A stretch of 58,411 nucleotides of DNA, taken from Ruditapes philippinarum (Eukaryota). The stretch is from NCBI RefSeq assembly GCF_026571515.1, contig NW_026864517.1, positions 434,001 through 492,411 on the forward strand. The letters run 5' to 3'. Under the pieces are notes generated by a model that was given only the letters and a program-made list of their open reading frames with translations, was not told the origin of the DNA and did no database searches. A program made the position numbers and the translations under genes. Below, one piece after another: positions 1 through 58,411 of the stretch; within the stretch, counting starts at the first letter, position 1, and each line of letters opens with the position of its first letter.

Positions 1-259
1 ATTTTAATCTAATTAACACCAAGGAATTAATAAACACCTCATTTCATTTTTATTTATTAAAAAAAAAAAATATCTTATGATTATCCTAATCAAGTAAATT
101 ATTCATTAATTTTTTTCAATGACTAAACACATTAAAAAGTATACATTACATCTAACTAAAAAATCAGAATAATTAACTAATATTATCATTGATGAATTAT
201 TATTATATGTTAAAAAAAAGTTTGTCTAATTCAATTTATATCAATTGATAATAAAGTTA

Positions 260-702
260 CAAATTTATTAAACATCTAAATACTTCAATAAAATATTTTT
301 TTCTCTAATTTATATTAATATTTGATAATAATCTTACCGATTTATTGTTGCTGATGATGCTAACAAAATTGAAACTTGAATTAAACATCAGAATACTTCA
401 TTAAGTATTTTTCTCTCTAATTTATTACAATTTATAATAAACCTACCCATTTATCTTATAATCTAACATCTAAACACTTCAATAAAATATTTTTTTCTAA
501 TTTATATCAATTCATAATAAACTTACCCATTTATTTATCATCTAAATACTTTAATAATAATGTAATTATAAAACTAACAATGGGGAGGAACTGTCTTCTA
601 ATTTGCAAATATGCAGACAGTTCTCCCCCAAAATAGGGAGAGAACCGTCAGGGAGGAAACGTCAGGGGAGGAACTGGTAAGGGAGAGAATAGTCTGACTA
701 CC
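260..702. mobile_element. Probable terminal part of an unclassified non-autonomous DNA element (degenerate AT-rich tandem units, hairpin, subterminal GGGAGGAAC-type repeats)
   Basis: AAACATCTAAATACTTCAATAAAATATTTT-like units recur at ~270-560. Inverted pair TGGGGAGGAACTGTCT/AGACAGTTCTCCCCCA at 581-630. About four GGGAG(G/A)GAA(C) repeats at 636-692. Confidence 0.4.
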
Positions 703-869
703 GTATCAGTGCTATACACTGGGCATGTAAAAGAACCAAGGGGTCTATTCAATAAGAGCTAGGGACTGGTTCCCGGATTCCCTTGTATCTTAAAGCTGTT
801 TCTTAAATGTATACAATGTATACCTGCCTGTAACACTCGTAAGAGGGGTTGGCAGTATCCAGAGATAGA

Positions 870-1016
870 TAGATAGATTTTCCAAGATTGTTCAGTGAAT
901 CCGTATGTAGAGGGCTTAATTTCCGATAGTGCCACTGATTCACTATCTTCATCGGTAACGGTAATTTCTATCACTATATCTTCAACAGCAATTTGAACGT
1001 TTTCACCTGCCTCCAT
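870..1016 (-). pseudogene. BTB-MATH copy 1: 5' fragment only, truncated before the BTB domain
   Basis: ATG at 1016 reads MEAGENVQIAVEDIVIEITVTDEDSESVALSEIKPSTYGFTEQSWK, homologous to the other copies' N-termini. Homology stops at ~870. The upstream conserved motif is present at 1071-1105. Confidence 0.85.
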
Positions 1017-1529
1017 ATTTAGTGTAATATTTTTTTTTACAGTTAAACGATCCGCGATTTGTATTTTGTCACAGTGGCGGTAACAAATCAAAGGGAGAAA
1101 ACTGGGGGAAAAATCCCGGTATCTGGGACGCGAAGTAAAGACTATTGTATTGATTTTTTGTCGCAAATCCTCTTAAACACCAAAGATTAACGATGCAACA
1201 AAATATAAAATAATTGTCATATGATATCGCTTATCAATATCGCGTGCAAAAATAGAATAGAATTGAATTGAATTGAATCGTGTGCAGTAACTAGATTGTT
1301 TTGACTGTAATTGCTGGATTACTATATAGATCTAGTACATTAATAGGATATCGAATACGTGAATGTTTATTATAAACTTTTTTGTTTTGTTTTTTAATTA
1401 GTTGAACAAAATTACATTATACAAGTTCTGGGAGTTTGTTAACGCGCCTATTATAAGGAATATTAGCGCGTGTTTACGTTTCATATTTTCTGGGTTTTTT
1501 TTTTGCTAACCAGTGAGATTTTCTTTGTG

Positions 1530-1775
1530 GTTGCTGGATTTATAACGTGGCATCAACACAATTTGTATAAGTGACTTTCAAGCTTAAATGGTGGATGAAT
1601 GATTCAGGTGCCCTTGAACTGTGTATATTCGATTGTTTCAGACACGAACCGGCGCCTTCGTGTGTAGAACTACCAACGTTCTGTAAGCTATAGATGGTAG
1701 CTTCCACACATGAAAGAATCAAAAACCCCTATCGGGATCCGAACCAAATTCGGGCCAAGTGGTTTGAAGTGGTTT
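1530..1775 (-). mobile_element. tRNA-derived SINE (family 1), degenerate
   Basis: Minus-strand B-box GGTTCGGATCCC at ~1734-1745. Body (GACTTTC..AGCTT..CAGGTGCCC..GTAGAACTACCAACGTTC.GTAAGCTA) is shared with five other copies in the window. Confidence 0.65.
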
Positions 1776-2377
1776 AAATAGTCGCATCGCTTCGCTTTAC
1801 GTCGCAGCGGTCTGATATTACCGTTTACCCTAGAAATTTACTTCACGCTATCAAAGACAAAAATCTCCAAGCACTGTAGCTGCAAAACTTAATAATAATA
1901 ATTATTACATCTATATATCCTTACACATTACATTACTTAACGAATCTAAGCCATTCTTCCTTCAACACCTTAGAAGATGAATTATAGTATTTGATACTTG
2001 TTTTCATATCCAATTCCAAAATGTATAAGAAATATATTGTGTTCGTTCTTAAAAATAATATTATTTTCATAATATGTTACTATATGTATAACAAACTCAA
2101 TACTATTTGTAATGTACTACCATGTATTATTTTGTGAATAAAATATTGTTTAAACTAACAACTCCAAACATTAAATGCCTATTTGTTTACATGTTTAGTT
2201 TCTTAATTAGCGTAGGTTAGACTGAAATACCGTATCCGTTCTGTATATTCTTACTATTGTGTTCCATGTCCTTATCCGAAGACTGACGGAAAGGGCCGAA
2301 AAATTGCGATTGCGTTATCATCATATCAGTCATCATCAACAACAATATCATAACCATAATTACACTTTTTTGTGAAT

Positions 2378-2520
2378 GGGTTCTACGTCGCACTAACACA
2401 GTATAGGTCATATGACGACTTTCCAGCTTTACTGATGGAGGAAGACCTCAGGTGCCCGTTCGTGCTGAAGGGCACCCGAGTAGAACCACCGACGTTCCGT
2501 AAGCTAGCTGGATAGATTTC
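2378..2520 (-). mobile_element. SINE family 1 remnant lacking the tRNA head; paralogues at ~11808-11970, 22966-23080, 43995-44160, 48644-48800
   Basis: Shared core GGGTTTTACGTCGCACCAACACAGTA..GGCGACTTTCCAGCTTTA..GAGGAAGA..TCAGGTG..GAGTAGAACCACCAACGTTCCGTAAGCTAGCTGG. Always embedded in the CAT-rich region, so it was amplified with the cassette. Confidence 0.65.
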
Positions 2521-2820
2521 TAATAACTACAACGCCGTCATCAAAATCATCATCATCATACGCAGTACACATCATCATCATTTTCATTACATCGTCGTGT
2601 TCAACAGCAATGCATCTACACCATCTTTATCATCGTCAATATATTCATCAATACTGACAATACATTATCATCATCATCATTATTATCACAAGCACATCAT
2701 CATCAGCAGTATATCATCCGCATCATCATCATCAGACAATCATCGCAATTATCATCATCATTGGTACCATCATTGTTGTAATCATCATTAAATTATCAAC
2801 AACAACATTTTATCATTACC
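2520..2820. repeat. Degenerate (CAT)n/(CAA)n low-complexity tract; paralogues at ~11980-12270, 22840-23380, 43790-44340, 48470-49290
   Basis: Visible CATCATCAT runs, which give rise to the His/Ser/Ile-rich spurious ORFs. Confidence 0.9.
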
Positions 2821-3313
2821 AAAATTAATTGAAAATATTGAAATTTCTTAGTTACAATAAAGGGGTTATATATGAGCAAGTCAAGTTAATCATTTTAATA
2901 TGATATTTTTCGATGTTAAAACTGAAAAATATATTAATTTAGATGTATGTCTTACTAAAAATCAAACAAGACCACAACAACAAAACAACAACAGTATGAC
3001 GAATATCGGACTTCGTGCAATAAAGCAATTACAATGATCATGGAAGTGATCTTTTTTACATGTACATTGTATATATTCCCTTCATTTTTGAAAGATAATG
3101 TGGTTCAAACAATCGAGTAAAAGAACCTTCATTTACCTTTCTTTAGGTCCCACACTGGGTAACCTCATTTACTTGCTCCGTCACATAACCACGTCGAAGC
3201 ACAACACACAGTGGGTTTACTGAAAGTTCGTTCGAAGATATTTAATTATTTATACAAGAAAAGATGTACCCAAAATGAAGGACACATACATAGAAAAAAG
3301 GGGGAATGCAAAA

Positions 3314-3318
3314 ACACT

Positions 3319-3351
<33 letters not shown>

Positions 3352-3408
3352 GCACACACACACACACACACGCACACACACACACGCGCGCTTACACACA
3401 CACACACA
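3314..3408. repeat. (CA)n/(CG) microsatellite
   Basis: Direct reading. Shorter versions lie at ~12800, 23850 and 49830. Confidence 0.95.
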
Positions 3409-3910
3409 TACTCGTACATGTTTATAATTAACATTTAAATTTTATAATTTACAGATACAATTTTACTTAAATTTGAAAAGTATTTTATTCCATACATAGT
3501 ATTGATACATTGCAATGCAGCAAACAACTTCAATATTTTCATCATCTTTGCGTGACAAACTTATCAATCAAGAAAAATCAGAAAGTTGCACATAAATTGA
3601 TAGTACCGTTTTTCTTTATAAACAATATACAAAACAAAAAATATAATAATGAAAAGTAAGTAAGATAACAGTTTCTATGTTTTTCTTTGTAAACAATATA
3701 CAAAACAAAAAAAATATAATGATCTATAAATAGGATAACAGTGTAGAATGTAATTGTAAATGATTACCAAAATGTTTATTCAATATTTTACAATACACAA
3801 CAATACTTGATGATTCTTGATCAAAACATCACTCTAATTCAACAATATTTACATGTAGTGTATTAGTCCTGACATATATAAATCTCACCAATGTTCAAAG
3901 GCTACCTCTA

Positions 3911-5047
3911 CTATTTGTTAGGCTTCGACATGAACACCTGTGCGATAACACCGATCTTTCCGTTGAAAATGTAACCTTTGCCAACTTGCTCAATACTATG
4001 TGTTCCTAAAATTTCAAATAATGCATGTTGCAAAAATGAATTAAAACTTCCGCTTTGAACAACCACATTATTTTTTCCACGTGGTTGTCTATTTACTTGT
4101 ATGCAGAGCACATTTATATCACAGATGATTGTATTTTCACTGATGTTTTCAACTTTTATGTAAAGCCTACCGACGTTATTTTCTATACTTATCTTCAGAG
4201 GAACCTCCCAAATATTAGTATAAACTCCTTTACTTTCTTTCGTTCCTTCAGGAATAACATCAATAATAACTATGGTCTTGTCATCCCATTTCTGTGCAGG
4301 ATCTAACTTCAAATCCTTCTTTCCGTTACGTATTTCGGATGATATGTACTGCTTAAACAATGCATTTTCTTCGGCAACCTCTTCTAGCTCAACTAACTTT
4401 TTTCTTCATTTGATGTTATTAACATTTTTACAAAAAATCTCATTTAATGCACTTGCCGAAGGGAACGACTTACAGTAGTTTTCGTCCAATGCATCACATG
4501 GTCTAGATGATATAAGAAATATGCATCTAGCACGCAAAGCTTTAAGATCATACAAACATGCTTCTTTCAACAACTGTAACAAATCATTCGTCGATGTTTC
4601 TTCTGAGACAGTCTCAAGTATAACTACTTCACATCTTGGTTTTAGCTGTAGGACCTGGTACTCTTCTAACAAAGGAAGAATGACCCTAGCATTGTCGCGA
4701 TTAATTTGGGTGTATGTGTTTGGGTAAATACATCGAAGGAATTCTAAGACGTCCCTTAGTTTCTTCCCAGGCAATTCTAGCTCGTCACTTGACTTTTCCT
4801 TGAAGTCAGATTGGAACATTGCATCAAATACTGGTGACGCAAGTGAAAGAATATTTTTAGCGACGTAAAGCTTTGTTCCTTCAACAACAAGACACAGATC
4901 AGTTCTCCAAGATGGTTCAGTGAAACCGAAAGTAGGCGACTTATCTTCGCCCTGTGCCACTGTTTCACTATCTTCATCGGTAACGATATTTTCAACTACT
5001 GCACCGTCAGATTCGTTTACAATTCTGACGTTTTCACCTGCCTCCAT
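3911..5047 (-). CDS. BTB-MATH copy 2 (frameshifted near 4400-4440; possibly intact in vivo)
   Basis: ORFs 4406-5047 (BTB: TDLCLVVEGTKLYVAKNILSLASPVFDAMF...LEFLRCIYP) and 3911-4360 (MATH-like, ends GYIFNGKIGVIAQVFMSKPNK). The only disruptions are clustered single-base insertions in homopolymers. Confidence 0.8.
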
Positions 5048-5811
5048 ATTAATTGTAATTTAGTAAAAAAATTTGGAATATATCAAGTGCAGAGTATTTC
5101 AATCAGCTAACAGTGGCGTTTTAAATCAAAGGGAGAAAACCGGATAATAGATATAAAGTACTATCAGATGAAGTGGTGGTTAAACTAAATTCAAATTGAT
5201 AAATCAAATTCTTTGTTCTGTTATAAAGATTTTATTTTTGGATTTAAACACAGTTTTTATTATGATTATATCGGCGTTTTTTCCTCCTTATTACCACCAA
5301 TTTCTCCGCAAGTGATTATCTGCGAGGTAATTATGCAATACTGTTATGGTTATGATTTATTACAGAATACTTTAAATATTTCTCTTTGGACATTGAGTCT
5401 AACGTTCATTTAAATATATCTCTGACCACTGAAACAGAAGTCATGTGAGATTGGTAGTCGGCCATTTGCAGAGAAATTTCCGAGATATGTCCAATTTCGA
5501 CGTAAAAGCGAGACGAAAACAAAAACAGAAAAAATGGTGCTTTTCTTAGGTTGCTACCAAACTTTGAACGAATACACTGGATGAGTTTTGGTTTTATGCT
5601 GATGTGTAAGGTGGTCTGCAGATAAGTAAGGTCTGAGAATGAGTAATGGTTTTGTTCTTTTAAAAAAGTTTTAAAAGATAGCCGTCCTATCTCAGCCTGT
5701 GTCAATCTAGGCGAAGAACAAATACAATAAAAGAAGATCTTTTATTAATTTCTTTAGTTTTCATAAGATTTATTCAAATCTGATATTACAAATTCGTATC
5801 TCAAATTTCTA

Positions 5812-8800
5812 TTATTTCAAATCTAACAGTCTCCAGTTTTCCCAAATAATCTTCCTTGTCTACAAAATAAACCATGCTGGTGACGGCCTTGTGAATTTTC
5901 GTGTTCTTTGTTCTATAGTAAATCAGTCACATTTGAGGCTTAATTCTGGATTCCACTGTTCTTGATGAATTATTTACTGTCTTCAACTTTAAACATCAGC
6001 ACTATTTAAGTCAAATGAGGCCCAAAATATAATAGGTTAGCCATCTACTTTTTTTCAGAAATCTTCACTCTGTTGTAACACAGTTTAAATTCACCACTTT
6101 GAAAACTCCTGACTGCTGGTGGGTGGTACATCTTTAATCCTTCCGCCAACAAATGAGTTCCTGGAGAATACACAAAAAACAACTTTTAAACACATCATAT
6201 AACACACAAAAACTACACACATGCAATAAATACACTTTAATTATGACCAATCTAACTAGGGATGACTTAAATTGGGCCACTTCAAAATTTTAAAGAACTA
6301 CTTTCTAGACTACAACGGGTTCGGTCTAATTCCGTACCGGGTTGAGACCTAAATGAATCCAAAATTTAAGTTAAGCCAAAATTTATACTCATTTCCTAGT
6401 AATTTAGTGTTATACAAGTACATTCATATAGGTTTGACATGTCTCTAACAAATTACATTAATGCAGTACAATTTCTTAAATATAAAAATTCATGCGAAAA
6501 ATCAGCCTCGGCCAATAGAATTTTACACAAAAATTTATATCACAAATTCTGTCATATCTCTTGCCAATGGATTTTCTTCAAATAAAATTTGTTGTTACCG
6601 GCTAATGTCATTTAGTTATTTTTATGAAAGAATAAGTCCTTATTGCTTTAAAATTGTAATATTAACTCCATTTAATTTAATGAGAGCATGAAATGTTTGG
6701 TTAAAATACAAGTAATCACAATTAAATGTGCTTTTTCATAACTTTTTCCTTCAACATTACAATAAAACTTACTGATTATGATTTTTACCTATATACCATG
6801 GTAAATAAAGTACAGTACCAAGATATATACCCTATATTGTTTGCTTTAGATATTAGTAAAGACAAACAGAGGTAATCTTAAGTTTAGCAAAGAGGTTACT
6901 ATATCGCCATGGGCTATGTCTTCTGACAAAGTAAGATTAGCCAACTCTCACACAAATAAGGCTAAAAAATGATGGCACATACTGTCTCCCACTTTAAATC
7001 ATTGAGAAGTGTTAAAGTAGTCAAAATTAGAGAAATCTTTTCCTGATATACATCAAAATATCTACCAAATATTGCCCGAGCATTGGGAGTCGTTGCCGTC
7101 AATAGCCTGAAGTTTCAAACTAGACATAAGTTAATTACCTTCTCAACTTGTCCTGACAAATCTGTTGCCAAACTGAGCTGAAAGAGTTCTTCCATAGATC
7201 TTAACCAGTATAAGGTAAGGTCCTGTACTCAAAACCCGGCTTTGGTAACTGCATGGTCTGAAAAAATATGCAACACTAGTACATGTTGAAGGAAATTATA
7301 AGAGGCATTTATGCTGTTATTCTGATATCCAAAAAAAGAAAGAAAATAATTTCTTAATTAATCAATGGCTTGATTTGCAAATTCACACAGGAAGGCTTAA
7401 ATATTGTGTGCTTAAAAATGCATGCATGCATGGAAATAACAGTTTAGACATTATAAACCTAACCTAATTTAACTGCTGTAGCAGCTGCTACAACAACAAA
7501 CAACAAACAATCAACATCAACTGTGTTATTTCTAAATGAGCCAATTATCCATAAACTCACTGTTTTATGACTAGAAAATCTTTTGTGTGTATGTATTAGC
7601 AAATACATTCTGCAGCACAGCAAAACATCAAGTTTCACTACACTGAAAATGCCTATATTTCCAACATGTAAATCACATTTGTCCTAGCTGTTCAATTGTC
7701 AGTTCTGCTTTCATTGAAATACAAGACAATAGTGAATATTTACAAATCTGATTACTACAGCATCAATACTTTGCTGAAACATCAGTGCATATAATGCGTG
7801 GTCCATATGAGCAATAGGTTACTATGGTGCTTGTTCGAATACCATGGCCGGTGCTTCTTGGGCCCCTAAGACCTCTAAAATGAGCTTGCCAATCACTTTT
7901 TTTGCCAAACAGTAACCAGCCTGAAAACATGCACTCCCCAATTTCTTGCAATGCATGGTTTATCCATGATTTAAGATGCATTTCTCTAAAAATTATCATT
8001 TTCCATATGAATGTTATAAAAATAAGCAATAGATCTAGTAAACTGCTAAATACAGGGTGCAAAAATAAAATTTATCAATTTATTAACTGCTTTAAACAAA
8101 ATTTAAATTTCATTATTTTTATTTTAAATGTATTTTTACAGTTTTAATTCAATAAAATGTGGACAATCGTTCACGCAAAAGGTCTGTACCCTTCTTCTGC
8201 ACCTACTGACACAGTAGCAGACATCTACATTTAAAGGGGAGATAACAATAACAACATCTGTCCCAATTTAAAATGTCAAAATTAAAAATTTGAAATAAAA
8301 TTTAAAATTTTCAAACCTGTCAGTTTTCCTTTATTTTCCTGATTTCTATGCATAAACACAACACTGATGCAAAGTTTCATCCATATCCATTAACCAGTTC
8401 CCATTTTTCAAATTTCTCCTCTTGGTGACGGCCTGGTGAATTTTCGTGTTCTTTGTTCTATAGTAAATCAGTCACATTTGAGGCTTAATTCTGGATTCCA
8501 CTGTTCTTGATGAATTATATACTGTCTTCAACTTTAAACATCAGCACTATTTAAGTCAAATGATGCCCAAAATATAATAGGTTAGCCATCTACTTTTTTC
8601 AGAAAACTTCCACTCTGTTGTAACACAGTTTAAATTCACCACTTTGAAAACTCCTGACTGCTGGTGGGTGGGTACATCTTTAATCCTTCCGCCAACAAAT
8701 GAGTTCCTGGAGAATACACAAAAAACACATCATATAACACACAAAAACTACACACATGCAATAAATACACTTTAATTATGACCAATCTAACTAGGGATGA

Positions 8801-10795
8801 CTTAAATTTGGCCACTTCAAAATGTTAAAGAACTACTTTCTAGACTACAACGGGTTGGGTCTAATTCCGTACCGGGTTGAGACCTGCTGTGTATCTCGAG
8901 CTGAATATTTTTGAAATATTTCACCATTCCAGTTTCTAGTAGATTTTCTAGAACATCAAAGTCGCAGCCTTCACAGTCCATAGAAAGTAGATCTACACTG
9001 TATATATCCTACGCCAAGATTTTGGAAAAAAATTCTGTTTGAATTCAATGAACACTTACATTTATTTTCTTCTGACCAAAATCATTCGAATAAAATTTCC
9101 GAACCTTTCCCCTTTGAAAAATTCAATAGCAATAGTTTCCGTCTTCTGTCGAGTCCGAAATTTAAGAACGGACCTGGATATTAAAACTAAGAATTTTTAT
9201 GCAGAACATAAGAATTTTACTTTGCTTTTCTTAGTGTTTCCTCTTAAAATTGCATTGATGTATATTGGAAAAACAAATTTTAAGTTTAATTTTATCCATG
9301 AGTTTTAAATTAGATGCGTTGACATAAAAAAAACATATTTGATAATGAGATATTCTTAAAAACTAAAAAAGTTATGGATATTCGTAATTTTTACGTAAAT
9401 TTAGTATATAAATTATTGTCCGTAAAATCAGAAGAAAATTGTCTTGTTAATCACAAGTGCTTAATAAATAAAAGTAAAAAAAACGGAAAAAAATTTTACA
9501 AAATTTATTTCCCTTTTTTGTAAATTTTAAATAAGAAAGGGGAAGAACCCTTTTCAACAAAAAATGGAAATAAAGGGAAAGCGACATAATTTTAAAATAA
9601 ATATCAATTTCCCAAATAAAAAATAGAAGGGGCTTTTTAAAAAGATTGGTTTGAAAAGAAATTGGGATTTTATTTAAAAATTTACGTCTCGGCTAGGTCA
9701 CGTGATTCGGTTCTCTACCTACCGAGATATGGTGTAGAGTACCATACAGAAGCTCTCAATTAAATTTTAAGATAATTTATTGATTATCCCAAAGAGTTAT
9801 AGTTCACTTATCCTTAGTAGAAAAACTTATCATTAAAAATTAATAACAGTGCTTTACAATAAAATAAGTGTATTTCTCGTTCCCGGTCTGGAGGTAAAAG
9901 TTTAATGTCTAGTTCCGTAAGATTTTAATTTATTCATTCTATTTATGACAAAAAATAAATTTTTATCTTTCGTTTTGTTATTTAGTAATATTTTGATGTT
10001 GAATTTAATGCATCTTTAAATGCAGCCCTTGCACAATATATTTTAAACATTAAATCTTTATATTGCAATGTATACACTGTATTTTATATTACAAAATAAT
10101 ATATCTTACTAATGGGGATTTATATAGGGCATTTCAATATCATTCTATCTTAACGATTGTGGTAAAGGTAACGGAAAGTTAACATACCGCGTCTGCACAA
10201 TATAGGTGACGGAATATAGCATCGACATTTTTTAATTGAATATAAGTAACGGAAAGTGAACATACCGCTTTTTGATAAATAACTGTAATGGAACGTGGCG
10301 TTACCAAATTTTGACAAATATTGGTAACAGAAAGTAATTTTATTAATAAATGCAGGAAATGGCAAGTGATCGATAATTCAAAATTCAAGGGTATATGGCA
10401 TGATGGAGATGTTTACGTGTCAATCAACCGTATTGACTTATTCATTCGCAAAATTTCAAAAAAAAAATCTAAGGCTAAGAATTTCAATTTTTGAACCTCC
10501 CCTTGGAGAGTCACAGTACAAACGCATTCACCAAATTTTTAGTCGCTGGTAAGATATTGTTCATTTCCTACCAACAAACAGTAAACAATTACATTCACAT
10601 AGAAATCTGAAAAAGTATGTTTTATTTAAAACAAGTCAAAAAGTATGAATAAGACCTTGTCTGTAACTATTGCTTCTTTATCAATAAAATAATTGAAAGT
10701 TACTGCTTCTTGGTTAATACTGACACATGTTGCTGATTTTAGGCTGATTTAGCTTAAATATATAAACAAGGAAGCATCTGACCCAAAGTTTCCTG
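5812..10795 (-). pseudogene. FkbM-like methyltransferase copy E: exon 3 split by a 3-kb insertion and partly deleted, exon 2 mostly deleted, exon 1 absent
   Basis: Exon 3 remnants at 5812-5879 (..WENWRLLDLK*) and 8885-9175. Exon 2 remnant at ~10765-10795. Intron 2 is homologous to the other copies. Confidence 0.85.
5880..8884. mobile_element. 3.0-kb element bounded by ~465-bp direct repeats (LTR-like, non-canonical ends), apparently non-autonomous
   Basis: Repeats 5880-6349 and 8425-8884 are nearly identical. Flanked by TGCTG at 5875-5879 and 8885-8889; the paralogous empty site is CATGCTGTG. No long ORF inside. Confidence 0.85.
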
Positions 10796-10849
10796 GTTTT
10801 TATAATGGTGAGGTGAATAATTGACATTTTATTATTAACACCCATCAAC

Positions 10850-11713
10850 TACGGAATGCCGTTAGGGCCATTGCCTATGAATGTGTTGATCTGAAACGCG
10901 ATAGTCGATGGAACGATGGTGAAAACGCGAAATCACGAAACTACGATGGTGAAAACGCGAAAGCACGATGATGAAAACGCTAAAGTACGATGATGAAAAC
11001 GCGACAGTACGATACTACGATGATGAAAACACGATAAACTATCGTGTTTTCACCATCGTACTGTCGCGTTTTCACCATCGTAGTTTCGTGATTTCGCGTT
11101 TTCATCATCGTACTGTCGTGTTTTCATCATCGTACTATCGCGTTTTCACCATCGTACTATCGCGTTTTCATCATCGTACTGTCGTGTTTTCATCATCGTA
11201 CTATCGCGTTTTCAACATCGTACTGTCGTGTTTTCATCATCGTACTATCGCGTTTTCATCATCGTACTATCGCGTTTTCATCATCGTACTATCGCGTTTT
11301 CACCATCGTAGTTTCGTGATTTCGTGTTTTCACCATCGTACTATCGACTATCGCGTTTCAGATTCATAGGCGATGGCCCTAACGGCATTCTGGAATGCCG
11401 TTAGGGCCATCGCCTATGAATGGTTTGATCTAAAACGCGATACTCGACAGTACGATGATGAAAACGCGAAATCACGAAACTACGATGGTGAAAACGCGAC
11501 AGTACGATGGTGAAAACACGATAGTTTATCGCGTTTTCATCATCGTAGTATCGTACTGTCGCGTTTTCATCATCGTACTATCGCGTTTTCATCATCGTGC
11601 TTTCGCGTTTTCACCATCGTAGTTTCGTGATTTCGCGTTTTCACCATCGTACTATCGACTATCGCGTTTTAGATCAACACATTCATAGGCGATGGCCCTA
11701 ACGGCATTCCGTA
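10850..11713. mobile_element. Fold-back MITE dimer with TACGG...CCGTA termini and 6-bp TSD (IS3EU-like, tentative)
   Basis: TIR TACGGAATGCCGTTAGGGCCAT. TSD ATCAAC at 10844-10849 and 11714-11719; empty site CCCATCAACAGTTCG at ~57958. Internal ~22-bp ACGATGGTGAAAACGCGATAGT repeats form inverted arms. Two units are fused at ~11391. Confidence 0.85.
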
Positions 11714-13274
11714 ATCAACAGTTCGTTAACTTCTCATCAGCAAATAACATAGTATTTAGTTTAAGTAACAACAACAACAAATTCACCATCATTATAATCT
11801 ATTTATCTGGTTGGGTGTAACGTCACACCAAAACAGTACGTATAGTTCCTTTGGCGACTTTCCAGCTTTATTGGGGGAGGAAGATCTCAGGTGCTCTTCT
11901 ATGCTTTATTTCATGCGGTCACCTGAGTAGAACTACCAACGTTCCGTAAGCTAGCTGGAAAGCTCCCTCATAATAACACTGTCATCATCAAAACCATCAT
12001 AACAAGCAGTACTCTTCATCATCAGCATTATGACCCTCGATAACATTATCAATATATCATCGCCATCATTATCATCATCACCAGATCATCATTACCATCA
12101 CCACCACCACCATCAACAACAACAACAGTATATCATCCACATCATTATCATCATCATCTTCATCACCATCATCCGACAACTATCGCAATTATCACGATCA
12201 TCATAATCGGTACCATCCTTATTGTAATCATCAGTAAATCATTATCATCATCATCAACATTTCCTCATCACTATAATTCGAAATATTGAAAATCACTTAT
12301 TCATAAAAGGGGGCTCAATTATGAGCAAGTCAAGTTTCTCATATTTATATGATATTTTACGTTGTTACAACTGAAAAATATATTAATTTAAATGTAATTA
12401 ATAATTTATTAAAATAACCCCCCCCCCCCAAAAAAAAAAAAACAACAACAAAAAAACAACAGTATGACGGATATTGGACTTCGTGTAATCAAGCAATGAT
12501 AATGATTTTTAAGTGATCATTTTTACATGTATATCACTCTTTTTTTGTTAGATTATTTGGTTCAAGTTACCGAGGACCTACTTTTCCTGAAAAAAAAACC
12601 TTCATTTACCTTTTTTTCAGGCCACACATTGGACAACCATTTTTTTTGCTCCGTCATATAACCACGATGGGTCGAACCACATACCCCCGTGATATTACAG
12701 AAAAATTCGTTCGGCGATAAAATATATGAAGTATATTTATAAACAAAGGACATACACATAGAGAAAAGATGAAAAAAAAAACAAAGAAAAGATGCAAAAC
12801 ACTCACACGTACACACGCACAGGCACACACATACATGTATATATTTGACATTTATAAATTTCAGATACAATTTTGTTTTATTTAACAAGTTTTTTTATTA
12901 CATACATAGTATTGATACATTGCAATGCAGCAACAACTTCAATATTTCCATCAACTTTGCGTGCCAAACTTGTCAATCAAGAAAAATAAAAAAGTTGTAC
13001 ATAAATTGTTAGTCCCGTTTTTCTTTGTAAATAATACACAAATCAAAAAATATTATAATTGTATATAAATAACAGTTTCTATGTAATTGTAAATGATTAA
13101 TAAAATGTTAATTCTGTATTTTATAGTTCACAACAACACTTGATTCTTCGTCATGATATCACCCTTATTCAACCATTTACACAGTGTATTTTACATTTCT
13201 TACAGTCATTAGAGATACCATTCTTTTTTGTCCCGACAAACATAAATCAGAGCAATTTCCAAAGGCTACCTCAA

Positions 13275-14389
13275 CTATTTATTAGGTTTCGACATAAACA
13301 CCCGTGCAATAATACCAATCGTTTCGTTGAGAATGTAACCATTGCCAACTTGCCAAACACTATTTGTTCCTAAAATTTCAAATAATTTATATTGTGCATA
13401 TGACCGAAAACTTCCGTTTTTAACAATCACATGATTTTTTCCGTTTGGTTGTCTATTCACTAGTATACAGAGCACACTGAAATCACAGATTGTTGTTTTT
13501 TACTCATATTTCCGACTTTAAAGTAAAGATTACTACTCTTATTCATTATATTAATCTTCAGAGGTACCTCCCAAATATTAATATCAACTCCTTCACTTTC
13601 TTTCTTGTCACCAGGAATAACATCAATTATAACTCTTGTCATCCCATTTCTTTTCAGGATCTAACTTCAAATCATTCTTTCCGTTACGTATTTCGGATGA
13701 TATGTACTGCTAAAACAGTATATTTTCTTCAACGACATGTTCTAGCTCTGCTAACTTAGTCTTCATTGATGTATTAACATTTACAAATATCTCATTTAAT
13801 GCACTTGTCGAAGGGAACGATTTACAATAGCTTTAATCCAATGCATCACATGGTCTAGATGATATTAGAAATATACATCTAGCACGCAGAGCTTTAAGAT
13901 CATACAAAGATGCTTCCTTCAACAACTGTAACAAATCATCCGTCGGTGTTTCTTCTGTAACAGTCTCAAGTATTACTACTTCACATCTTGGTTTTAGCTG
14001 TAGGACCTTGTACTCTTCTAAAAAAGGAAGAATGACCCTAGCATAGTCGCGATTAATTTGGGTGTATGTGTTCGGGTAAATACATCGAAGGAATTCTAAG
14101 ACGTCCCTTAATTTCTTCCCAGGCAATTCTATCTCGTCACTTGACTTTTCTTTGAAGTCGGATTCGAACATCGTATCAAATACTGGTGATGCAAGTGAAA
14201 GAATATTTTTAGCGACGTGTTCCTTCAACAATAAGACACAGATCAGTTCTCCATGGGTTCAGTGAAACGGAAAGTACGCGACTTATCTTCGGTTTGCAAC
14301 ACTGTTTCACTATTTTCATCGGTAACGATATTTTCAAATTCTGAACCCTCAGATTCGTTTACAATTCTGACATTTTCATCTGCCGCCAT
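13275..14389 (-). pseudogene. BTB-MATH copy 3
   Basis: ATG at 14389 (MAADENVRIVNESEG..). Small deletions at ~14218 and ~14255, nonsense TAA at 13833-13835, further frameshifts. Ends VFMSKPNK at 13275. Confidence 0.9.
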
Positions 14390-14530
14390 ATTAAGTGTAG
14401 TTCAGTAAAAGTTCATGGAATGTAACCGTATATGTAGTGTATTTCAATCAGCTAATAATGGCGGTTATACATCAAAGGAGGAAAACCGGGTATTTGACAT
14501 GTACTAGATGATATATAGCGGCAGGATACT

Positions 14531-14732
14531 TTATGTTTTGTTTGTTTGTTTCATTTTTACGCCTTTTCCCAACAGTATTTCAGTCATATAGGCGGGTAGT
14601 TTCCTAATCATCGTTCCTGGAGAGTTACACCAGTACTAGACTACCTTCCTCCGCGCTAAACTACCAAAGCATCTCCCAAGGATCGAACCCACGCCAGAGA
14701 GGTGACTGGATTATAACCCCTCGACCACGGAG
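14531..14732 (-). mobile_element. tRNA-derived SINE (family 2) with 13-bp TSD
   Basis: TSD GCGGCAGGATACT at 14518-14530 and 14733-14745; empty site at ~29890 and ~36681. Minus-strand B-box GGGTTCGATCC and (AAAC)n tail. Confidence 0.9.
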
Positions 14733-15264
14733 GCGGCAGGATACTATATAAAACTAAGTTCACATTCAAATAATCTTATAAACGATGACAGCAATGTTTT
14801 GGTTATATTTACACCAATTTATAAGGGGTTTTATACCTCAACAATTATATTTTAATATCTATCGGAAACAACAAGTGCTGAAGTAGACAAAAACGGCGAT
14901 GTCTTCTAGTTAAATTTAAATAATTTTTTCTGTTACAAAGATTTATGTATTATCGTTTGTTTTGTTTTTCCTGGATTTTGAACAAAATTTTTGGTTTTAT
15001 CTCTACGGTTTTCTACCTTGCCAACAATTTTTTCCACAAGTGATTAACTACCATATATGCACTACTGTTATGGTTTATAACAGACTACTTTAAATTTCTC
15101 TTTGGACATTGAGTCTAATGCTCATTTGTCTCTGACCACTGAAACAGAAATCACGTGAGATTAGTAGTCGGTCATTTCAAAGAAATTTCCTGGTTAGATA
15201 TTCAAGAAAATTGTTAGGTGGACCGTTCGGCGAGAAATGGCCAATTTCGGCATAAAAGACAGAC

Positions 15265-15306
<42 letters not shown>
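15265..15306. repeat. (AAT)n microsatellite; shorter paralogue at ~55471-55503
   Basis: Direct reading; explains the poly-Leu ORF 15177-15458. Confidence 0.95.
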
Positions 15307-15308
<2 letters not shown>

Positions 15309-15564
15309 AATAACAATAAAAAATGGTAATTTATTGTGATTGCAACCAAACTTTGAACAGATACAAAGAATACTTACGGTTTTGTGCAAATGAGTTAGGT
15401 CTGAGAATGATCTGAAAAAAGTTTCAAATGATAGCCGTTCCATTTCAGCCAGTGTCAATCTATGCGAAGAACAAATACAATAAAAGAAGGTCTTTTATTA
15501 ATTTCTTTAGTTTTTATAAGATTTATTTTAATCTGATATTACAAATTCGTATCTCAAATTTCTA

Positions 15565-18500
15565 TTATTTCAAATCTAACAGTCTCCAGTTTTCCCACAT
15601 ATGTTTGTATTGATACGTTAATCTATGTGTCCGCCGCATATGTTCCTGGAGTGTACAGTACCGTGTTAAATAATTTTCCTTGTCTATAAAATAAGCCATG
15701 CTGTGTATCTCGAGCTGAATATTTTTGAAATATTTCACCATTCCAGTTTCTAGTAGATTTTCTAAAACATCAAGTTCGCAGCCTTCACAGTCCATAGAAA
15801 GTAGATCTACACTGTATATTCCTACGCCAAGATTTTGGAAAAATTCTGTAGAATTAATGACACTTACATTTATTTTCTTCTGACCAAAATCATTCGAGTA
15901 AATGTTCGAACCTTCGCCTTTGAATTCAATAGCAATAGTTTCCGTCTTCTGGCCGAGTCCGAAATTTAGAACAGTGACCCTGCAGATATAAAATAAGAAT
16001 TTTTATGCATATATTTATGTGTTGACATAAGAAAAAAAAACATGTTTGAGGAAATGATATCCTTAAATGCTAGAAAGTTTGACATAATATGTAATCTTTT
16101 ACGTAAATATAATATAAAGTTATTGTCAGTAAAATCAGAAGAAAATTTTTCTTGTCAATCACAGTGCTTAATAAATAAAAGTAACGAAAAAACTCACTAG
16201 TGACTGCTTAATATAAGTAACGGAAAGTGAAGTTACCACTTTTCGACAAATATGAATAAGGTAAGGCGACATATTCACTTCCTCATAAATAAAGTAACAT
16301 TTCAACTTCTAAATAAATATAGAATGGGTCTTTTAAAAAGATTGGTCTAGAAACGGGATGTGTTCATGAAAAAGACGTCTCGGCTAGGTCACGTGATTCG
16401 GTTCTCTATCTACCGAGATATGGTGTAGAGTACCATACAGAATCTCTCAATCAAATTTTCTCGTTCCCGATCTGGAGATAAAAGTTTACTTCACACGTTT
16501 GTAAAAAGGTCGAGTTTCGTAAGCTTTTAATTTATTCATTGTTTTTATTTTTATGACAAAAAAATGAAATAAATGTCACATGTAAAGATTTTTATCTTTC
16601 GTTTTGTTATTTAAAATATTTGATGTTGAATTTAATGCATCTTAAAATGCAGTCCTTGCGCAATCGGCCGTTCTCAGTTAGAATTTACACCCTTAGTTTT
16701 TACTTGTCGCCACCGTCTATCCTCATTATTGCAGGTTATTTGCCTGTAAATCTATGCTGGTTTAAGAAGGTAAATGTTACCTTAAATAACACACAATAAC
16801 TCGCCATTTGATCATGAATAATTGTTTAATAATATTCACCTAAAGTTACGAAAATGACAGGTTCGTGATTGTCGCCGTCCAATTTATAAAAAGTGAACCT
16901 GTATTTAGATGCTTTAATTGTATTGTTTTAATTTTGTTTCATGCCGTATTATTTTGGAACACTTTACGACTATAAATTTGTAAATTAGATCTCAGTAACA
17001 ATAACTCATAAAAAATGGTAAGGGGTTAGTGTTTGTCGCCGGATAGTATGAAATGTTCGTTATCCTTTTAACCATATATTGCAAGTGAAGTGTTTTTATC
17101 ATTGAAACAACATTACATGTTCTTTTTTGTATTAATATCACAATATAATACTTTCATATTATCACCATGTTCATAGTGTGCACATTTTTTTTATTATAAT
17201 TTATGCAGAATTTAACGTTGTGATGTGGTTTTGGTTAAAATTGAAAGGTTCGTTATCTGATTTTAAGGGTTCATCACTGCAATATGTACTCCCAGCACAT
17301 GAAATGTTCTAAGTTGCGTAAAAATTAGTATATTATGCCAAAAATGAAACATTTTGTAGCTGTATAAACAATATTATTGAATCTGAAATATGCTGAGAAA
17401 AGGTTCGTGATGAAAGGTTCGTGCGGTTATATATTTTACTCGCTGCCGCATTCACTATGCTTGTTTGTAAACGGCTGCGGTTAACAAACATATGTACTAT
17501 GAAGTCATTTGGGTTGAAACCTTTCAATTCTTTATATTTTAAACATTAAATCTTCTAATTACAATGTATACACATATTACAAAATATATCTTAATAATGA
17601 GATTTATATAGAGCGTTTCAAGGTCATTCTATCTGAAAGATCGTGGTAAAGGTAACGGAAAGTTAACTTACCGCGTCTGCATAATATAAGTAACGGAAAA
17701 TAGCATCGACATTTCTTAATTGAAAAAAGTAACGGAAAGTGAATCTACCGCTTTTTTGATAGATATCTGATTTGGAACGTGGCATTGCCAATTTTTGACA
17801 AATACTGGTAACAGAAAGTGATTTTGTTAATAAATAAATGTAGATGACCGATCATTCAAAATTCATGGGTATATGGCATGATGGAGATGTTTACGTGTCA
17901 ATCAACCGTTTTGACTTTATCGCAAAATTTACAAAAAAAAATCTAAGGCTATGAATTTCAATTTTTGAACCACCTTTTGGAGAGTCACAGTACAAACGCA
18001 ATCACCCAAATTTTGTCGCTGGTAAGATATTGTTAGCTTCCTACCAACATACAGTAAACAATTACATTCACATAAAAAATCTGAAAAAGTCACAAAGGTG
18101 ACCTTATAAGACCTTGTCTATAGATGACTCTTTCTGCTTCTTTATCAATAAAGTAACGGAAAGTTACCTAACCGCTTCTTGGTAAATACTGACAAATGTT
18201 GCTGATTTTATGCTGGTTTAGCTTAGATATGTGACTTAACAGTTTACCTTGGATTGTCTTTGAATTTCTCTTGTAAAAGTGTAGCATAGTACGGTATCGG
18301 CTCCACTATCAGATGTCGTGGGTTGTAGACGGCGGTAAACAAGGAAGCATCTGCTCCAAAGTTTCCTGGTTTTATATAATGGTGAAGTGAATAATTGACA
18401 TATTATAACACCCATTAACAGTTCGTTAACTTTTCATCAGCTGATAACATGGTATTCAGTTTTATTACGATGCATATTATGATTTAGATTTTCTTTTGAA

Positions 18501-19493
18501 TAAACAGTATGCTGTCCATTTTTTCAAACAATAGATCACGCACAGCTATAGAATTCATAATTTTTAAATAGACAGATTATAGAATAACGGTGGTACAAAG
18601 AAATAGTAGGGAAAGTTTATTTGTCACGTGTGCTCTGATAAACTGCCATGAGCCTCACTCAAATTATAACTTGCAGACGTATTAACTGCTAAAGGCACAC
18701 GTGTCAAATATTTCGTGCGGACGTATAACTGGATGTATTTCAATTAATCTATCAGAGTTTGGGCATTATGGATAGGCTAATCCTAACCCCTTGCCTAACA
18801 ATGTGCCGAATAATAGTTTTCGATGCCCCTTCTGTACCACCGAAACAAAAAAACCTAACACAATTATAAATAAATTGTGAAGATAACATATCTTTTGACT
18901 CTTCAATTGCACAAATAATATACATGTTCAGCTAAATAATTATGAAGCTCACACTTTATTCTCATTTTTTGTTCAAACAACATTTCATGAAATTATCCAA
19001 ATGAGAAGTTCTATTGTTTTTATCACTATTTGAAATAATTATGGAAAATGTACCCATTGCCGTAAAGATACAAATCAAAGTACGTTTATGAATGAAATAT
19101 TTTACCTCCAACCTCAATAAGTATCGTGTTATTTTCTTTCAGATAATCATGATGATTGATGCAGACATATTTGTCCTTCACAAAGTTCTCGGCGCCTTTT
19201 AACCAGTCGACATCTGCATATTGCCGGCAGTGAGAAATCCTATTAATTTGATCATAGCTTAAAGAATGGTTGAACAAGGCTTTTCCTCCAACAGCAGGAG
19301 ATGGATGTCCGTCCAGGAAAAGTTGTAAATGTTTATTATAAACCACTTTCTTTTGTTCGCCATCTGTGAAAAATTGTCTAATATCCGACCTGTTTTCTTT
19401 TAAATTATGATTTTGAGTACTGTTAAACAAATAAATTATCAAAACAACTATCACACAAGCTGTCAGTATCCTTGCTACATTTAGCGTTTTCAT
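15565..19493 (-). CDS. FkbM/Methyltransf_21-like SAM-dependent methyltransferase, type II membrane, copy A, intact: join(19106-19493,18248-18365,15565-15979), 306 aa
   Basis: GT-AG introns of phase 1 and 2 join in frame (388+118+415=921 nt). Signal-anchor ILTACVIVVLIIYLF. Motif I ILIEVGG|GNFGAD spans the splice, then LIVEP, VTVLNFGLG, VDLLSMDCEGCELDVL, IQLEIH. Minus-strand AATAAA at 15494-15499. Confidence 0.88.
16665..17533. mobile_element. ~870-bp insertion unique to intron 2 of methyltransferase copy A (unclassified TE fragment)
   Basis: Paralogous introns read ..GC(A/G)CAATATATTTTAAA.. uninterrupted (~10031, ~57041). Here CGGCCGTTCTCAGTTAG... intervenes. Confidence 0.65.
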
Positions 19494-19974
19494 TATTAAT
19501 TAACAACGTTTAATATTTTCACGTAAAATTAAACTTTTCTAAATACACACATATATATTTATTGGCGTATTTGCCAGAGGCATTAATCAGTTCAGTTTAC
19601 AAAATAATGCGTGTCTATCAAAACCACATGTTATATTTGTTTTGATATCATATATATTTTAATAAATGTAACATATATGTTGAACTATTCAATCTAAAAG
19701 AAATTTGTGTGACGGTGGATTATTGTAATTACATGTACTTTGTCTTGGTTACTTTGTGTTATTTCAGAGTTTTATCGTGGTTACCGTGGTTTATCGAGAA
19801 TACTGTGGTTCATCGTGGATATCATGGTTTATCATTGTAACGGTTATTTAGATTATTTACCGAGGTTTCTACCGTCGTGTTTCGTGATTAACGCGTTTAT
19901 TGTTGTACATGTAGTTTATCTCTGTCACTGTTGTTGTGCTTTTATTTATCGTTATTACTGTGTTGATAGTTTTT

Positions 19975-21084
19975 ATTTGTTTGGGTCGTCAGACCAAACA
20001 AATAATGGTAGCGAAATTTCAGAGTCTAATGCTGTTAATTGCAAATGCCGAAAGTAGTCCACTTTTTTGAAGCGGTTACTTCCCTTTATATGTACACTAA
20101 GGCCGAAAAATTCAGGGGAGATCACTGCGTAAAGATGGTCAAAGACAGACGCATTAATTTTCAAGCAAAATAATTCCCGAATGGTCGAAGATTTCTAATA
20201 TTGTTTTATTGTATTTTCTGATAGAAAATAAGTAAATACAAAGCGGACATTCAATCTCTGACACAGAAGTTTACGACAAACCTAACAACAAGTAGTTCTC
20301 AAAACAGCTTAAAACTAGCGATTTAAAAGAAAGACATATTTTTATTTTGTTACAAGTATCCAACAAATTACAACGCATTCAAAGTTTAAAAATAGCGTTG
20401 GCTTATAGAATTGTCAATAAATGCACAATCACAAATTACACGGATGAATATGATTTTATCAATGAAAATACTATTTTTAGCGATGTCGATTACCGAATAC
20501 TACACAAACCGAGTAGTGGAATATATAGATTCTACATGTCGGACTGTTTGGGTGAGAAGATTTTCGCTAAATTATTTACTTCAATTTTAAACAACAGGTT
20601 TATCCTGAACAAAATACCTCGAAATTAATAAGGATTACAAACCCGAAATGCAATGGAAGTTCTAAATTTAGAATGACTTAATGTTATTCAGCCCTTGTTT
20701 GTATAACTTCTCCGTGGTGCAAGGGTAACGCGCTCGCTTAGTGAGTGAGAGGTCTGGAGTTCAAATCCCAGTCGAAGAAACTTTTTTTTTTTAAATTCTT
20801 TTTTAAGTGTCTTTGTTAAGGAAGTAGCCATGATATGTAATGGATACAGTACGAGTTTTTCTTCAAAAGTGTCTTCTTACAGACGTAAGAAGACAGTTTG
20901 CTAGGATAAACAACAAATTGTCCGACATTGGATTAAATATCAGTGTTGCAATTAGTCTTATAGCCAATTTACTACAATTAAAACGCTGGAAAGCATTGGT
21001 GGCACAATACATATAATCTCACAACCTGTACCTTTCTTACATTCTGAGACCCAAACAAATTCAGCGCCTTCTGTGCTTTGATTC
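19975..21084. mobile_element. ~1.1-kb non-autonomous DNA element with subterminal inverted repeats, tRNA-like segment and hairpin
   Basis: Absent at the paralogous site (~41105). IR ATTTGTTTGGGTC(G)TCAGA at 19975 pairs with TCTGAGACCCAAACAAAT at 21043-21060. Perfect 11-bp stem TGTCTTCTTAC-agac-GTAAGAAGACA at 20870-20895. Confidence 0.7.
20712..20775 (+). other. tRNA-derived Pol III A/B-box segment (not a tRNA gene); homologues at ~27613-27680 and ~34430-34497
   Basis: TGGTGCAAGGG..GGTCTGGAGTTCAAATCCCAG followed by a T-run. No proper acceptor stem. Confidence 0.6.
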
Positions 21085-21579
21085 TTTTATCTTGTTTATC
21101 GTGGATTATTACCGTTATTTTTATCGTGACTGTTGTGGTTTGTAGTTGATACCCTATTACCGTCCTGCTTGCCTTTGCTTTTCGTGCTACCGTGGTTTAT
21201 CGTGATTACTATGGTATATCGCGATTACCGTGGTTAAAACGATTTATTACCGTTTTTATCGTATTTGTTGTGGTTTATCGTCGTAAGCATAGTCTATCGT
21301 GATATTTTTATATACAAACATTATAAGGAACATAACGAATCAGATACTAGTACCCTTTATAATACGCGCACTTTACAGCCTTAAAGGGGCTCAACTCATA
21401 ACACGCTGGAAAAAGTGTAATGATGCAGTTATCATTCTTATAAAGCTTCTGTCATGATGTACACGTATAATGTTACGTGTTTTGTTAATAACTTGTGATA
21501 AAATTTGAACAATTTTCTGATCTTTTACCTTAAAATAACTTGTCCGATTGTGAACAAAATAATTATGACTTTGGAAAAA

Positions 21580-21880
21580 AATCACGTTGTTATATTATAC
21601 AATAAATAAGGAGATAAAAATCACATTGTTGTATTATACAATAAATAAGATATAAAAATCCCGTGGTTTGGTTGTATTGTACAATACATAAGGAGATAAA
21701 AATAACGTTGTTGCATTATACAACAAATTAGAAGATAAATAACCTTGCTGTTGTATTATACAATAAAGTAGGAGATAAAATAACGTTGTTGTATTATATA
21801 ATAAATTAGTAGATAAAAATCACGTTGTTGTATTATACAATAAATCAGGAGAATAAAAATTTCGTTTCTGTATTATACAG
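21580..21880. repeat. ~38-bp minisatellite (TTGTTGTATTATACAATAAATTAGGAGATAAAAATCACG), ~8 units
   Basis: Direct reading. Confidence 0.9.
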
Positions 21881-24152
21881 ATCTAATCCGTATAATAGTA
21901 ATACCTGTGTCCTTTAAATAGAATCTAGACCCTTGTAATAATAACGACAAGATGTTTTCACATTTATATCATTATATGAGTTTGATTTATCTACTTTATT
22001 ACGACATACAAGTATATCAACGGTAACAGACCAACATAACTTTATTTTTCCAACTCTAAATAAGAAACAATTATTTTTTCCGTATTCGTAGTTCAATATA
22101 AATGTACGTTATTTTTGTACTCCTTAAATATGTCTTGTATTCATAATGTTTCTTTTTCTTAAAATAGATTTGCATTTGATTTTGTCAATTTTTTTTCTTC
22201 TTATATTTTTATCACTAGGTTTATAATAGCCGATCTCATAAATCAACGTAAATGTTGCTTTTTTATCCAAAACTTCATACAGTACGTATTTCAACAACAT
22301 ATAAGTTGCGCCAGTGGTCATTTTCTAGTAATGTATTTTAATGCTCTGTATATCTTATACATATATATAAATATTTTGTCTTTGTTTTTTGTTATGTAGA
22401 GAGTCGCTGGCAAGTTTTTTATTTTGTTGTCTGCTGTGAATAGTAGAATTGTTCAATGTTTCGTTGGAGCACATTTTTAGAGTTAATGTACATTATGCTT
22501 TTAAAGGGAAACTCAGGCAAATTAATCACAAAAAATATTAAAATGATCTTATGTACTCAAATCACGCTAAAACGATATTTTTATTTTCCCAGCATAAATT
22601 TCGGTATATATTCTATATTTTGGGCTTTAAATAGTAAATATATCAAAATATGTTAAACGAAATTTAGACGCCGACAGAGTCACTGAGTAGTTTTAAAACA
22701 AGTAATGTGACATGAACAAATTTAAACCCTGGAAGTTACAATAACATATATTATGGATATTGTATGATTGAAACAACTTGGCCTTTAAGTAGTTACTCTG
22801 TGTATTTTCCGTAACACTGGAATTTAAAAAAAAATAAATGTCAACATCATAATAATCATTATCAGTGCGTTATATTTACCCGAACATCAATATCATCATC
22901 TATACATCAGTATCATCATCTATAACATCATCAACAATATCACCATCATTATAATGTTTTGATCTGGTTGGGTTTTACGTTCCACCAACACAGTACGTAT
23001 AGGTCCTATGGCGACTTTCCAGCTTTACTGTTGAGTAGAACCACCCACGTTCCTTAAGCTAGCTGGAAAGCTCCCTCATATGAGCATTGTCATCAACAAA
23101 ATCATCATAATAAGCAGTACTCTTCTTCATCAGCATTATGACCCTCGATAACATTATCATTATATCATCGCCATCATTATCCTCATCACCAGAAAATCAT
23201 TACCACCAACAACACCACCATCATCAACAACAACAGCAACAGTATATCGTCCATATCATTATCATCAAAATCATCATTATCCGACAACTATCGCAATTAT
23301 CATCATCATCATTATCGGTACAATAATTATTGTTATCACCAGTAAATTATTATCTTCATCATCAACATTTCATCATTACCATAATTCGAAATATTCATAA
23401 AAGGGGGCTCATATATGAGCAAGTCAAGTTAATCATATTTATATGATATTTTTCGATGTTAAATCTGAAAAAACATATTAATTGAAATATAAATTATGTC
23501 GAATTAAAGAAACACAACTAAAAACAAGAACAACAACAAAAGAGAGAAATAAAAAAGAAGGAAATCGGACCATTATGGAAGTGATTTTTTTACATGTATA
23601 TCACTTTATTCTTGTAAGGTAATTTGGTTCAAGGTACCGAGGACCTACTTTTCCTCAAAAGTACCCCCCCCCCCTGCATTGGGTAACCTCATTTATTTGC
23701 CATGTCACATAACCTTGATGGGTCGAAGAACATACCCCAGTGGTATTACAGAAAGTTCGTTCGACGATATTTATATATGCAGGACATTTATAAATGTAGG
23801 ACATATACATTGAGAAAAGGAAAAAAACAAAGAAAAGATGCAAAACACTCACACGTACACACGCACAGACACACGAACATATAAGTATATATTTCACATT
23901 TTTAATTTTCAGATACAATTTTGCTATCTATGACAAGTATTTTATTCCATATATACAGTATTGATACATTGCAATGCGTATTTTACAGTTACTGTACACA
24001 ACAACACTTGATTCTCCGTCAAGATATCAAACTTATTCAACTATTTACACAGTGTATTTACATTTCTTACAGTCATTATAGATACCTTTCTTTTTGTCCT
24101 GACATATATTTATAAATGTATAAATCTCACCAATGTTCAAAGGCTACCTCTA

Positions 24153-25268
24153 CTATTTGTTAGGCTTCGACATGAACACCTGTGCAATAATACCGATCTT
24201 TCCGTTGAGAATGTAACCATTTTCAACTTGCCCAATAGTATATGTTCCTAAAATTTCAAATGTTCGATATTGAAAAATTGACGATAAACTTCCGTTGTAA
24301 ACAGTCACATGATTTTGTCCACTTGGTTGTCTATTTACTAGTATGCACAGCACACTTAAACCGCATATAGCTGTATTTTTACTAATGTTTTCGACTTTTA
24401 AGTAAAGCTTACTACTCTCTCTCGTTATGCTGATCTTCAGAGGTACCTCCCAAATATTAATATCAACTCCTTCACTTTCTTTCTTGTCACCAGGAATAGC
24501 ATCAATTATAACTATGGTCTTGTCATCCCATCTCTTTTCAAGATCTAACTTCAAATCCTTCTTTCCGTTACGTATTTCTGATGATATGTACTGCTTAAAC
24601 AGTATATTTTCTTCAACGATCTGTTCTTGCTCTGCTAACTTATTCTTCATTGATGTATTAACATTTACAAAAATCTCATTTAACGCATTTGCCGATGGAA
24701 ACGACTTACAATAGCTTTCATCCAATGCATCACATGGTCTAGATGATATTAGAAATATACATCTAGCACGCAGAGCTTTAAGATCATATAAACATGCTTC
24801 CTTCAACAACTGAAACAATTCATCTGTCGATGTTTCTTCAGTGACAGTCTCTAACAGCACTAGTTCACATCTAGACTTATGTTGAAAAACCTGGTATTCT
24901 TCTAAAAGAGGAAGAATTGCCCTTGCGTTGTCGCGATTTATTTGGGCACATGTGTTCGGGTAAATACATCGAAGGAATTCCAAAACGTCCGTTAGTTTCT
25001 TTCAAGGCAATTCTAGCTCGTCACTTGACTTTTCTTTGAAGTCGGATTGGAACATTGCATCAAAAACTGGTGACGCAAGTGAAAGAATCACCTTTGCGAC
25101 GTACAGCTTTGTTCCTTCCACAACAAGACACAGATCAGTTCTCCAAGTTTTTTCAGTGAAACCGAAAGTAGGCGATTTAACCTCGGCTAAAGCTACGATC
25201 TTACTTTCTTCATCGGTAACAATATGTTCAGCTTCGTCTGCAATTCTGACGTTTTCAACTGCCTCCAT
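24153..25268 (-). pseudogene. BTB-MATH copy 4; full-length frame with one in-frame TGA
   Basis: The 1116-nt frame is continuous. TGA at 25002-25004 replaces the Gly of LELPGKK (GGG in paralogues). Confidence 0.8.
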
Positions 25269-28200
25269 GCTAGGTGAAGTTTAGTTAAAGATAATAAAAT
25301 TTATCCGCTAGACTACAGTGAACTTCTATCAGCTACAGTGGCGGTTACAAATCAAAGGGAAAAAACCCGGACCTTTGAAAATCAGTTACGGTGACGACAA
25401 TGTTTTGGATAAGATTTTCCTCGCTTCAATTATAATATTTCAGTCTTATCTGTTACACGAAGATTCATTCTAGTTCTTTTAGATCCCGAAAAATTCATCG
25501 ACCAGTTTCAGTTTCCAATTAAAGAAATGATTTAAAGTATCTACGGTCGAATTTCAATTGATAAAATAAAAAAATCATAATTTATCATACCAAAATCATG
25601 CTTATAAGATAGTTTTTAAAATCAGTGCTTTGTCCAGTTTTATTATCAGTTACTCTGTAAGTTACTGTTAATATAAATTCTGTATACTGTGTTAAAAGGG
25701 AATATACTAGAAATAACACTATTTTTTAAAAAGAACTTGGACTTATGAATATTCAAGAAACATTGTATCATTTCTGTGTGAAAAGATGCAAAATATTGAA
25801 TATACATTGTAACAAATAGATGTCAACAATTTCTTTCAGTAAAGAGGCATACTTTAAATAGTGAAACATTGTTACAGTTTTGACAATATAGATATCCAAC
25901 GTTACAGATGTTACAGATTATAAAATTATGTTGCGGAATAAATATATTTCAGTTTTATGTGTTTTCTGTATGCATAATTATATTAGTAAGATTTCTAAAA
26001 TCATTTTTTTTCTCTTGTAGATTATTGTAAAATATAAATAACTTGGGTGCCTAAATTTATATATTTCTAACACACGGTTCCCTAAGGTTAAAATATCTTG
26101 TCATTCAAAAACGAAATAAAATTTATCCCTTGATTTGTGACAGCTGGACCCTAATCGTTCCTTAAGGTCGGATTTCGCCATCGACGTGGTATTGTGTTTT
26201 TATGAATTAAACATTATGGACAAATAAGTATATAGACCGAATGCCATAGTGAGTATATCTCAAGCTTATCACAAGTGCGAGCCAGGTTCGAATATTTTAC
26301 ATTGGAACCACTTTTTTAAATTGATCTATCTGCATTATTTGCAATAGTCCTTTGTATTGCAAATTTTATGATGTCACTCTCTTATTATTTCAATAATTGA
26401 TTTAGTGTCAATAACGTCGTTAGTTTCATTTTGATAACAGGCTTTCTCGTTAATCATTACATTTTGTGAAATTTAAAAGAAAATAAGTGTCTTCTTCTAC
26501 AGCATTTAACATTTACACCGACATATCTTCCGGTTTGTATCTTTTACAGAAATATACCACATCGGAATTGGGCTAAATGAGACCGTTCAATCTTAGTTAA
26601 TGACGAAAGCAAATAATTTTCAGTATTACAATGCTGTTTAAATTCAATATATGTTTCAAAGCAACATTTCTAACATTATTACACCAATCCGTTTTATATT
26701 TAACAAACAATGCAATTTCGACATCTTTTAGGTTTCCAGGTAACTTGATTTCATAGCAGTGTGACATTTAAATTTGATGCAGGATAATCTTTACATTATA
26801 GCACCATATTTTTCAGAAACAATTGTAATCAAAGTTGACATTTATTTTTGGAAATCTATCGTCCGGTATATAAGTATCTTGGATATACACGCATGATGTA
26901 TATGCTGTTGTTTGTGTTTAACAGTTCATTAAAAAGCTGATATAAAACAACAATGTTTGTCAATTAAGAAATTCAGTAACAATTTACAAATTACCATTTT
27001 TTTCAGCTCTTGTAATTTAAATGTAATTTGTATTGCGAATGGCCATGACAGGTGTTCTTAGAGGAATATTCAATAAAAAATAAATCCAGTGTAGCATTAT
27101 AAATTGCAAATAAACTGTTCAATAATATAATATATTCGTATATGCAAATCCCTGATATTGTATTATACTTATTTCTTTAATATCTGGTTATAATATAGAG
27201 GATATACAAGTAGTATAACAATAAATAAATTTGAATATTGTATTATGAGACCATCTGACTAAGACAATTTAGATATTTAAAAAAATGACTTGTAGTATCT
27301 TAATTAATACAAAACAGAAATGTTTTTAAAAGACATTTTACAATGGAATGCAACAAGCATTTCCAATATTTCAATCTGGACAACTTTGTCAACCCAGAAA
27401 AATAACATGATAAACAAACAAAACAGAATGTTGCACAAAACGGATTTCTTCTCCCTTTCGCACTGTTTGGGGCGAGAAGATTTTTCGCCAAAACATCAAC
27501 ATCAGTATTAACAACAGGTTTACATAGAAATTAATAAGAATGACAAAACCATCAATTGAAATTCTAAATTTAGAATAATTTGGTTTTATTCAGTCTAATT
27601 ATATAAAACATCATCGTGACCGAGGGGCTGCACGCTCGTTTACAATGTGAGAGGTCTGGAGTTCAAATCTCAGTCGTGGCAACTAATTTTTTTCTAAGAG
27701 ATTAAAAAAAAAATTAGCCAGGATATGCAAGGGTATATTATGCTGTCATAAAGAAATGAACATAAATGATTTCATGATGCAAGAAAAAACTCTGGTTATG
27801 CAAAATTCCGTATGTATTCAAACTCAAACTGTTATAGCAAAAAATCTAAACGCAGTCGCTGCAACTCGGTGCCCTGCAAGATTAATTATAGTATTTCAAA
27901 ATAAACTTATACAGAAAAAATACAGATTTAGATTGCAAAGATCAGAAAATACCACAAAGCTCGCAGCCATTTGATTTATATGCAAATGTATTTGTAACAA
28001 GACCAATATGTTTTAAGTGACTGTGTGCACTAATTTATGTTGAGGCACTCTTTTTTTAATGTGATTTTAAACGTTTTTTTTTTCATATTCTGTAAATATT
28101 TAACTTTGCATGAGAGTAATCACTTTCTAGAGGGAATCACCGTACACACAAAAGAAAATGTATTGATACACTTTAACATAATGATAAAGTCTCCATTAAT

Positions 28201-28578
28201 AATAAGTTTGTTATGAATGAAGCTAATAAATAGACAATAAAAAATAATTTCAAATCAGTTTACAAAAGACTCACTTTTTAAAACAGTTGCAAAGTGCATC
28301 TTTTAAACTTTATCAGTCCTGATAAAATTTAAAGTTCTAACACGAAGACAAACTTTAATATGATATCGCTTATATGGTTCATTCTGGTGACAAGGGTAAA
28401 GAGAGTAAATAAACAGCATTGTTATTCTGCACTCCCTGGGACTGAATTACAACTAACACGAACACAATAAGCCAAGTGATCCATAGATGTTAAATTAAAC
28501 AATTTACAAAAATACATAAATATCTTCACAATTTTCTACCTTACCAACAATTTCTCCACATAAATACTCTAATTTAAA

Positions 28579-29774
28579 TTAACGGTATATTAGAAAACAG
28601 AGTTTTGTTTTGCAATGGCTATCAGTCCATTTGTTTGGCTTCGACATGAACAACTTTATAATATAGCCGATCTTTCCGTTGAGAATGTAACCACTGTTAA
28701 TGCTGTTGATATACGTGTTGTCAAAAACTTCAAATGTTACAGATTTATTATGTTGATTCAAATCCGCCTTTGTGAACAATCGTGCCATTTTTTCCATTTG
28801 GATGTCTATTAACGATTACTGCAGAGTACATGTATATCACAGGCAGTCTTATATTCACCAATGCTTTTCTAACACCACAGTTAAAGCTTACTGTTTACTT
28901 TTTTGTGTAAATTGTAAGAGGGACCTCCCAAATCTCAATTTCAAACTCCTTCACTCTCGTTGTTGTCAGGACAAATTGCTTCAAAATAGAACTATGATCT
29001 TGTCGTCCCATTTCTTTTCAGGATCTAACTTCAATCTGTTGTTCCCCGTAATGTTTGACGATACATACTGCATTAACAACTCACATTTTTCTTCAACCTG
29101 TTCTAGCTCAGCTATTCTTATTTCTTCATTGATGTATTAACATGTAGAAATATCTCATTAATGCACTTGCCGAATCCGGGAACGACTTACAGTAGTTTTC
29201 GTCCAATACATCACATGGCCTAGATGATATCAGAAAATATGCATCTAGCACGCAAAGCTTTAAGATCATACAAACATGCTTCATTCAACAACTTGAAACA
29301 GATCATCCGTCGATGTTTCTTCTGTAACAGTCTCAAGTATAACTACTTCACATCTCGGTTTAAGCTGTAAGGACCTGGTACTCTTCTAACAAAGGAAGAA
29401 TGGACCCTAGCATTGTCGCAATTAATTTGGGTGTATGTGTTCGGGTAAATACATCGAAGGAATTCTAAAGACGTCCCTTTAGTTTCTTCCCAGGCAATTC
29501 TAACTCGTCATTTGACTTTTCATTAAAGTCAGATTGAAACATTGCATCAAATACTGGTGATGCAAGTTGACAGAATCACCTTTGCGACGTAAAGCTTTGT
29601 TCCTTCAACAACAAGACACAGATCAGTTCTCCAAAGAGGGGTTCAGTGAAACCGAAAGTAGGCGACTTATCTTCGGCCAGTGCCACTGTTTCACTATCTT
29701 CATCGGCAACGATATTTTTCAACTTCTGAACCCTCAGATTCGTTTACAATTCTGACGTTTTCACCTGCCTCCAT
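28579..29774 (-). pseudogene. BTB-MATH copy 5 (indel-riddled duplicate of copy 6)
   Basis: ATG at 29774. Sequence equals 35390-36570 apart from many single-base insertions. Confidence 0.8.
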
Positions 29775-30609
29775 ATTAAGTTGTAGTTCAGTGTAAAAGT
29801 TCGGTATGTGTAGTGCATATCAATCAGCTAACAATGGCGGTGTATACATCAAAGGGAGGAAACCCGGATGTTTGATAGATGATAATATAGCGGCAGGATA
29901 CTATATAAAAACTAAGTTCACATTCAAATAATCTTATAAACGGTGACACCAATGTTTTGTTATATTTACACCAATTTATTAGGGGTTTTATACCTCAACA
30001 ATTATATTCTGTTATTATTATATTAGTTCTTGTTTTTACTGGATTTTGAACAAAGTTTTTGGTTTTATCTCTACGGTTTTCCACCTTACCAAAACAACTT
30101 TCTCCACAAGTGATTCACTACGATATATGCACTACTGTTATGCGTTAATAACATACTACTTTAAATTTCTATTTGGACATTGAGTCTAAATGCGTCATTT
30201 GTCTCTGACCACTGAAACAGAAGTCATGTATTAGTCAGGCATTTTGAGGAGAAATTTCCTGCGTTGAATATTTAGGAAAAATACTCGGACCGTTCGCCGA
30301 GATATGACCAATTTCGGCATAAAAAGCCAAACAAACGATCAATAAAATAATGGTGCTTTTCTTTAGTTAAAAACAAAGTTTGACTGTATTTGCAGGATGT
30401 TTTTCGGTTTTGTGCTGATATGTTGGTGGTCTGCGGATGAGTTAGGCATGAGAAGGAGTCAAAGACAGCAGTTCAATCAGAGGCTGTACCAATCTAGGTG
30501 AAGAAAATAAGAAGAAATTTCTTTTATCAATATGTATAAATATATTTTTAGTTTTTATTAGATTTATCCTAGTCTGATATTACAAATTCGTATTTCAAAT
30601 TTCTATTTT

Positions 30610-32785
30610 TTATTTCAAATCTAACAGTCTCCAGTTTTCCCCACATGTGTTTGTATTGATACGTTAATCTATGTGTCCGCCGCATATGTTCCTGGAGTGT
30701 ACAGTACCGTCTTAAATAATCTTCCCTGTCTATAATAAAATAAGCCAAGGTGTGTATCTCGAGCTGAATATTTTTTGAAATATTTCACCATTCCAGTTTC
30801 TAGAAGATTTTCTAGAACTTTTTCAAGTTCGCAGCCTTTCACAGTCCATAAGCAAAAAAGTATTTAGATCTACACTGTATTTTTTCCTAACGCCAAGATT
30901 TTTGGCTAAAATTCTGTAGAATTAATGACACTTACATTTATTTTCTTCTGACCAAAATCATTTCGAATAGATGTTAGAACCTTCACCTTTCAATTCAATA
31001 GCAATCGTTTCCGTTTTCAGTCCGAGTCCGAAATTTAGAACAGTGACCCTGCAGATATAAATTACAGACATAAGATATCGATTCGCTTTTCTTAGTGTTT
31101 TCCATTAATTTGTTTCATTGTGCATATGGAAAACATATTTTTAAGTTTAATTCTGTCATTAGCTAAATTAGATGTGTTGACATAAGAAAAAAAAACACAT
31201 ATAGATTGGTCTGGAAACGAGACGTTTTCACAAAACAAAGACGCCTCGGCTAGGTCACGCGATTCGGTTATCTACGTGTATTTATAGCCATTACAAAAAA
31301 TCAAATTTGAGATAATTTGTTGATAAGTCCAAAGAGTTATTGTTAAGTTATCCTTAGTACATTTTGACAACAATTACAAATGTACAATGAAATTAGTGTT
31401 TTTTTCTAGTTCCCGGTTCTCGAGGTAAAAATGTACTTCACACGTTTTTGAAAAAGGTCGAGTTTCGTAAGCTTTTTATTTATTCATTGTTTTTGTGAAA
31501 AAAATGAAATAAGTGTCACATGTTTAAGATTTTTTTTATCTTTCGTTCTGTTTTTTAGAAATATTTGATGTTGAATTTAATGCATCTTAAAAATGCAGCC
31601 CTTCCGCGATATATTTTAAGCATTGAATCTTCATATTGCAATGTATGCACTGTATTTTATGTTACAAAATAATATTCTTACTAATGGGAATCATATAGGA
31701 CTTTTCAAGATCATTCTATCTGAAAGATCGTGGTTTAGGTACTTACCGCGTCTTGCACAATATAAGTAATGGAAATAGCAATCGACATTTCTTAATTTTT
31801 ATTTGAATAAAAGTAACGGAAAATGAACCCACCACTTTTTTGATAAATAGTGGCATTGCCAAATTTTTGACAAATATTGTAACAGAAAAGTGATTTTGTT
31901 AATAACAAGTGACCGATAATTCAAAATTCATGGGTATATGTCATGATGGAGATGTTTAAAGGAACTCCACTGAGGTTCAAATGCCTAAAATCATAAAAAA
32001 AATTTTTTTACACAGATCAGCTTGGACACGTAAAACAGGAAGACTTGCAAACAAATAATTAAGAAATTTACTCAGAAATGAATTGAAAAGCGTATTTTTG
32101 TGACATTTTTTATGATTTGAGTGAAAAGCGTTTAAACGCTTTTCAATTTTGGGTCATTTTCAGTACTTGAATAATTATCCTGGATAAAGCAAAAGAGCAA
32201 ATGATCTAAAATGTTGCACACAAGTTACTTATTTAGACCTACATCAAACTGAGCATTAATCTCGAAAAAATATTTCCAGTCTCGTCATGTCAAAAAAATC
32301 TGAGTGGAGTCCCTTTAAGTGTCAATTTACTGTTTTAACTTTACAATGAATTTCAATTTTTGAACCTCCTTTTGGAGAGTCACAGTACAAACACAATCAC
32401 CAAAATTTTAGTCGCTGGTAAGATATTGTTCGCTTCCTGCCAACAAACAGTAAACAATTACATTCACATAGAAATCTGAAAAAGTCTGTTTTATTAAAAC
32501 AATTCACAAAGGTATGAATAAGACATTGATTGTAAAATGACTCTTGCTGCTTCTTTATCAATAAAGTAACGGAAAGTTACCTAACCGCTGCTTGGTAAAT
32601 ACTGACAGCTGTTGCTGATTTTTATGCTGGTTTAGCTTAGATATGTGACTTAACAGTTTACCTTGGATTGTCTTTAAATTTCTCTTGTAAAGTGTAGCAT
32701 AGTACGGTGTCGGCTCCACTATCAGATGGTCCGTGGTTGTAGACGGCCGGTAAAACAAAGGAAGGCATCTGACCCAAAGTTTCCT
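30610..32785 (-). pseudogene. Methyltransferase copy C (exons 2 and 3 only, indel-riddled duplicate of copy B)
   Basis: Exon 3 at ~30610-31048 and exon 2 at ~32662-32783. Exon 1 is lost at the duplication junction ~32915. Confidence 0.8.
31960..32314. mobile_element. MITE with TTAA TSD and AGG..CCT termini (Kolobok-like)
   Basis: TTAA|AGGAACTCCACT...AGTGGAGTCCCT|TTAA. Central perfect 24-bp palindrome TGAAAAGCGTTTAAACGCTTTTCA at 32122-32145. Absent in introns of copies A, D and E. Confidence 0.8.
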
Positions 32786-35389
32786 GGTTTTATATAATGG
32801 TGAAGTGAATAATTGACATTTTATAACACTCATCAACAGTTCGTATACTTTTCAATAGCAAACAACATAGTATTCACTTTTATTAGAATGCATTTTATGA
32901 TTGATATTTTCTTTTTTGTCATTCAAAAACGAAATAAAATTTATCCCTTGATTTGTGACAGCTGGACCCTAATCGTTCCTTAAGGTCGGATTTCGCCATC
33001 GACGTGGTATTGTGTTTTTATGAATTAAACATTATGGACAAATAAGTATATAGACCGAATGCCATAGTGAGTATATCTCAAGCTTATCACAAGTGCGAGC
33101 CAGGTTCGAATATTTTACATTGGAACCACTTTTTTAAATTGATCTATCTGCATTATTTGCAATAGTCCTTTGTATTGCAAATTTTATGATGTCACTCTCT
33201 TATTATTTCAATAATTGATTTAGTGTCAATAACGTCGTTAGTTTCATTTTGATAACAGGCTTTCTCGTTAATCATTACATTTTGTGAAATTTAAAAGAAA
33301 ATAAGTGTCTTCTTCTACAGCATTTAACATTTACACCGACATATCTTCCGGTTTGTATCTTTTACAGAAATATACCACATCGGAATTGGGCTAAATGAGA
33401 CCGTTCAATCTTAGTTAATGACGAAAGCAAATAATTTTCAGTATTACAATGCTGTTTAAATTCAATATATGTTTCAAAGCAACATTTCTAACATTATTAC
33501 ACCAATCCGTTTTATATTTAACAAAACATGCAATTTCGACATCTTTTAGGTTTCCAGGTAACTTGATTTCATAGCAGTGTGACATTTAAATTTGATGCAG
33601 GATAATCTTTACATTATAGCACCATATTTTTCAAGAAACAATTGTAATCAAAGTTGACATTTATTTTTGGAAATCTATCGTCCGGTATATAAGTATCTTG
33701 GATATACACGCATGATGTATATGCTGTTGTTTGTGTTTAACAGTTCATTAAAAAGCTGATATAAAACAACAATGTTTGTCAATTAAGAAATTCAGTAACA
33801 ATTTTACAAATTACCATTTTTTTCAGCTCTTGTAATTTAAATGTAATTTGTATTGCGAATGGCCATGACAGGTGTTCTTAGAGGAATATTCAATAAAAAA
33901 TAAATCCAGTGTAGCATTATAAATTGCAAATAAACTGTTCAATAATATAATATATTCGTATATGCAAATCCCTGATATTGTATTATACTTATTTCTTTAA
34001 TATCTGGTTATAATATAGAGGATATACAAGTAGTATAACAATAAATAAATTTGAATATTGTATTATGAGACCATCTGACTAAGACAATTTAGATATTTAA
34101 AAAAATGACTTGTAGTATCTTAATTAATACAAAACAGAAATGTTTTTAAAAGACATTTTACAATGGAATGCAACAAGCATTTCCAATATTTCAATCTGGA
34201 CAACTTTGTCAACCCAGAAAAATAACATGATAAACAAACAAAACAGAATGTTGCACAAAACGGATTCTTCTCCCTTTCGCACTGTTTGGGCGAGAAGATT
34301 TTCGCCAAAACATCAACATCAGTATTAACAACAGGTTTACATAGAAATTAATAAGAATGACAAAACCATCAATTGAAATTCTAAATTTAGAATAATTTGG
34401 TTTTATTCAGTCTAATTATATAAAACATCATCGTGACCGAGGGGCTGCACGCTCGTTTACAATGTGAGAGGTCTGGAGTTCAAATCTCAGTCGTGGCAAC
34501 TAATTTTTTTCTAAGAGATTTAAAAAAAAATTAGCCAGGATATGCAAGGGTATATTATGGCTGTCATAAAGAAATGAACATAAATGATTTCATGATGCAA
34601 GAAAAAACTCTGGTTATGCAAAATTCCGTATGTATCAAACTCAAACTGTTATAGCAAAAAATCTAAACGCAGTCGCTGCAACTCGGTGCCCTGCAAGATT
34701 AATTATAGTATTTCAAAATAAACTTATACAGAAAAAATACAGATTTAGATTGCAAAGATCAGAAAATACCACAAAGCTCGCAGCCATTTGATTTTATATG
34801 CAAATGTATTTGTAACAAGACCAATATGTTTTAAGTGACTGTGTGCACTAATTTATGTTGAGGCACTCTTTTTTAATGTGATTTTAAACGTTTTTTTTCA
34901 TATTCTGTAAATATTTAACTTTGCATGAGAGTAATCACTTTCTAGAGGGGAATCACCGTACACACAAAAGAAAATGTATTGATACACTTTAACATAATTG
35001 ATAAAGTCTCCATTAATAATAAGTTTGTTATGAATGAAGCTAATAAATAGACAATAAAATAATTTCAAATCAGTTTACAAAAGACTCACTTTTTAAAACA
35101 GTTTGCAAAAGTGCATCTTTTAAACTTTATCAGTCCTGATAAAATTTAAAGTTCTAACACGAAGACAAACTTTAATATGATCGCTTATATGGTTCATTCT
35201 GGTGACAAGGGTAAAGAGAGTAAATAAACAGCATTGTTATTCTGCACTCCCTGGGACTGAATTACAACTAACACGAACACAATAAGCCAAGTGATCCATA
35301 GATGTTAAATTAAACAATTTACAAAAAATACATAAATATCTTCACAATTTTCTACCTTACCAACAATTTCTCCACATAAATACTTTAAT

Positions 35390-36570
35390 TTAAATTAACG
35401 GTATATTAGAAAACAGAGGTTTTGTTTTGCAATGGCTATCAGTCCATTTGTTTGGCTTCGACATGAACAACTTTATAATATAGCCGATCTTTCCGTTGAG
35501 AATGTAACCACTGTTAATGCTGTTGATATACGTGTTGTCAAAAACTTCAAATGTTACAGATTTATTATGTTGATCAAATCCGCCTTTGTGAACAATCGTG
35601 CCATTTTTTCCATTTGGATGTCTATTAACGATTATGCAGAGTACATGTATATCACAGGCAGTCTTATATTCACCAATGCTTCTAACACCACAGTAAAGCT
35701 TACTGTTTACTTTTTTGTGTAAATTGTAAGAGGGACCTCCCAAATCTCAATTTCAACTCCTTCACTCTCGTTGTTGTCAGGACAAATTGCTTCAAATAGA
35801 ACTATGATCTTGTCGTCCCATTTCTTTTCAGGATCTAACTTCAAATCTGTTGTTCCCCGTAATGTTGACGATACATACTGCATTAACAACTCACATTTTT
35901 CTTCAACCTGTTCTAGCTCAGCTATCTTATTCTTCATTGATGTATTAACATGTAGAAATATCTCATTTAATGCACTTGCCGAAGGGAACGACTTACAGTA
36001 GTTTTCGTCCAATACATCACATGGCCTAGATGATATCAGAAATATGCATCTAGCACGCAAAGCTTTAAGATCATACAAACATGCTTCATTCAACAACTGA
36101 AACAGATCATCCGTCGATGTTTCTTCTGTAACAGTCTCAAGTATAACTACTTCACATCTCGGTTTAAGCTGTAGGACCTGGTACTCTTCTAACAAAGGAA
36201 GAATGACCCTAGCATTGTCGCAATTAATTTGGGTGTATGTGTTCGGGTAAATACATCGAAGGAATTCTAAGACGTCCCTTAGTTTCTTCCCAGGCAATTC
36301 TAACTCGTCATTTGACTTTTCCTTAAAGTCAGATTGAAACATTGCATCAAATACTGGTGATGCAAGTGACAGAATCACCTTTGCGACGTAAAGCTTTGTT
36401 CCTTCAACAACAAGACACAGATCAGTTCTCCAAGAGGGTTCAGTGAAACCGAAAGTAGGCGACTTATCTTCGGCCAGTGCCACTGTTTCACTATCTTCAT
36501 CGGCAACGATATTTTCAACTTCTGAACCCTCAGATTCGTTTACAATTCTGACGTTTTCACCTGCCTCCAT
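35390..36570 (-). CDS. BTB-MATH copy 6 (class II C-terminus), one frameshift at ~35711-35716
   Basis: 287-aa ORF ends ACA AAA AAG TAA. The -1 frame continues VNSKLYCGVRSIGEYK...GYILNGKIGYIIKLFMSKPNKW, colinear with copy 9. Confidence 0.8.
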
Positions 36571-37387
36571 ATTAAGTGTAGTTCAGTAAAAGTTCGGTAT
36601 GTGTAGTGCATATCAATCAGCTAACAATGGCGGTTATACATCAAAGGGAGGAAACCCGGATGTTTGATAGATGATATATAGCGGCAGGATACTATATAAA
36701 ACTAAGTTCACATTCAAATAATCTTATAAACGGTGACACCAATGTTTTGGTTATATTTACACCAATTTATTAGGGGTTTTATACCTCAACAATTATATTC
36801 TGTTATTATTATATTAGTTTTGTTTTTACTGGATTTTGAACAAAGTTTTTGGTTTTATCTCTACGGTTTTCCACCTTACCAACAACTTCTCCACAAGTGA
36901 TTCACTACGATATATGCACTACTGTTATGGTTAATAACATACTACTTTAAATTTCTATTTGGACATTGAGTCTAATGGTCATTTGTCTCTGACCACTGAA
37001 ACAGAAGTCATGTATTAGTCAGGCATTTGAGGAGAAATTTCCTGGTTGAATATTTAGGAAAAATACTCGGACCGTTCGCCGAGATATGACCAATTTCGGC
37101 ATAAAAGCCAAACAAACGATCAATAAAATAATGGTGCTTTTCTTTAGTTAAAACAAAGTTTGACTGTATTTGCAGGATGGTTTTCGGTTTTGTGCTGATA
37201 TGTTGGTGGTCTGCGGATGAGTTAGGCATGAGAAGGAGTCAAAGACAGCAGTTCAATCAGAGGCTGTACCAATCTAGGTGAAGAAAATAAGAAGAAATTC
37301 TTTTATCAATATGTATAAATATATTTTTAGTTTTTATTAGATTTATCCTAGTCTGATATTACAAATTCGTATTTCAAATTTCTATTT

Positions 37388-40300
37388 TTATTTCAAATCT
37401 AACAGTCTCCAGTTTTCCCACATGTGTTTGTATTGATACGTTAATCTATGTGTCCGCCGCATATGTTCCTGGAGTGTACAGTACCGTCTTAAATAATCTT
37501 CCCTGTCTATAATAAAATAAGCCAAGGTGTGTATCTCGAGCTGAATATTTTTGAAATATTTCACCATTCCAGTTTCTAGAAGATTTTCTAGAACATCAAG
37601 TTCGCAGCCTTCACAGTCCATAGAAAGTAGATCTACACTGTATATTCCTACGCCAAGATTTTGGAAAAATTCTGTAGAATTAATGACACTTACATTTATT
37701 TTCTTCTGACCAAAATCATTCGAATAGATGTTAGAACCTTCACCTTTCAATTCAATAGCAATCGTTTCCGTTTTCAGTCCGAGTCCGAAATTTAGAACAG
37801 TGACCCTGCAGATATAAATTACAGACATAAGATATCGATTCGCTTTTCTTAGTGTTTTCCATTAATTTGTTTCATTGTGCATATGGAAAACATATTTTTA
37901 AGTTTAATTCTGTCATTAGCTAAATTAGATGTGTTGACATAAGAAAAAAAACACATATAGATTGGTCTGGAAACGAGACGTTTTCACAAAACAAAGACGC
38001 CTCGGCTAGGTCACGCGATTCGGTTATCTACGTGTATTTATAGCCATACAAAAAATCAAATTTTGAGATAATTTGTTGATAAGTCCAAAGAGTTATTGTT
38101 AAGTTATCCTTAGTACATTGACAACAATTACAAATGTACAATGAAATTAGTGTTTTTCTAGTTCCCGGTCTCGAGGTAAAAATGTACTTCACACGTTTTG
38201 AAAAAGGTCGAGTTTCGTAAGCTTTTTATTTATTCATTGTTTTTGTGACAAAAAATGAAATAAGTGTCACATGTTAAGATTTTTTTATCTTTCGTTCTGT
38301 TTTTTAGAAATATTTGATGTTGAATTTAATGCATCTTAAAATGCAGCCCTTCCGCGATATATTTTAAGCATTGAATCTTCATATTGCAATGTATGCACTG
38401 TATTTTATGTTACAAAATAATATATCTTACTAATGGGGAATCATATAGGACTTTTCAAGATCATTCTATCTGAAAGATCGTGGTTTAGGTACTTACCGCG
38501 TCTGCACAATATAAGTAATGGAAATAGCATCGACATTTCTTAATTTTTATTTGAATAAAAGTAACGGAAAATGAACCCACCACTTTTTTGATAAATAGTG
38601 GCATTGCCAAATTTTGACAAATATTGGTAACAGAAAGTGATTTTGTTAATAACAAGTGACCGATAATTCAAAATTCATGGGTATATGTCATGATGGAGAT
38701 GTTTAAAGGAACTCCACTGAGGTTCAAATGCCTAAAATCATAAAAAAAATTTTTTTACACAGATCAGCTTGGACACGTAAAACAGGAAGACTTGCAAACA
38801 AATAATTAAGAAATTTACTCAGAAATGAATTGAAAAGCGTATTTTTGTGACATTTTTTATGATTTGAGTGAAAAGCGTTTAAACGCTTTTCAATTTTGGG
38901 TCATTTTCAGTACTTGAATAAATATCCTGGATCAAAGCAATAAGAGCAAATGATTCTAAAACTGTTGCACAGCACAAGTTACTTATTAGACCTACACTCA
39001 AACTGAGGCATTAATGCTCAGAAAGAATATTTCCAGTCTGCGTCAGTTCAAAAAAAATCTGAGTGGGAGTCCCTTTAAGTGTCAATTTACTGTTTTAACT
39101 TTACAATGAATTTCAATTTTTGAACCTCCTTTTGGAGAGTCACAGTACAAACACAATCACCAAAATTTTAGTCGCTGGTAAGATATTGTTCGCTTCCTGC
39201 CAACAAACAGTAAACAATTACATTCACATAGAAATCTGAAAAAGTCTGTTTTATTAAAACAATTCACAAAGGTATGAATAAGACATTGATTGTAAATGAC
39301 TCTTGCTGCTTCTTTATCAATAAAGTAACGGAAAGTTACCTAACCGCTGCTTGGTAAATACTGACAGCTGTTGCTGATTTTATGCTGGTTTAGCTTAGAT
39401 ATGTGACTTAACAGTTTACCTTGGATTGTCTTTAAATTTCTCTTGTAAAAGTGTAGCATAGTACGGTATCGGCTCCACTATCAGATGTCGTGGGTTGTAG
39501 ACGGCGGTAAACAAGGAAGCATCTGACCCAAAGTTTCCTGGTTTTATATAATGGTGAAGTGAATAATTGACATTTTATAACACTCATCAACAGTTCGTAT
39601 ACTTTTCAATAGCAAACAACATAGTATTCACTTTTATTAGAATGCATTTTATGATTGATATTTTCTTTTGAATAAACAGTATGCTGGCCATTGTTTCAAA
39701 CAATAGAACACGCACTGATAGATTATAGAATAACGGTGGTACAAAGAAATAGTAGGAAAAGTTTATTTGTCACGTGTGCTCTGATAAACTGCCATGAGCC
39801 TCACTCAAATTATAACGTGCAGATGTATTAACTGCCAAAGGCACACGTGTCAAATATTTCGTGTGCACGTATAACTGGATGTATTTCAATTAATCTATCA
39901 GAGTTTGGGCATTATGGATAGGCTAATCCTAACCTTGCCTAACAATGTGCCGAATAATAGTTTCCGATCTCCCTTCTGTACCACCGAAACAAAAAAACCT
40001 TACACAATTATAATAAATTGTGAAGATAACATATCTTTTGATTCTTCAAATGCACAAATAATATACATGTACAGCTAAATAATTATGAAGCTCACACTTT
40101 ATTCTCATTTTTTGTTCAAGCAACATTTCATGAAATTATCCAAATGAGAGAAGTTCTATTGTTTTTATCACTATTTGAAATAATTATGAAAATGTGCCCA
40201 TTGCCGTAAAGATACAAATCAAAATACGTTTATGAATGAAATACCTTACCTCCAACCTCAATAAGTATCGTATTATTTTCTTTGAGATAATCATGATGAT

Positions 40301-40628
40301 TGATGCAGACATATCTGTCCTTAGCAAGTTCTCGGCGCTTTTATCCAGTCGACATATTGCCGACAATGAGAAATCCTATTAATTGATCATAGCTTAAAGA
40401 ATGGTTGAACAAGGCTTTTCCTCCAACAACAGGAGATGGATGTCCGTCCAGGAAAAGTTGTAAATGTTTATTATAAACCACTTTCTTTTGTTCGCCATCT
40501 GTAAAGAATTGTCTAATATCCGACCTGTTTTCTTTTAAATTCTGATTTTGAGTACTGTTATACAAATAAATTATCAAAACAACTATCACACAAGCCGTCA
40601 GTATCCTTACGCCATTTAGCGTTTTCAT
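37388..40628 (-). CDS. FkbM-like methyltransferase copy B: join(40250-40628,39420-39537,37388-37805); three 1-nt losses in exon 1
   Basis: Exons 2 and 3 are open with conserved splice sites. Exon 1 differs from copy A by a 6-nt deletion and three homopolymer contractions at ~40322-40385, which may be sequencing errors. Confidence 0.78.
38707..39074. mobile_element. Kolobok-like TTAA MITE (duplicate of 31960-32314)
   Basis: Same termini and TTAA flanks. Confidence 0.8.
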
Positions 40629-41869
40629 TATTAATTAACAACGTTAAATATTTTCACGTAAAATCAAACTTTCCTAAATGCACACATATATATTTATTGG
40701 CGTATTTGCCAGAGGCATTCATCAGTTCAGTTTGTATATCAAAACCACATGGTATATTTGTTTTAATATCATATATGTTTTAAGAAATGTAACATATATG
40801 TTTATCTGTTCAATTTAAAAGAAATTTGTGTTACGGTGGATTATTGTGATTACATGTACTGTATTTTGTCGTGGTTTAAAACCTTGTTTTATTTCCGAGT
40901 TTCATCGTGGTGACCGTGGTTTATCTATAATAATAACGTGGTTCATCGTGCATATCGTGGTTTATCATGGTAACGGTTATTTAGATCATTTACCGTAGTT
41001 TCTACCGTCGTTTTTCGTGATTAACGCGTTTTTAATTGTACATGTAGTTTATCTCTGTCACTGTTGTTGTGCTTTTATATATGGTTATTATTGTGTTGAT
41101 AGTTTTATCATAGTTATCGTTGATTTATACCGTTATTTATATCGTGACTGTTGTGGTTTGTAGTTGATTCCCTGTTACCGTCCTCGTTGCCTTTGCTTTT
41201 TGTTGTTACCGTGGTTTATCGTGGTTACTATGGTATATCGCGATTATCGTGGTTAAAACGATTAATTACCGTTTTGATCGTAGTTGATGTGGTTTATCGT
41301 CGTTAGCCTGGTCTATCGTGATATTTTCATTCTACAAACATTGTTTGTAAGGTCTACAAACATTGTTTGTAAGGAAACCAATCAGACACTAGTACCCATT
41401 ATAATACGCGCACATTACAGCATTAAAGGGGCTAAACTCATAACAGCTGGAAAAATGTAATGATGCAGTTATCATTCTTATAAAGCTTCTGTCGTGCTGT
41501 ACATGTATATACTACGTGTTTTGTCAAATATTGACATATTTCTGATCTTTACCGGAAAACTTGTTCCGATTGTGGAACAAAATTAATGATGACCGTGGCA
41601 AGAAAAGTACGAATTTTGACTATACAGTCATAAAGATTTCTTCAGAAATTATATCATTGTCGAAAGTAGCAAATTCGTATTATCTGGCTGTATACTCCTG
41701 ACATATGCGATTATCTTTCATTTTAAGATCTTTTACATACACTAATCACTGGAAAATGAATGGATGGGCCTCAACTATGACGCGATCTTTAGACAATTTT
41801 CTTTTCATGTAAAATATAAATCCACTCGCCCAGAATTGAATGTAAATCTGCGGCTTTAAACAACGCTCT

Positions 41870-42465
41870 AAATTAGGAGATAAAAATCTCGTTGTTGTAT
41901 TATACAATTCATTAGGAGATAATCAATCACGTTGTTGTATTATACAATAACTTAGGAGATAAAAAAAATCACGTTGTTGTATTATACAACAAATTAGGAG
42001 ATAAAAATCTCGTTGTTGTATTATACAATAAATTAGCAGATAAAAAAATCACGTTGTTGTATTATACAATAACTTAGGAGATAAAAAAAAATATCGTTGT
42101 TTTATTATACAATAAAGTAGGAGATAAAAATCACGCTGTTGTATTATATAATAAATAAGGAGATAAAATCAAGTTGTTGTATTAAATACTTAATTAGGAG
42201 ATTTTGTTTGTTTGATTTTACGCATAGGAGGATAGTTTCCTAACCATCGTTCCTGGAGAGTTACACCAATACTAGACTACCTTCCTCCGCGCTAAACTAC
42301 CAAAGCATCTCCCGGGGATCGAACCCGCGCCAGAGAGGTAACTGGATTAGAAGTCATCGACTCTAACCCATCGACCACGGACGCGGTCTTAATTAGGAGA
42401 TAAAAAATCACGATGTTGTATTATATAATCAATTAAGAGATAAAAATTTCGTTTTTGTATTATAC
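41870..42465. repeat. ~38-40-bp minisatellite, paralogous to 21580-21880, interrupted by a SINE
   Basis: Direct reading. Confidence 0.9.
42203..42387 (-). mobile_element. tRNA-derived SINE (family 2) with 14-bp TSD
   Basis: TSD CTTAATTAGGAGAT at 42189-42202 and 42388-42401. Minus-strand B-box GGGTTCGATCCCC. Highly similar to 14531-14732. Confidence 0.9.
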
Positions 42466-44620
42466 AGATCTAATACGTATAATAGTAATACCTTTGTCCT
42501 TCAAATAGAATCTAGACCTTTGTAATAATAACGACATGTTTCTACATTTATATCATAATATGAATTTGATTTATCCACTTTATTTACGATATACAAGTAT
42601 ATCAACGGTAACAGACTAACAGAACTTTATTTTTCCAACTATAAGACTCAATGTTTACACATTAAATTTTCCCGTATACCCGTATAATAATTCAATATTT
42701 CAATATAAATGTAGGTTATTTTTGTACTCCTTAAGTATGTCTTCTTGTATTCATAATGTTTCTTTTTCTTAAAATAGATTTGCGTTTGTCAGTTTGTTTT
42801 CTTCTTATATTTTTATCACTTCGTACGTTTATAATAGCCGATCTCGTAAATAAACGTAAATGTTGCTTTTTTATCCAAAACTTCAAACAGTACGTATTTC
42901 AACAACATATAAGTTGCATCAGTTGTCATTTTCTAGTAATTTATTTTAATGCTCTTAAAATTTTATACATATATATCAATATTTGTGTTGTTGTTTATTT
43001 CTTTGTTTTTTGTTATGTATAGAGTCGCTGGCAAGTTTTTATTTTGTTGTCTGCTGTGAAGAGTACAATTGTTCAATGTTTCGTTGGAGCACATTTTTAG
43101 AGTTAATGTACTTTATGCTTTTAAAGGGATACTCAGGCCAATTAATCACAAAAATATTAAAATGATCTTATGTACTCAAATCACGCTAAAATGATATTTT
43201 TTATAGTCCCAGCATAAATTTCGGTATATATTCTATATTTTGTGTTTTAAATCTTAAATATATCAAAATGCTAAACGAAATTTAGACGCCGACAGAACCA
43301 CCGAGTAGTTTTAAAACAAGTAATGTGTCCTGAACATACCCTGGAAGTTACAATAACATATATTGTGGATATTGTATGATTGAAACAATTTGGCCTCTAA
43401 GTAGTTACTCTTTGTATTTTCCGTAACACTGGAATTAAAAAAAAATAACGCAGGAATTGTACAATAAAAACGCCTCGAATCTGTGCAACGTATGACCATT
43501 AAATGTAAACAAACCAAAATAGTATATCAAATTGCGCCACATATAGCTCTGAACATATTTTTCATCATTATCATTGCACTATTCGTCGACATCTTACTAT
43601 AACTGCAACGATTAAAGCTCCAAACAAAAGGCTACCGTATACGCCAAGATGCTCCATTTTGATGAATAAAGCTCCCAAAGTATACGCATGCAATAGATAT
43701 TTTTGCCATTAATTTCGTTTCTGTTTTTTAAATACAGAGGCTTTGTTTTTTAACATAGTACAAAGGCTTTGTTTTTGTAACATTAATTCATCATCATCAT
43801 CACCACCATTATCATCATCATCACCACCACTATCATCATCATCAAAATGATCAGAACATCGTCAATGTCAACATCATAATCATCATTATCAGTGCGTTAT
43901 AATTATCCGTACATCAGCATCATTATCTATACATCACTGTCATCATTTAGATCATCATCAACAACAACATCACCATCAATATTTTTTTATATTTGTTTGA
44001 GTTTTACGTCGCACCAACACAGTACGTATAGGTCATATGGCGACTTTCTAGCTTTCTTGAGGGAGGAAGATCTCAGGTGCCCTTCTATATATGCATTATT
44101 TCATGCGGACACCTGAGTAGAATTACCAACGTTCCTTAAGCTATCTGGAAATCTCTCTCATAATAACATTGTCACCATCAAAAGCATCATAATAAGCAGT
44201 ACTCTTCATCATCAGCTAAATATGACCCTCGATAACATTATCAATATATCATCGCCATCATTATCATCATCACCAGAAAATTATTACCACCATCAACACC
44301 ACCACCACCATCATCAACAACAACAACAGTATATCGTCCACAGACACACGCACATACTGTAAGTATATATTTGACATTTTTAATTTTCAGATACAATTTT
44401 GCTATATAAGTATTTTATTCCATACAGTATTGATACATTGCAATGCGTATTTTACAGTTACTGACTACACAACAACACTCGATTCTTCGTCAAGATATCA
44501 ACCTTATTCAACTATTTACACAGTGTATTTACATTTCTTATAGTCATTATAGATACCTTTCTTTTTTGTCCTGACATATATAAATATACAAATCTCACCA
44601 ATGTTCAAAGGCTACCTCTA

Positions 44621-45751
44621 CTATTTGTTAGGCTTCGACATGTACACCTGTGCAATAATACCGATCTTTCCGTTGAGAATGTAACCATTGCCAACTTGCT
44701 CAATACTTTCTGTTCCTAAAATTTCAAATGACCGATTTTGTGCATATAACGGAAAACTTCCGTTGTAAACAATCATATGATTTTTTCCACTTGGTTGTCT
44801 GTTTACTAATATGCACAGCACACTTAAACCACAGATGGCTCTATTTTTACTAATGTTTTCGACTTTTAAGTAAAGACTACTATTCTTATTCATAATATTA
44901 ATCTTCAGAGGTACCTCCCAAATATTAATATCAACTCCTTCACTTTCTTCCCTGTCACCAGGAATAACATCAATTATAACTATGGTTTTGTCATCCCATC
45001 TCTTTTCAGGATCTAACTTCAAATCCTTCTTTCTGTTACGTATTTCTGATGATATGTACTGCTTGAATAAAACATTTTCTTCCGCAACCTGTTCTAGCTC
45101 AGCTAACCTTTTCTTCATTGATGTATTAACATTTACAAAAATCTCATTTAACGCATTTGCCGAAGGGAACGACTTACAGTAATTTTCATCCAATGCATCA
45201 CATGGTTTAGATGATATAAGAACTATGCATCTAGCACGCAGAGCTTTAAGATCATACAAACATGCTTCCTTCAATAACTGTAACAATTCATTCGTCGTCG
45301 TTTGTTCAGTGACTGTCTCTAACAGCACTAGTTCACACCTTGGTTTTAGCTGTAGGACCTGGTACTCTTCTAACAAAGGAAGAATGATCCTAGCATTGTC
45401 GCGATTAATTTGGGTGTATGTGTTCGGGTAAATACATCGAAGGAATTCTAAGACGTCCCTTAGTTTCTTCCCAGGCAATTCTAGCTCGTCACTTGACTTT
45501 TCTTTGAAGTCGGATTGGAACATCGTATCAAATACTGGCGAGGCAAGTGAAAGAATCAACTTTGCAACGTAAAGCTTTGTTCCTTCAACAAGAAGACACA
45601 TATCAGTTTTCGAAGATTTTTCAGTGAAACCGAAAGTAAGCAAATTAACTTCGGCTAATGCCATTGTTTCACTTTCTTTGTCGGCAACAATATTTTCAAC
45701 CTCTGCAGCTTCTGATTCGTCTTCAATTCTGACGTTTTCACCTGCCTCCAT
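44621..45751 (-). CDS. BTB/POZ + helical/coiled-coil + MATH(TRAF)-like protein, copy 7, intact 376 aa; putative Cullin-3 substrate adaptor (BATH-like)
   Basis: Uninterrupted ORF. BTB signature DMCLLVEGTKLYVAKLILSLASPVFDTMFQSDFKEK..LPGKK..LEFLRCIYP. MATH-like ending LVNRQ...GNGYILNGKIGIIAQVY. The MATH call is by pattern only. Confidence 0.92.
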   Translation of the reverse strand: MEAGENVRIEDESEAAEVENIVADKESETMALAEVNLLTFGFTEKSSKTDMCLLVEGTKLYVAKLILSLASPVFDTMFQSDFKEKSSDELELPGKKLRDVLEFLRCIYPNTYTQINRDNARIILPLLEEYQVLQLKPRCELVLLETVTEQTTTNELLQLLKEACLYDLKALRARCIVLISSKPCDALDENYCKSFPSANALNEIFVNVNTSMKKRLAELEQVAEENVLFKQYISSEIRNRKKDLKLDPEKRWDDKTIVIIDVIPGDREESEGVDINIWEVPLKINIMNKNSSLYLKVENISKNRAICGLSVLCILVNRQPSGKNHMIVYNGSFPLYAQNRSFEILGTESIEQVGNGYILNGKIGIIAQVYMSKPNK

Positions 45752-45799
45752 GCTAAGTGTAGTTTAGATCAAGTTAATAAATGTATCCACTAGAGTGAA

Positions 45800-45838
45800 C
45801 TAATAGTGGCGGTTACAAATCAAAGGGAGAGAACCGGA
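45800..45838 (-). promoter_or_regulatory. Conserved upstream block CCGGTT(T/C)TCTCCCTTTGATTTGTAACCGCCA(C/T)T..AG, present at all nine BTB copies
   Basis: Also at ~1071-1105, 5103-5143, 14448-14490, 25328-25370, 29823-29866, 36616-36659, 51530-51573 and 55226-55268, while adjacent sequence diverges. Confidence 0.7.
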
Positions 45839-47329
45839 TATTTTGAATATCAGTAACGTATATGTTTTGGGTAGGTTTTAACCTTTTGATTAGAGTTTCC
45901 ATACTTCATGCAGCCATTATAATTTCATTTCAACCTTATTTTCAACTATTTAGCACAGTTTAGGCCTTTTGATCAGTATTCTCAGTCTAACTGTTGCACG
46001 AAGATTCATTCTTGTTTTTTAGATCCCGAAAATGCATCAATCCAATTAAGGAAATGATTGAAAGTGTCTTCGGTCGAATTTTAATTGATACAATAATAAT
46101 ATCACAATTTATCATACAAAAAACATGCTTGTGTAAAATAGTTTTTGAAATCAGTACATTGTCCCCCACGGAATTTTTAACTTTATTATCAGTTATTCGA
46201 AATGATTAAGTTACTGTTTATATAAATTCTGACTGTGTTTGAAGAGAATATACCAGAAATAACATCATTTTCAAAACGAGTTTTGACTTATGAATAGTCA
46301 AGAAACATTGTATCAATTCTGTGTGAAAATATTCCAAATATTTAATATAGAAATACATGTAACTACACAATTTCTTTCAATAAAGAGGCATACTTTATAA
46401 TAGTGAAACATTTCTAACAATTGTAACATATTGCGAGGGATAATATAGATATCTCAACGTTACAGATGTTACTGATTATGCTTCAAATATTTTCTGACAC
46501 ATTGTTTACTTAGGTAATGTCTTGACATTCAAAAACGAAATGATATTCATCCCGCTAGGCCCTATTCGGTCCTCATATGGATTTTTTTATTTGGACAGCC
46601 CAATCCACCAGTTCCGTCTGCTGATCTATGCCATCATGATTATGTAACTCTGATCTTTTTATGTTTCAGACTGTTAGGTAGTTACTGAAAGTGCAATTTT
46701 AAATGATTGTTTTTAAAATATAACGTAATTCTTTTGAATCATTTAATAGATGTACTTAAATCTTGCAAATAACTGTCCCTCAGACGTTCTTAAACAATAC
46801 TTAACGACTTAATTTTGACTTTACGGCTGAACCTTCCTTAATTTTTAATTGAGCTGCTAAACTATATCTTCAAATGTCTAGCTGATGTCAATATGGTAGT
46901 AAAATTAATTTTCTCTTGCAACACTATTTGTAATCGTACTTTTGACAAACATGATTGTAGTAACTATTATTTCGCCAAAAATATGACAATACTTATTTAA
47001 GATGATGCCCCATACATTTTCATCCAATGAAATGATTTAGATTCGCTTCAATAAAATCACCTACTTTACATCAAATGTCTACTATTTTTTGCAGATAAAA
47101 TGTGTATCTTTAGCGGCAGATTTATGGAAAATAGAAATAAAAGCTTCCAAATATAAAACTATTTTTGCATTTTATAATATTGCATAATTACAATAATTAT
47201 AATGTTACACAATGCATGAAAAAAAATGGTGTAGTCTCAAAAAATGAAATTGAAAGATTTTCTAAACTTTTGTTAATATTCATGTCAGTTTAAGTATACT
47301 TATATATATATAGCTAGTGTCCCACAGGT

Positions 47330-47413
47330 ACATATCAATACTTAATCCACACATATCAATACTTAATCCACACATATCAATACTTAATCCACACATATCA
47401 ATACTTAATCCAC
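47330..47413. repeat. Perfect 21-bp tandem repeat x4 (ACATATCAATACTTAATCCAC)
   Basis: Direct reading. Confidence 0.95.
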
Positions 47414-50340
47414 ATTTCATACATCTCACCATTATATATAAATATTTATTTCAGAATAATATATATTGTTTATATAGATCTTAGGTAAATCTCAGTTTGA
47501 GAAGGTAAGAGATTATAAATGAGATAAAATTGACAAAATTTAGGCCAATTATAAACATATCAATCCTTTAAATTAAATGTATTAAAGGCTATTAAAGCTT
47601 AAGATCATTACCTTTAACTAAAACAACCATAAGTTAAGATAAAAAATAACGAATTGGTATAATTCCCCCCCCCCCCCTCCTCCCAAAAAATAAAAATAAA
47701 ACTGACTGAATTTTGTTTAATTAGCATTTCAATGTTTCATAGTTCATTACCAGATTATAATAAAATAGAATCATATTAAATATCAATTAATTTTGTTTAT
47801 TTATGCAAGTTATAATTTTTTATATTTACTTATTCTAACAATTAAGTTTTAAAGTACAAAATCAGTAAAATTAATGACTTTGAAAAATTTGAATGTTGTT
47901 TGAAACCTATTTGAAATGTATCAGGAGCAGAACGAGCTAATTCATTAATTCTAACCCTATTTCCGAGGTGTCACGATGTAATAAACAAATAAAGCTAGGC
48001 CTTTTGTAGATATATTCCGAGAAAACTGGCTTGAGTAAATAAACTGATAGAAATGTTATCAAAATAAATGAAACAACTTGGCTTCTAAGTAATTACTCCG
48101 TGTATTTTCCGTAACACTGGAATTTGAAAAAAAAAACAGGAATAGTACAATAAAAACTCCGAATATGTGCGACGTATGACCATTAAATGTAAACAAACCA
48201 AATAAGTATTATATCAAATTGCGCCGCATATAGCTCTCAACAAATATTTCATCATTATCATTGCACTATTCATCGACATCTTACTAAAATTGCAACGATT
48301 AAAGCTCCAAACAAAAGGGAACTGAATATCCCAAGATGCTCCATTTTGATGAATAAAGCTCCCAAAGTATACGCATGCAATTAATATTTTTGCCATTATT
48401 TTCGTTTCTGTTTTTTCAAATACAAAGGCTTTGTTTTTTTAACATAGCGCAAAGTCTTTTTTGTAACATTTATTCATTATCATCATCATCAAAATGAGCA
48501 GAACATCGTCAATGTCAACATCATAATCATCATTATCAGTGCGTTATAATTATCCGTACATCAACATCATCATCTATACATCACTATCAACAACCAAAAT
48601 CATCATCATCAACAACATCACCATCATCATTATTTTTTTTATCTGGTTGGGTTTTACGTCGCACCAACACAGTTCCTATAGCGACTTTCCAGCTTTATTG
48701 AGGGAGGAAGATTTCAGGTGCCCTTCCATGCTTTATTTCATGCGGACACCCGAGTAGAGCCACCAACGTTCCGTAAGCTAGCTGGGAAGCTCCCTCATAA
48801 TAACATTGTCATCATCAAAATCATCATAATAAGCAGTATTCTTCGTCATTACATCGTCCTGTTCAGCTTCATCAACATCAGTGCATCTACATTATTAATC
48901 ATCACCAGTACATGGTAACCATTATAATCATTATCATCATCATTATCACCACCACCAGAAACATAATTAACATCATCATTATCAACAGTAAAAAATTCTG
49001 GAAACAAAGTGATCCCTCGGAAGCATTAATCACAACAAAATAACATAAGAATTGCAGACTCGGTTTGATTGAGTCTGTACATGAAGAATAATGTATAAGC
49101 GCAACATCCCTCACGCCCCCTAGCACCGGCCTGAGCGGTACTCAATTCTCAACACTTTATAGTAAAACATCCATATCATCATCATCAGATCATCATCGCA
49201 ATTATCACATCATTATTATCGGTACCATCATTGTTGTTATGATAATTAAATCATCATCATCAACTACAACATTTCATCATCACCATAATCAATTCGAAAT
49301 ATTCACAATAAAGGGGTTATACATGTATATGAGCAAGTCAAGTTAATCACTTTTTAAATGATATTTTTCGATGTTAAAGCTCAAAAATATATTAATTGAA
49401 ATAAATGAACATGTATACAAACATGTATGTCTCATTTAAAACAACAACAACAACAACAACAACAACTTAAAACAACAGTATGACGAGTATCGGACTTCGT
49501 GTAATAAAGCAATAACAATTATTTTTTATGGAAGTGACAATTTTTAAATGTATATTACTTTATTCTTGTAAGATTATTTGGCTGACATACTTTTCCTGAA
49601 AAAAAACCTTCATTTACTTTTTTGAGGCCCCATATTGGGTAACCTTATTTATTTGCTCCGTCACATAACCACGTTGGGTCAAAGCACATAAAACGGTGGT
49701 TTTACAGACAGTTCGTTAGACGATATTTATAAATGCAAAGAAAAGGTATACCCAAATGAAAGGCACATACATAGAGAAAAGGGAAAAAAACAAAGAAAAG
49801 ATGCAAAACCACCCACATGTACACAAGCATGCACACACACAAGCACACACACACACATACTCGTACATGTTTATATTTAACATTAAAATTGTATAATTTT
49901 CAGATTTTCAGATACAATTTTGCTTAAATTTGACAGGTATTTTATTCCATACATAGTATTGATACATTGCAATACAGCAAACGACTTCAATATTTCCATC
50001 ATCTTTGCTTGACGAACGTGTCAATCAAGAAAAATCAGAAAGTTGCATATAAATTGATAGTACCGTTGTTCTTTGTAAACAATATTCAAAACAAACAAAT
50101 ATTATAATGATAATGATATATAAATAAGGTAACAGTGTTTATGTAATTGTAAATGATTACCAAAATGTTTATTCAGTATTTTACATTACACAACAACACT
50201 TGATTGATTCTTGATCAAAACATCACTCTAATTTAACAATATTTACATGTAGTGTATTTACATTTCTTACAGTCATTATAGACACATTTCTTTATTATTC
50301 CTGATATATAATTCTCACCAATTTTCAAAGGCTACCTCTA

Positions 50341-51467
50341 CTATTTGTTAGGCTTCGACATGAACACCTGTGCAATAATACCGATCTTTCCGTTGAAAAT
50401 GTAACCATTGCCAACTTGCTGAATAGTATATGTTCCTAAAATTTCAAATGTTTTATATTGTGAATATGACCTAAAACTTTTTTTAACAATCACATGATTT
50501 TGTCCATTTGGTTGTCTATTTACTAGTATGCAGATCACAATTATATCACTCTCGGTCATATTTTTACTAATGTTTTCTACTTTAAAGAAAAGCTTATTTC
50601 CTTCTATCATTATGCTTGTCTTCAGAGGAACCTCCCACATATTAATATCAACTCCTTCACTTTCTTTGTTGTCTTTAGGAATAACATCAATAATAACTAT
50701 GGTCTTGTCATCCCATTTCTTTTCAGGACTTTACTCCAAATCCTTCTATCCGTTACGTATTTCGGATGATATGTACTGCTTAAACAATAGATGTTCTTCA
50801 GCAACATGTTCAAACTCTGCTAACTTTTTCTTCATTGATGTATTAACATGTACAAATATCTCATTTAATGCACTTGCCGAAGGGAAAGACTTACAGTAGC
50901 TTTCGTCTAATGCATCACATGGTCTAGATGATATAAGAAATATGCATCTTTCACGTAAAGCTTTAAGATCATACAAACATGCTTCCTTCAACAACTGTAA
51001 CACCTCATCCGTCGACGTTTCTTCTGTGACAGTCTCAAGTATAACTTCTTCACATCTTGGTTTTAGCTGTAGGACCTGGTACCCTTCTAACAAAGGAAGA
51101 ATGACCCTAGCGTTGTCGCGATCAATTTGGGTGTATGTGTTCGGGTAAATACATCGAAGGAATTCTAAGACGTCCCTTAGTTTCTTCCCTGGCAATTCTA
51201 GCTCGTCACTTGACTTTTCCTTGAAGTCGGATTGGAACATTGCATCAAATACTGGCGAGCCAGTGAAAGAATCACCTTTGCGACGTACAGCTTTGTTCCT
51301 TCCACAACAAGACAAAGATCAGTTCTCCAGGTTTTTTCAGTGAAACCGAAAGTAGGCGAATTAACCTCGGCTAAAGCCACACTTACACTATCTTCATCGG
51401 TAACGATATTTTCATCTTGTGCATCTTCTGATTTGTCTGCAATTCTGACGTTTTCAACTGCCTCCAT
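50341..51467 (-). pseudogene. BTB-MATH copy 8
   Basis: 1-nt deletion at ~51260. In-frame TAG at 50746-50748 and TAA at 50731-50733. Confidence 0.9.
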
Positions 51468-54166
51468 ATTAAGTGTAGTTTACTTAAAGTTAATATAACT
51501 TATAAACCCGCTACAGTGAACTTCTATCTATCAGCTAACAATGGCGGTTTCAAATCAAAGGGAGAAAAACCGGATATCTAATAACCAATTCTATAAATAT
51601 GACTAGCAGGCGTTTGTATATTTGAATGATAGTTACGCACGTGGACAGTGTAAACGGTGAAAATATATATACCCACACGTTATCTATTCACGGAAAATAG
51701 AATTATGTTGTTGAATAAAAATTTTCAGTTTTATGTGTTTACGCTAGGTATGCAAAAGTAAGATTTCAAAAATCATTATTGTTTTCTCTATTGTAAACTA
51801 TTATAATAACTTGGATGCCTAAAATATTATCTAACACATCTTTCCTTTATGTTAAAATGTCTTGACATTCAGAAAAGAAGTGATATCACACCCTGCTTTG
51901 TGACAACTAGTCCCCATTCGGTCTTCATATGGAATTTTATTTGGGTGGTCTCACGAATATGCTATCATGATTATGTTACTCTGATTTTTATATGTTTTCA
52001 AAGATCCTGTATGTTGTGATCAAAGTGGTAAACCACACTAAGTGAAATTATATATACATGCATGTACATGATTTTGCAAATAAAACAATTTTCAAACATT
52101 GAAGAAAATGTAAAATATGTGCTGCAAATATGTGTGCCTATTATATGTTATCTGTATATTTAAATTTGTTGCAATATAGTCTGTTCATATATATTCTTTT
52201 AATTCCTCCAATAGATGAAGAACATAACACATAAACATCCAAAATACAAATATTTACATGAAATGATAAAGAACAAAACATATTATAATAACAAAACATT
52301 AATAAAAAATGAAGAGAAGTAATTTCCTTAAGACTGAACTTGTTGAAAAAGAAGTACAAGATCAAAATTAATAAAACTTAAAACACAATTTCTTTTGTAA
52401 TAAAATAGTTTGCTGTCATAATTTCTATTATATCAAATAAACATGTTTCTTATTTATAATTTATTATTATTTATTTTATTACAAGTCATTTCAATCTTTT
52501 AAAACGTCAACATTTGAGAAGAATATACATGTATATTTCTATTTATGTTACCAGCTTTAGTAATTATGTTACAAAGATGCAAAATCAAACATTCGTCAGA
52601 AAAAATACTGAGATATATTGCATATGTTTGATGTGATACATACTTAAAAAAACATTTTTTGCAGCGACAAGAAACAGTTGTAATCACAAAATAAGAACAT
52701 TTATTTTTGGCAGTTAATCGTCCGTATCTGGAATAAACATATAAAATATGTTGTTCTTTGTGGTTAACAGTTTGTTACAAAGCTGATTCATGTACAAAAC
52801 AACAAACAATTTTTGTCAAATAAGAAATTCCGTGACAATTTACAAATTATCCAATTTTGCTGCCCTTGTAAATTAACAGTTATATCTTTATTGCGAATGT
52901 ACATGACACGTATTCCTGAAGGAATATTCCAGAGAAAATAAATACAGCGTATCATTATTATTAGTTTAAATACACTGTTCAACATGTTCAATAATATACA
53001 AATGTAATATATTCGTATATATGCATACCCCTGGTATTATACATATCCACCAGTTTATATTTATTTCTTTACTATACTTCTGGTAATAATATAAAGAATA
53101 TGCATATAGTATAACATTATATTTTGAATGCAGTATTATGAGACCATCAGACTAAACGTTTTCAGGTATTTCTTTTTAATAATTTGACCTGTATCTTTTT
53201 TAACATTCATACAATGGAATGCAAAAAACACCTCCAATATTTCAATCTGGTCTACGTGACAAACTTGTCACTCTAAAAAAGAAACAAGAAAAAACAACAG
53301 AAAGTTGCACAAAACGGATAGTTCTCCCTTTCTTTGAAAGAAATCGACCAATGAAGACCAAGGAAGTATTTCCGTCTAAATAAATCAACTTTTGTTTTCC
53401 TTTTATGTCATCAATTACAAAGTTGTTACGAAACATTTTCTGCACTCCAGTTTATGCGTGATTTGTAATAGTTTGTTATTTGTAAAAGACCTTTCACGAG
53501 TTAACTTTGACAACATTGAACATAGGGAATAACTTTAAAGGCAGGTTTTTAAAATTTAAAGGATTTTTTTTTATATATACTTAGTATATATATGTATTTT
53601 TAACAAGAACAATCTGTTATAAGTGACGGAGTTCACTAATTTATGTTTGTATTTATTTTTAATGTGATTTTAAATTCTGCACATATTTAAATTTGCATGC
53701 GAGTTATCACTTTCTAGAGGGGAATTAAATTACACACATAAACAAATGTATTGATACACTTAAACATAATTGATAAAGTCTTCCTTAATAATAAGTTTGT
53801 TATAAATGAAGCGTATTGTCGCCCATTTGGTTCATTCCGGTGACAAAGGTAAAGAAAGTAAATAAACAACACTGTTTTTCTGCACTCCCTGGGACTGGAA
53901 TACAACAAACAGGAATATGACCCATAGATGTTAAGATAAACAATTTACAAAACATACAAAAAAACTTAAATGTTATATAGATAAGATAACAGACTTTTTG
54001 TTTTGCAACTGGAATCAATAACAAATGTTAATTCATTTTTTATAGTTCAAAACAACACTTAATTCTGGATCTAGGAATCAATATTATTCAACAATTTACA
54101 TAGTGTATTTTCATGCCTTAGGTTACTATTGACAAATTGTCAGTAATATTTTTTTCTATTCAATGA

Positions 54167-55193
54167 CTATCTGTACCATTTGTTAGGCTTCGACATGGAA
54201 AACTGTGCAATAATGCCAACCTTTCTGTTGAGAATGTAACCACTGCTAACGTTATCAATATTAGAATTGAAAAAAATATCAAATGTTGCAGTTTGACTAT
54301 TTTCAGTTAATCTGACTTCGTGGAAAGTCGTGCGATTTTGTCCATTTGGTTGCCTATTGACGAGTATGCAGAGAACCCGTATATCACAAACAGTTTTATA
54401 TTCACCAATGTTTGTAACATCACAGTATAGCATACTGCTTGTTTTCATTGTGCTTATTTTAAGAGGGACTCCCCACAACCCATTTTCAACTCCTTCACTT
54501 TCTTTCTTGTCGGTACCAATTACATCAATTAGAACAATGATCTTTTCATCCCATTTCTTCTCTGGATCTAACTTCAATTTTTTTCCCAACCGTAATTCTG
54601 ACAATACGTACTGCTTAAATACTACATTTTCTTCTGAAACCTGATCTAGCTCTGCTAACTTTCTTTTCCTTGATGTATTTATATTTACATCTAGCACGCA
54701 GAGCTTTAAGATCATACAAACATGCTTCCTTAAACAACTGTAAAAAATCATCCGTCGATGTTTCTTCTGTGACAGTCTCAATTATAACTACTTCACATCT
54801 TGGTTTTAGCTGTAGGACCTTGTACTCTTCTAAAAAAGGAAGAATTGCCCTAGCGTTGACGCGATCAATTTGGGTGTATTTGTTCGGGTAAATGCATCGA
54901 AGGAATTCTAAGACGTCCTTTAGTTTCTTCCCTGGCAATTCTAGCTCGTCACTTGACTTTTCCTTAAAGTCAGATTGGAACATTGCATCAAATACTGGTG
55001 ACGCAAGTGAAAGAATATTTTTAGCGACATACAGCTTTGTTCCAAAGATCAGTTCTCCAAGATGGTTCAGTGAAACCGAAAGTAGGCGACTTATCTTCGG
55101 CCAGTGCCATTGTGCAACTATATTCATTGGTAACGATAATTTCAACTACTGTATCCTCATATTCGCAATTGTGACGTTTTCATCTGCCTCCAT
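54167..55193 (-). pseudogene. BTB-MATH copy 9 (class II C-terminus)
   Basis: ATG at 55193. Short deletion at ~55045 in the first BTB strand. A ~90-bp deletion at ~54685 removes FLISSRPC...NEIF. Ends MSKPNKWYR. Confidence 0.88.
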
Positions 55194-55470
55194 ATTAAAT
55201 GTAGTTCACTTAAAGTTCTTATTCAATCAGCTGACAATGGCGGTTATAAATCAAAGGGAGAAAACCGGATATTAGGTATTAAACACAATTACATAAAATG
55301 GCGGTTAAATTTGATTAATCATATTATTTGTCCTGTTATAAAGATTTTTTTTCTGGATTTTGAACACAGGTTTTGATTATGATAATATTTCGGCGGTTTT
55401 TCCACCAATTTCTCCGCAAGTGATTCTCTACGATATAGGGATATAGCATATTTCGGCCTAAAAGCCAGAC

Positions 55471-55505
<35 letters not shown>

Positions 55506-55760
55506 AACAATAACAAATGGTAATTCATTGTGATTACAACCAAACTTTGAACAGTCCTACAAATGAGTTAGGTCTGAGAATGATCGAGTTTTAATTTTGT
55601 TCTCTGAAAAAGTTTCAAATAATAGCCGTTCCATTTCAGCCAGTGTCAATCTAGGCGAAGAACAAATACAATAAAGAAGGTCTTTTATTAACTTCTTTAG
55701 TTTTTATAAAATTTATTCTAATCTGATTTTACAAATTCTTATCTCAAATTTCTATTTTTT

Positions 55761-57913
55761 TTATTTCAAATCTAACAGTCTCCAGTTTTCCCACATGTGT
55801 TTGTATTGATACGTTAATCTATGTGTCCGCCGCATATGTTCCTGGAGTGTACAATACCGTGTTAAATAATCTTCCTTGTCTATAAAATAAGCCATGCTGT
55901 GCATCTCGAGCTGAATATTTTTGAAATATTTCACCATTCCAGTTTCTAGTAGATTTTCTAGAACATCAAGTTCGCAGCCTTCACAGTCCATAGAAAGTAG
56001 ATCTACACTGTATATTCCTACGCCAAGATTTTGGAAAAATTCTGTAGAATTAATGACACTTACATTTATTTTCTTCTGACCAAAATCATTCGAATAAATG
56101 TTCGAACCTTCGCCTTTCAATTCAATAGCAATAGTTTCCGTCTTCTGTCCAAGTCCGAAATTTAGAACAGTGACCCTGCAGATATAAAATAAAAAAATAT
56201 GCAGACATAAGATATATACATTTGCTTTTCTTAGTGTTTCCTCTTAATTCATTGAAAATTTATTGAAAACAAATTTTAAGTTTAATTCTTCAATGAATTA
56301 AATTAGATGTGTTGACATAAAAAAAATATATTTAGGTAATGATATTCTTAAATGCTAGAAAGTTTGGCATAATTTGTAATCTTTTACGTAAATATAATAT
56401 AAAGTCATTGTCAGTAAAATCAGAAGAAGAATTTTCTTGTCAATCACAGTGCTTAATAAATAAAAGTAACGAAAAAAACTCACTAGTGACTGCTTAATAT
56501 AAGTAACGAAAGTGAAGTTACCACTTTTCGACAAATATGAATATGGTAAAACGACATATTCACTTCCTCATAAATAAAGTAACATTTCAACTTCGAAATA
56601 TAAAATATAGGAAGGGTCTTTTAAAAAGATTGGTCTGGAAACGAGATGTATTCATGAAAAAAAGATGTCTCGGCTAGGTCACGTGATTCGGTTCTCTACC
56701 GTAGAGTTCCATACAGAAACTCTCAATCAAATTTTAAGATACTTTGTTGATTATTCAAAAGAGTTATTGATAACTTATTCTTAGTAACTTAACTTATCAT
56801 TAATAAATAATTACAATGATTTACAATGAAATAAGTGCTTTTTCTCGTTCCTGGTCTGGAGATAAAAGTTTACTTCACACGTTTGGAAAAAGATCGAATT
56901 TCGTAAGTATTTCATTTATTCATTGGTTTTAATGACAAAAAATAAAATAAATGTCTCATGTAAAAATTTGTTTTTATCTTTCGTTCTGTTATTTAGAAAT
57001 AATTGATGTTGAATTTAATGCATCTTAAAATGCAGCCATTGCGCAATATATTTTAAAATTTAATCTTCATATTGCAATGTTAACACTGTATTTTATACTA
57101 CAAAATATATTTTACTAATGGGGATTTATATAAGAGGTTTCAAGATCATTCTATCTGAAAGATTGTGGTAAAGGTAACGGAAAGTTAACTTACCGCGTCT
57201 GCATAATAAGAAATGGAAAATTGAAATTGAATATCAGTAACGGAAAGTGAACCTACCGCTTTTGATAAATAACTGTAATGGAACGTGGCTCTGCCAATTT
57301 TTGAAAAATATTGGTAACAGAAAGAGATTTTGTTAATAAATGTAGGTAATGGCAATTGACCGATCATTCAAAGTTCAAGGGTGTATGGCATGATGGAGAT
57401 GTTTACGTGTCAACCGTTTTGACTTTTTCGAAAAATTTACAAAAAGATTCTAAACTATGGATTTCAATTTTTGAACCTCCTTTTGGAGAGTCACAGTACA
57501 AACGCAATCACCAAAATTTTAGTCGCTGGTAAGATATTAGTCATTTCATACCAACAAGCAGTAAACAATTACATTCACATAGACATCTGAAAAAGTCTGT
57601 TTTATTAAAACAATTCACAAAGGTATGAATAAGACATTGATTGTAAATCACTCTTGCTGCTTCTTTGTCAATAAAGTAACGAAAAGTTACCTTACCGCTT
57701 CTTGGTAAATACTGACAGCTGTTGCTGATTTTATGCTGGTTTAGCTTAGCTGATTTTATGCTGGTTTAGCTTAGATATGTGACTTAACAGTTTACCTTGG
57801 ATTGTCTTTGAATTTCTCTTGTAAAAGTGTAGCATAGTACGGTATCGGCTCCACTATCAGATGTCGTGGGTTGTAGACGGCGGTAAACATGGAAGCATCT
57901 GACCCAAAGTTTC
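55761..57913 (-). CDS. FkbM-like methyltransferase copy D, exons 2 (57796-57913) and 3 (55761-56175); exon 1 expected beyond the window end
   Basis: Both exons are open, have the same lengths as copy A (118 and 415 nt) and keep their splice sites. Confidence 0.85.
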
Positions 57914-58411
57914 CTGGTTTTTATAATGGTGAAGTGAATAATTGACATATTATAACACCCATCAACAGTTCGTATACTTTTCAATAGCAAACAACATAGT
58001 ATTCACTTTTATTAGAATGAATTTTATGATTTAGATCTTCTTTTGAATAAAGAGTATGCTGTTCATTTTTTCAAACAAATGATCACGCACTGCTATAGAA
58101 TTCATTATTTTTAAATAGAAAGAATTAAGAATAACTTTGGTACAGAGAAATACTAGGAAAAGTGCATTCCTGTTAATGACAATGAGCCTCACTCAAACTC
58201 TAACGTGCAGACGTATTAATTAACTGCCAAGTGCGCACGTGTCGATTATTTCGTCCGCACTGCATATATAAATTAATCTATAAGAGTTAGGGTTTATGGA
58301 GAGGCTAAATCTTAAACATTGCTTTTTATATGTTCCAATACGGAATGTTTTTCGTATTCCCCTCTTCACCGAACAAAAAAACAAACTTACAAACAATAAA
58401 AATTTAAAAAT

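What the first reader, a model, noticed from the sequence alone, without database searches (positions are those of the whole stretch)
870..58411. Co-amplified two-gene cassette: membrane-anchored FkbM-like methyltransferase followed by hypervariable BTB-MATH adaptors
Seen: in transcription order the array is MT-D>BTB9>BTB8>BTB7>MT-B>BTB6>[MT-C>BTB5]>BTB4>MT-A>BTB3>MT-E>BTB2>BTB1, all on one strand. Every MT stop codon lies ~0.6-1.2 kb upstream of a BTB ATG. Known: BTB-MATH proteins are Cullin-3 adaptors, and nematode MATH-BTB families show birth-death evolution proposed to reflect pathogen defence. Inference: this may be an undescribed invertebrate immune or self-recognition locus pairing a surface-glycan modifier with variable ubiquitin-ligase adaptors. 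Passive hitchhiking during tandem duplication is the null model.
Basis: partly seen in the sequence, partly recalled or inferred. Interest (0 to 1): 0.8.

Follow-up and report, generated by a model that had tools for sequence, protein, structure and literature searches.

The report
Clam BTB-MATH array with embedded methyltransferase
This end of a Manila clam contig holds a real, decaying tandem array of fast-evolving BTB-MATH ubiquitin-ligase adaptor genes with a membrane FkbM methyltransferase gene copied along inside it, but the two genes look joined by duplication history, not by a shared function.

Summary
The layout is real. Every copy lies on the minus strand of a Ruditapes philippinarum contig end, and each methyltransferase (MT) stop sits 0.57-1.18 kb upstream of a BTB start.

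The count is inflated:
- The bracketed unit [MT-C>BTB5] is a 6.8-kb near-identical copy that differs by 14 substitutions and 111 small indels. It is probably an unpolished assembly duplicate.
- Only 1 of 9 BTB copies has an open frame (44621-45751).
- Only MT-A is a demonstrably intact 3-exon gene.

The domain order, BTB-coil-MATH, is the reverse of SPOP.

The BTB core is conserved (dN/dS 0.19) and MATH is variable (0.71). MT copies are under purifying selection (0.1-0.3).

The functional pairing is not supported:
- All MT>BTB adjacencies trace to one ancestral junction.
- Seven other MT loci in this genome have no BTB-MATH neighbour, and other BTB-carrying contigs have no MT hit.
- MT-adjacent BTB copies are mostly broken.
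- Each BTB carries its own conserved upstream block.
- RNA shows no read-through.

Passive co-duplication is the best reading. Synteny in other species could not be tested. The scan had already noted the MT gene and the MATH variability on this window.

The parts
44621..45751 (-). The only intact ORF, 376 aa: disordered acidic N-terminus, BTB plus 3-box helices (about 44-200), long helix (198-243), MATH-fold sandwich (251-376).
   Evidence: ORF list. Pfam BTB E 7.6e-17. AF2 mean pLDDT 79, about 90 in the C-terminal domain. VIA-align Z 14.4 to the USP7 TRAF domain and Z 13.9 to the SPOP BTB.
54178..55193 (-). BTB-MATH pseudogene (BTB9), directly downstream of MT-D. It has deletions of 4, 14 and 92 nt.
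50341..51467 (-). BTB-MATH pseudogene (BTB8). It has a 1-nt deletion at nt 206 and two in-frame stops (TAG, TAA). No MT lies upstream.
35446..36570 (-). BTB-MATH copy (BTB6), downstream of MT-B. The frame is broken only by an A6/A7 homopolymer difference near 35716. It may be intact in reality.
28629..29774 (-). BTB5, a noisy near-identical copy of BTB6 (1 substitution and 22 indels). Probably an assembly artefact.
24153..25268 (-). BTB-MATH copy (BTB4). The frame is kept, with one TGA at codon 94 and a 15-nt deletion. No MT lies upstream.
13275..14389 (-). BTB-MATH pseudogene (BTB3), downstream of MT-A. It has six frame-breaking indels and two in-frame stops.
3911..5047 (-). BTB-MATH copy (BTB2), downstream of the MT-E remnant. 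It has one TGA in a rearranged 30-nt patch. It is 97-98% identical to the intact gene on C15762 (P0002). RefSeq models it as a 230-aa truncated product (P0009).
878..1016 (-). N-terminal remnant of a BTB gene (BTB1), about 48 codons.
15565..19493 (-). MT-A, an intact 3-exon FkbM-family methyltransferase gene of 305 aa. Exons are 19493-19106, 18365-18248 and 15979-15568, with GT-AG introns. It has an N-terminal hydrophobic anchor and the motif EVGGNFGADAS across the exon 1/2 junction.
   Evidence: PF05050. TIGR01444 at 41 bits against a cut-off of 37.7.
37388..40628 (-). MT-B, a full-length copy. Exons 2 and 3 are open. Exon 1 has three 1-nt homopolymer gaps relative to its near-twin on C15762, which may be assembly errors.
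55761..57913 (-). MT-D. Exons 2 (57796-57913) and 3 (55764-56175) are open. Exon 1 lies beyond the contig end.
30610..32783 (-). MT-C, exons 2 and 3 only. It is a noisy copy of MT-B inside the near-identical 6.8-kb duplicate.
8885..10792 (-). MT-E fragment: the start of exon 2, an intron, and the first 281 nt of exon 3, with many 1-nt insertions. It is cut at 8885 by an insertion.
5878..8885 (.). A 3-kb insertion bounded by about 470-bp direct repeats (5878-6350 and 8423-8885, 95.6% identical) that splits MT-E. It looks like an LTR-type element and has no coding hit.
26098..39669 (.). Two tandem 6.8-kb copies (26098-32915 and 32916-39669) that differ by 14 substitutions and 111 small indels.
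45796..45837 (-). A conserved block of about 42 bp, 45-86 bp upstream of the ATG. It is present before every full-length BTB copy whether or not an MT lies upstream. Probably the BTB genes' own core promoter or 5'UTR.

Best explanation
This is the distal 58 kb of a birth-and-death tandem array in the Manila clam.

The array's main family encodes single-exon proteins of about 376 aa. Each has a SPOP-type BTB domain with 3-box helices, a long helix, and a C-terminal MATH/TRAF-fold domain. By inference these are CUL3 substrate adaptors. The BTB scaffold is conserved and the MATH substrate-binding domain diverges fast.

A 3-exon gene for a type II membrane FkbM-family methyltransferase came to lie just upstream of one BTB copy. 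Unequal crossing-over then copied the MT>BTB junction along with the rest, first as a unit of about 9-10 kb and then as a higher-order repeat of about 20 kb. Later exchange between copies left a mosaic pattern.

The linkage of the two genes is physical and historical. The two proteins would work in different compartments: the MT in the secretory lumen, the adaptor in the cytosol or nucleus.

Shown: gene identities, the MATH fold, the copy map, the selection regimes, the single origin of the junction, and its absence elsewhere in this genome.
Inferred: CUL3 binding, MT topology and substrate, and the unequal crossing-over mechanism.
For: - Copy map and strand.
- Homology between units runs through introns and spacers, with offsets of about 9.4 kb and about 20.5 kb.
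- The fold of residues 251-376 matches the USP7 TRAF domain (Z 14.4, rmsd 2.6 A over 126 residues) and SPOP MATH (Z 13). Residues 31-206 match SPOP BTB/3-box (Z 13.9). The Atlas search agrees. The family profile matches SPOP BTB at E 5e-15.
- dN/dS is 0.19 for BTB and 0.71 for MATH. Amino-acid diversity is 0.0-0.15 in the BTB core against 0.3-0.6 in MATH.
- MT dN/dS is 0.06-0.38 in all pairs but one.
- MT dS of 0.07-0.13 against partner BTB dS of 0.27-0.38, together with discordant BTB and MATH dS within pairs, points to mosaic exchange.
- The seven other MT paralogue loci have no BTB-MATH hit within +-10 kb.
- MT and BTB hits share only contigs C13004 and C15762.
- Of the MT-adjacent BTB copies, only C15762_18k, which lies 4.4 kb away, is intact.
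- A conserved block sits 45-86 bp upstream of every BTB ATG, whatever lies further upstream.
- RNA cover is near zero between the MT-A stop and the BTB_14 start, outside a repeat.
- The family has more than 30 further loci in clusters on other contigs, and many members share one Mercenaria chromosome.
Against: - MT copies are kept under purifying selection, so they are not dead passengers.
- They are more alike than their neighbouring BTB genes. This could mean selection for MT dosage, or homogenisation by gene conversion.
- A paper reports an FkbM-domain methyltransferase and a BTB/POZ gene among the Vibrio-responsive genes of this clam (PMC9125321). Which paralogues they are is not known.
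- The RNA test covered one unit, at low depth, with reads that may come from paralogues.
- Patches of the assembly carry indel noise, so some 'broken' copies may be intact.
Confidence: 0.7

Rival explanations
1. The MT and the BTB-MATH adaptors form a functional two-gene immune or self-recognition cassette, co-regulated and selected as a pair.
For: The adjacency recurs five times in the window and twice on C15762. MATH is variable against a conserved BTB. MT copies are under purifying selection. FkbM-domain and BTB/POZ genes are listed as Vibrio-responsive in this species (PMC9125321).
Against: All the junctions are copies of one junction. There is no adjacency at seven other MT loci, and the other BTB-carrying contigs have no MT hit. 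MT-adjacent BTB copies are mostly broken, and the only intact BTB in the window has no MT upstream. The divergence of the partners is discordant. The BTB genes have their own upstream block. No read-through was seen. The predicted compartments differ.
Confidence: 0.07
2. Amplification driven by the MT. Extra copies of the methyltransferase are the selected product, for dosage, and the downstream BTB copies are the hitchhikers that decay.
For: MT copies have low dN/dS and low dS between copies. The BTB copies directly downstream of them are broken. An FkbM-domain gene is induced by Vibrio (PMC9125321).
Against: BTB-MATH arrays without an MT exist elsewhere in the genome and next to this window, so BTB duplication does not need the MT. 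The BTB cores of even the broken copies still show dN/dS of about 0.2, so their decay is recent. Two MT copies are fragments.
Confidence: 0.18
3. Much of the apparent array is an assembly artefact, from haplotigs placed in tandem or unpolished duplicates.
For: The 6.8-kb pair differs by 14 substitutions and 111 indels. Homopolymer-type breaks occur in BTB_36 and in MT-B exon 1. Contig C15762 carries 97-99% identical versions of two BTB copies in a different order. The window is a contig end.
Against: The other copies are only 77-89% identical, with large deletions and substitution-type stop codons. That is paralogue-level divergence, not allelic difference or sequencing error.
Confidence: 0.05

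Closest known systems
MATH-BTB CUL3 substrate adaptors (SPOP; C. elegans BATH family; plant BPM)
   Same: The BTB is SPOP-type with 3-box helices (profile E 5e-15, Z 13.9), and there is a MATH-fold domain (Z 13-14). Like the nematode family, this one is a lineage-specific tandem expansion with a conserved BTB and a fast-evolving MATH. The adaptive-evolution proposal for the nematode family is Thomas 2006, Genome Res, cited from memory.
   Different: The domain order is reversed, BTB then MATH, with a 46-residue helix between them. The MATH domain is not detected by the Pfam MATH models. Full-length matches by sequence were seen only in the venerid clams Ruditapes and Mercenaria, plus unnamed transcript or metagenome contigs.
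BTBD17 / Tango10 (BTB-BACK-TRAF-like, Pfam PF23651)
   Same: The same order of a BTB scaffold followed by a C-terminal TRAF/MATH-like sandwich. The Atlas structure match has TM 0.70 over residues 247-374.
   Different: No sequence-profile match to PF23651 at E <= 0.1. The clam proteins are shorter, lack a full BACK domain, and have a coiled helix instead.
FkbM-family SAM-dependent methyltransferases (PF05050 / TIGR01444; related PF13383)
   Same: Exon 3 passes both family thresholds. A glycine-rich SAM motif lies across exons 1 and 2.
   Different: This is an animal, intron-containing gene with an N-terminal membrane anchor. The substrate is unknown. A glycan O-methyltransferase role is an inference from topology, not tested.
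Tandem arrays in which an unrelated gene is carried along in the repeat unit (segmental tandem duplication by unequal crossing-over)
   Same: Homology is continuous across genes, introns and spacers. There is a higher-order periodicity of about 20 kb. The array holds a mix of intact, truncated and decayed copies.
   Different: Here the passenger MT copies remain under purifying selection and are more alike than the host-family copies.

Membership tests
MATH-BTB (SPOP/BATH/BPM-type) CUL3 adaptors | BTB/POZ domain detectable by sequence profile | tested here: met
   PF00651 E 7.6e-17, residues 44-144. The family profile matches SPOP BTB at E 5e-15.
MATH-BTB (SPOP/BATH/BPM-type) CUL3 adaptors | MATH domain detectable by sequence profile (PF00917 / PF22486) | tested here: not met
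   No MATH family at E <= 0.1 in Pfam. There is only a sub-threshold match of the profile to the USP7 TRAF domain, E 0.4.
MATH-BTB (SPOP/BATH/BPM-type) CUL3 adaptors | MATH/TRAF-C eight-stranded beta-sandwich fold | tested here: met
   AF2 pLDDT is about 90 over residues 250-376. Z 14.4, rmsd 2.6 A over 126 aligned residues to USP7, and Z 13 to SPOP MATH. Atlas TM 0.70-0.75 to MATH_2 clusters.
MATH-BTB (SPOP/BATH/BPM-type) CUL3 adaptors | MATH domain N-terminal to BTB | tested here: not met
   BTB is at residues 44-200 and MATH at 251-376.
MATH-BTB (SPOP/BATH/BPM-type) CUL3 adaptors | Binds CUL3 through BTB/3-box and substrates through the MATH groove | not testable with these tools
   Only a structural overlay with SPOP BTB plus 3-box, model residues 31-206 on SPOP 180-354.
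FkbM-family methyltransferase | Passes the curated family thresholds | tested here: met
   PF05050 at 31.9 bits against 22.7. TIGR01444 at 41 bits against 37.7. Both were scored on exon 3 alone. The joined spliced protein was not searched.
FkbM-family methyltransferase | SAM-binding glycine-rich motif present and frame intact | tested here: met
   EVGGNFGADAS across the exon 1/2 junction of MT-A. The 918-nt CDS is open, with GT-AG introns. This was read from the sequence, not scored by a profile.
FkbM-family methyltransferase | Methyltransferase activity and substrate (glycan?) | not testable with these tools
   None.
BTBD17/Tango10 (BTB-BACK-TRAF) | Sequence match to PF23651 TRAF_BTBD17 and a full BACK domain | tested here: not met
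   Neither is listed by Pfam at E <= 0.1. There is structural similarity only.
Functionally coupled two-gene cassette | Adjacency recurs at independent loci of the same genome | tested here: not met
   The seven other MT loci have no BTB-MATH within +-10 kb. MT and BTB hits share only C13004 and C15762.
Functionally coupled two-gene cassette | Adjacency conserved in related species | not testable with these tools
Functionally coupled two-gene cassette | Shared or read-through transcript, or co-expression | tested here: inconclusive
   No joints and near-zero cover between MT-A and BTB_14. But depth was low, only one unit was tested, and reads may come from paralogues.

The most novel reading that the evidence does not exclude
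The MT>BTB-MATH junction is kept because the two genes act in one infection response. An inducible lumenal methyltransferase changes a glycan or protein mark, while diversified cytosolic BTB-MATH adaptors target pathogen or host factors, and both are switched on from one chromatin domain. Copy number of the unit would then be under selection and would vary between clams.
Probability: 0.07. Interest if true: 0.7.

Novelty: new variant of a known kind. Interest (0 to 1): 0.3.

Why it matters
The clam family adds a third animal or plant lineage in which BTB-plus-MATH ubiquitin-ligase adaptors have expanded in tandem with a fast-changing substrate-binding domain. Here the domain order is reversed, and the MATH domain is invisible to Pfam, so current annotation calls these proteins 'uncharacterized' or names them only through their BTB half.

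For bivalve immunity research they are candidate variable intracellular adaptors. The embedded methyltransferase is a candidate secretory-pathway methyltransferase with several conserved copies.

The proposed two-gene immune cassette would be notable, but it is not supported. The case also warns that local indel noise in this assembly can both create and destroy apparent gene copies.

Tried and rejected
Cross-species synteny was therefore not tested.
- The word search with MT exon 3 gave only five short proteins and none from Mercenaria. The length filter excludes the full 305-aa protein.
- The joined, spliced MT protein was not sent to any search or fold tool.
- The Rfam scan of the window found nothing.
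- The other ORFs of 90 aa or more on either strand have no Pfam family. The plus-strand ORFs over BTB genes are antisense shadows.
- The RNA and DNA read laying gave low depth, no splice joints for MT-A, and reads with paralogue-type differences. It neither confirms the MT-A introns nor settles which frameshifts are real.
- Literature searches found no description of this clam family or of an animal FkbM glycan methyltransferase. They found only the Vibrio transcriptome paper.
- I considered that the whole array is an assembly artefact and rejected it, because of the 77-89% identity between copies.
- I considered calling every broken copy a pseudogene and rejected that for BTB_36 and MT-B, whose breaks are homopolymer-length differences.
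- A site-model test for positive selection was not run.


Full report
**Source and layout**

Protein matches identify the window as Ruditapes philippinarum. It is the last 58.4 kb of a 492-kb contig, C13004:434001-492411. GC content is about 32%.

With the one intact 376-aa ORF (44621-45751, minus strand) as query, tblastn finds nine BTB-family copies, all on the minus strand. Their starts are at 55193, 51467, 45751, 36570, 29774, 25268, 14389, 5047 and 1016. With the methyltransferase (MT) exon ORFs as queries it finds five MT copies, also on the minus strand. The distances from MT stop to BTB ATG are 567, 817, 835 and 1175 bp, and about 0.77 kb for the MT-E remnant. The observed layout is therefore real.

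**State of the copies**

I aligned each BTB copy to the intact one.

|---|---|---|
| 55193 | BTB9 | deletions of 4, 14 and 92 nt |
| 51467 | BTB8 | 1-nt deletion and two in-frame stops |
| 45751 | BTB7 | intact, 376 aa |
| 36570 | BTB6 | one 1-nt gap |
| 29774 | BTB5 | 28 frame-breaking indels |
| 25268 | BTB4 | one TGA at codon 94 |
| 14389 | BTB3 | six frame-breaking indels and two in-frame stops |
| 5047 | BTB2 | one stop in a rearranged patch |
| 1016 | BTB1 | 140-bp remnant |

The whole-genome search gives the same stop counts.

- MT-A is a clean 3-exon gene with exons at 19493-19106, 18365-18248 and 15979-15568. It has GT-AG introns and an open 918-nt reading frame encoding 305 aa.
- MT-D has open exons 2 and 3, and its exon 1 lies beyond the contig end.
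- MT-B is complete but has three 1-nt gaps in exon 1.
- MT-C lacks exon 1.
- MT-E is a fragment cut at 8885 by a 3-kb insertion bounded by 470-bp direct repeats.

**Assembly noise**

The segments 26098-32915 and 32916-39669 align with 6706 matches, 14 mismatches and 111 indels, most of 1 nt. BTB_29 differs from BTB_36 by one substitution and 22 indels. That ratio is typical of unpolished long-read sequence and not of mutation. The bracketed [MT-C>BTB5] unit is therefore most likely a false or unpolished duplicate of MT-B>BTB6.

The single break in BTB_36 is an A6/A7 run. The three gaps in MT-B exon 1 are all in short homopolymers that are complete in the near-identical copy on contig C15762. 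Those two genes may be intact in the animal.

The decay of BTB_55, BTB_51, BTB_14 and BTB_25 rests on large deletions or substitution-type stop codons, so it is real.

**What the BTB protein is**

Pfam finds only BTB, at residues 44-144. I aligned 24 family members. In that alignment the invariant columns sit almost entirely in residues 42-175, and the C-terminal third is beta-rich and variable.

AlphaFold2 on this alignment gives mean pLDDT 79, and about 90 over residues 250-376. The model shows a BTB fold, helices, a 46-residue helix (198-243) and an eight-stranded sandwich.

- VIA-align places residues 251-376 on the USP7 TRAF domain (Z 14.4, rmsd 2.6 A, 126 of 137 residues) and on the SPOP MATH domain (Z 13).
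- It places residues 31-206 on SPOP BTB plus 3-box (Z 13.9). Foldseek agrees.
- The family profile matches SPOP BTB at E 5e-15. It matches the USP7 TRAF domain only weakly, at E 0.4.
- The ESM Atlas search of residues 245-376 returns MATH and TRAF-C clusters by features (0.91) and by structure (TM 0.70-0.75). Among them is the BTBD17/Tango10 cluster, which has the same BTB-then-TRAF order.

The order is the reverse of SPOP, BATH and BPM, and the domain escapes Pfam.

**What the MT is**

Exon 3 passes PF05050 and TIGR01444. The first 25 residues hold a hydrophobic stretch (ILTACVIVVLIIYLF) after K2 and R8, which reads as a type II signal anchor. The motif EVGGNFGADAS spans the exon 1/2 junction. 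A lumenal glycan substrate is an inference. I did not search the joined spliced protein. The exons were searched apart.

**Selection**

Nei-Gojobori estimates were made over 11 copies: the window's copies plus C15762, C407 and the copy 16 kb upstream.

| Region | dN/dS |
|---|---|
| BTB and helices, codons 44-200 | 0.19 (0 of 55 pairs above 1) |
| Coil | 0.42 |
| MATH domain | 0.71 |

Amino-acid diversity is 0.00-0.15 in the BTB core and 0.3-0.6 in MATH, with conserved islands at 311-320 and 371-376. This supports 'variable adaptors', but it does not separate positive selection from relaxed constraint. The BTB cores of the broken copies still show low dN/dS, which means those copies broke recently or are not truly broken.

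MT copies have dN/dS of 0.06-0.38 in all pairs but one (0.61, based on 10 differences). They are therefore not evolving neutrally.

**Is the pairing functional?**

1. Self-alignment shows homology running through MT introns, the MT-BTB spacer and the BTB genes, with offsets of about 9.4 kb and about 20.5 kb. All the junctions descend from one junction, so the five or seven adjacencies count as one observation.
2. The MT exon-3 query finds seven other paralogue loci in this genome, at 45-62% identity. I fetched +-10 kb around each. A tblastn with 24 family proteins finds no BTB-MATH there.
3. The BTB query finds more than 30 further loci in clusters on other contigs. None of those contigs has an MT hit. 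The older BTB copies 11-16 kb left of the window have no MT either.
4. The BTB copies directly downstream of an MT (55193, 36570, 14389, 5047 and C15762_10k) are all broken in the assembly. The only intact BTB in the window has no MT upstream.
5. In matched units the MT dS is 0.07-0.13 while the partner BTB dS is 0.27-0.38. Within BTB genes the BTB and MATH parts give discordant dS. The units are mosaics and are not faithfully co-inherited cassettes.
6. Every full-length BTB copy has the same conserved block of about 42 bp, 45-86 bp before its ATG, whatever lies further upstream. This suggests that each BTB gene has its own promoter.
7. I laid RNA reads on 13500-19499. In one run they give about 18x on MT exon 3 and about 10x on the BTB gene, and almost nothing in the spacer apart from a highly repeated element at 14537-14713. 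There are no MT-BTB joints. Depth was low, and many reads carry paralogue-type differences, so this is weak evidence.

**Points in favour of something more**

- The MT copies are conserved and unusually alike.
- A transcriptome study of this clam lists 'methyltransferase FkbM domain' and a BTB/POZ gene among Vibrio-responsive genes (PMC9125321). The paralogues are not identified, and the authors treat the MT as a DNA methyltransferase.

**Other contigs**

C15762 carries MT>BTB(intact, P0002)>MT>BTB(broken). Its BTB copies are 97-98% and 99% identical to the window's BTB_05 and BTB_36, but they sit in a different order. It is either a structurally different haplotype or a further stretch of the array.

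**Verdict**

This is a real tandem array of a venerid-clam BTB-coil-MATH family, with an FkbM methyltransferase gene carried inside the repeat unit. The gene identities and the variability of MATH are supported. The copy count is inflated by an assembly duplicate, and most BTB copies are broken. The proposed functional pairing is not supported by any test that could be run.

Noticed in passing
window 14537-14713: A short element of about 177 bp in the MT-A to BTB_14 spacer has enormous depth in all four runs, DNA and RNA (word depth above 200,000). It is a very abundant, transcribed repeat, possibly a SINE. It explains why this spacer is longer than the others. It has no Rfam match.
   Followed up: partly
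window 45796-45837 and the same place before each BTB copy: A block of about 42 bp (core CCGGTTTTCTCCCTTTGATTT.TAACCGCCA) lies 45-86 bp upstream of the ATG and is nearly invariant among copies that are otherwise about 80% identical. It is a candidate promoter element. I did not test that.
   Followed up: partly
window 5878-6350 and 8423-8885: Direct repeats of about 470 bp, 95.6% identical, flank about 2 kb of non-coding DNA inserted into exon 3 of the MT-E remnant. It looks like a small non-autonomous LTR-type element.
   Followed up: no
window 10894-11710: Arrays of a 22-bp unit in both orientations form long inverted repeats at the upstream truncation point of MT-E. The 133-aa plus-strand ORF at 10968-11369 is only a translation of this satellite.
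   Followed up: no
window 21577-21879 and 41869-42202; C15762 27-39 kb: A 39-bp tandem repeat recurs at the same place in each 20-kb higher-order unit. On C15762 the surrounding segment is itself repeated at least three times, about 3.5 kb apart.
   Followed up: no
window 15803 (MT-A exon 3): 5 of 22 RNA reads of run X21 carry a GATC duplication here, which would shift the frame. This points to an expressed MT allele or paralogue with a frameshift. A 4-nt insertion of the same letters also breaks the BTB copy on C15762 relative to BTB_36.
   Followed up: no
window 8885-9175 and 26098-32915: These patches have many 1-nt insertions relative to all paralogues, the pattern of unpolished long-read consensus. 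Gene models in such patches of this assembly should not be trusted for frame.
   Followed up: partly
L007 (C407:1-10000): Another short contig carries an intact BTB-MATH gene (P0004, 371 aa) and a broken one. No MT hit was found in the 20 kb examined, and its downstream DNA is 90% identical to window 1292-3322. It is probably a further haplotype or array segment.
   Followed up: partly

Follow-up and report, generated by a model that had tools for sequence, protein, structure and literature searches.

Candidate CUL3 adaptor genes of the clam Ruditapes philippinarum: a tandem array with a constrained BTB half and a probably diversifying, predicted MATH domain

The closest described counterparts of the genes reported here are the MATH-BTB adaptors of Caenorhabditis (bath) and plants (BPM), in which the MATH domain is N-terminal; Thomas, in 2006, reportedly found positive selection in the MATH domain of these adaptors and not in the BTB domain. 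The Tdpoz/Rtdpoz proteins of rodents are derived from SPOP, carry TRAF before POZ, and are expressed in the germline or embryo, while TRAFs have a long helix or coil directly before a C-terminal MATH domain. A role in pathogen defence has been proposed for the nematode and plant adaptors on indirect evidence (PMC1866355), and in C. nigoni MATH-BTB genes form clusters that have expanded within the lineage (PMC12951971).

The clam array resembles the Caenorhabditis and plant systems in forming tandem clusters of BTB plus predicted MATH genes, putative adaptors, with birth and death, and the rodent system in being composed of clustered TRAF and POZ genes with intronless coding regions (PMC2724483). 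It differs from bath and BPM in its host, a bivalve, in having MATH after BTB with a coiled coil in between, in a MATH domain too diverged for Pfam, and in a BTB half that conversion keeps alike in copies from distinct MATH clades. SPOP, roadkill and BPM share with the clam proteins a BTB-3box-BACK module (the best PDB sequence match), a retained phi-x-E motif and a predicted MATH fold, but the clam domain order is reversed, the DWGF motif is missing and MATH identity is about 10%. Another clam gene, on contig C4512, is SPOP-like and highly conserved, so the array family is not a SPOP orthologue. Structurally, the C-terminal domain is matched best by the N-terminal MATH domain of USP7, yet at 14% identity and in proteins that have no protease domain, nor the N-terminal RING and zinc fingers of the TRAF family. 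In openly accessible articles, no earlier description of this family in bivalves was found by title or abstract.

Gene copies of the array

The window, a stretch of 58,411 nucleotides of contig NW_026864517.1, contains eight copies of an intronless gene, all on the minus strand, each encoding in order a BTB domain, 3-box/BACK helices, a coiled coil and a C-terminal domain, with a single exon for the coding part. The first-pass annotation had listed seven copies, which do exist, but had missed the eighth (W4, about 28627..29774). The seven variable peptides it quoted were all recovered on the minus strand inside 3911-54500; the anchor before them, given there as LVNRQP, reads QVNRQP in W1 and IVNRHP in W5.

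As assembled, seven of the eight copies are broken and W6 alone (44621..45751, 376 aa, one exon) is intact. Its BTB domain (residues 49-146, 45314..45607) is followed by the 3-box/BACK helices (147-197, 45161..45313), a long helix predicted to form a coiled coil (198-245, 45017..45160) and a domain of predicted MATH/TRAF fold (246-376, 44624..45016), within which the hypervariable patch (323-354, 44690..44785) comprises strand 6, a loop, strand 7 and a short helix. Single lesions as assembled are found in W1 (3911..5047, patch 3980-4075; a frameshift near codons 205-214), W3 (24153..25268, patch 24222-24317; a stop at codon 94) and W5 (35444..36570, patch 35513-35608; a frameshift at codon ~288, within a run of A), and W7 (50341..51467, patch 50410-50502) has a frameshift near codon 69 and two stops. 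W2 (13275..14389, patch 13344-13439), with several frameshifts and two stops, and W8 (54167..55193, patch 54245-54340), with deletions that take out, among other parts, most of the latter half of the BACK helices, are likely pseudogenes. W4 carries many indels of 1-2 bases, is otherwise almost the same as W5, and sits in a tandem duplicate of 6.8 kb that shares 97.8% identity with the unit of W5, with 106 gap openings; it is likely an unpolished assembly duplicate of W5, and was excluded from every selection test. At 878..1013, also on the minus strand, lies a degraded 5' piece of one more copy. Outside the window there are two copies upstream and six on three other contigs, and many copies of the whole set are broken; H1, on contig C15762, is an intact version of W1 (98% identical). 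The array copies form a group apart from the Mercenaria paralogues, and the automatic name of one relative from Mercenaria is 'BTB and MATH domain-containing protein 38-like'.

RNA depth over the coding parts is low in two raw-read runs, with BTB reads not assignable to one copy. At the frameshift site of W7, three of three RNA reads (X24), possibly paralogous, have one extra base that is absent from the contigs of run X1. A DNA contig of X1, a run possibly not independent of the assembly, shows 0 differences from 54000-54715 (the MATH region of W8), and the patch differences are substitutions, ruling out assembly errors as their origin. In the two pairs of likely alleles, the patch differs at no site (W1/H1) and at one site (W5/H2); this very small sample gives no indication of balanced polymorphism.

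Divergence, selection and conversion

Pairwise comparison of the seven window copies other than W4 gave mean amino acid identities of 42% in the patch, 66% in MATH residues 246-322, 90% in BTB and 88% in 3-box/BACK. The patch is hypervariable, as first described; the accompanying description of BTB as near-invariant is overstated and does not hold for the DNA, with 23 silent differences per 100 synonymous sites in BTB and 20 in the patch. By counting in the same copies, dN/dS is 0.21 for BTB and 2.16 (1.41-3.47) for the patch, the latter ratio being raised by low synonymous divergence there among close copies (pS 0.14, versus 0.25-0.27 elsewhere); likelihood estimates for the patch are 1.6-1.9. 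A mutation hot spot is ruled out by a patch synonymous rate 0.8 of that in the remaining MATH domain. Codon 334 encodes nine different residues in ten loci, beside codons without even silent variation (TTT at 342). A second variable stretch, residues 285-305, has 46% identity and dN/dS 0.62. The contrast between conserved BTB and variable patch repeats in other close pairs (147/149 vs 23/32 in P0017/P0018); one independent pair, O1/O2 on contig C15132, has no patch excess (pN/pS 0.44) and an indel at this place.

Codon site models supported positive selection in the MATH domain, with 2ΔlnL of 40.2 (M1a/M2a), 50.8 (M7/M8) and 36.7 (M8a/M8), ω about 4 on 12-15% of codons, and 40-45% of codons fitting ω=1. 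The signal was kept under F61 and F1x4, with another tree, for the seven window copies alone and for a close clade of six; residues 317-376 on their own tree gave 58.9 and the four wholly intact genes alone 13.4 (p=0.0013). In 54 data sets simulated with no positive selection, the statistic rose no higher than 8.4, against an observed 40. Seven of the ten high-posterior sites fall inside the patch, that is, in 32 of 131 codons (Fisher p=0.002). Selected sites in the patch of W6 are Y329, P334, L335, A337, R340, E348, E351 and G354. When multi-base mutations and among-site rate variation were both allowed, 2ΔlnL fell to 9.2 (p=0.010, the weakest value obtained), and only P334 and A337 remained above 0.9. 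The region-wide patch ω of 1.92 exceeds 1 at p about 0.02 only, for a window picked after being seen. A further caution is that five broken copies taken alone also give a signal. The site models gave no signal in BTB, coil or N-terminus. As in the fast-evolving nematode and plant adaptor families, the tests point to positive selection in the putative substrate domain and constraint in the putative cullin-binding domain. Short tracts within MATH are possibly shared among W2, W3 and W6 (codons 243-285), and recombination can inflate site tests. Judged by these codon comparisons, about ten MATH sites have dN/dS above 1 against about 0.2 in BTB, and the diversification of the MATH domain is very probably the work of positive selection, as the first-pass annotation had proposed for the patch.

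The two halves of the gene have separate histories. Among all pairs of 14 copies, DNA identity is 85-100% in BTB plus 3-box and 58-100% in MATH, the trees of the two halves reject each other, and the PHI test gives p=0.0005 for the whole gene and 0.997 within MATH. Between W1 and U2, silent differences at codons for the same residue number 8/149 in the BTB half and 18/64 in the MATH half, and ancestry switches between copies from BTB-like to MATH-like near codon 210, in the long helix of W6. These data indicate that the BTB half is kept alike by purifying selection and is also homogenised by gene conversion among copies with very different MATH heads. Conversion as the sole cause of BTB identity is ruled out by a silent divergence of 0.27 and dN/dS of 0.21. 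The outcome named beforehand as counting against diversifying selection, a patch dN/dS no higher than 1 with BTB identity due to conversion alone, did not occur, though conversion does contribute.

Predicted structure and position of the patch

In the domain and structure comparisons of the clam protein, BTB spans aa 43-143 and is N-terminal to MATH, which spans aa 252-376. For the N-terminal half, a PDB sequence search ranks the SPOP BTB domain first (E 4e-9), and residues 40-218 of the model align on SPOP 195-365 (BTB-3box-BACK). F82-K83-E84, in the BTB domain of W6, aligns to M-E-E of SPOP, conforms by pattern to the phi-x-E motif as defined in PMC3616122, and is identical in 13/13 copies shown. 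A Pfam search with W6 found BTB as the sole domain, with no RING or zinc finger. By analogy with SPOP, the array proteins probably function as CUL3 adaptors.

An AF2 model built from a 14-row alignment has an eight-stranded C-terminal domain (strands at 252-372, pLDDT 77-93 per 10-residue block); single-sequence folding of this domain gave pLDDT 34. Superposition in VIA gave Z 14.1 with USP7 MATH (rmsd 2.4, 124 aligned, 14% identity) and Z 12.6 with SPOP MATH (rmsd 2.8, 123 aligned, identity about 10%), Foldseek matched SPOP MATH at E 5e-6, and the Atlas's own model has a TM of about 0.7 to MATH clusters. By sequence, Pfam MATH matched neither W6 nor any of 17 C-terminal domains, the array is absent from the 12 PF22486 matches in the genome, a PDB profile search with the C-terminal domain returned one chance match (E 0.68), and HHalign to eight TRAF-type MATH sequences of the clam genome gave 0.2% and no profile match. 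The C-terminal domain is predicted to adopt a MATH/TRAF fold, which bears out its initial description as MATH-like; the contrary outcome named beforehand, a C-terminal domain lacking this fold, did not arise in the predicted models.

The patch aligns with SPOP ~115-146, bracketed by anchors at SPOP 98-110 and 147-161 and uncertain by about ±2 residues inside, and of the ten SPOP cavity residues given in PMC8213225, seven fall between these anchors. It is predicted to lie on the groove side of the MATH head, in agreement with the first placement near the peptide-binding strands. Offsets of 206-211 to SPOP all score poorly by sequence inside the patch, and because the register is not fixed in this way we claim no single-residue contacts. 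The DWGF groove motif of SPOP is absent, the equivalent stretch varying (QNRSF, QHALF, KSVTF, QTATF) without W or G; peptide binding by the clam MATH domain is for this reason an assumption.

Possible role of the array and its alternatives

We consider it rather likely that the genes form a tandem array, evolving by birth and death, of likely CUL3 substrate adaptors, in which selection rewrites the predicted MATH groove and the BTB half is both constrained and converted. As in SPOP and KLHL3, BTB would dimerise and use phi-x-E together with the 3-box to dock CUL3; the MATH groove would grip a short linear motif of a substrate, which would then be ubiquitylated. Positive selection would alter the predicted peptide-binding groove and retune copies to different targets. 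Such targets would change fast and, to judge from the pattern, would most likely be proteins of intracellular pathogens or parasites, so that the initial readings of substrate specificity and an arms race may apply; the targets are quite possibly foreign.

The same adaptors under the same selection might instead act on the clam's own proteins, those of transposons or selfish elements or of the germline and early embryo. Positive selection does not tell the opponent's identity, the single-exon coding parts recall the intronless clustered TRAF-POZ retrogenes that are active in testis and embryo of the rat (PMC2724483), and expression in a restricted tissue would fit the low RNA depth in two raw-read runs. 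In nematodes and plants, however, the precedent is taken as pathogen defence, though indirectly (PMC1866355), and we regard own targets as unlikely.

An account without adaptation appears improbable: a tolerant surface would drift in decaying duplicates, multi-base mutations would mimic selection, and BTB would stay constant through conversion and constraint. The broken state of most window copies, the drop of the test statistic from 40 to 9 once multi-hit and rate terms are added, the large neutral share of MATH codons and the pair O1/O2 are consistent with it, but decay would push ω up to 1 gene-wide, whereas in these copies BTB remains at about 0.2; moreover, the intact genes are significant on their own, synonymous changes do not mark the patch as a hot spot, codon 334 varies next to silently invariant codons, and 0/54 null simulations exceeded 8.4. 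Very improbable, in our judgement, is a CUL3-independent, TRAF-like scaffold whose coil and MATH domain would form oligomers and sense receptor tails or foreign polymers, with BTB serving only to dimerise. The long helix immediately before the C-terminal MATH domain, an order shared with the clam TRAF-like L031, would suit such a scaffold; against it stand the strong constraint on phi-x-E and 3-box/BACK, the missing RING and zinc finger, and the lack of a profile match to the clam's eight TRAF-type MATH sequences.

An extension of the adaptor reading, speculative and rather doubtful, is an intracellular recognition repertoire of bivalves built by module shuffling, in which an interchangeable BTB dimer and CUL3 dock, kept on all copies by conversion, would carry MATH heads diversified by selection, giving combinatorial two-headed heterodimers against pathogen peptides. 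If true, the family would have been put together independently, as a counterpart with reversed domain order to the MATH-BTB defence families of nematodes and plants, and would escape domain databases. The idea of cullin adaptors as innate defence against intracellular pathogens has so far come, indirectly, from nematodes and plants, and the same signature is now seen in a farmed clam; the domain order is reversed there and Pfam does not detect the MATH domain, which points to convergent assembly. The array shows purifying selection and gene conversion acting together on the constant half, and offers a compact test system with a near-constant docking half, about ten named positions in the predicted groove and several intact variants.

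Gene copies and predicted domain architecture

The seven peptides quoted in the first-pass annotation are real, each being encoded on the window's minus strand at the end of a copy of one gene that has a single exon and ~376 codons. With the intact copy as query, BLAST recovered eight copies (W1-W8) and one decayed 5' fragment within the window, which is located at the end of contig C13004 in a 1.4-Gb genome. Further copies were found just upstream (U1, U2) and on contigs C15762 (H1, H2), C407 (K1, K2) and C15132 (a distant pair, O1 and O2). W6, which we use for residue numbering, is the only intact copy in the window; H1, K1, U1, O1 and O2 are intact elsewhere. H1, H2 and K2 are probably alleles of W1, W5 and U2, respectively, with which they share 96-99% identity across BTB and MATH. 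Unrelated sequence stands in place of the 5' end of U2 (L012, C13004 ~423235) and a short-repeat insertion lies inside the BTB of K2 (L017, C407 ~8570-8840); these are likely mobile-element insertions, differently placed in probably allelic copies.

W4 is held by a 6.8-kb tandem duplicate (26098-32915 against 32916-39669; 97.8% identical, 106 gap openings). DNA contigs from two runs cross W4 with 1 and 8 mismatches and 22 and 24 gaps, and the small indels of the first duplicate copy (26098-32915) were absent from the DNA contigs examined. This first copy is probably an assembly artefact, and W4, which has the look of an unpolished W5 duplicate, was excluded from the selection tests.

An FkbM-family methyltransferase gene (PF05050) has been duplicated together with the BTB-MATH copies and is placed between them on the minus strand, with copies at 15568-15957, 37391-37783 and 55764-56153, decayed remnants at ~8880-9113 and 30613-31026, and possible first exons at 19107-19493 and 40251-40628. 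Four clean copies of the last exon differ at 3-7 of 130 residues. A passage of PMC9125321 describes an FkbM-domain gene, possibly other than that of the array, as Vibrio-responsive in R. philippinarum.

Pfam matches only the BTB domain of W6 (residues 49-146). An AlphaFold2 model built from a 14-row alignment places after it helical hairpins, a 36-residue helix and an eight-stranded domain (residues 246-376), with pLDDT of 77-93 per block. In Foldseek and VIA comparisons the N-terminal half of the model matches SPOP BTB-3box-BACK, and the predicted C-terminal domain superposes on the MATH domains of USP7 (Z 14.1, rmsd 2.4, 124 residues aligned) and SPOP (Z 12.6, rmsd 2.8, 123 aligned); ESM Atlas's own model is concordant (TM ~0.7 to MATH). 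These predicted structures support the MATH fold that the first-pass annotation had proposed, in a domain left undetected by every sequence method applied, Pfam included. SPOP is also the best PDB sequence match of the N-terminal half, and F82-K83-E84, which aligns to its M-E-E and does not vary among the 13 copies displayed, is by pattern the phi-x-E motif, which a section of PMC3616122 describes as binding CUL3. The coil is ~22-30 residues longer in relatives outside the array, namely L019 (C15132:128844-132540) and Mercenaria proteins, suggesting that the stalk was shortened in the expanded array clade.

Exchange between copies and selection on the MATH domain

Among seven window copies, the hypervariable patch (residues 323-354) has 42% identity, pN of 0.36, pS of 0.20 and dN/dS of 2.16 (1.41-3.47), against 90% protein identity, pN of 0.055, pS of 0.23 and dN/dS of 0.21 for the BTB domain. 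The contrast drawn earlier between the two domains is real, but the BTB was called near-invariant too strongly, given its pS, and gene conversion had been overlooked. DNA identity over all pairs of 14 copies is 85-100% in BTB+3box and 58-100% in MATH. In AU tests (5000 replicates, below the advised number) the tree of either half, BTB or MATH, is rejected by the other, and PHI is significant for recombination over the full gene (p=0.0005), with none detected within MATH (0.997) or within BTB (0.17). Silent differences, compared in eight hand-picked pairs, are scarcer in the BTB half when copies of different MATH clades are set side by side (8/149 vs 18/64 in the MATH half for W1/U2, 9/101 vs 24/82 for W2/W8), while W3/W6 runs in the opposite direction (27/142 vs 12/129). 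The array copies are therefore mosaics, with ancestry switching near codon 210, and the sequence comparisons indicate that BTB constancy reflects both constraint and exchange.

Since the patch had been chosen by eye, codon site models (in-house code, not PAML) were fitted over the whole MATH domain. Of the 14 aligned copies, 10 non-redundant loci entered the tests once W4 (duplicate) and H1, H2 and U2 (alleles) had been dropped; O1 and O2 were too distant to include, and codons at and adjoining indels and stops were masked. The test statistic 2ΔlnL was 40.2 (M1a/M2a), 50.8 (M7/M8) and 36.7 (M8a/M8), with ω ~4 for 12-15% of codons, and the signal is robust to other codon frequencies, subsets and trees (44.1 with free branch lengths). 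The highest value in 54 null simulations was 8.4, and no signal was found outside MATH (BTB 0.7, coil 0.0, N-terminus 1.9). The four genes that are intact throughout give 13.4, and five broken copies 18.9. On a separate tree built for them, residues 317-376 reach 58.9; residues 246-316 give only 3.3, and MATH minus the patch 6.5. Seven of the 10 sites with posterior >0.9 fall in the patch (p=0.002); P334 and A337 are retained whichever model is fitted to the full set of 10 loci, and G265, N290 and I306 are candidates outside the patch. Because the posteriors come from a naive empirical Bayes calculation over 10 sequences, single sites are tentative.

The statistic falls to 24.1 with multi-base hits, to 13.4 with site-wide rate variation and to 9.2 with both (p=0.010). 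A two-part model gives the patch ω of 1.92 (p ~0.02 vs 1), its synonymous rate being 0.8 of that of the remaining MATH, and 1.58 (p ~0.002) when the synonymous rate is shared. The O1/O2 pair, with patch pN/pS of 0.44, counts against the excess. A second variable stretch lies at W6 residues 285-306 (window ~44834-44899; identity 46%, dN/dS 0.62), and residues 262-272 were also flagged. Across codons 329-368 (patch and tail) silent differences are unusually rare, at 9-13 per 100 same-residue codons vs ~30 in the remaining MATH, and this holds for distant MATH clades too; codon composition or conversion over short tracts may be responsible.

Position of the patch relative to the SPOP groove

The clam has a conserved SPOP-like gene, whose exons (L039 and L040, C4512:134077-134226 and 144605-144724) agree with PMC8213225 at each of the 14 residue numbers compared. 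Offset 208, also implied by the VIA end points, gives a clear alignment of SPOP 147-161, and SPOP 98-110 aligns best at 209; the patch therefore corresponds to SPOP ~115-146, with a register uncertain by ~2 residues. Seven of the ten cavity residues listed in a section of PMC8213225 fall in this interval (M117, Y123, K129, D130, W131, G132 and F133), in agreement with the earlier suggestion that the patch lies near the peptide-binding strands. In comparison with SPOP, DWGF is not retained in the patch region.

Relatives, expression and putative role

Among relatives that carry the C-terminal domain, the named ones belong to Ruditapes and Mercenaria only, the remainder being unnamed records. 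In a 26-row protein tree the array copies cluster (82/79), their sister being the unnamed P0017 and P0018 (100/100), and six Mercenaria paralogues, all on one 46.5 Mb contig, are separate from the array clade. Given its reversed domain order and lack of DWGF, the array is not a member of SPOP, BPM or bath as defined. In how it works it does resemble the MATH-BTB families that have expanded in nematodes and plants, and Thomas reportedly found, in 2006, selection specific to MATH. For those families, instability and a pathogen-defence hypothesis with indirect support are outlined in a part of PMC1866355 citing Thomas 2006; excerpts of PMC12951971 and PMC13075204 report clustered, expanded MATH-BTB families in C. 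nigoni and BTB expansion in rice. The evolutionary pattern is already known in other kingdoms. Our literature searches, which left most subscription journals uncovered, returned no description of the bivalve array family, and as far as they reach, the architecture, the sequence-hidden MATH and the bivalve host are new.

Depth over the W6 and W7 coding bins was low in the 4-5% sampled from each of two raw RNA runs (at most ~2 per direction; unique flanks 0-0.3), BTB reads not being assignable to single copies. Two runs, RNA at a guess, have contigs over coding parts of the W3-like and W4/W5-like type, with none in six bins at 25244-26437 that a DNA run covers. This suggests that the family is transcribed at a low level. 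A short repeat at ~48990-49165, probably a SINE or MITE, reaches ~1800 depth per direction in RNA and DNA runs vs <2 in the genes.

By analogy, the array genes most likely encode CUL3 adaptors. As in SPOP and KLHL3, the BTB dimer would dock CUL3 and the coil would present two MATH heads, whose groove would capture a short motif of a target that would then be ubiquitylated. Selection on the groove in turn implies that the targets keep changing, neutral decay being an unlikely alternative. Our leading guess is that the changing targets are pathogen proteins; the main rival reading has selfish elements or germline proteins as the targets.

Follow-up and report, generated by a model that had tools for sequence, protein, structure and literature searches.

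We propose that copy A, an intact gene of the clam Ruditapes philippinarum, encodes a Golgi glycan O-methyltransferase; we give this predicted function a probability of about 0.6, and within it fucose would be the likeliest acceptor, a choice that we hold tentatively and at somewhat less than even odds. Copy A likely methylates glycan sugars because its closest bacterial relatives often adjoin fucosyltransferase-family genes. The gene lies on the minus strand at 15565..19493 of the window, that is, of the whole 58,411-nt stretch analysed (GCF_026571515.1 NW_026864517.1:434001-492411). What is new here is a variant, predicted to be membrane-anchored, of an uncharacterised FkbM subfamily.

Copy A is confirmed as a real, intact gene under purifying selection. 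Its parts are:

19106..19493, minus strand: coding exon 1 (388 nt; ATG, short basic tail, hydrophobic anchor, stem and first half of the SAM motif)
19425..19469, minus strand: predicted single membrane segment, core residues 9-23 (hydropathy peak 2.43)
18366..19105, minus strand: intron 1 (740 nt, GT-AG, phase 1; GT donor at 19105-19104)
18248..18365, minus strand: coding exon 2 (118 nt; the rest of the SAM motif and, at the end of strand 2, the acidic E151)
15980..18247, minus strand: intron 2 (2268 nt, GT-AG, phase 2)
15565..15979, minus strand: coding exon 3 (415 nt including the TAA stop; FkbM core with DCEGCE, QxExH, TH and WExW motifs)

Joining the three minus-strand exons yields a spliced coding sequence of 921 nt and 306 aa whose only stop is terminal, and an in-frame stop sits directly upstream of the ATG in exon 1. 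A further exon on the 5' side is possible at 21905. Intron 1 interrupts the SAM motif between EVG and GNFG; the 118-nt exon 2 completes it, as the initial annotation had proposed, and the frame stops at codon 134 if this exon is skipped. The splice sites are also kept in two sister copies in the window (copies B and C), and where distant paralogs in other parts of the genome are matched, the matches break off at copy A's exon boundaries. Against the sister copies, dN/dS in exon 3 is 0.12-0.17 (0.009/0.077, 0.022/0.130 and 0.018/0.148), and exon 1 gives 0.26 against a sister copy (0.041/0.158). Open frame, shared splice sites and low dN/dS together bear out the three-exon model with which the analysis began. 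Intron 2, for its part, contains dispersed repeat DNA and draws most of the mapped reads.

The window is a tandem array in which the methyltransferase gene alternates with BTB-domain genes (nine BTB matches). Of the five methyltransferase copies, A is intact, B has 1-nt deletions, C is truncated at the contig end and two are broken; the 1.4 Gb genome has 16 matches to exon 3. The copies other than A are:

37388..40628, minus strand: copy B, with the three exons found in copy A; the first of them carries one 6-nt deletion, as well as three 1-nt deletions within short single-base runs
55761..57913, minus strand: copy C, with exons 2 and 3 intact; exon 1 would fall past the contig end
30610..32785, minus strand: broken copy with many small indels in exons 2 and 3
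8885..10794, minus strand: broken copy with a partial exon 3 carrying indels and 32 nt of exon 2; the exon 3 end is at 5812-5879

The broken copy at 30610..32785 lies inside a 6.8-kb head-to-tail duplicate that is 97.8% identical to the copy B unit. The 1-nt deletions of copy B itself may be assembly errors, since they fall in short base runs and are absent both from B-type spliced contigs, which do carry the 6-nt deletion, and from a B-type copy elsewhere. A functional tie to the neighbouring BTB genes was considered and rejected: the two are co-duplicated here, but the 10-kb stretches at four distant paralogs (L015-L018) hold no BTB match.

Sequencing runs X1-X4, which are presumed to be RNA (no run with window matches is recorded as such), bear on splicing. 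One contig each from X3 and X4, both probable RNA runs, has introns 1 and 2 precisely removed, with CT..AC ends on the plus strand. Both predicted junctions are therefore present in public contigs, but these contigs share with copy B a 6-nt deletion (at 19211) and substitutions, and since they look like products of a sister copy we infer the splicing of copy A rather than see it. An X1 contig runs from the end of exon 1 into 8 loose letters matching exon 2, a contig from X2 is unspliced and diverged, and raw reads sampled at 4-12% from four runs (X21-X24) contained no joint at either copy A intron. Exon depth in raw reads was 0-8 in samples of about 4-5% from two runs and near zero in two others; at position 15765, run X21 has another letter in 14 of 15 reads. 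We regard the expression of copy A as low or uncertain. These depths would suit a redundant, nearly silent duplicate heading to decay within an otherwise real family, and so would the sister-copy type of the junction contigs and the presence of at least two broken copies in the window. We nevertheless consider such a fate improbable for copy A, given its open frame, intact splice sites, dN/dS of 0.12-0.26 and a 280-nt X1 contig (15683-15962) that matches its exon 3 with one difference and without the B and C variants.

The initial annotation had called exon 2 unannotated. No protein identical to copy A was present among the homolog hits retrieved, and no full-length model of its subclade in Ruditapes philippinarum among the proteins retrieved; exon 2 is, however, already known to annotation because RefSeq models of sister copies include it. 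These are P0190 (on another contig; exons 1-2 and the start of exon 3, with the same structure as copy A, ending early) and P0037 (Ruditapes philippinarum, 193 aa, 'uncharacterized'; copy B exons 2-3 behind a different first exon).

Comparisons with family profiles support copy A as an FkbM-family member and predicted SAM-dependent methyltransferase, as had been suggested at the outset: exon 3 alone scores 32.4 bits against PF05050 (cut-off 22.7) and 40.3 bits against TIGR01444 (cut-off 37.7), and P0037, which is 95% identical, reaches 39.8 bits. Taken by themselves, exons 1 and 2 hit nothing in Pfam or NCBIfam, many mollusc members score below the Pfam cut-off, and PF05050 is carried by 13% of the Atlas cluster. 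A PDB sequence search with the family profile returned no relative below E 0.001. The AlphaFold model of homolog P0023 (44% identical to copy A; pLDDT 91.8) has a Rossmann class I methyltransferase fold whose best Foldseek match is the FkbM structure 2py6 (E 1.6e-5); by VIA this structure ranks second (Z 12.8, rmsd 4.2, 187 aligned residues), tied within 1 Z with several unrelated class I methyltransferases. Because the model matches many unrelated methyltransferases equally, the fold gives no substrate. Copy A thus resembles the FkbM family in the cut-offs passed, the class I Rossmann fold, the Gly-rich SAM motif and the acidic residue after strand 2. Its subfamily departs from typical members in having GG for GA in motif I and QxxxH, TH and WExW motifs, and in adding an N-terminal anchor, a stem and four extra cysteines.

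Drosophila Star and METTL24 are animal secretory-pathway proteins with FkbM-like domains, and Star is thought to use its fold non-catalytically, to bind or escort cargo; copy A could be a type II membrane protein of this kind. An Atlas feature search with the limpet homolog P0049 led to arthropod clusters at 0.90-0.91, one of them named Protein Star (a lead only), and R111 and S194 are lost in copy A. Its likeness to Star and METTL24 (Methyltransf_22) consists of that lead, at 0.90, and of a weak PF13383 match (scores of 19.4 and 17.7 bits); it differs from METTL24 in that both scores fall under the cut-off of 22.4. We judge a purely non-catalytic role very unlikely, given that the SAM-site residues are all kept (E127, G129, G130, N131, G133, E151 and P152), as are E234, G235, E237, Q257, H261, T286, H287, W297, E298 and W300, which are common to bacterial members.

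Judged by hydropathy, copy A has the type II-like layout of Golgi glycan-modifying enzymes first ascribed to it: a short tail, one N-terminal membrane segment, a stem and a C-terminal catalytic domain. The single hydrophobic peak starts at residue 4 (Kyte-Doolittle mean 2.43 over 19 residues), and the P0023 model has an N-terminal helix at 2-28; the stem spans 60-100 residues, and the sequence, read by eye, shows no clear small-residue cleavage site. The protein has six N-glycosylation sequons and six cysteines. A hydrophobic N-terminus (mean of at least 1.6) occurs in 59 of 88 eukaryote-type rows, many of the others being fragments, and in 0 of 84 labelled bacterial rows. In 50 selected full-length eukaryote-type proteins, a set partly chosen for a hydrophobic N-terminus, C89, C233, C236 and C277 are found in 50, 50, 49 and 50 cases, and the residues common at these positions in 40 bacterial-type proteins do not include them; a sequon at 211 is present in 30/50 and 2/40, respectively. 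Anchor, cysteines and sequon would together be the expected look of a domain moved into the secretory lumen.

These branches emerged when the full-length homolog P0001, 39% identical over 232 residues, was used as a query, which yielded 2256 hits. The best 150 of them were read, and they split into eukaryote-type and bacterial-type branches (FastTree support 84 and 93), the support for the eukaryote-type branch being weak. A profile built from 40 bacterial-type relatives gives copy A 150.8 bits, one built from 26 other FkbM proteins 59.8, and the former profile scored higher in 14 of the 14 eukaryote-type proteins compared. Sequence comparison thus places copy A in a distinct FkbM subfamily whose nearest non-eukaryote relatives are the bacterial branch (alignment A3). 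The two share GG, EG.E, Q...H, TH and W.WE.W-type motifs, and the bacterial members differ in being without the anchor and the conserved cysteines and in having R111 and N232 where copy A has C and D. No member of the bacterial A3 subfamily with a tested function was found. The named animal members are all molluscs (Mercenaria, Crassostrea, Ostrea, Saccostrea, Pinctada, scallops, Haliotis, Lottia, Patella and Gigantopelta), and among other eukaryotes the named hits are Phalansterium, weakly Alexandrium, and diatom-rich Atlas clusters. The initial annotation had reached out to nematodes as well, an extension that found no backing: no nematode member appeared among the named hits (30 clusters looked up, many hits unnamed).

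Within this subfamily, copy A has itself diverged. From the signature it keeps Q257, H261, T286, H287, W297, E298 and W300, while R111 is C (R in 37/50 eukaryote-type and 37/40 bacterial-type proteins) and N232 is D; it further departs at S194N and at 259, where it has E against Q in all 40 bacterial-type proteins. At 232 and 259, D and E are what other FkbM proteins have. The venerid relatives of copy A share the changes R111 to C and N232 to D and mostly have E at 259.

What the subfamily may act upon is suggested by the genes around its bacterial members. Of 531 GTDB loci belonging to the bacterial branch, the top 80 were fetched, and 73 were usable after excluding six without a called anchor ORF and L021, a near-duplicate of L020. 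The control consisted of one strong PF05050 match per genome from 60 genomes, Bacteroidota only, of which 55 were usable (five lacked an anchor ORF); neighbours were scanned at E 1e-5 upstream and in the control and at E 1e-7 downstream. In 32 of the 73 bacterial-branch loci the anchor is fused to, or adjoined by, a gene of the GT10 or GT11 fucosyltransferase families, whereas GT11 (by Pfam) is adjacent in 1 of the 55 control FkbM loci, many of which adjoin GT2, GT4 or flippase genes. This supports the glycan acceptor that had been proposed for the clam gene, and the difference persists within one phylum (18/32 Bacteroidota-titled test loci against 1/55; Fisher p about 1e-8, kinship ignored). 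Clustering of the 32 positive anchors leaves 30 groups at 70% identity (24 at 60%), and their record titles point to at least eight phyla. Downstream, 71 neighbours include 23 GT11 and 2 GT10; with local profiles built from these loci, GT11 occupies position +1 in 23/71 loci and accounts for 18/567 genes at other positions, and GT2 has no peak at +1. The 68 upstream neighbours comprise 19 glycosyltransferases (8 of them GT10 or GT11), 9 nucleotide-sugar enzymes and 10 ABC exporter subunits. Fusion to GT10 is seen in 2 of 9 long anchors; among 42 homologs, mostly chosen for length, there are three fusions to GT10 (P0068, P0073, P0081), one to GT92 (P0149) and four to a sulfotransferase, and GT11 fusions occur in P0182 and P0239. 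No fucosyltransferase is adjacent in 41/73 loci, and none lies within 6 kb in 26/73. Bacterial GT11 enzymes are able to transfer other deoxy sugars. The bacterial branch, with its ties to GT11 and GT10, is itself a candidate maker of O-methyl-fucose in surface polysaccharides.

This polysaccharide setting also bears on whether copy A acts on glycans at all. FkbM proteins include small-molecule methyltransferases, and copy A could work in the lumen or be secreted and O-methylate a small molecule (phenolic, pigment, xenobiotic or lipid), its N-terminal segment being a cleaved signal or an ER anchor. The structural ties to many unrelated methyltransferases within 1 Z would suit this, and recent tandem duplication with many broken copies is also what detoxification genes would give. 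We think it quite unlikely: the bacterial branch sits in polysaccharide clusters, where 38 of the 68 upstream neighbours are a glycosyltransferase, a nucleotide-sugar enzyme or an ABC exporter subunit, and copy A has a 60-100 residue stem and, read by eye, no clear small-residue cleavage site.

A glycan O-methyltransferase would fit what is known of molluscs. The connection of tectonin lectins to methylated glycans, raised with the first description of the gene, is literature background, and we take samt-1 of nematodes to be of the MFS_5 family; the clam genome contains MFS_5 genes and 25 GT11 matches. The available portions of the literature report 3-O-, 4-O- and 6-O-methyl hexoses together with methylated fucose in molluscs (PMC8699351, PMC6272458), and fucose of the A-type antigen methylated at O-3 in C. 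gigas and at O-4 in O. edulis (available text of PMC10301044). Both oysters have copy A homologs. Fucose is not the only candidate, however: the accessible parts of two of these sources also describe methylated Man, Gal and GalNAc (PMC8699351, PMC10301044), and copy A might be the same kind of enzyme acting on mannose, galactose or GalNAc. This variant takes the smaller share of the probability given to the main reading, fucose the larger, and taken by itself we consider it rather unlikely. In its favour, the FastTree tree divides the family into numerous old groups of mollusc paralogs and the clam subclade is altered at residues 111, 232 and 259; against it, the sole acceptor clue found favours fucosyltransferase families. 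The acceptor may nonetheless have changed, because animal and bacterial members are only about 30% identical, and since R111, N232 and 259 are replaced the case for fucose is weaker for copy A than for the family.

Known systems offer partial parallels to a fucose-directed enzyme. Rhizobial NoeI carries an FkbM domain. It resembles the proposed enzyme in O-methylating the fucose of an oligosaccharide (Nod factor, 2-O; available part of PMC8678110) and differs in being bacterial and soluble; the two are likened by function only, and no sequence closeness is claimed. For alpha-1,2-fucose and mannose to be methylated in C. elegans, a candidate SAM transporter is needed, according to the sections available of PMC6422873 and PMC7614267, which also state that the nematode glycan methyltransferases remain to be identified; figure S15 of the latter concerns gene clusters with potential methyltransferases. 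The nematode samt-1 pathway is similar in that methylation in the Golgi lumen is fed by such a transporter (PMC6422873, in its available part), and it differs in that the named hits of the copy A subfamily include no nematode member. Animal glycan methyltransferase activity is known biochemically, because a starfish sialate 8-O-methyltransferase activity has been characterised (cited in the accessible text of PMC6994554). Among the papers listed by literature searches, none links the FkbM family to animal glycan methylation, and no mollusc gene named for glycan O-methylation and no glycan analysis of Ruditapes philippinarum came up.

We hypothesize that copy A works as follows: an uncleaved N-terminal anchor would place the catalytic domain in the lumen. 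There, two disulfides would form among the four cysteines that the eukaryote-type branch alone has gained, and N211 would carry a glycan. An MFS transporter would bring SAM into the Golgi, the role proposed for samt-1 in nematodes, and the enzyme would act after a fucosyltransferase, methylating a hydroxyl of the just-added sugar, as the association in bacteria suggests. Tandem duplication together with the changes at 111, 232 and 259 would let the clam subclade shift sugar or position.

On a wider view, which we advance as a conjecture and rate a little short of an even chance, the family may be the long-missing animal glycan O-methyltransferase. A bacterial FkbM subfamily coupled to fucosyltransferases would have a eukaryotic branch that an anchor and disulfides moved to the Golgi and that expanded in molluscs; the resulting paralogs would determine how each species places 3-O and 4-O methyl groups on fucose and on the other terminal sugars of blood-group-like glycans. 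Now that a specific family, its predicted acceptor and a handful of residues can be named, the question of invertebrate glycan methylation becomes testable.

The methyltransferase copies are interleaved with a BTB-domain gene that is present nine times in the window, always on the minus strand; its coding region has no introns and specifies about 380 aa, of which the N-terminus is PF00651 in a Pfam scan, while the C-terminal 140 aa have no Pfam match.

Copies of the BTB-domain gene in the window
789-1025, minus strand, frameshifts or stops
3914-5059, minus strand, frameshifts or stops
13278-14401, minus strand, frameshifts or stops
24156-25280, minus strand, frameshifts or stops
28630-29780, minus strand, frameshifts or stops
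35447-36582, minus strand, frameshifts or stops
44621-45763, minus strand, the sole copy of the nine with a single open frame
50344-51479, minus strand, frameshifts or stops
54179-55205, minus strand, frameshifts or stops

Positions 26098-32915 and 32916-39669 form a head-to-tail 6.8-kb duplicate (97.8% identical), the first copy of which carries many small indels; the unit may have been duplicated recently, or the assembly may be noisy here. Two additional methyltransferase copies and BTB genes, arranged as in the window, lie on a second contig (L013 and L014, G000:C15762:10000-30000), which would be either a further stretch of the array or its alternative haplotype.

Upstream of methyltransferase exon 1, units A and B share a conserved sequence that may be a non-coding first exon. 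Its copy B version is joined directly to exon 2 in RefSeq P0037 (193 aa), and a contig from X1, a public run presumed to be RNA, starts at 19537, adjoining the candidate acceptor.

Candidate first exon and repeats (window coordinates)
Donor 21905, acceptor 19539, candidate non-coding first exon, unit A
About 42490-42537, candidate non-coding first exon, copy B version
16650-17540 and 19005-19060, copies of dispersed repeats within the two methyltransferase introns
10850-11715, inverted repeat of about 270 nt, arms 97% identical, short repeats internally
21574-21879 and 41869-42202, two short-tandem-repeat blocks common to units A and B

The dispersed intron repeats attract most of the reads and contigs aligned to the window, with loose ends on both sides.

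Among the best 80 of 531 loci of the nearest bacterial branch (L019-L098), we find an uncharacterised FkbM subfamily that, across many phyla, is tied to GT11 and GT10 within polysaccharide clusters; this pairing is itself a candidate pathway to O-methyl-fucose.
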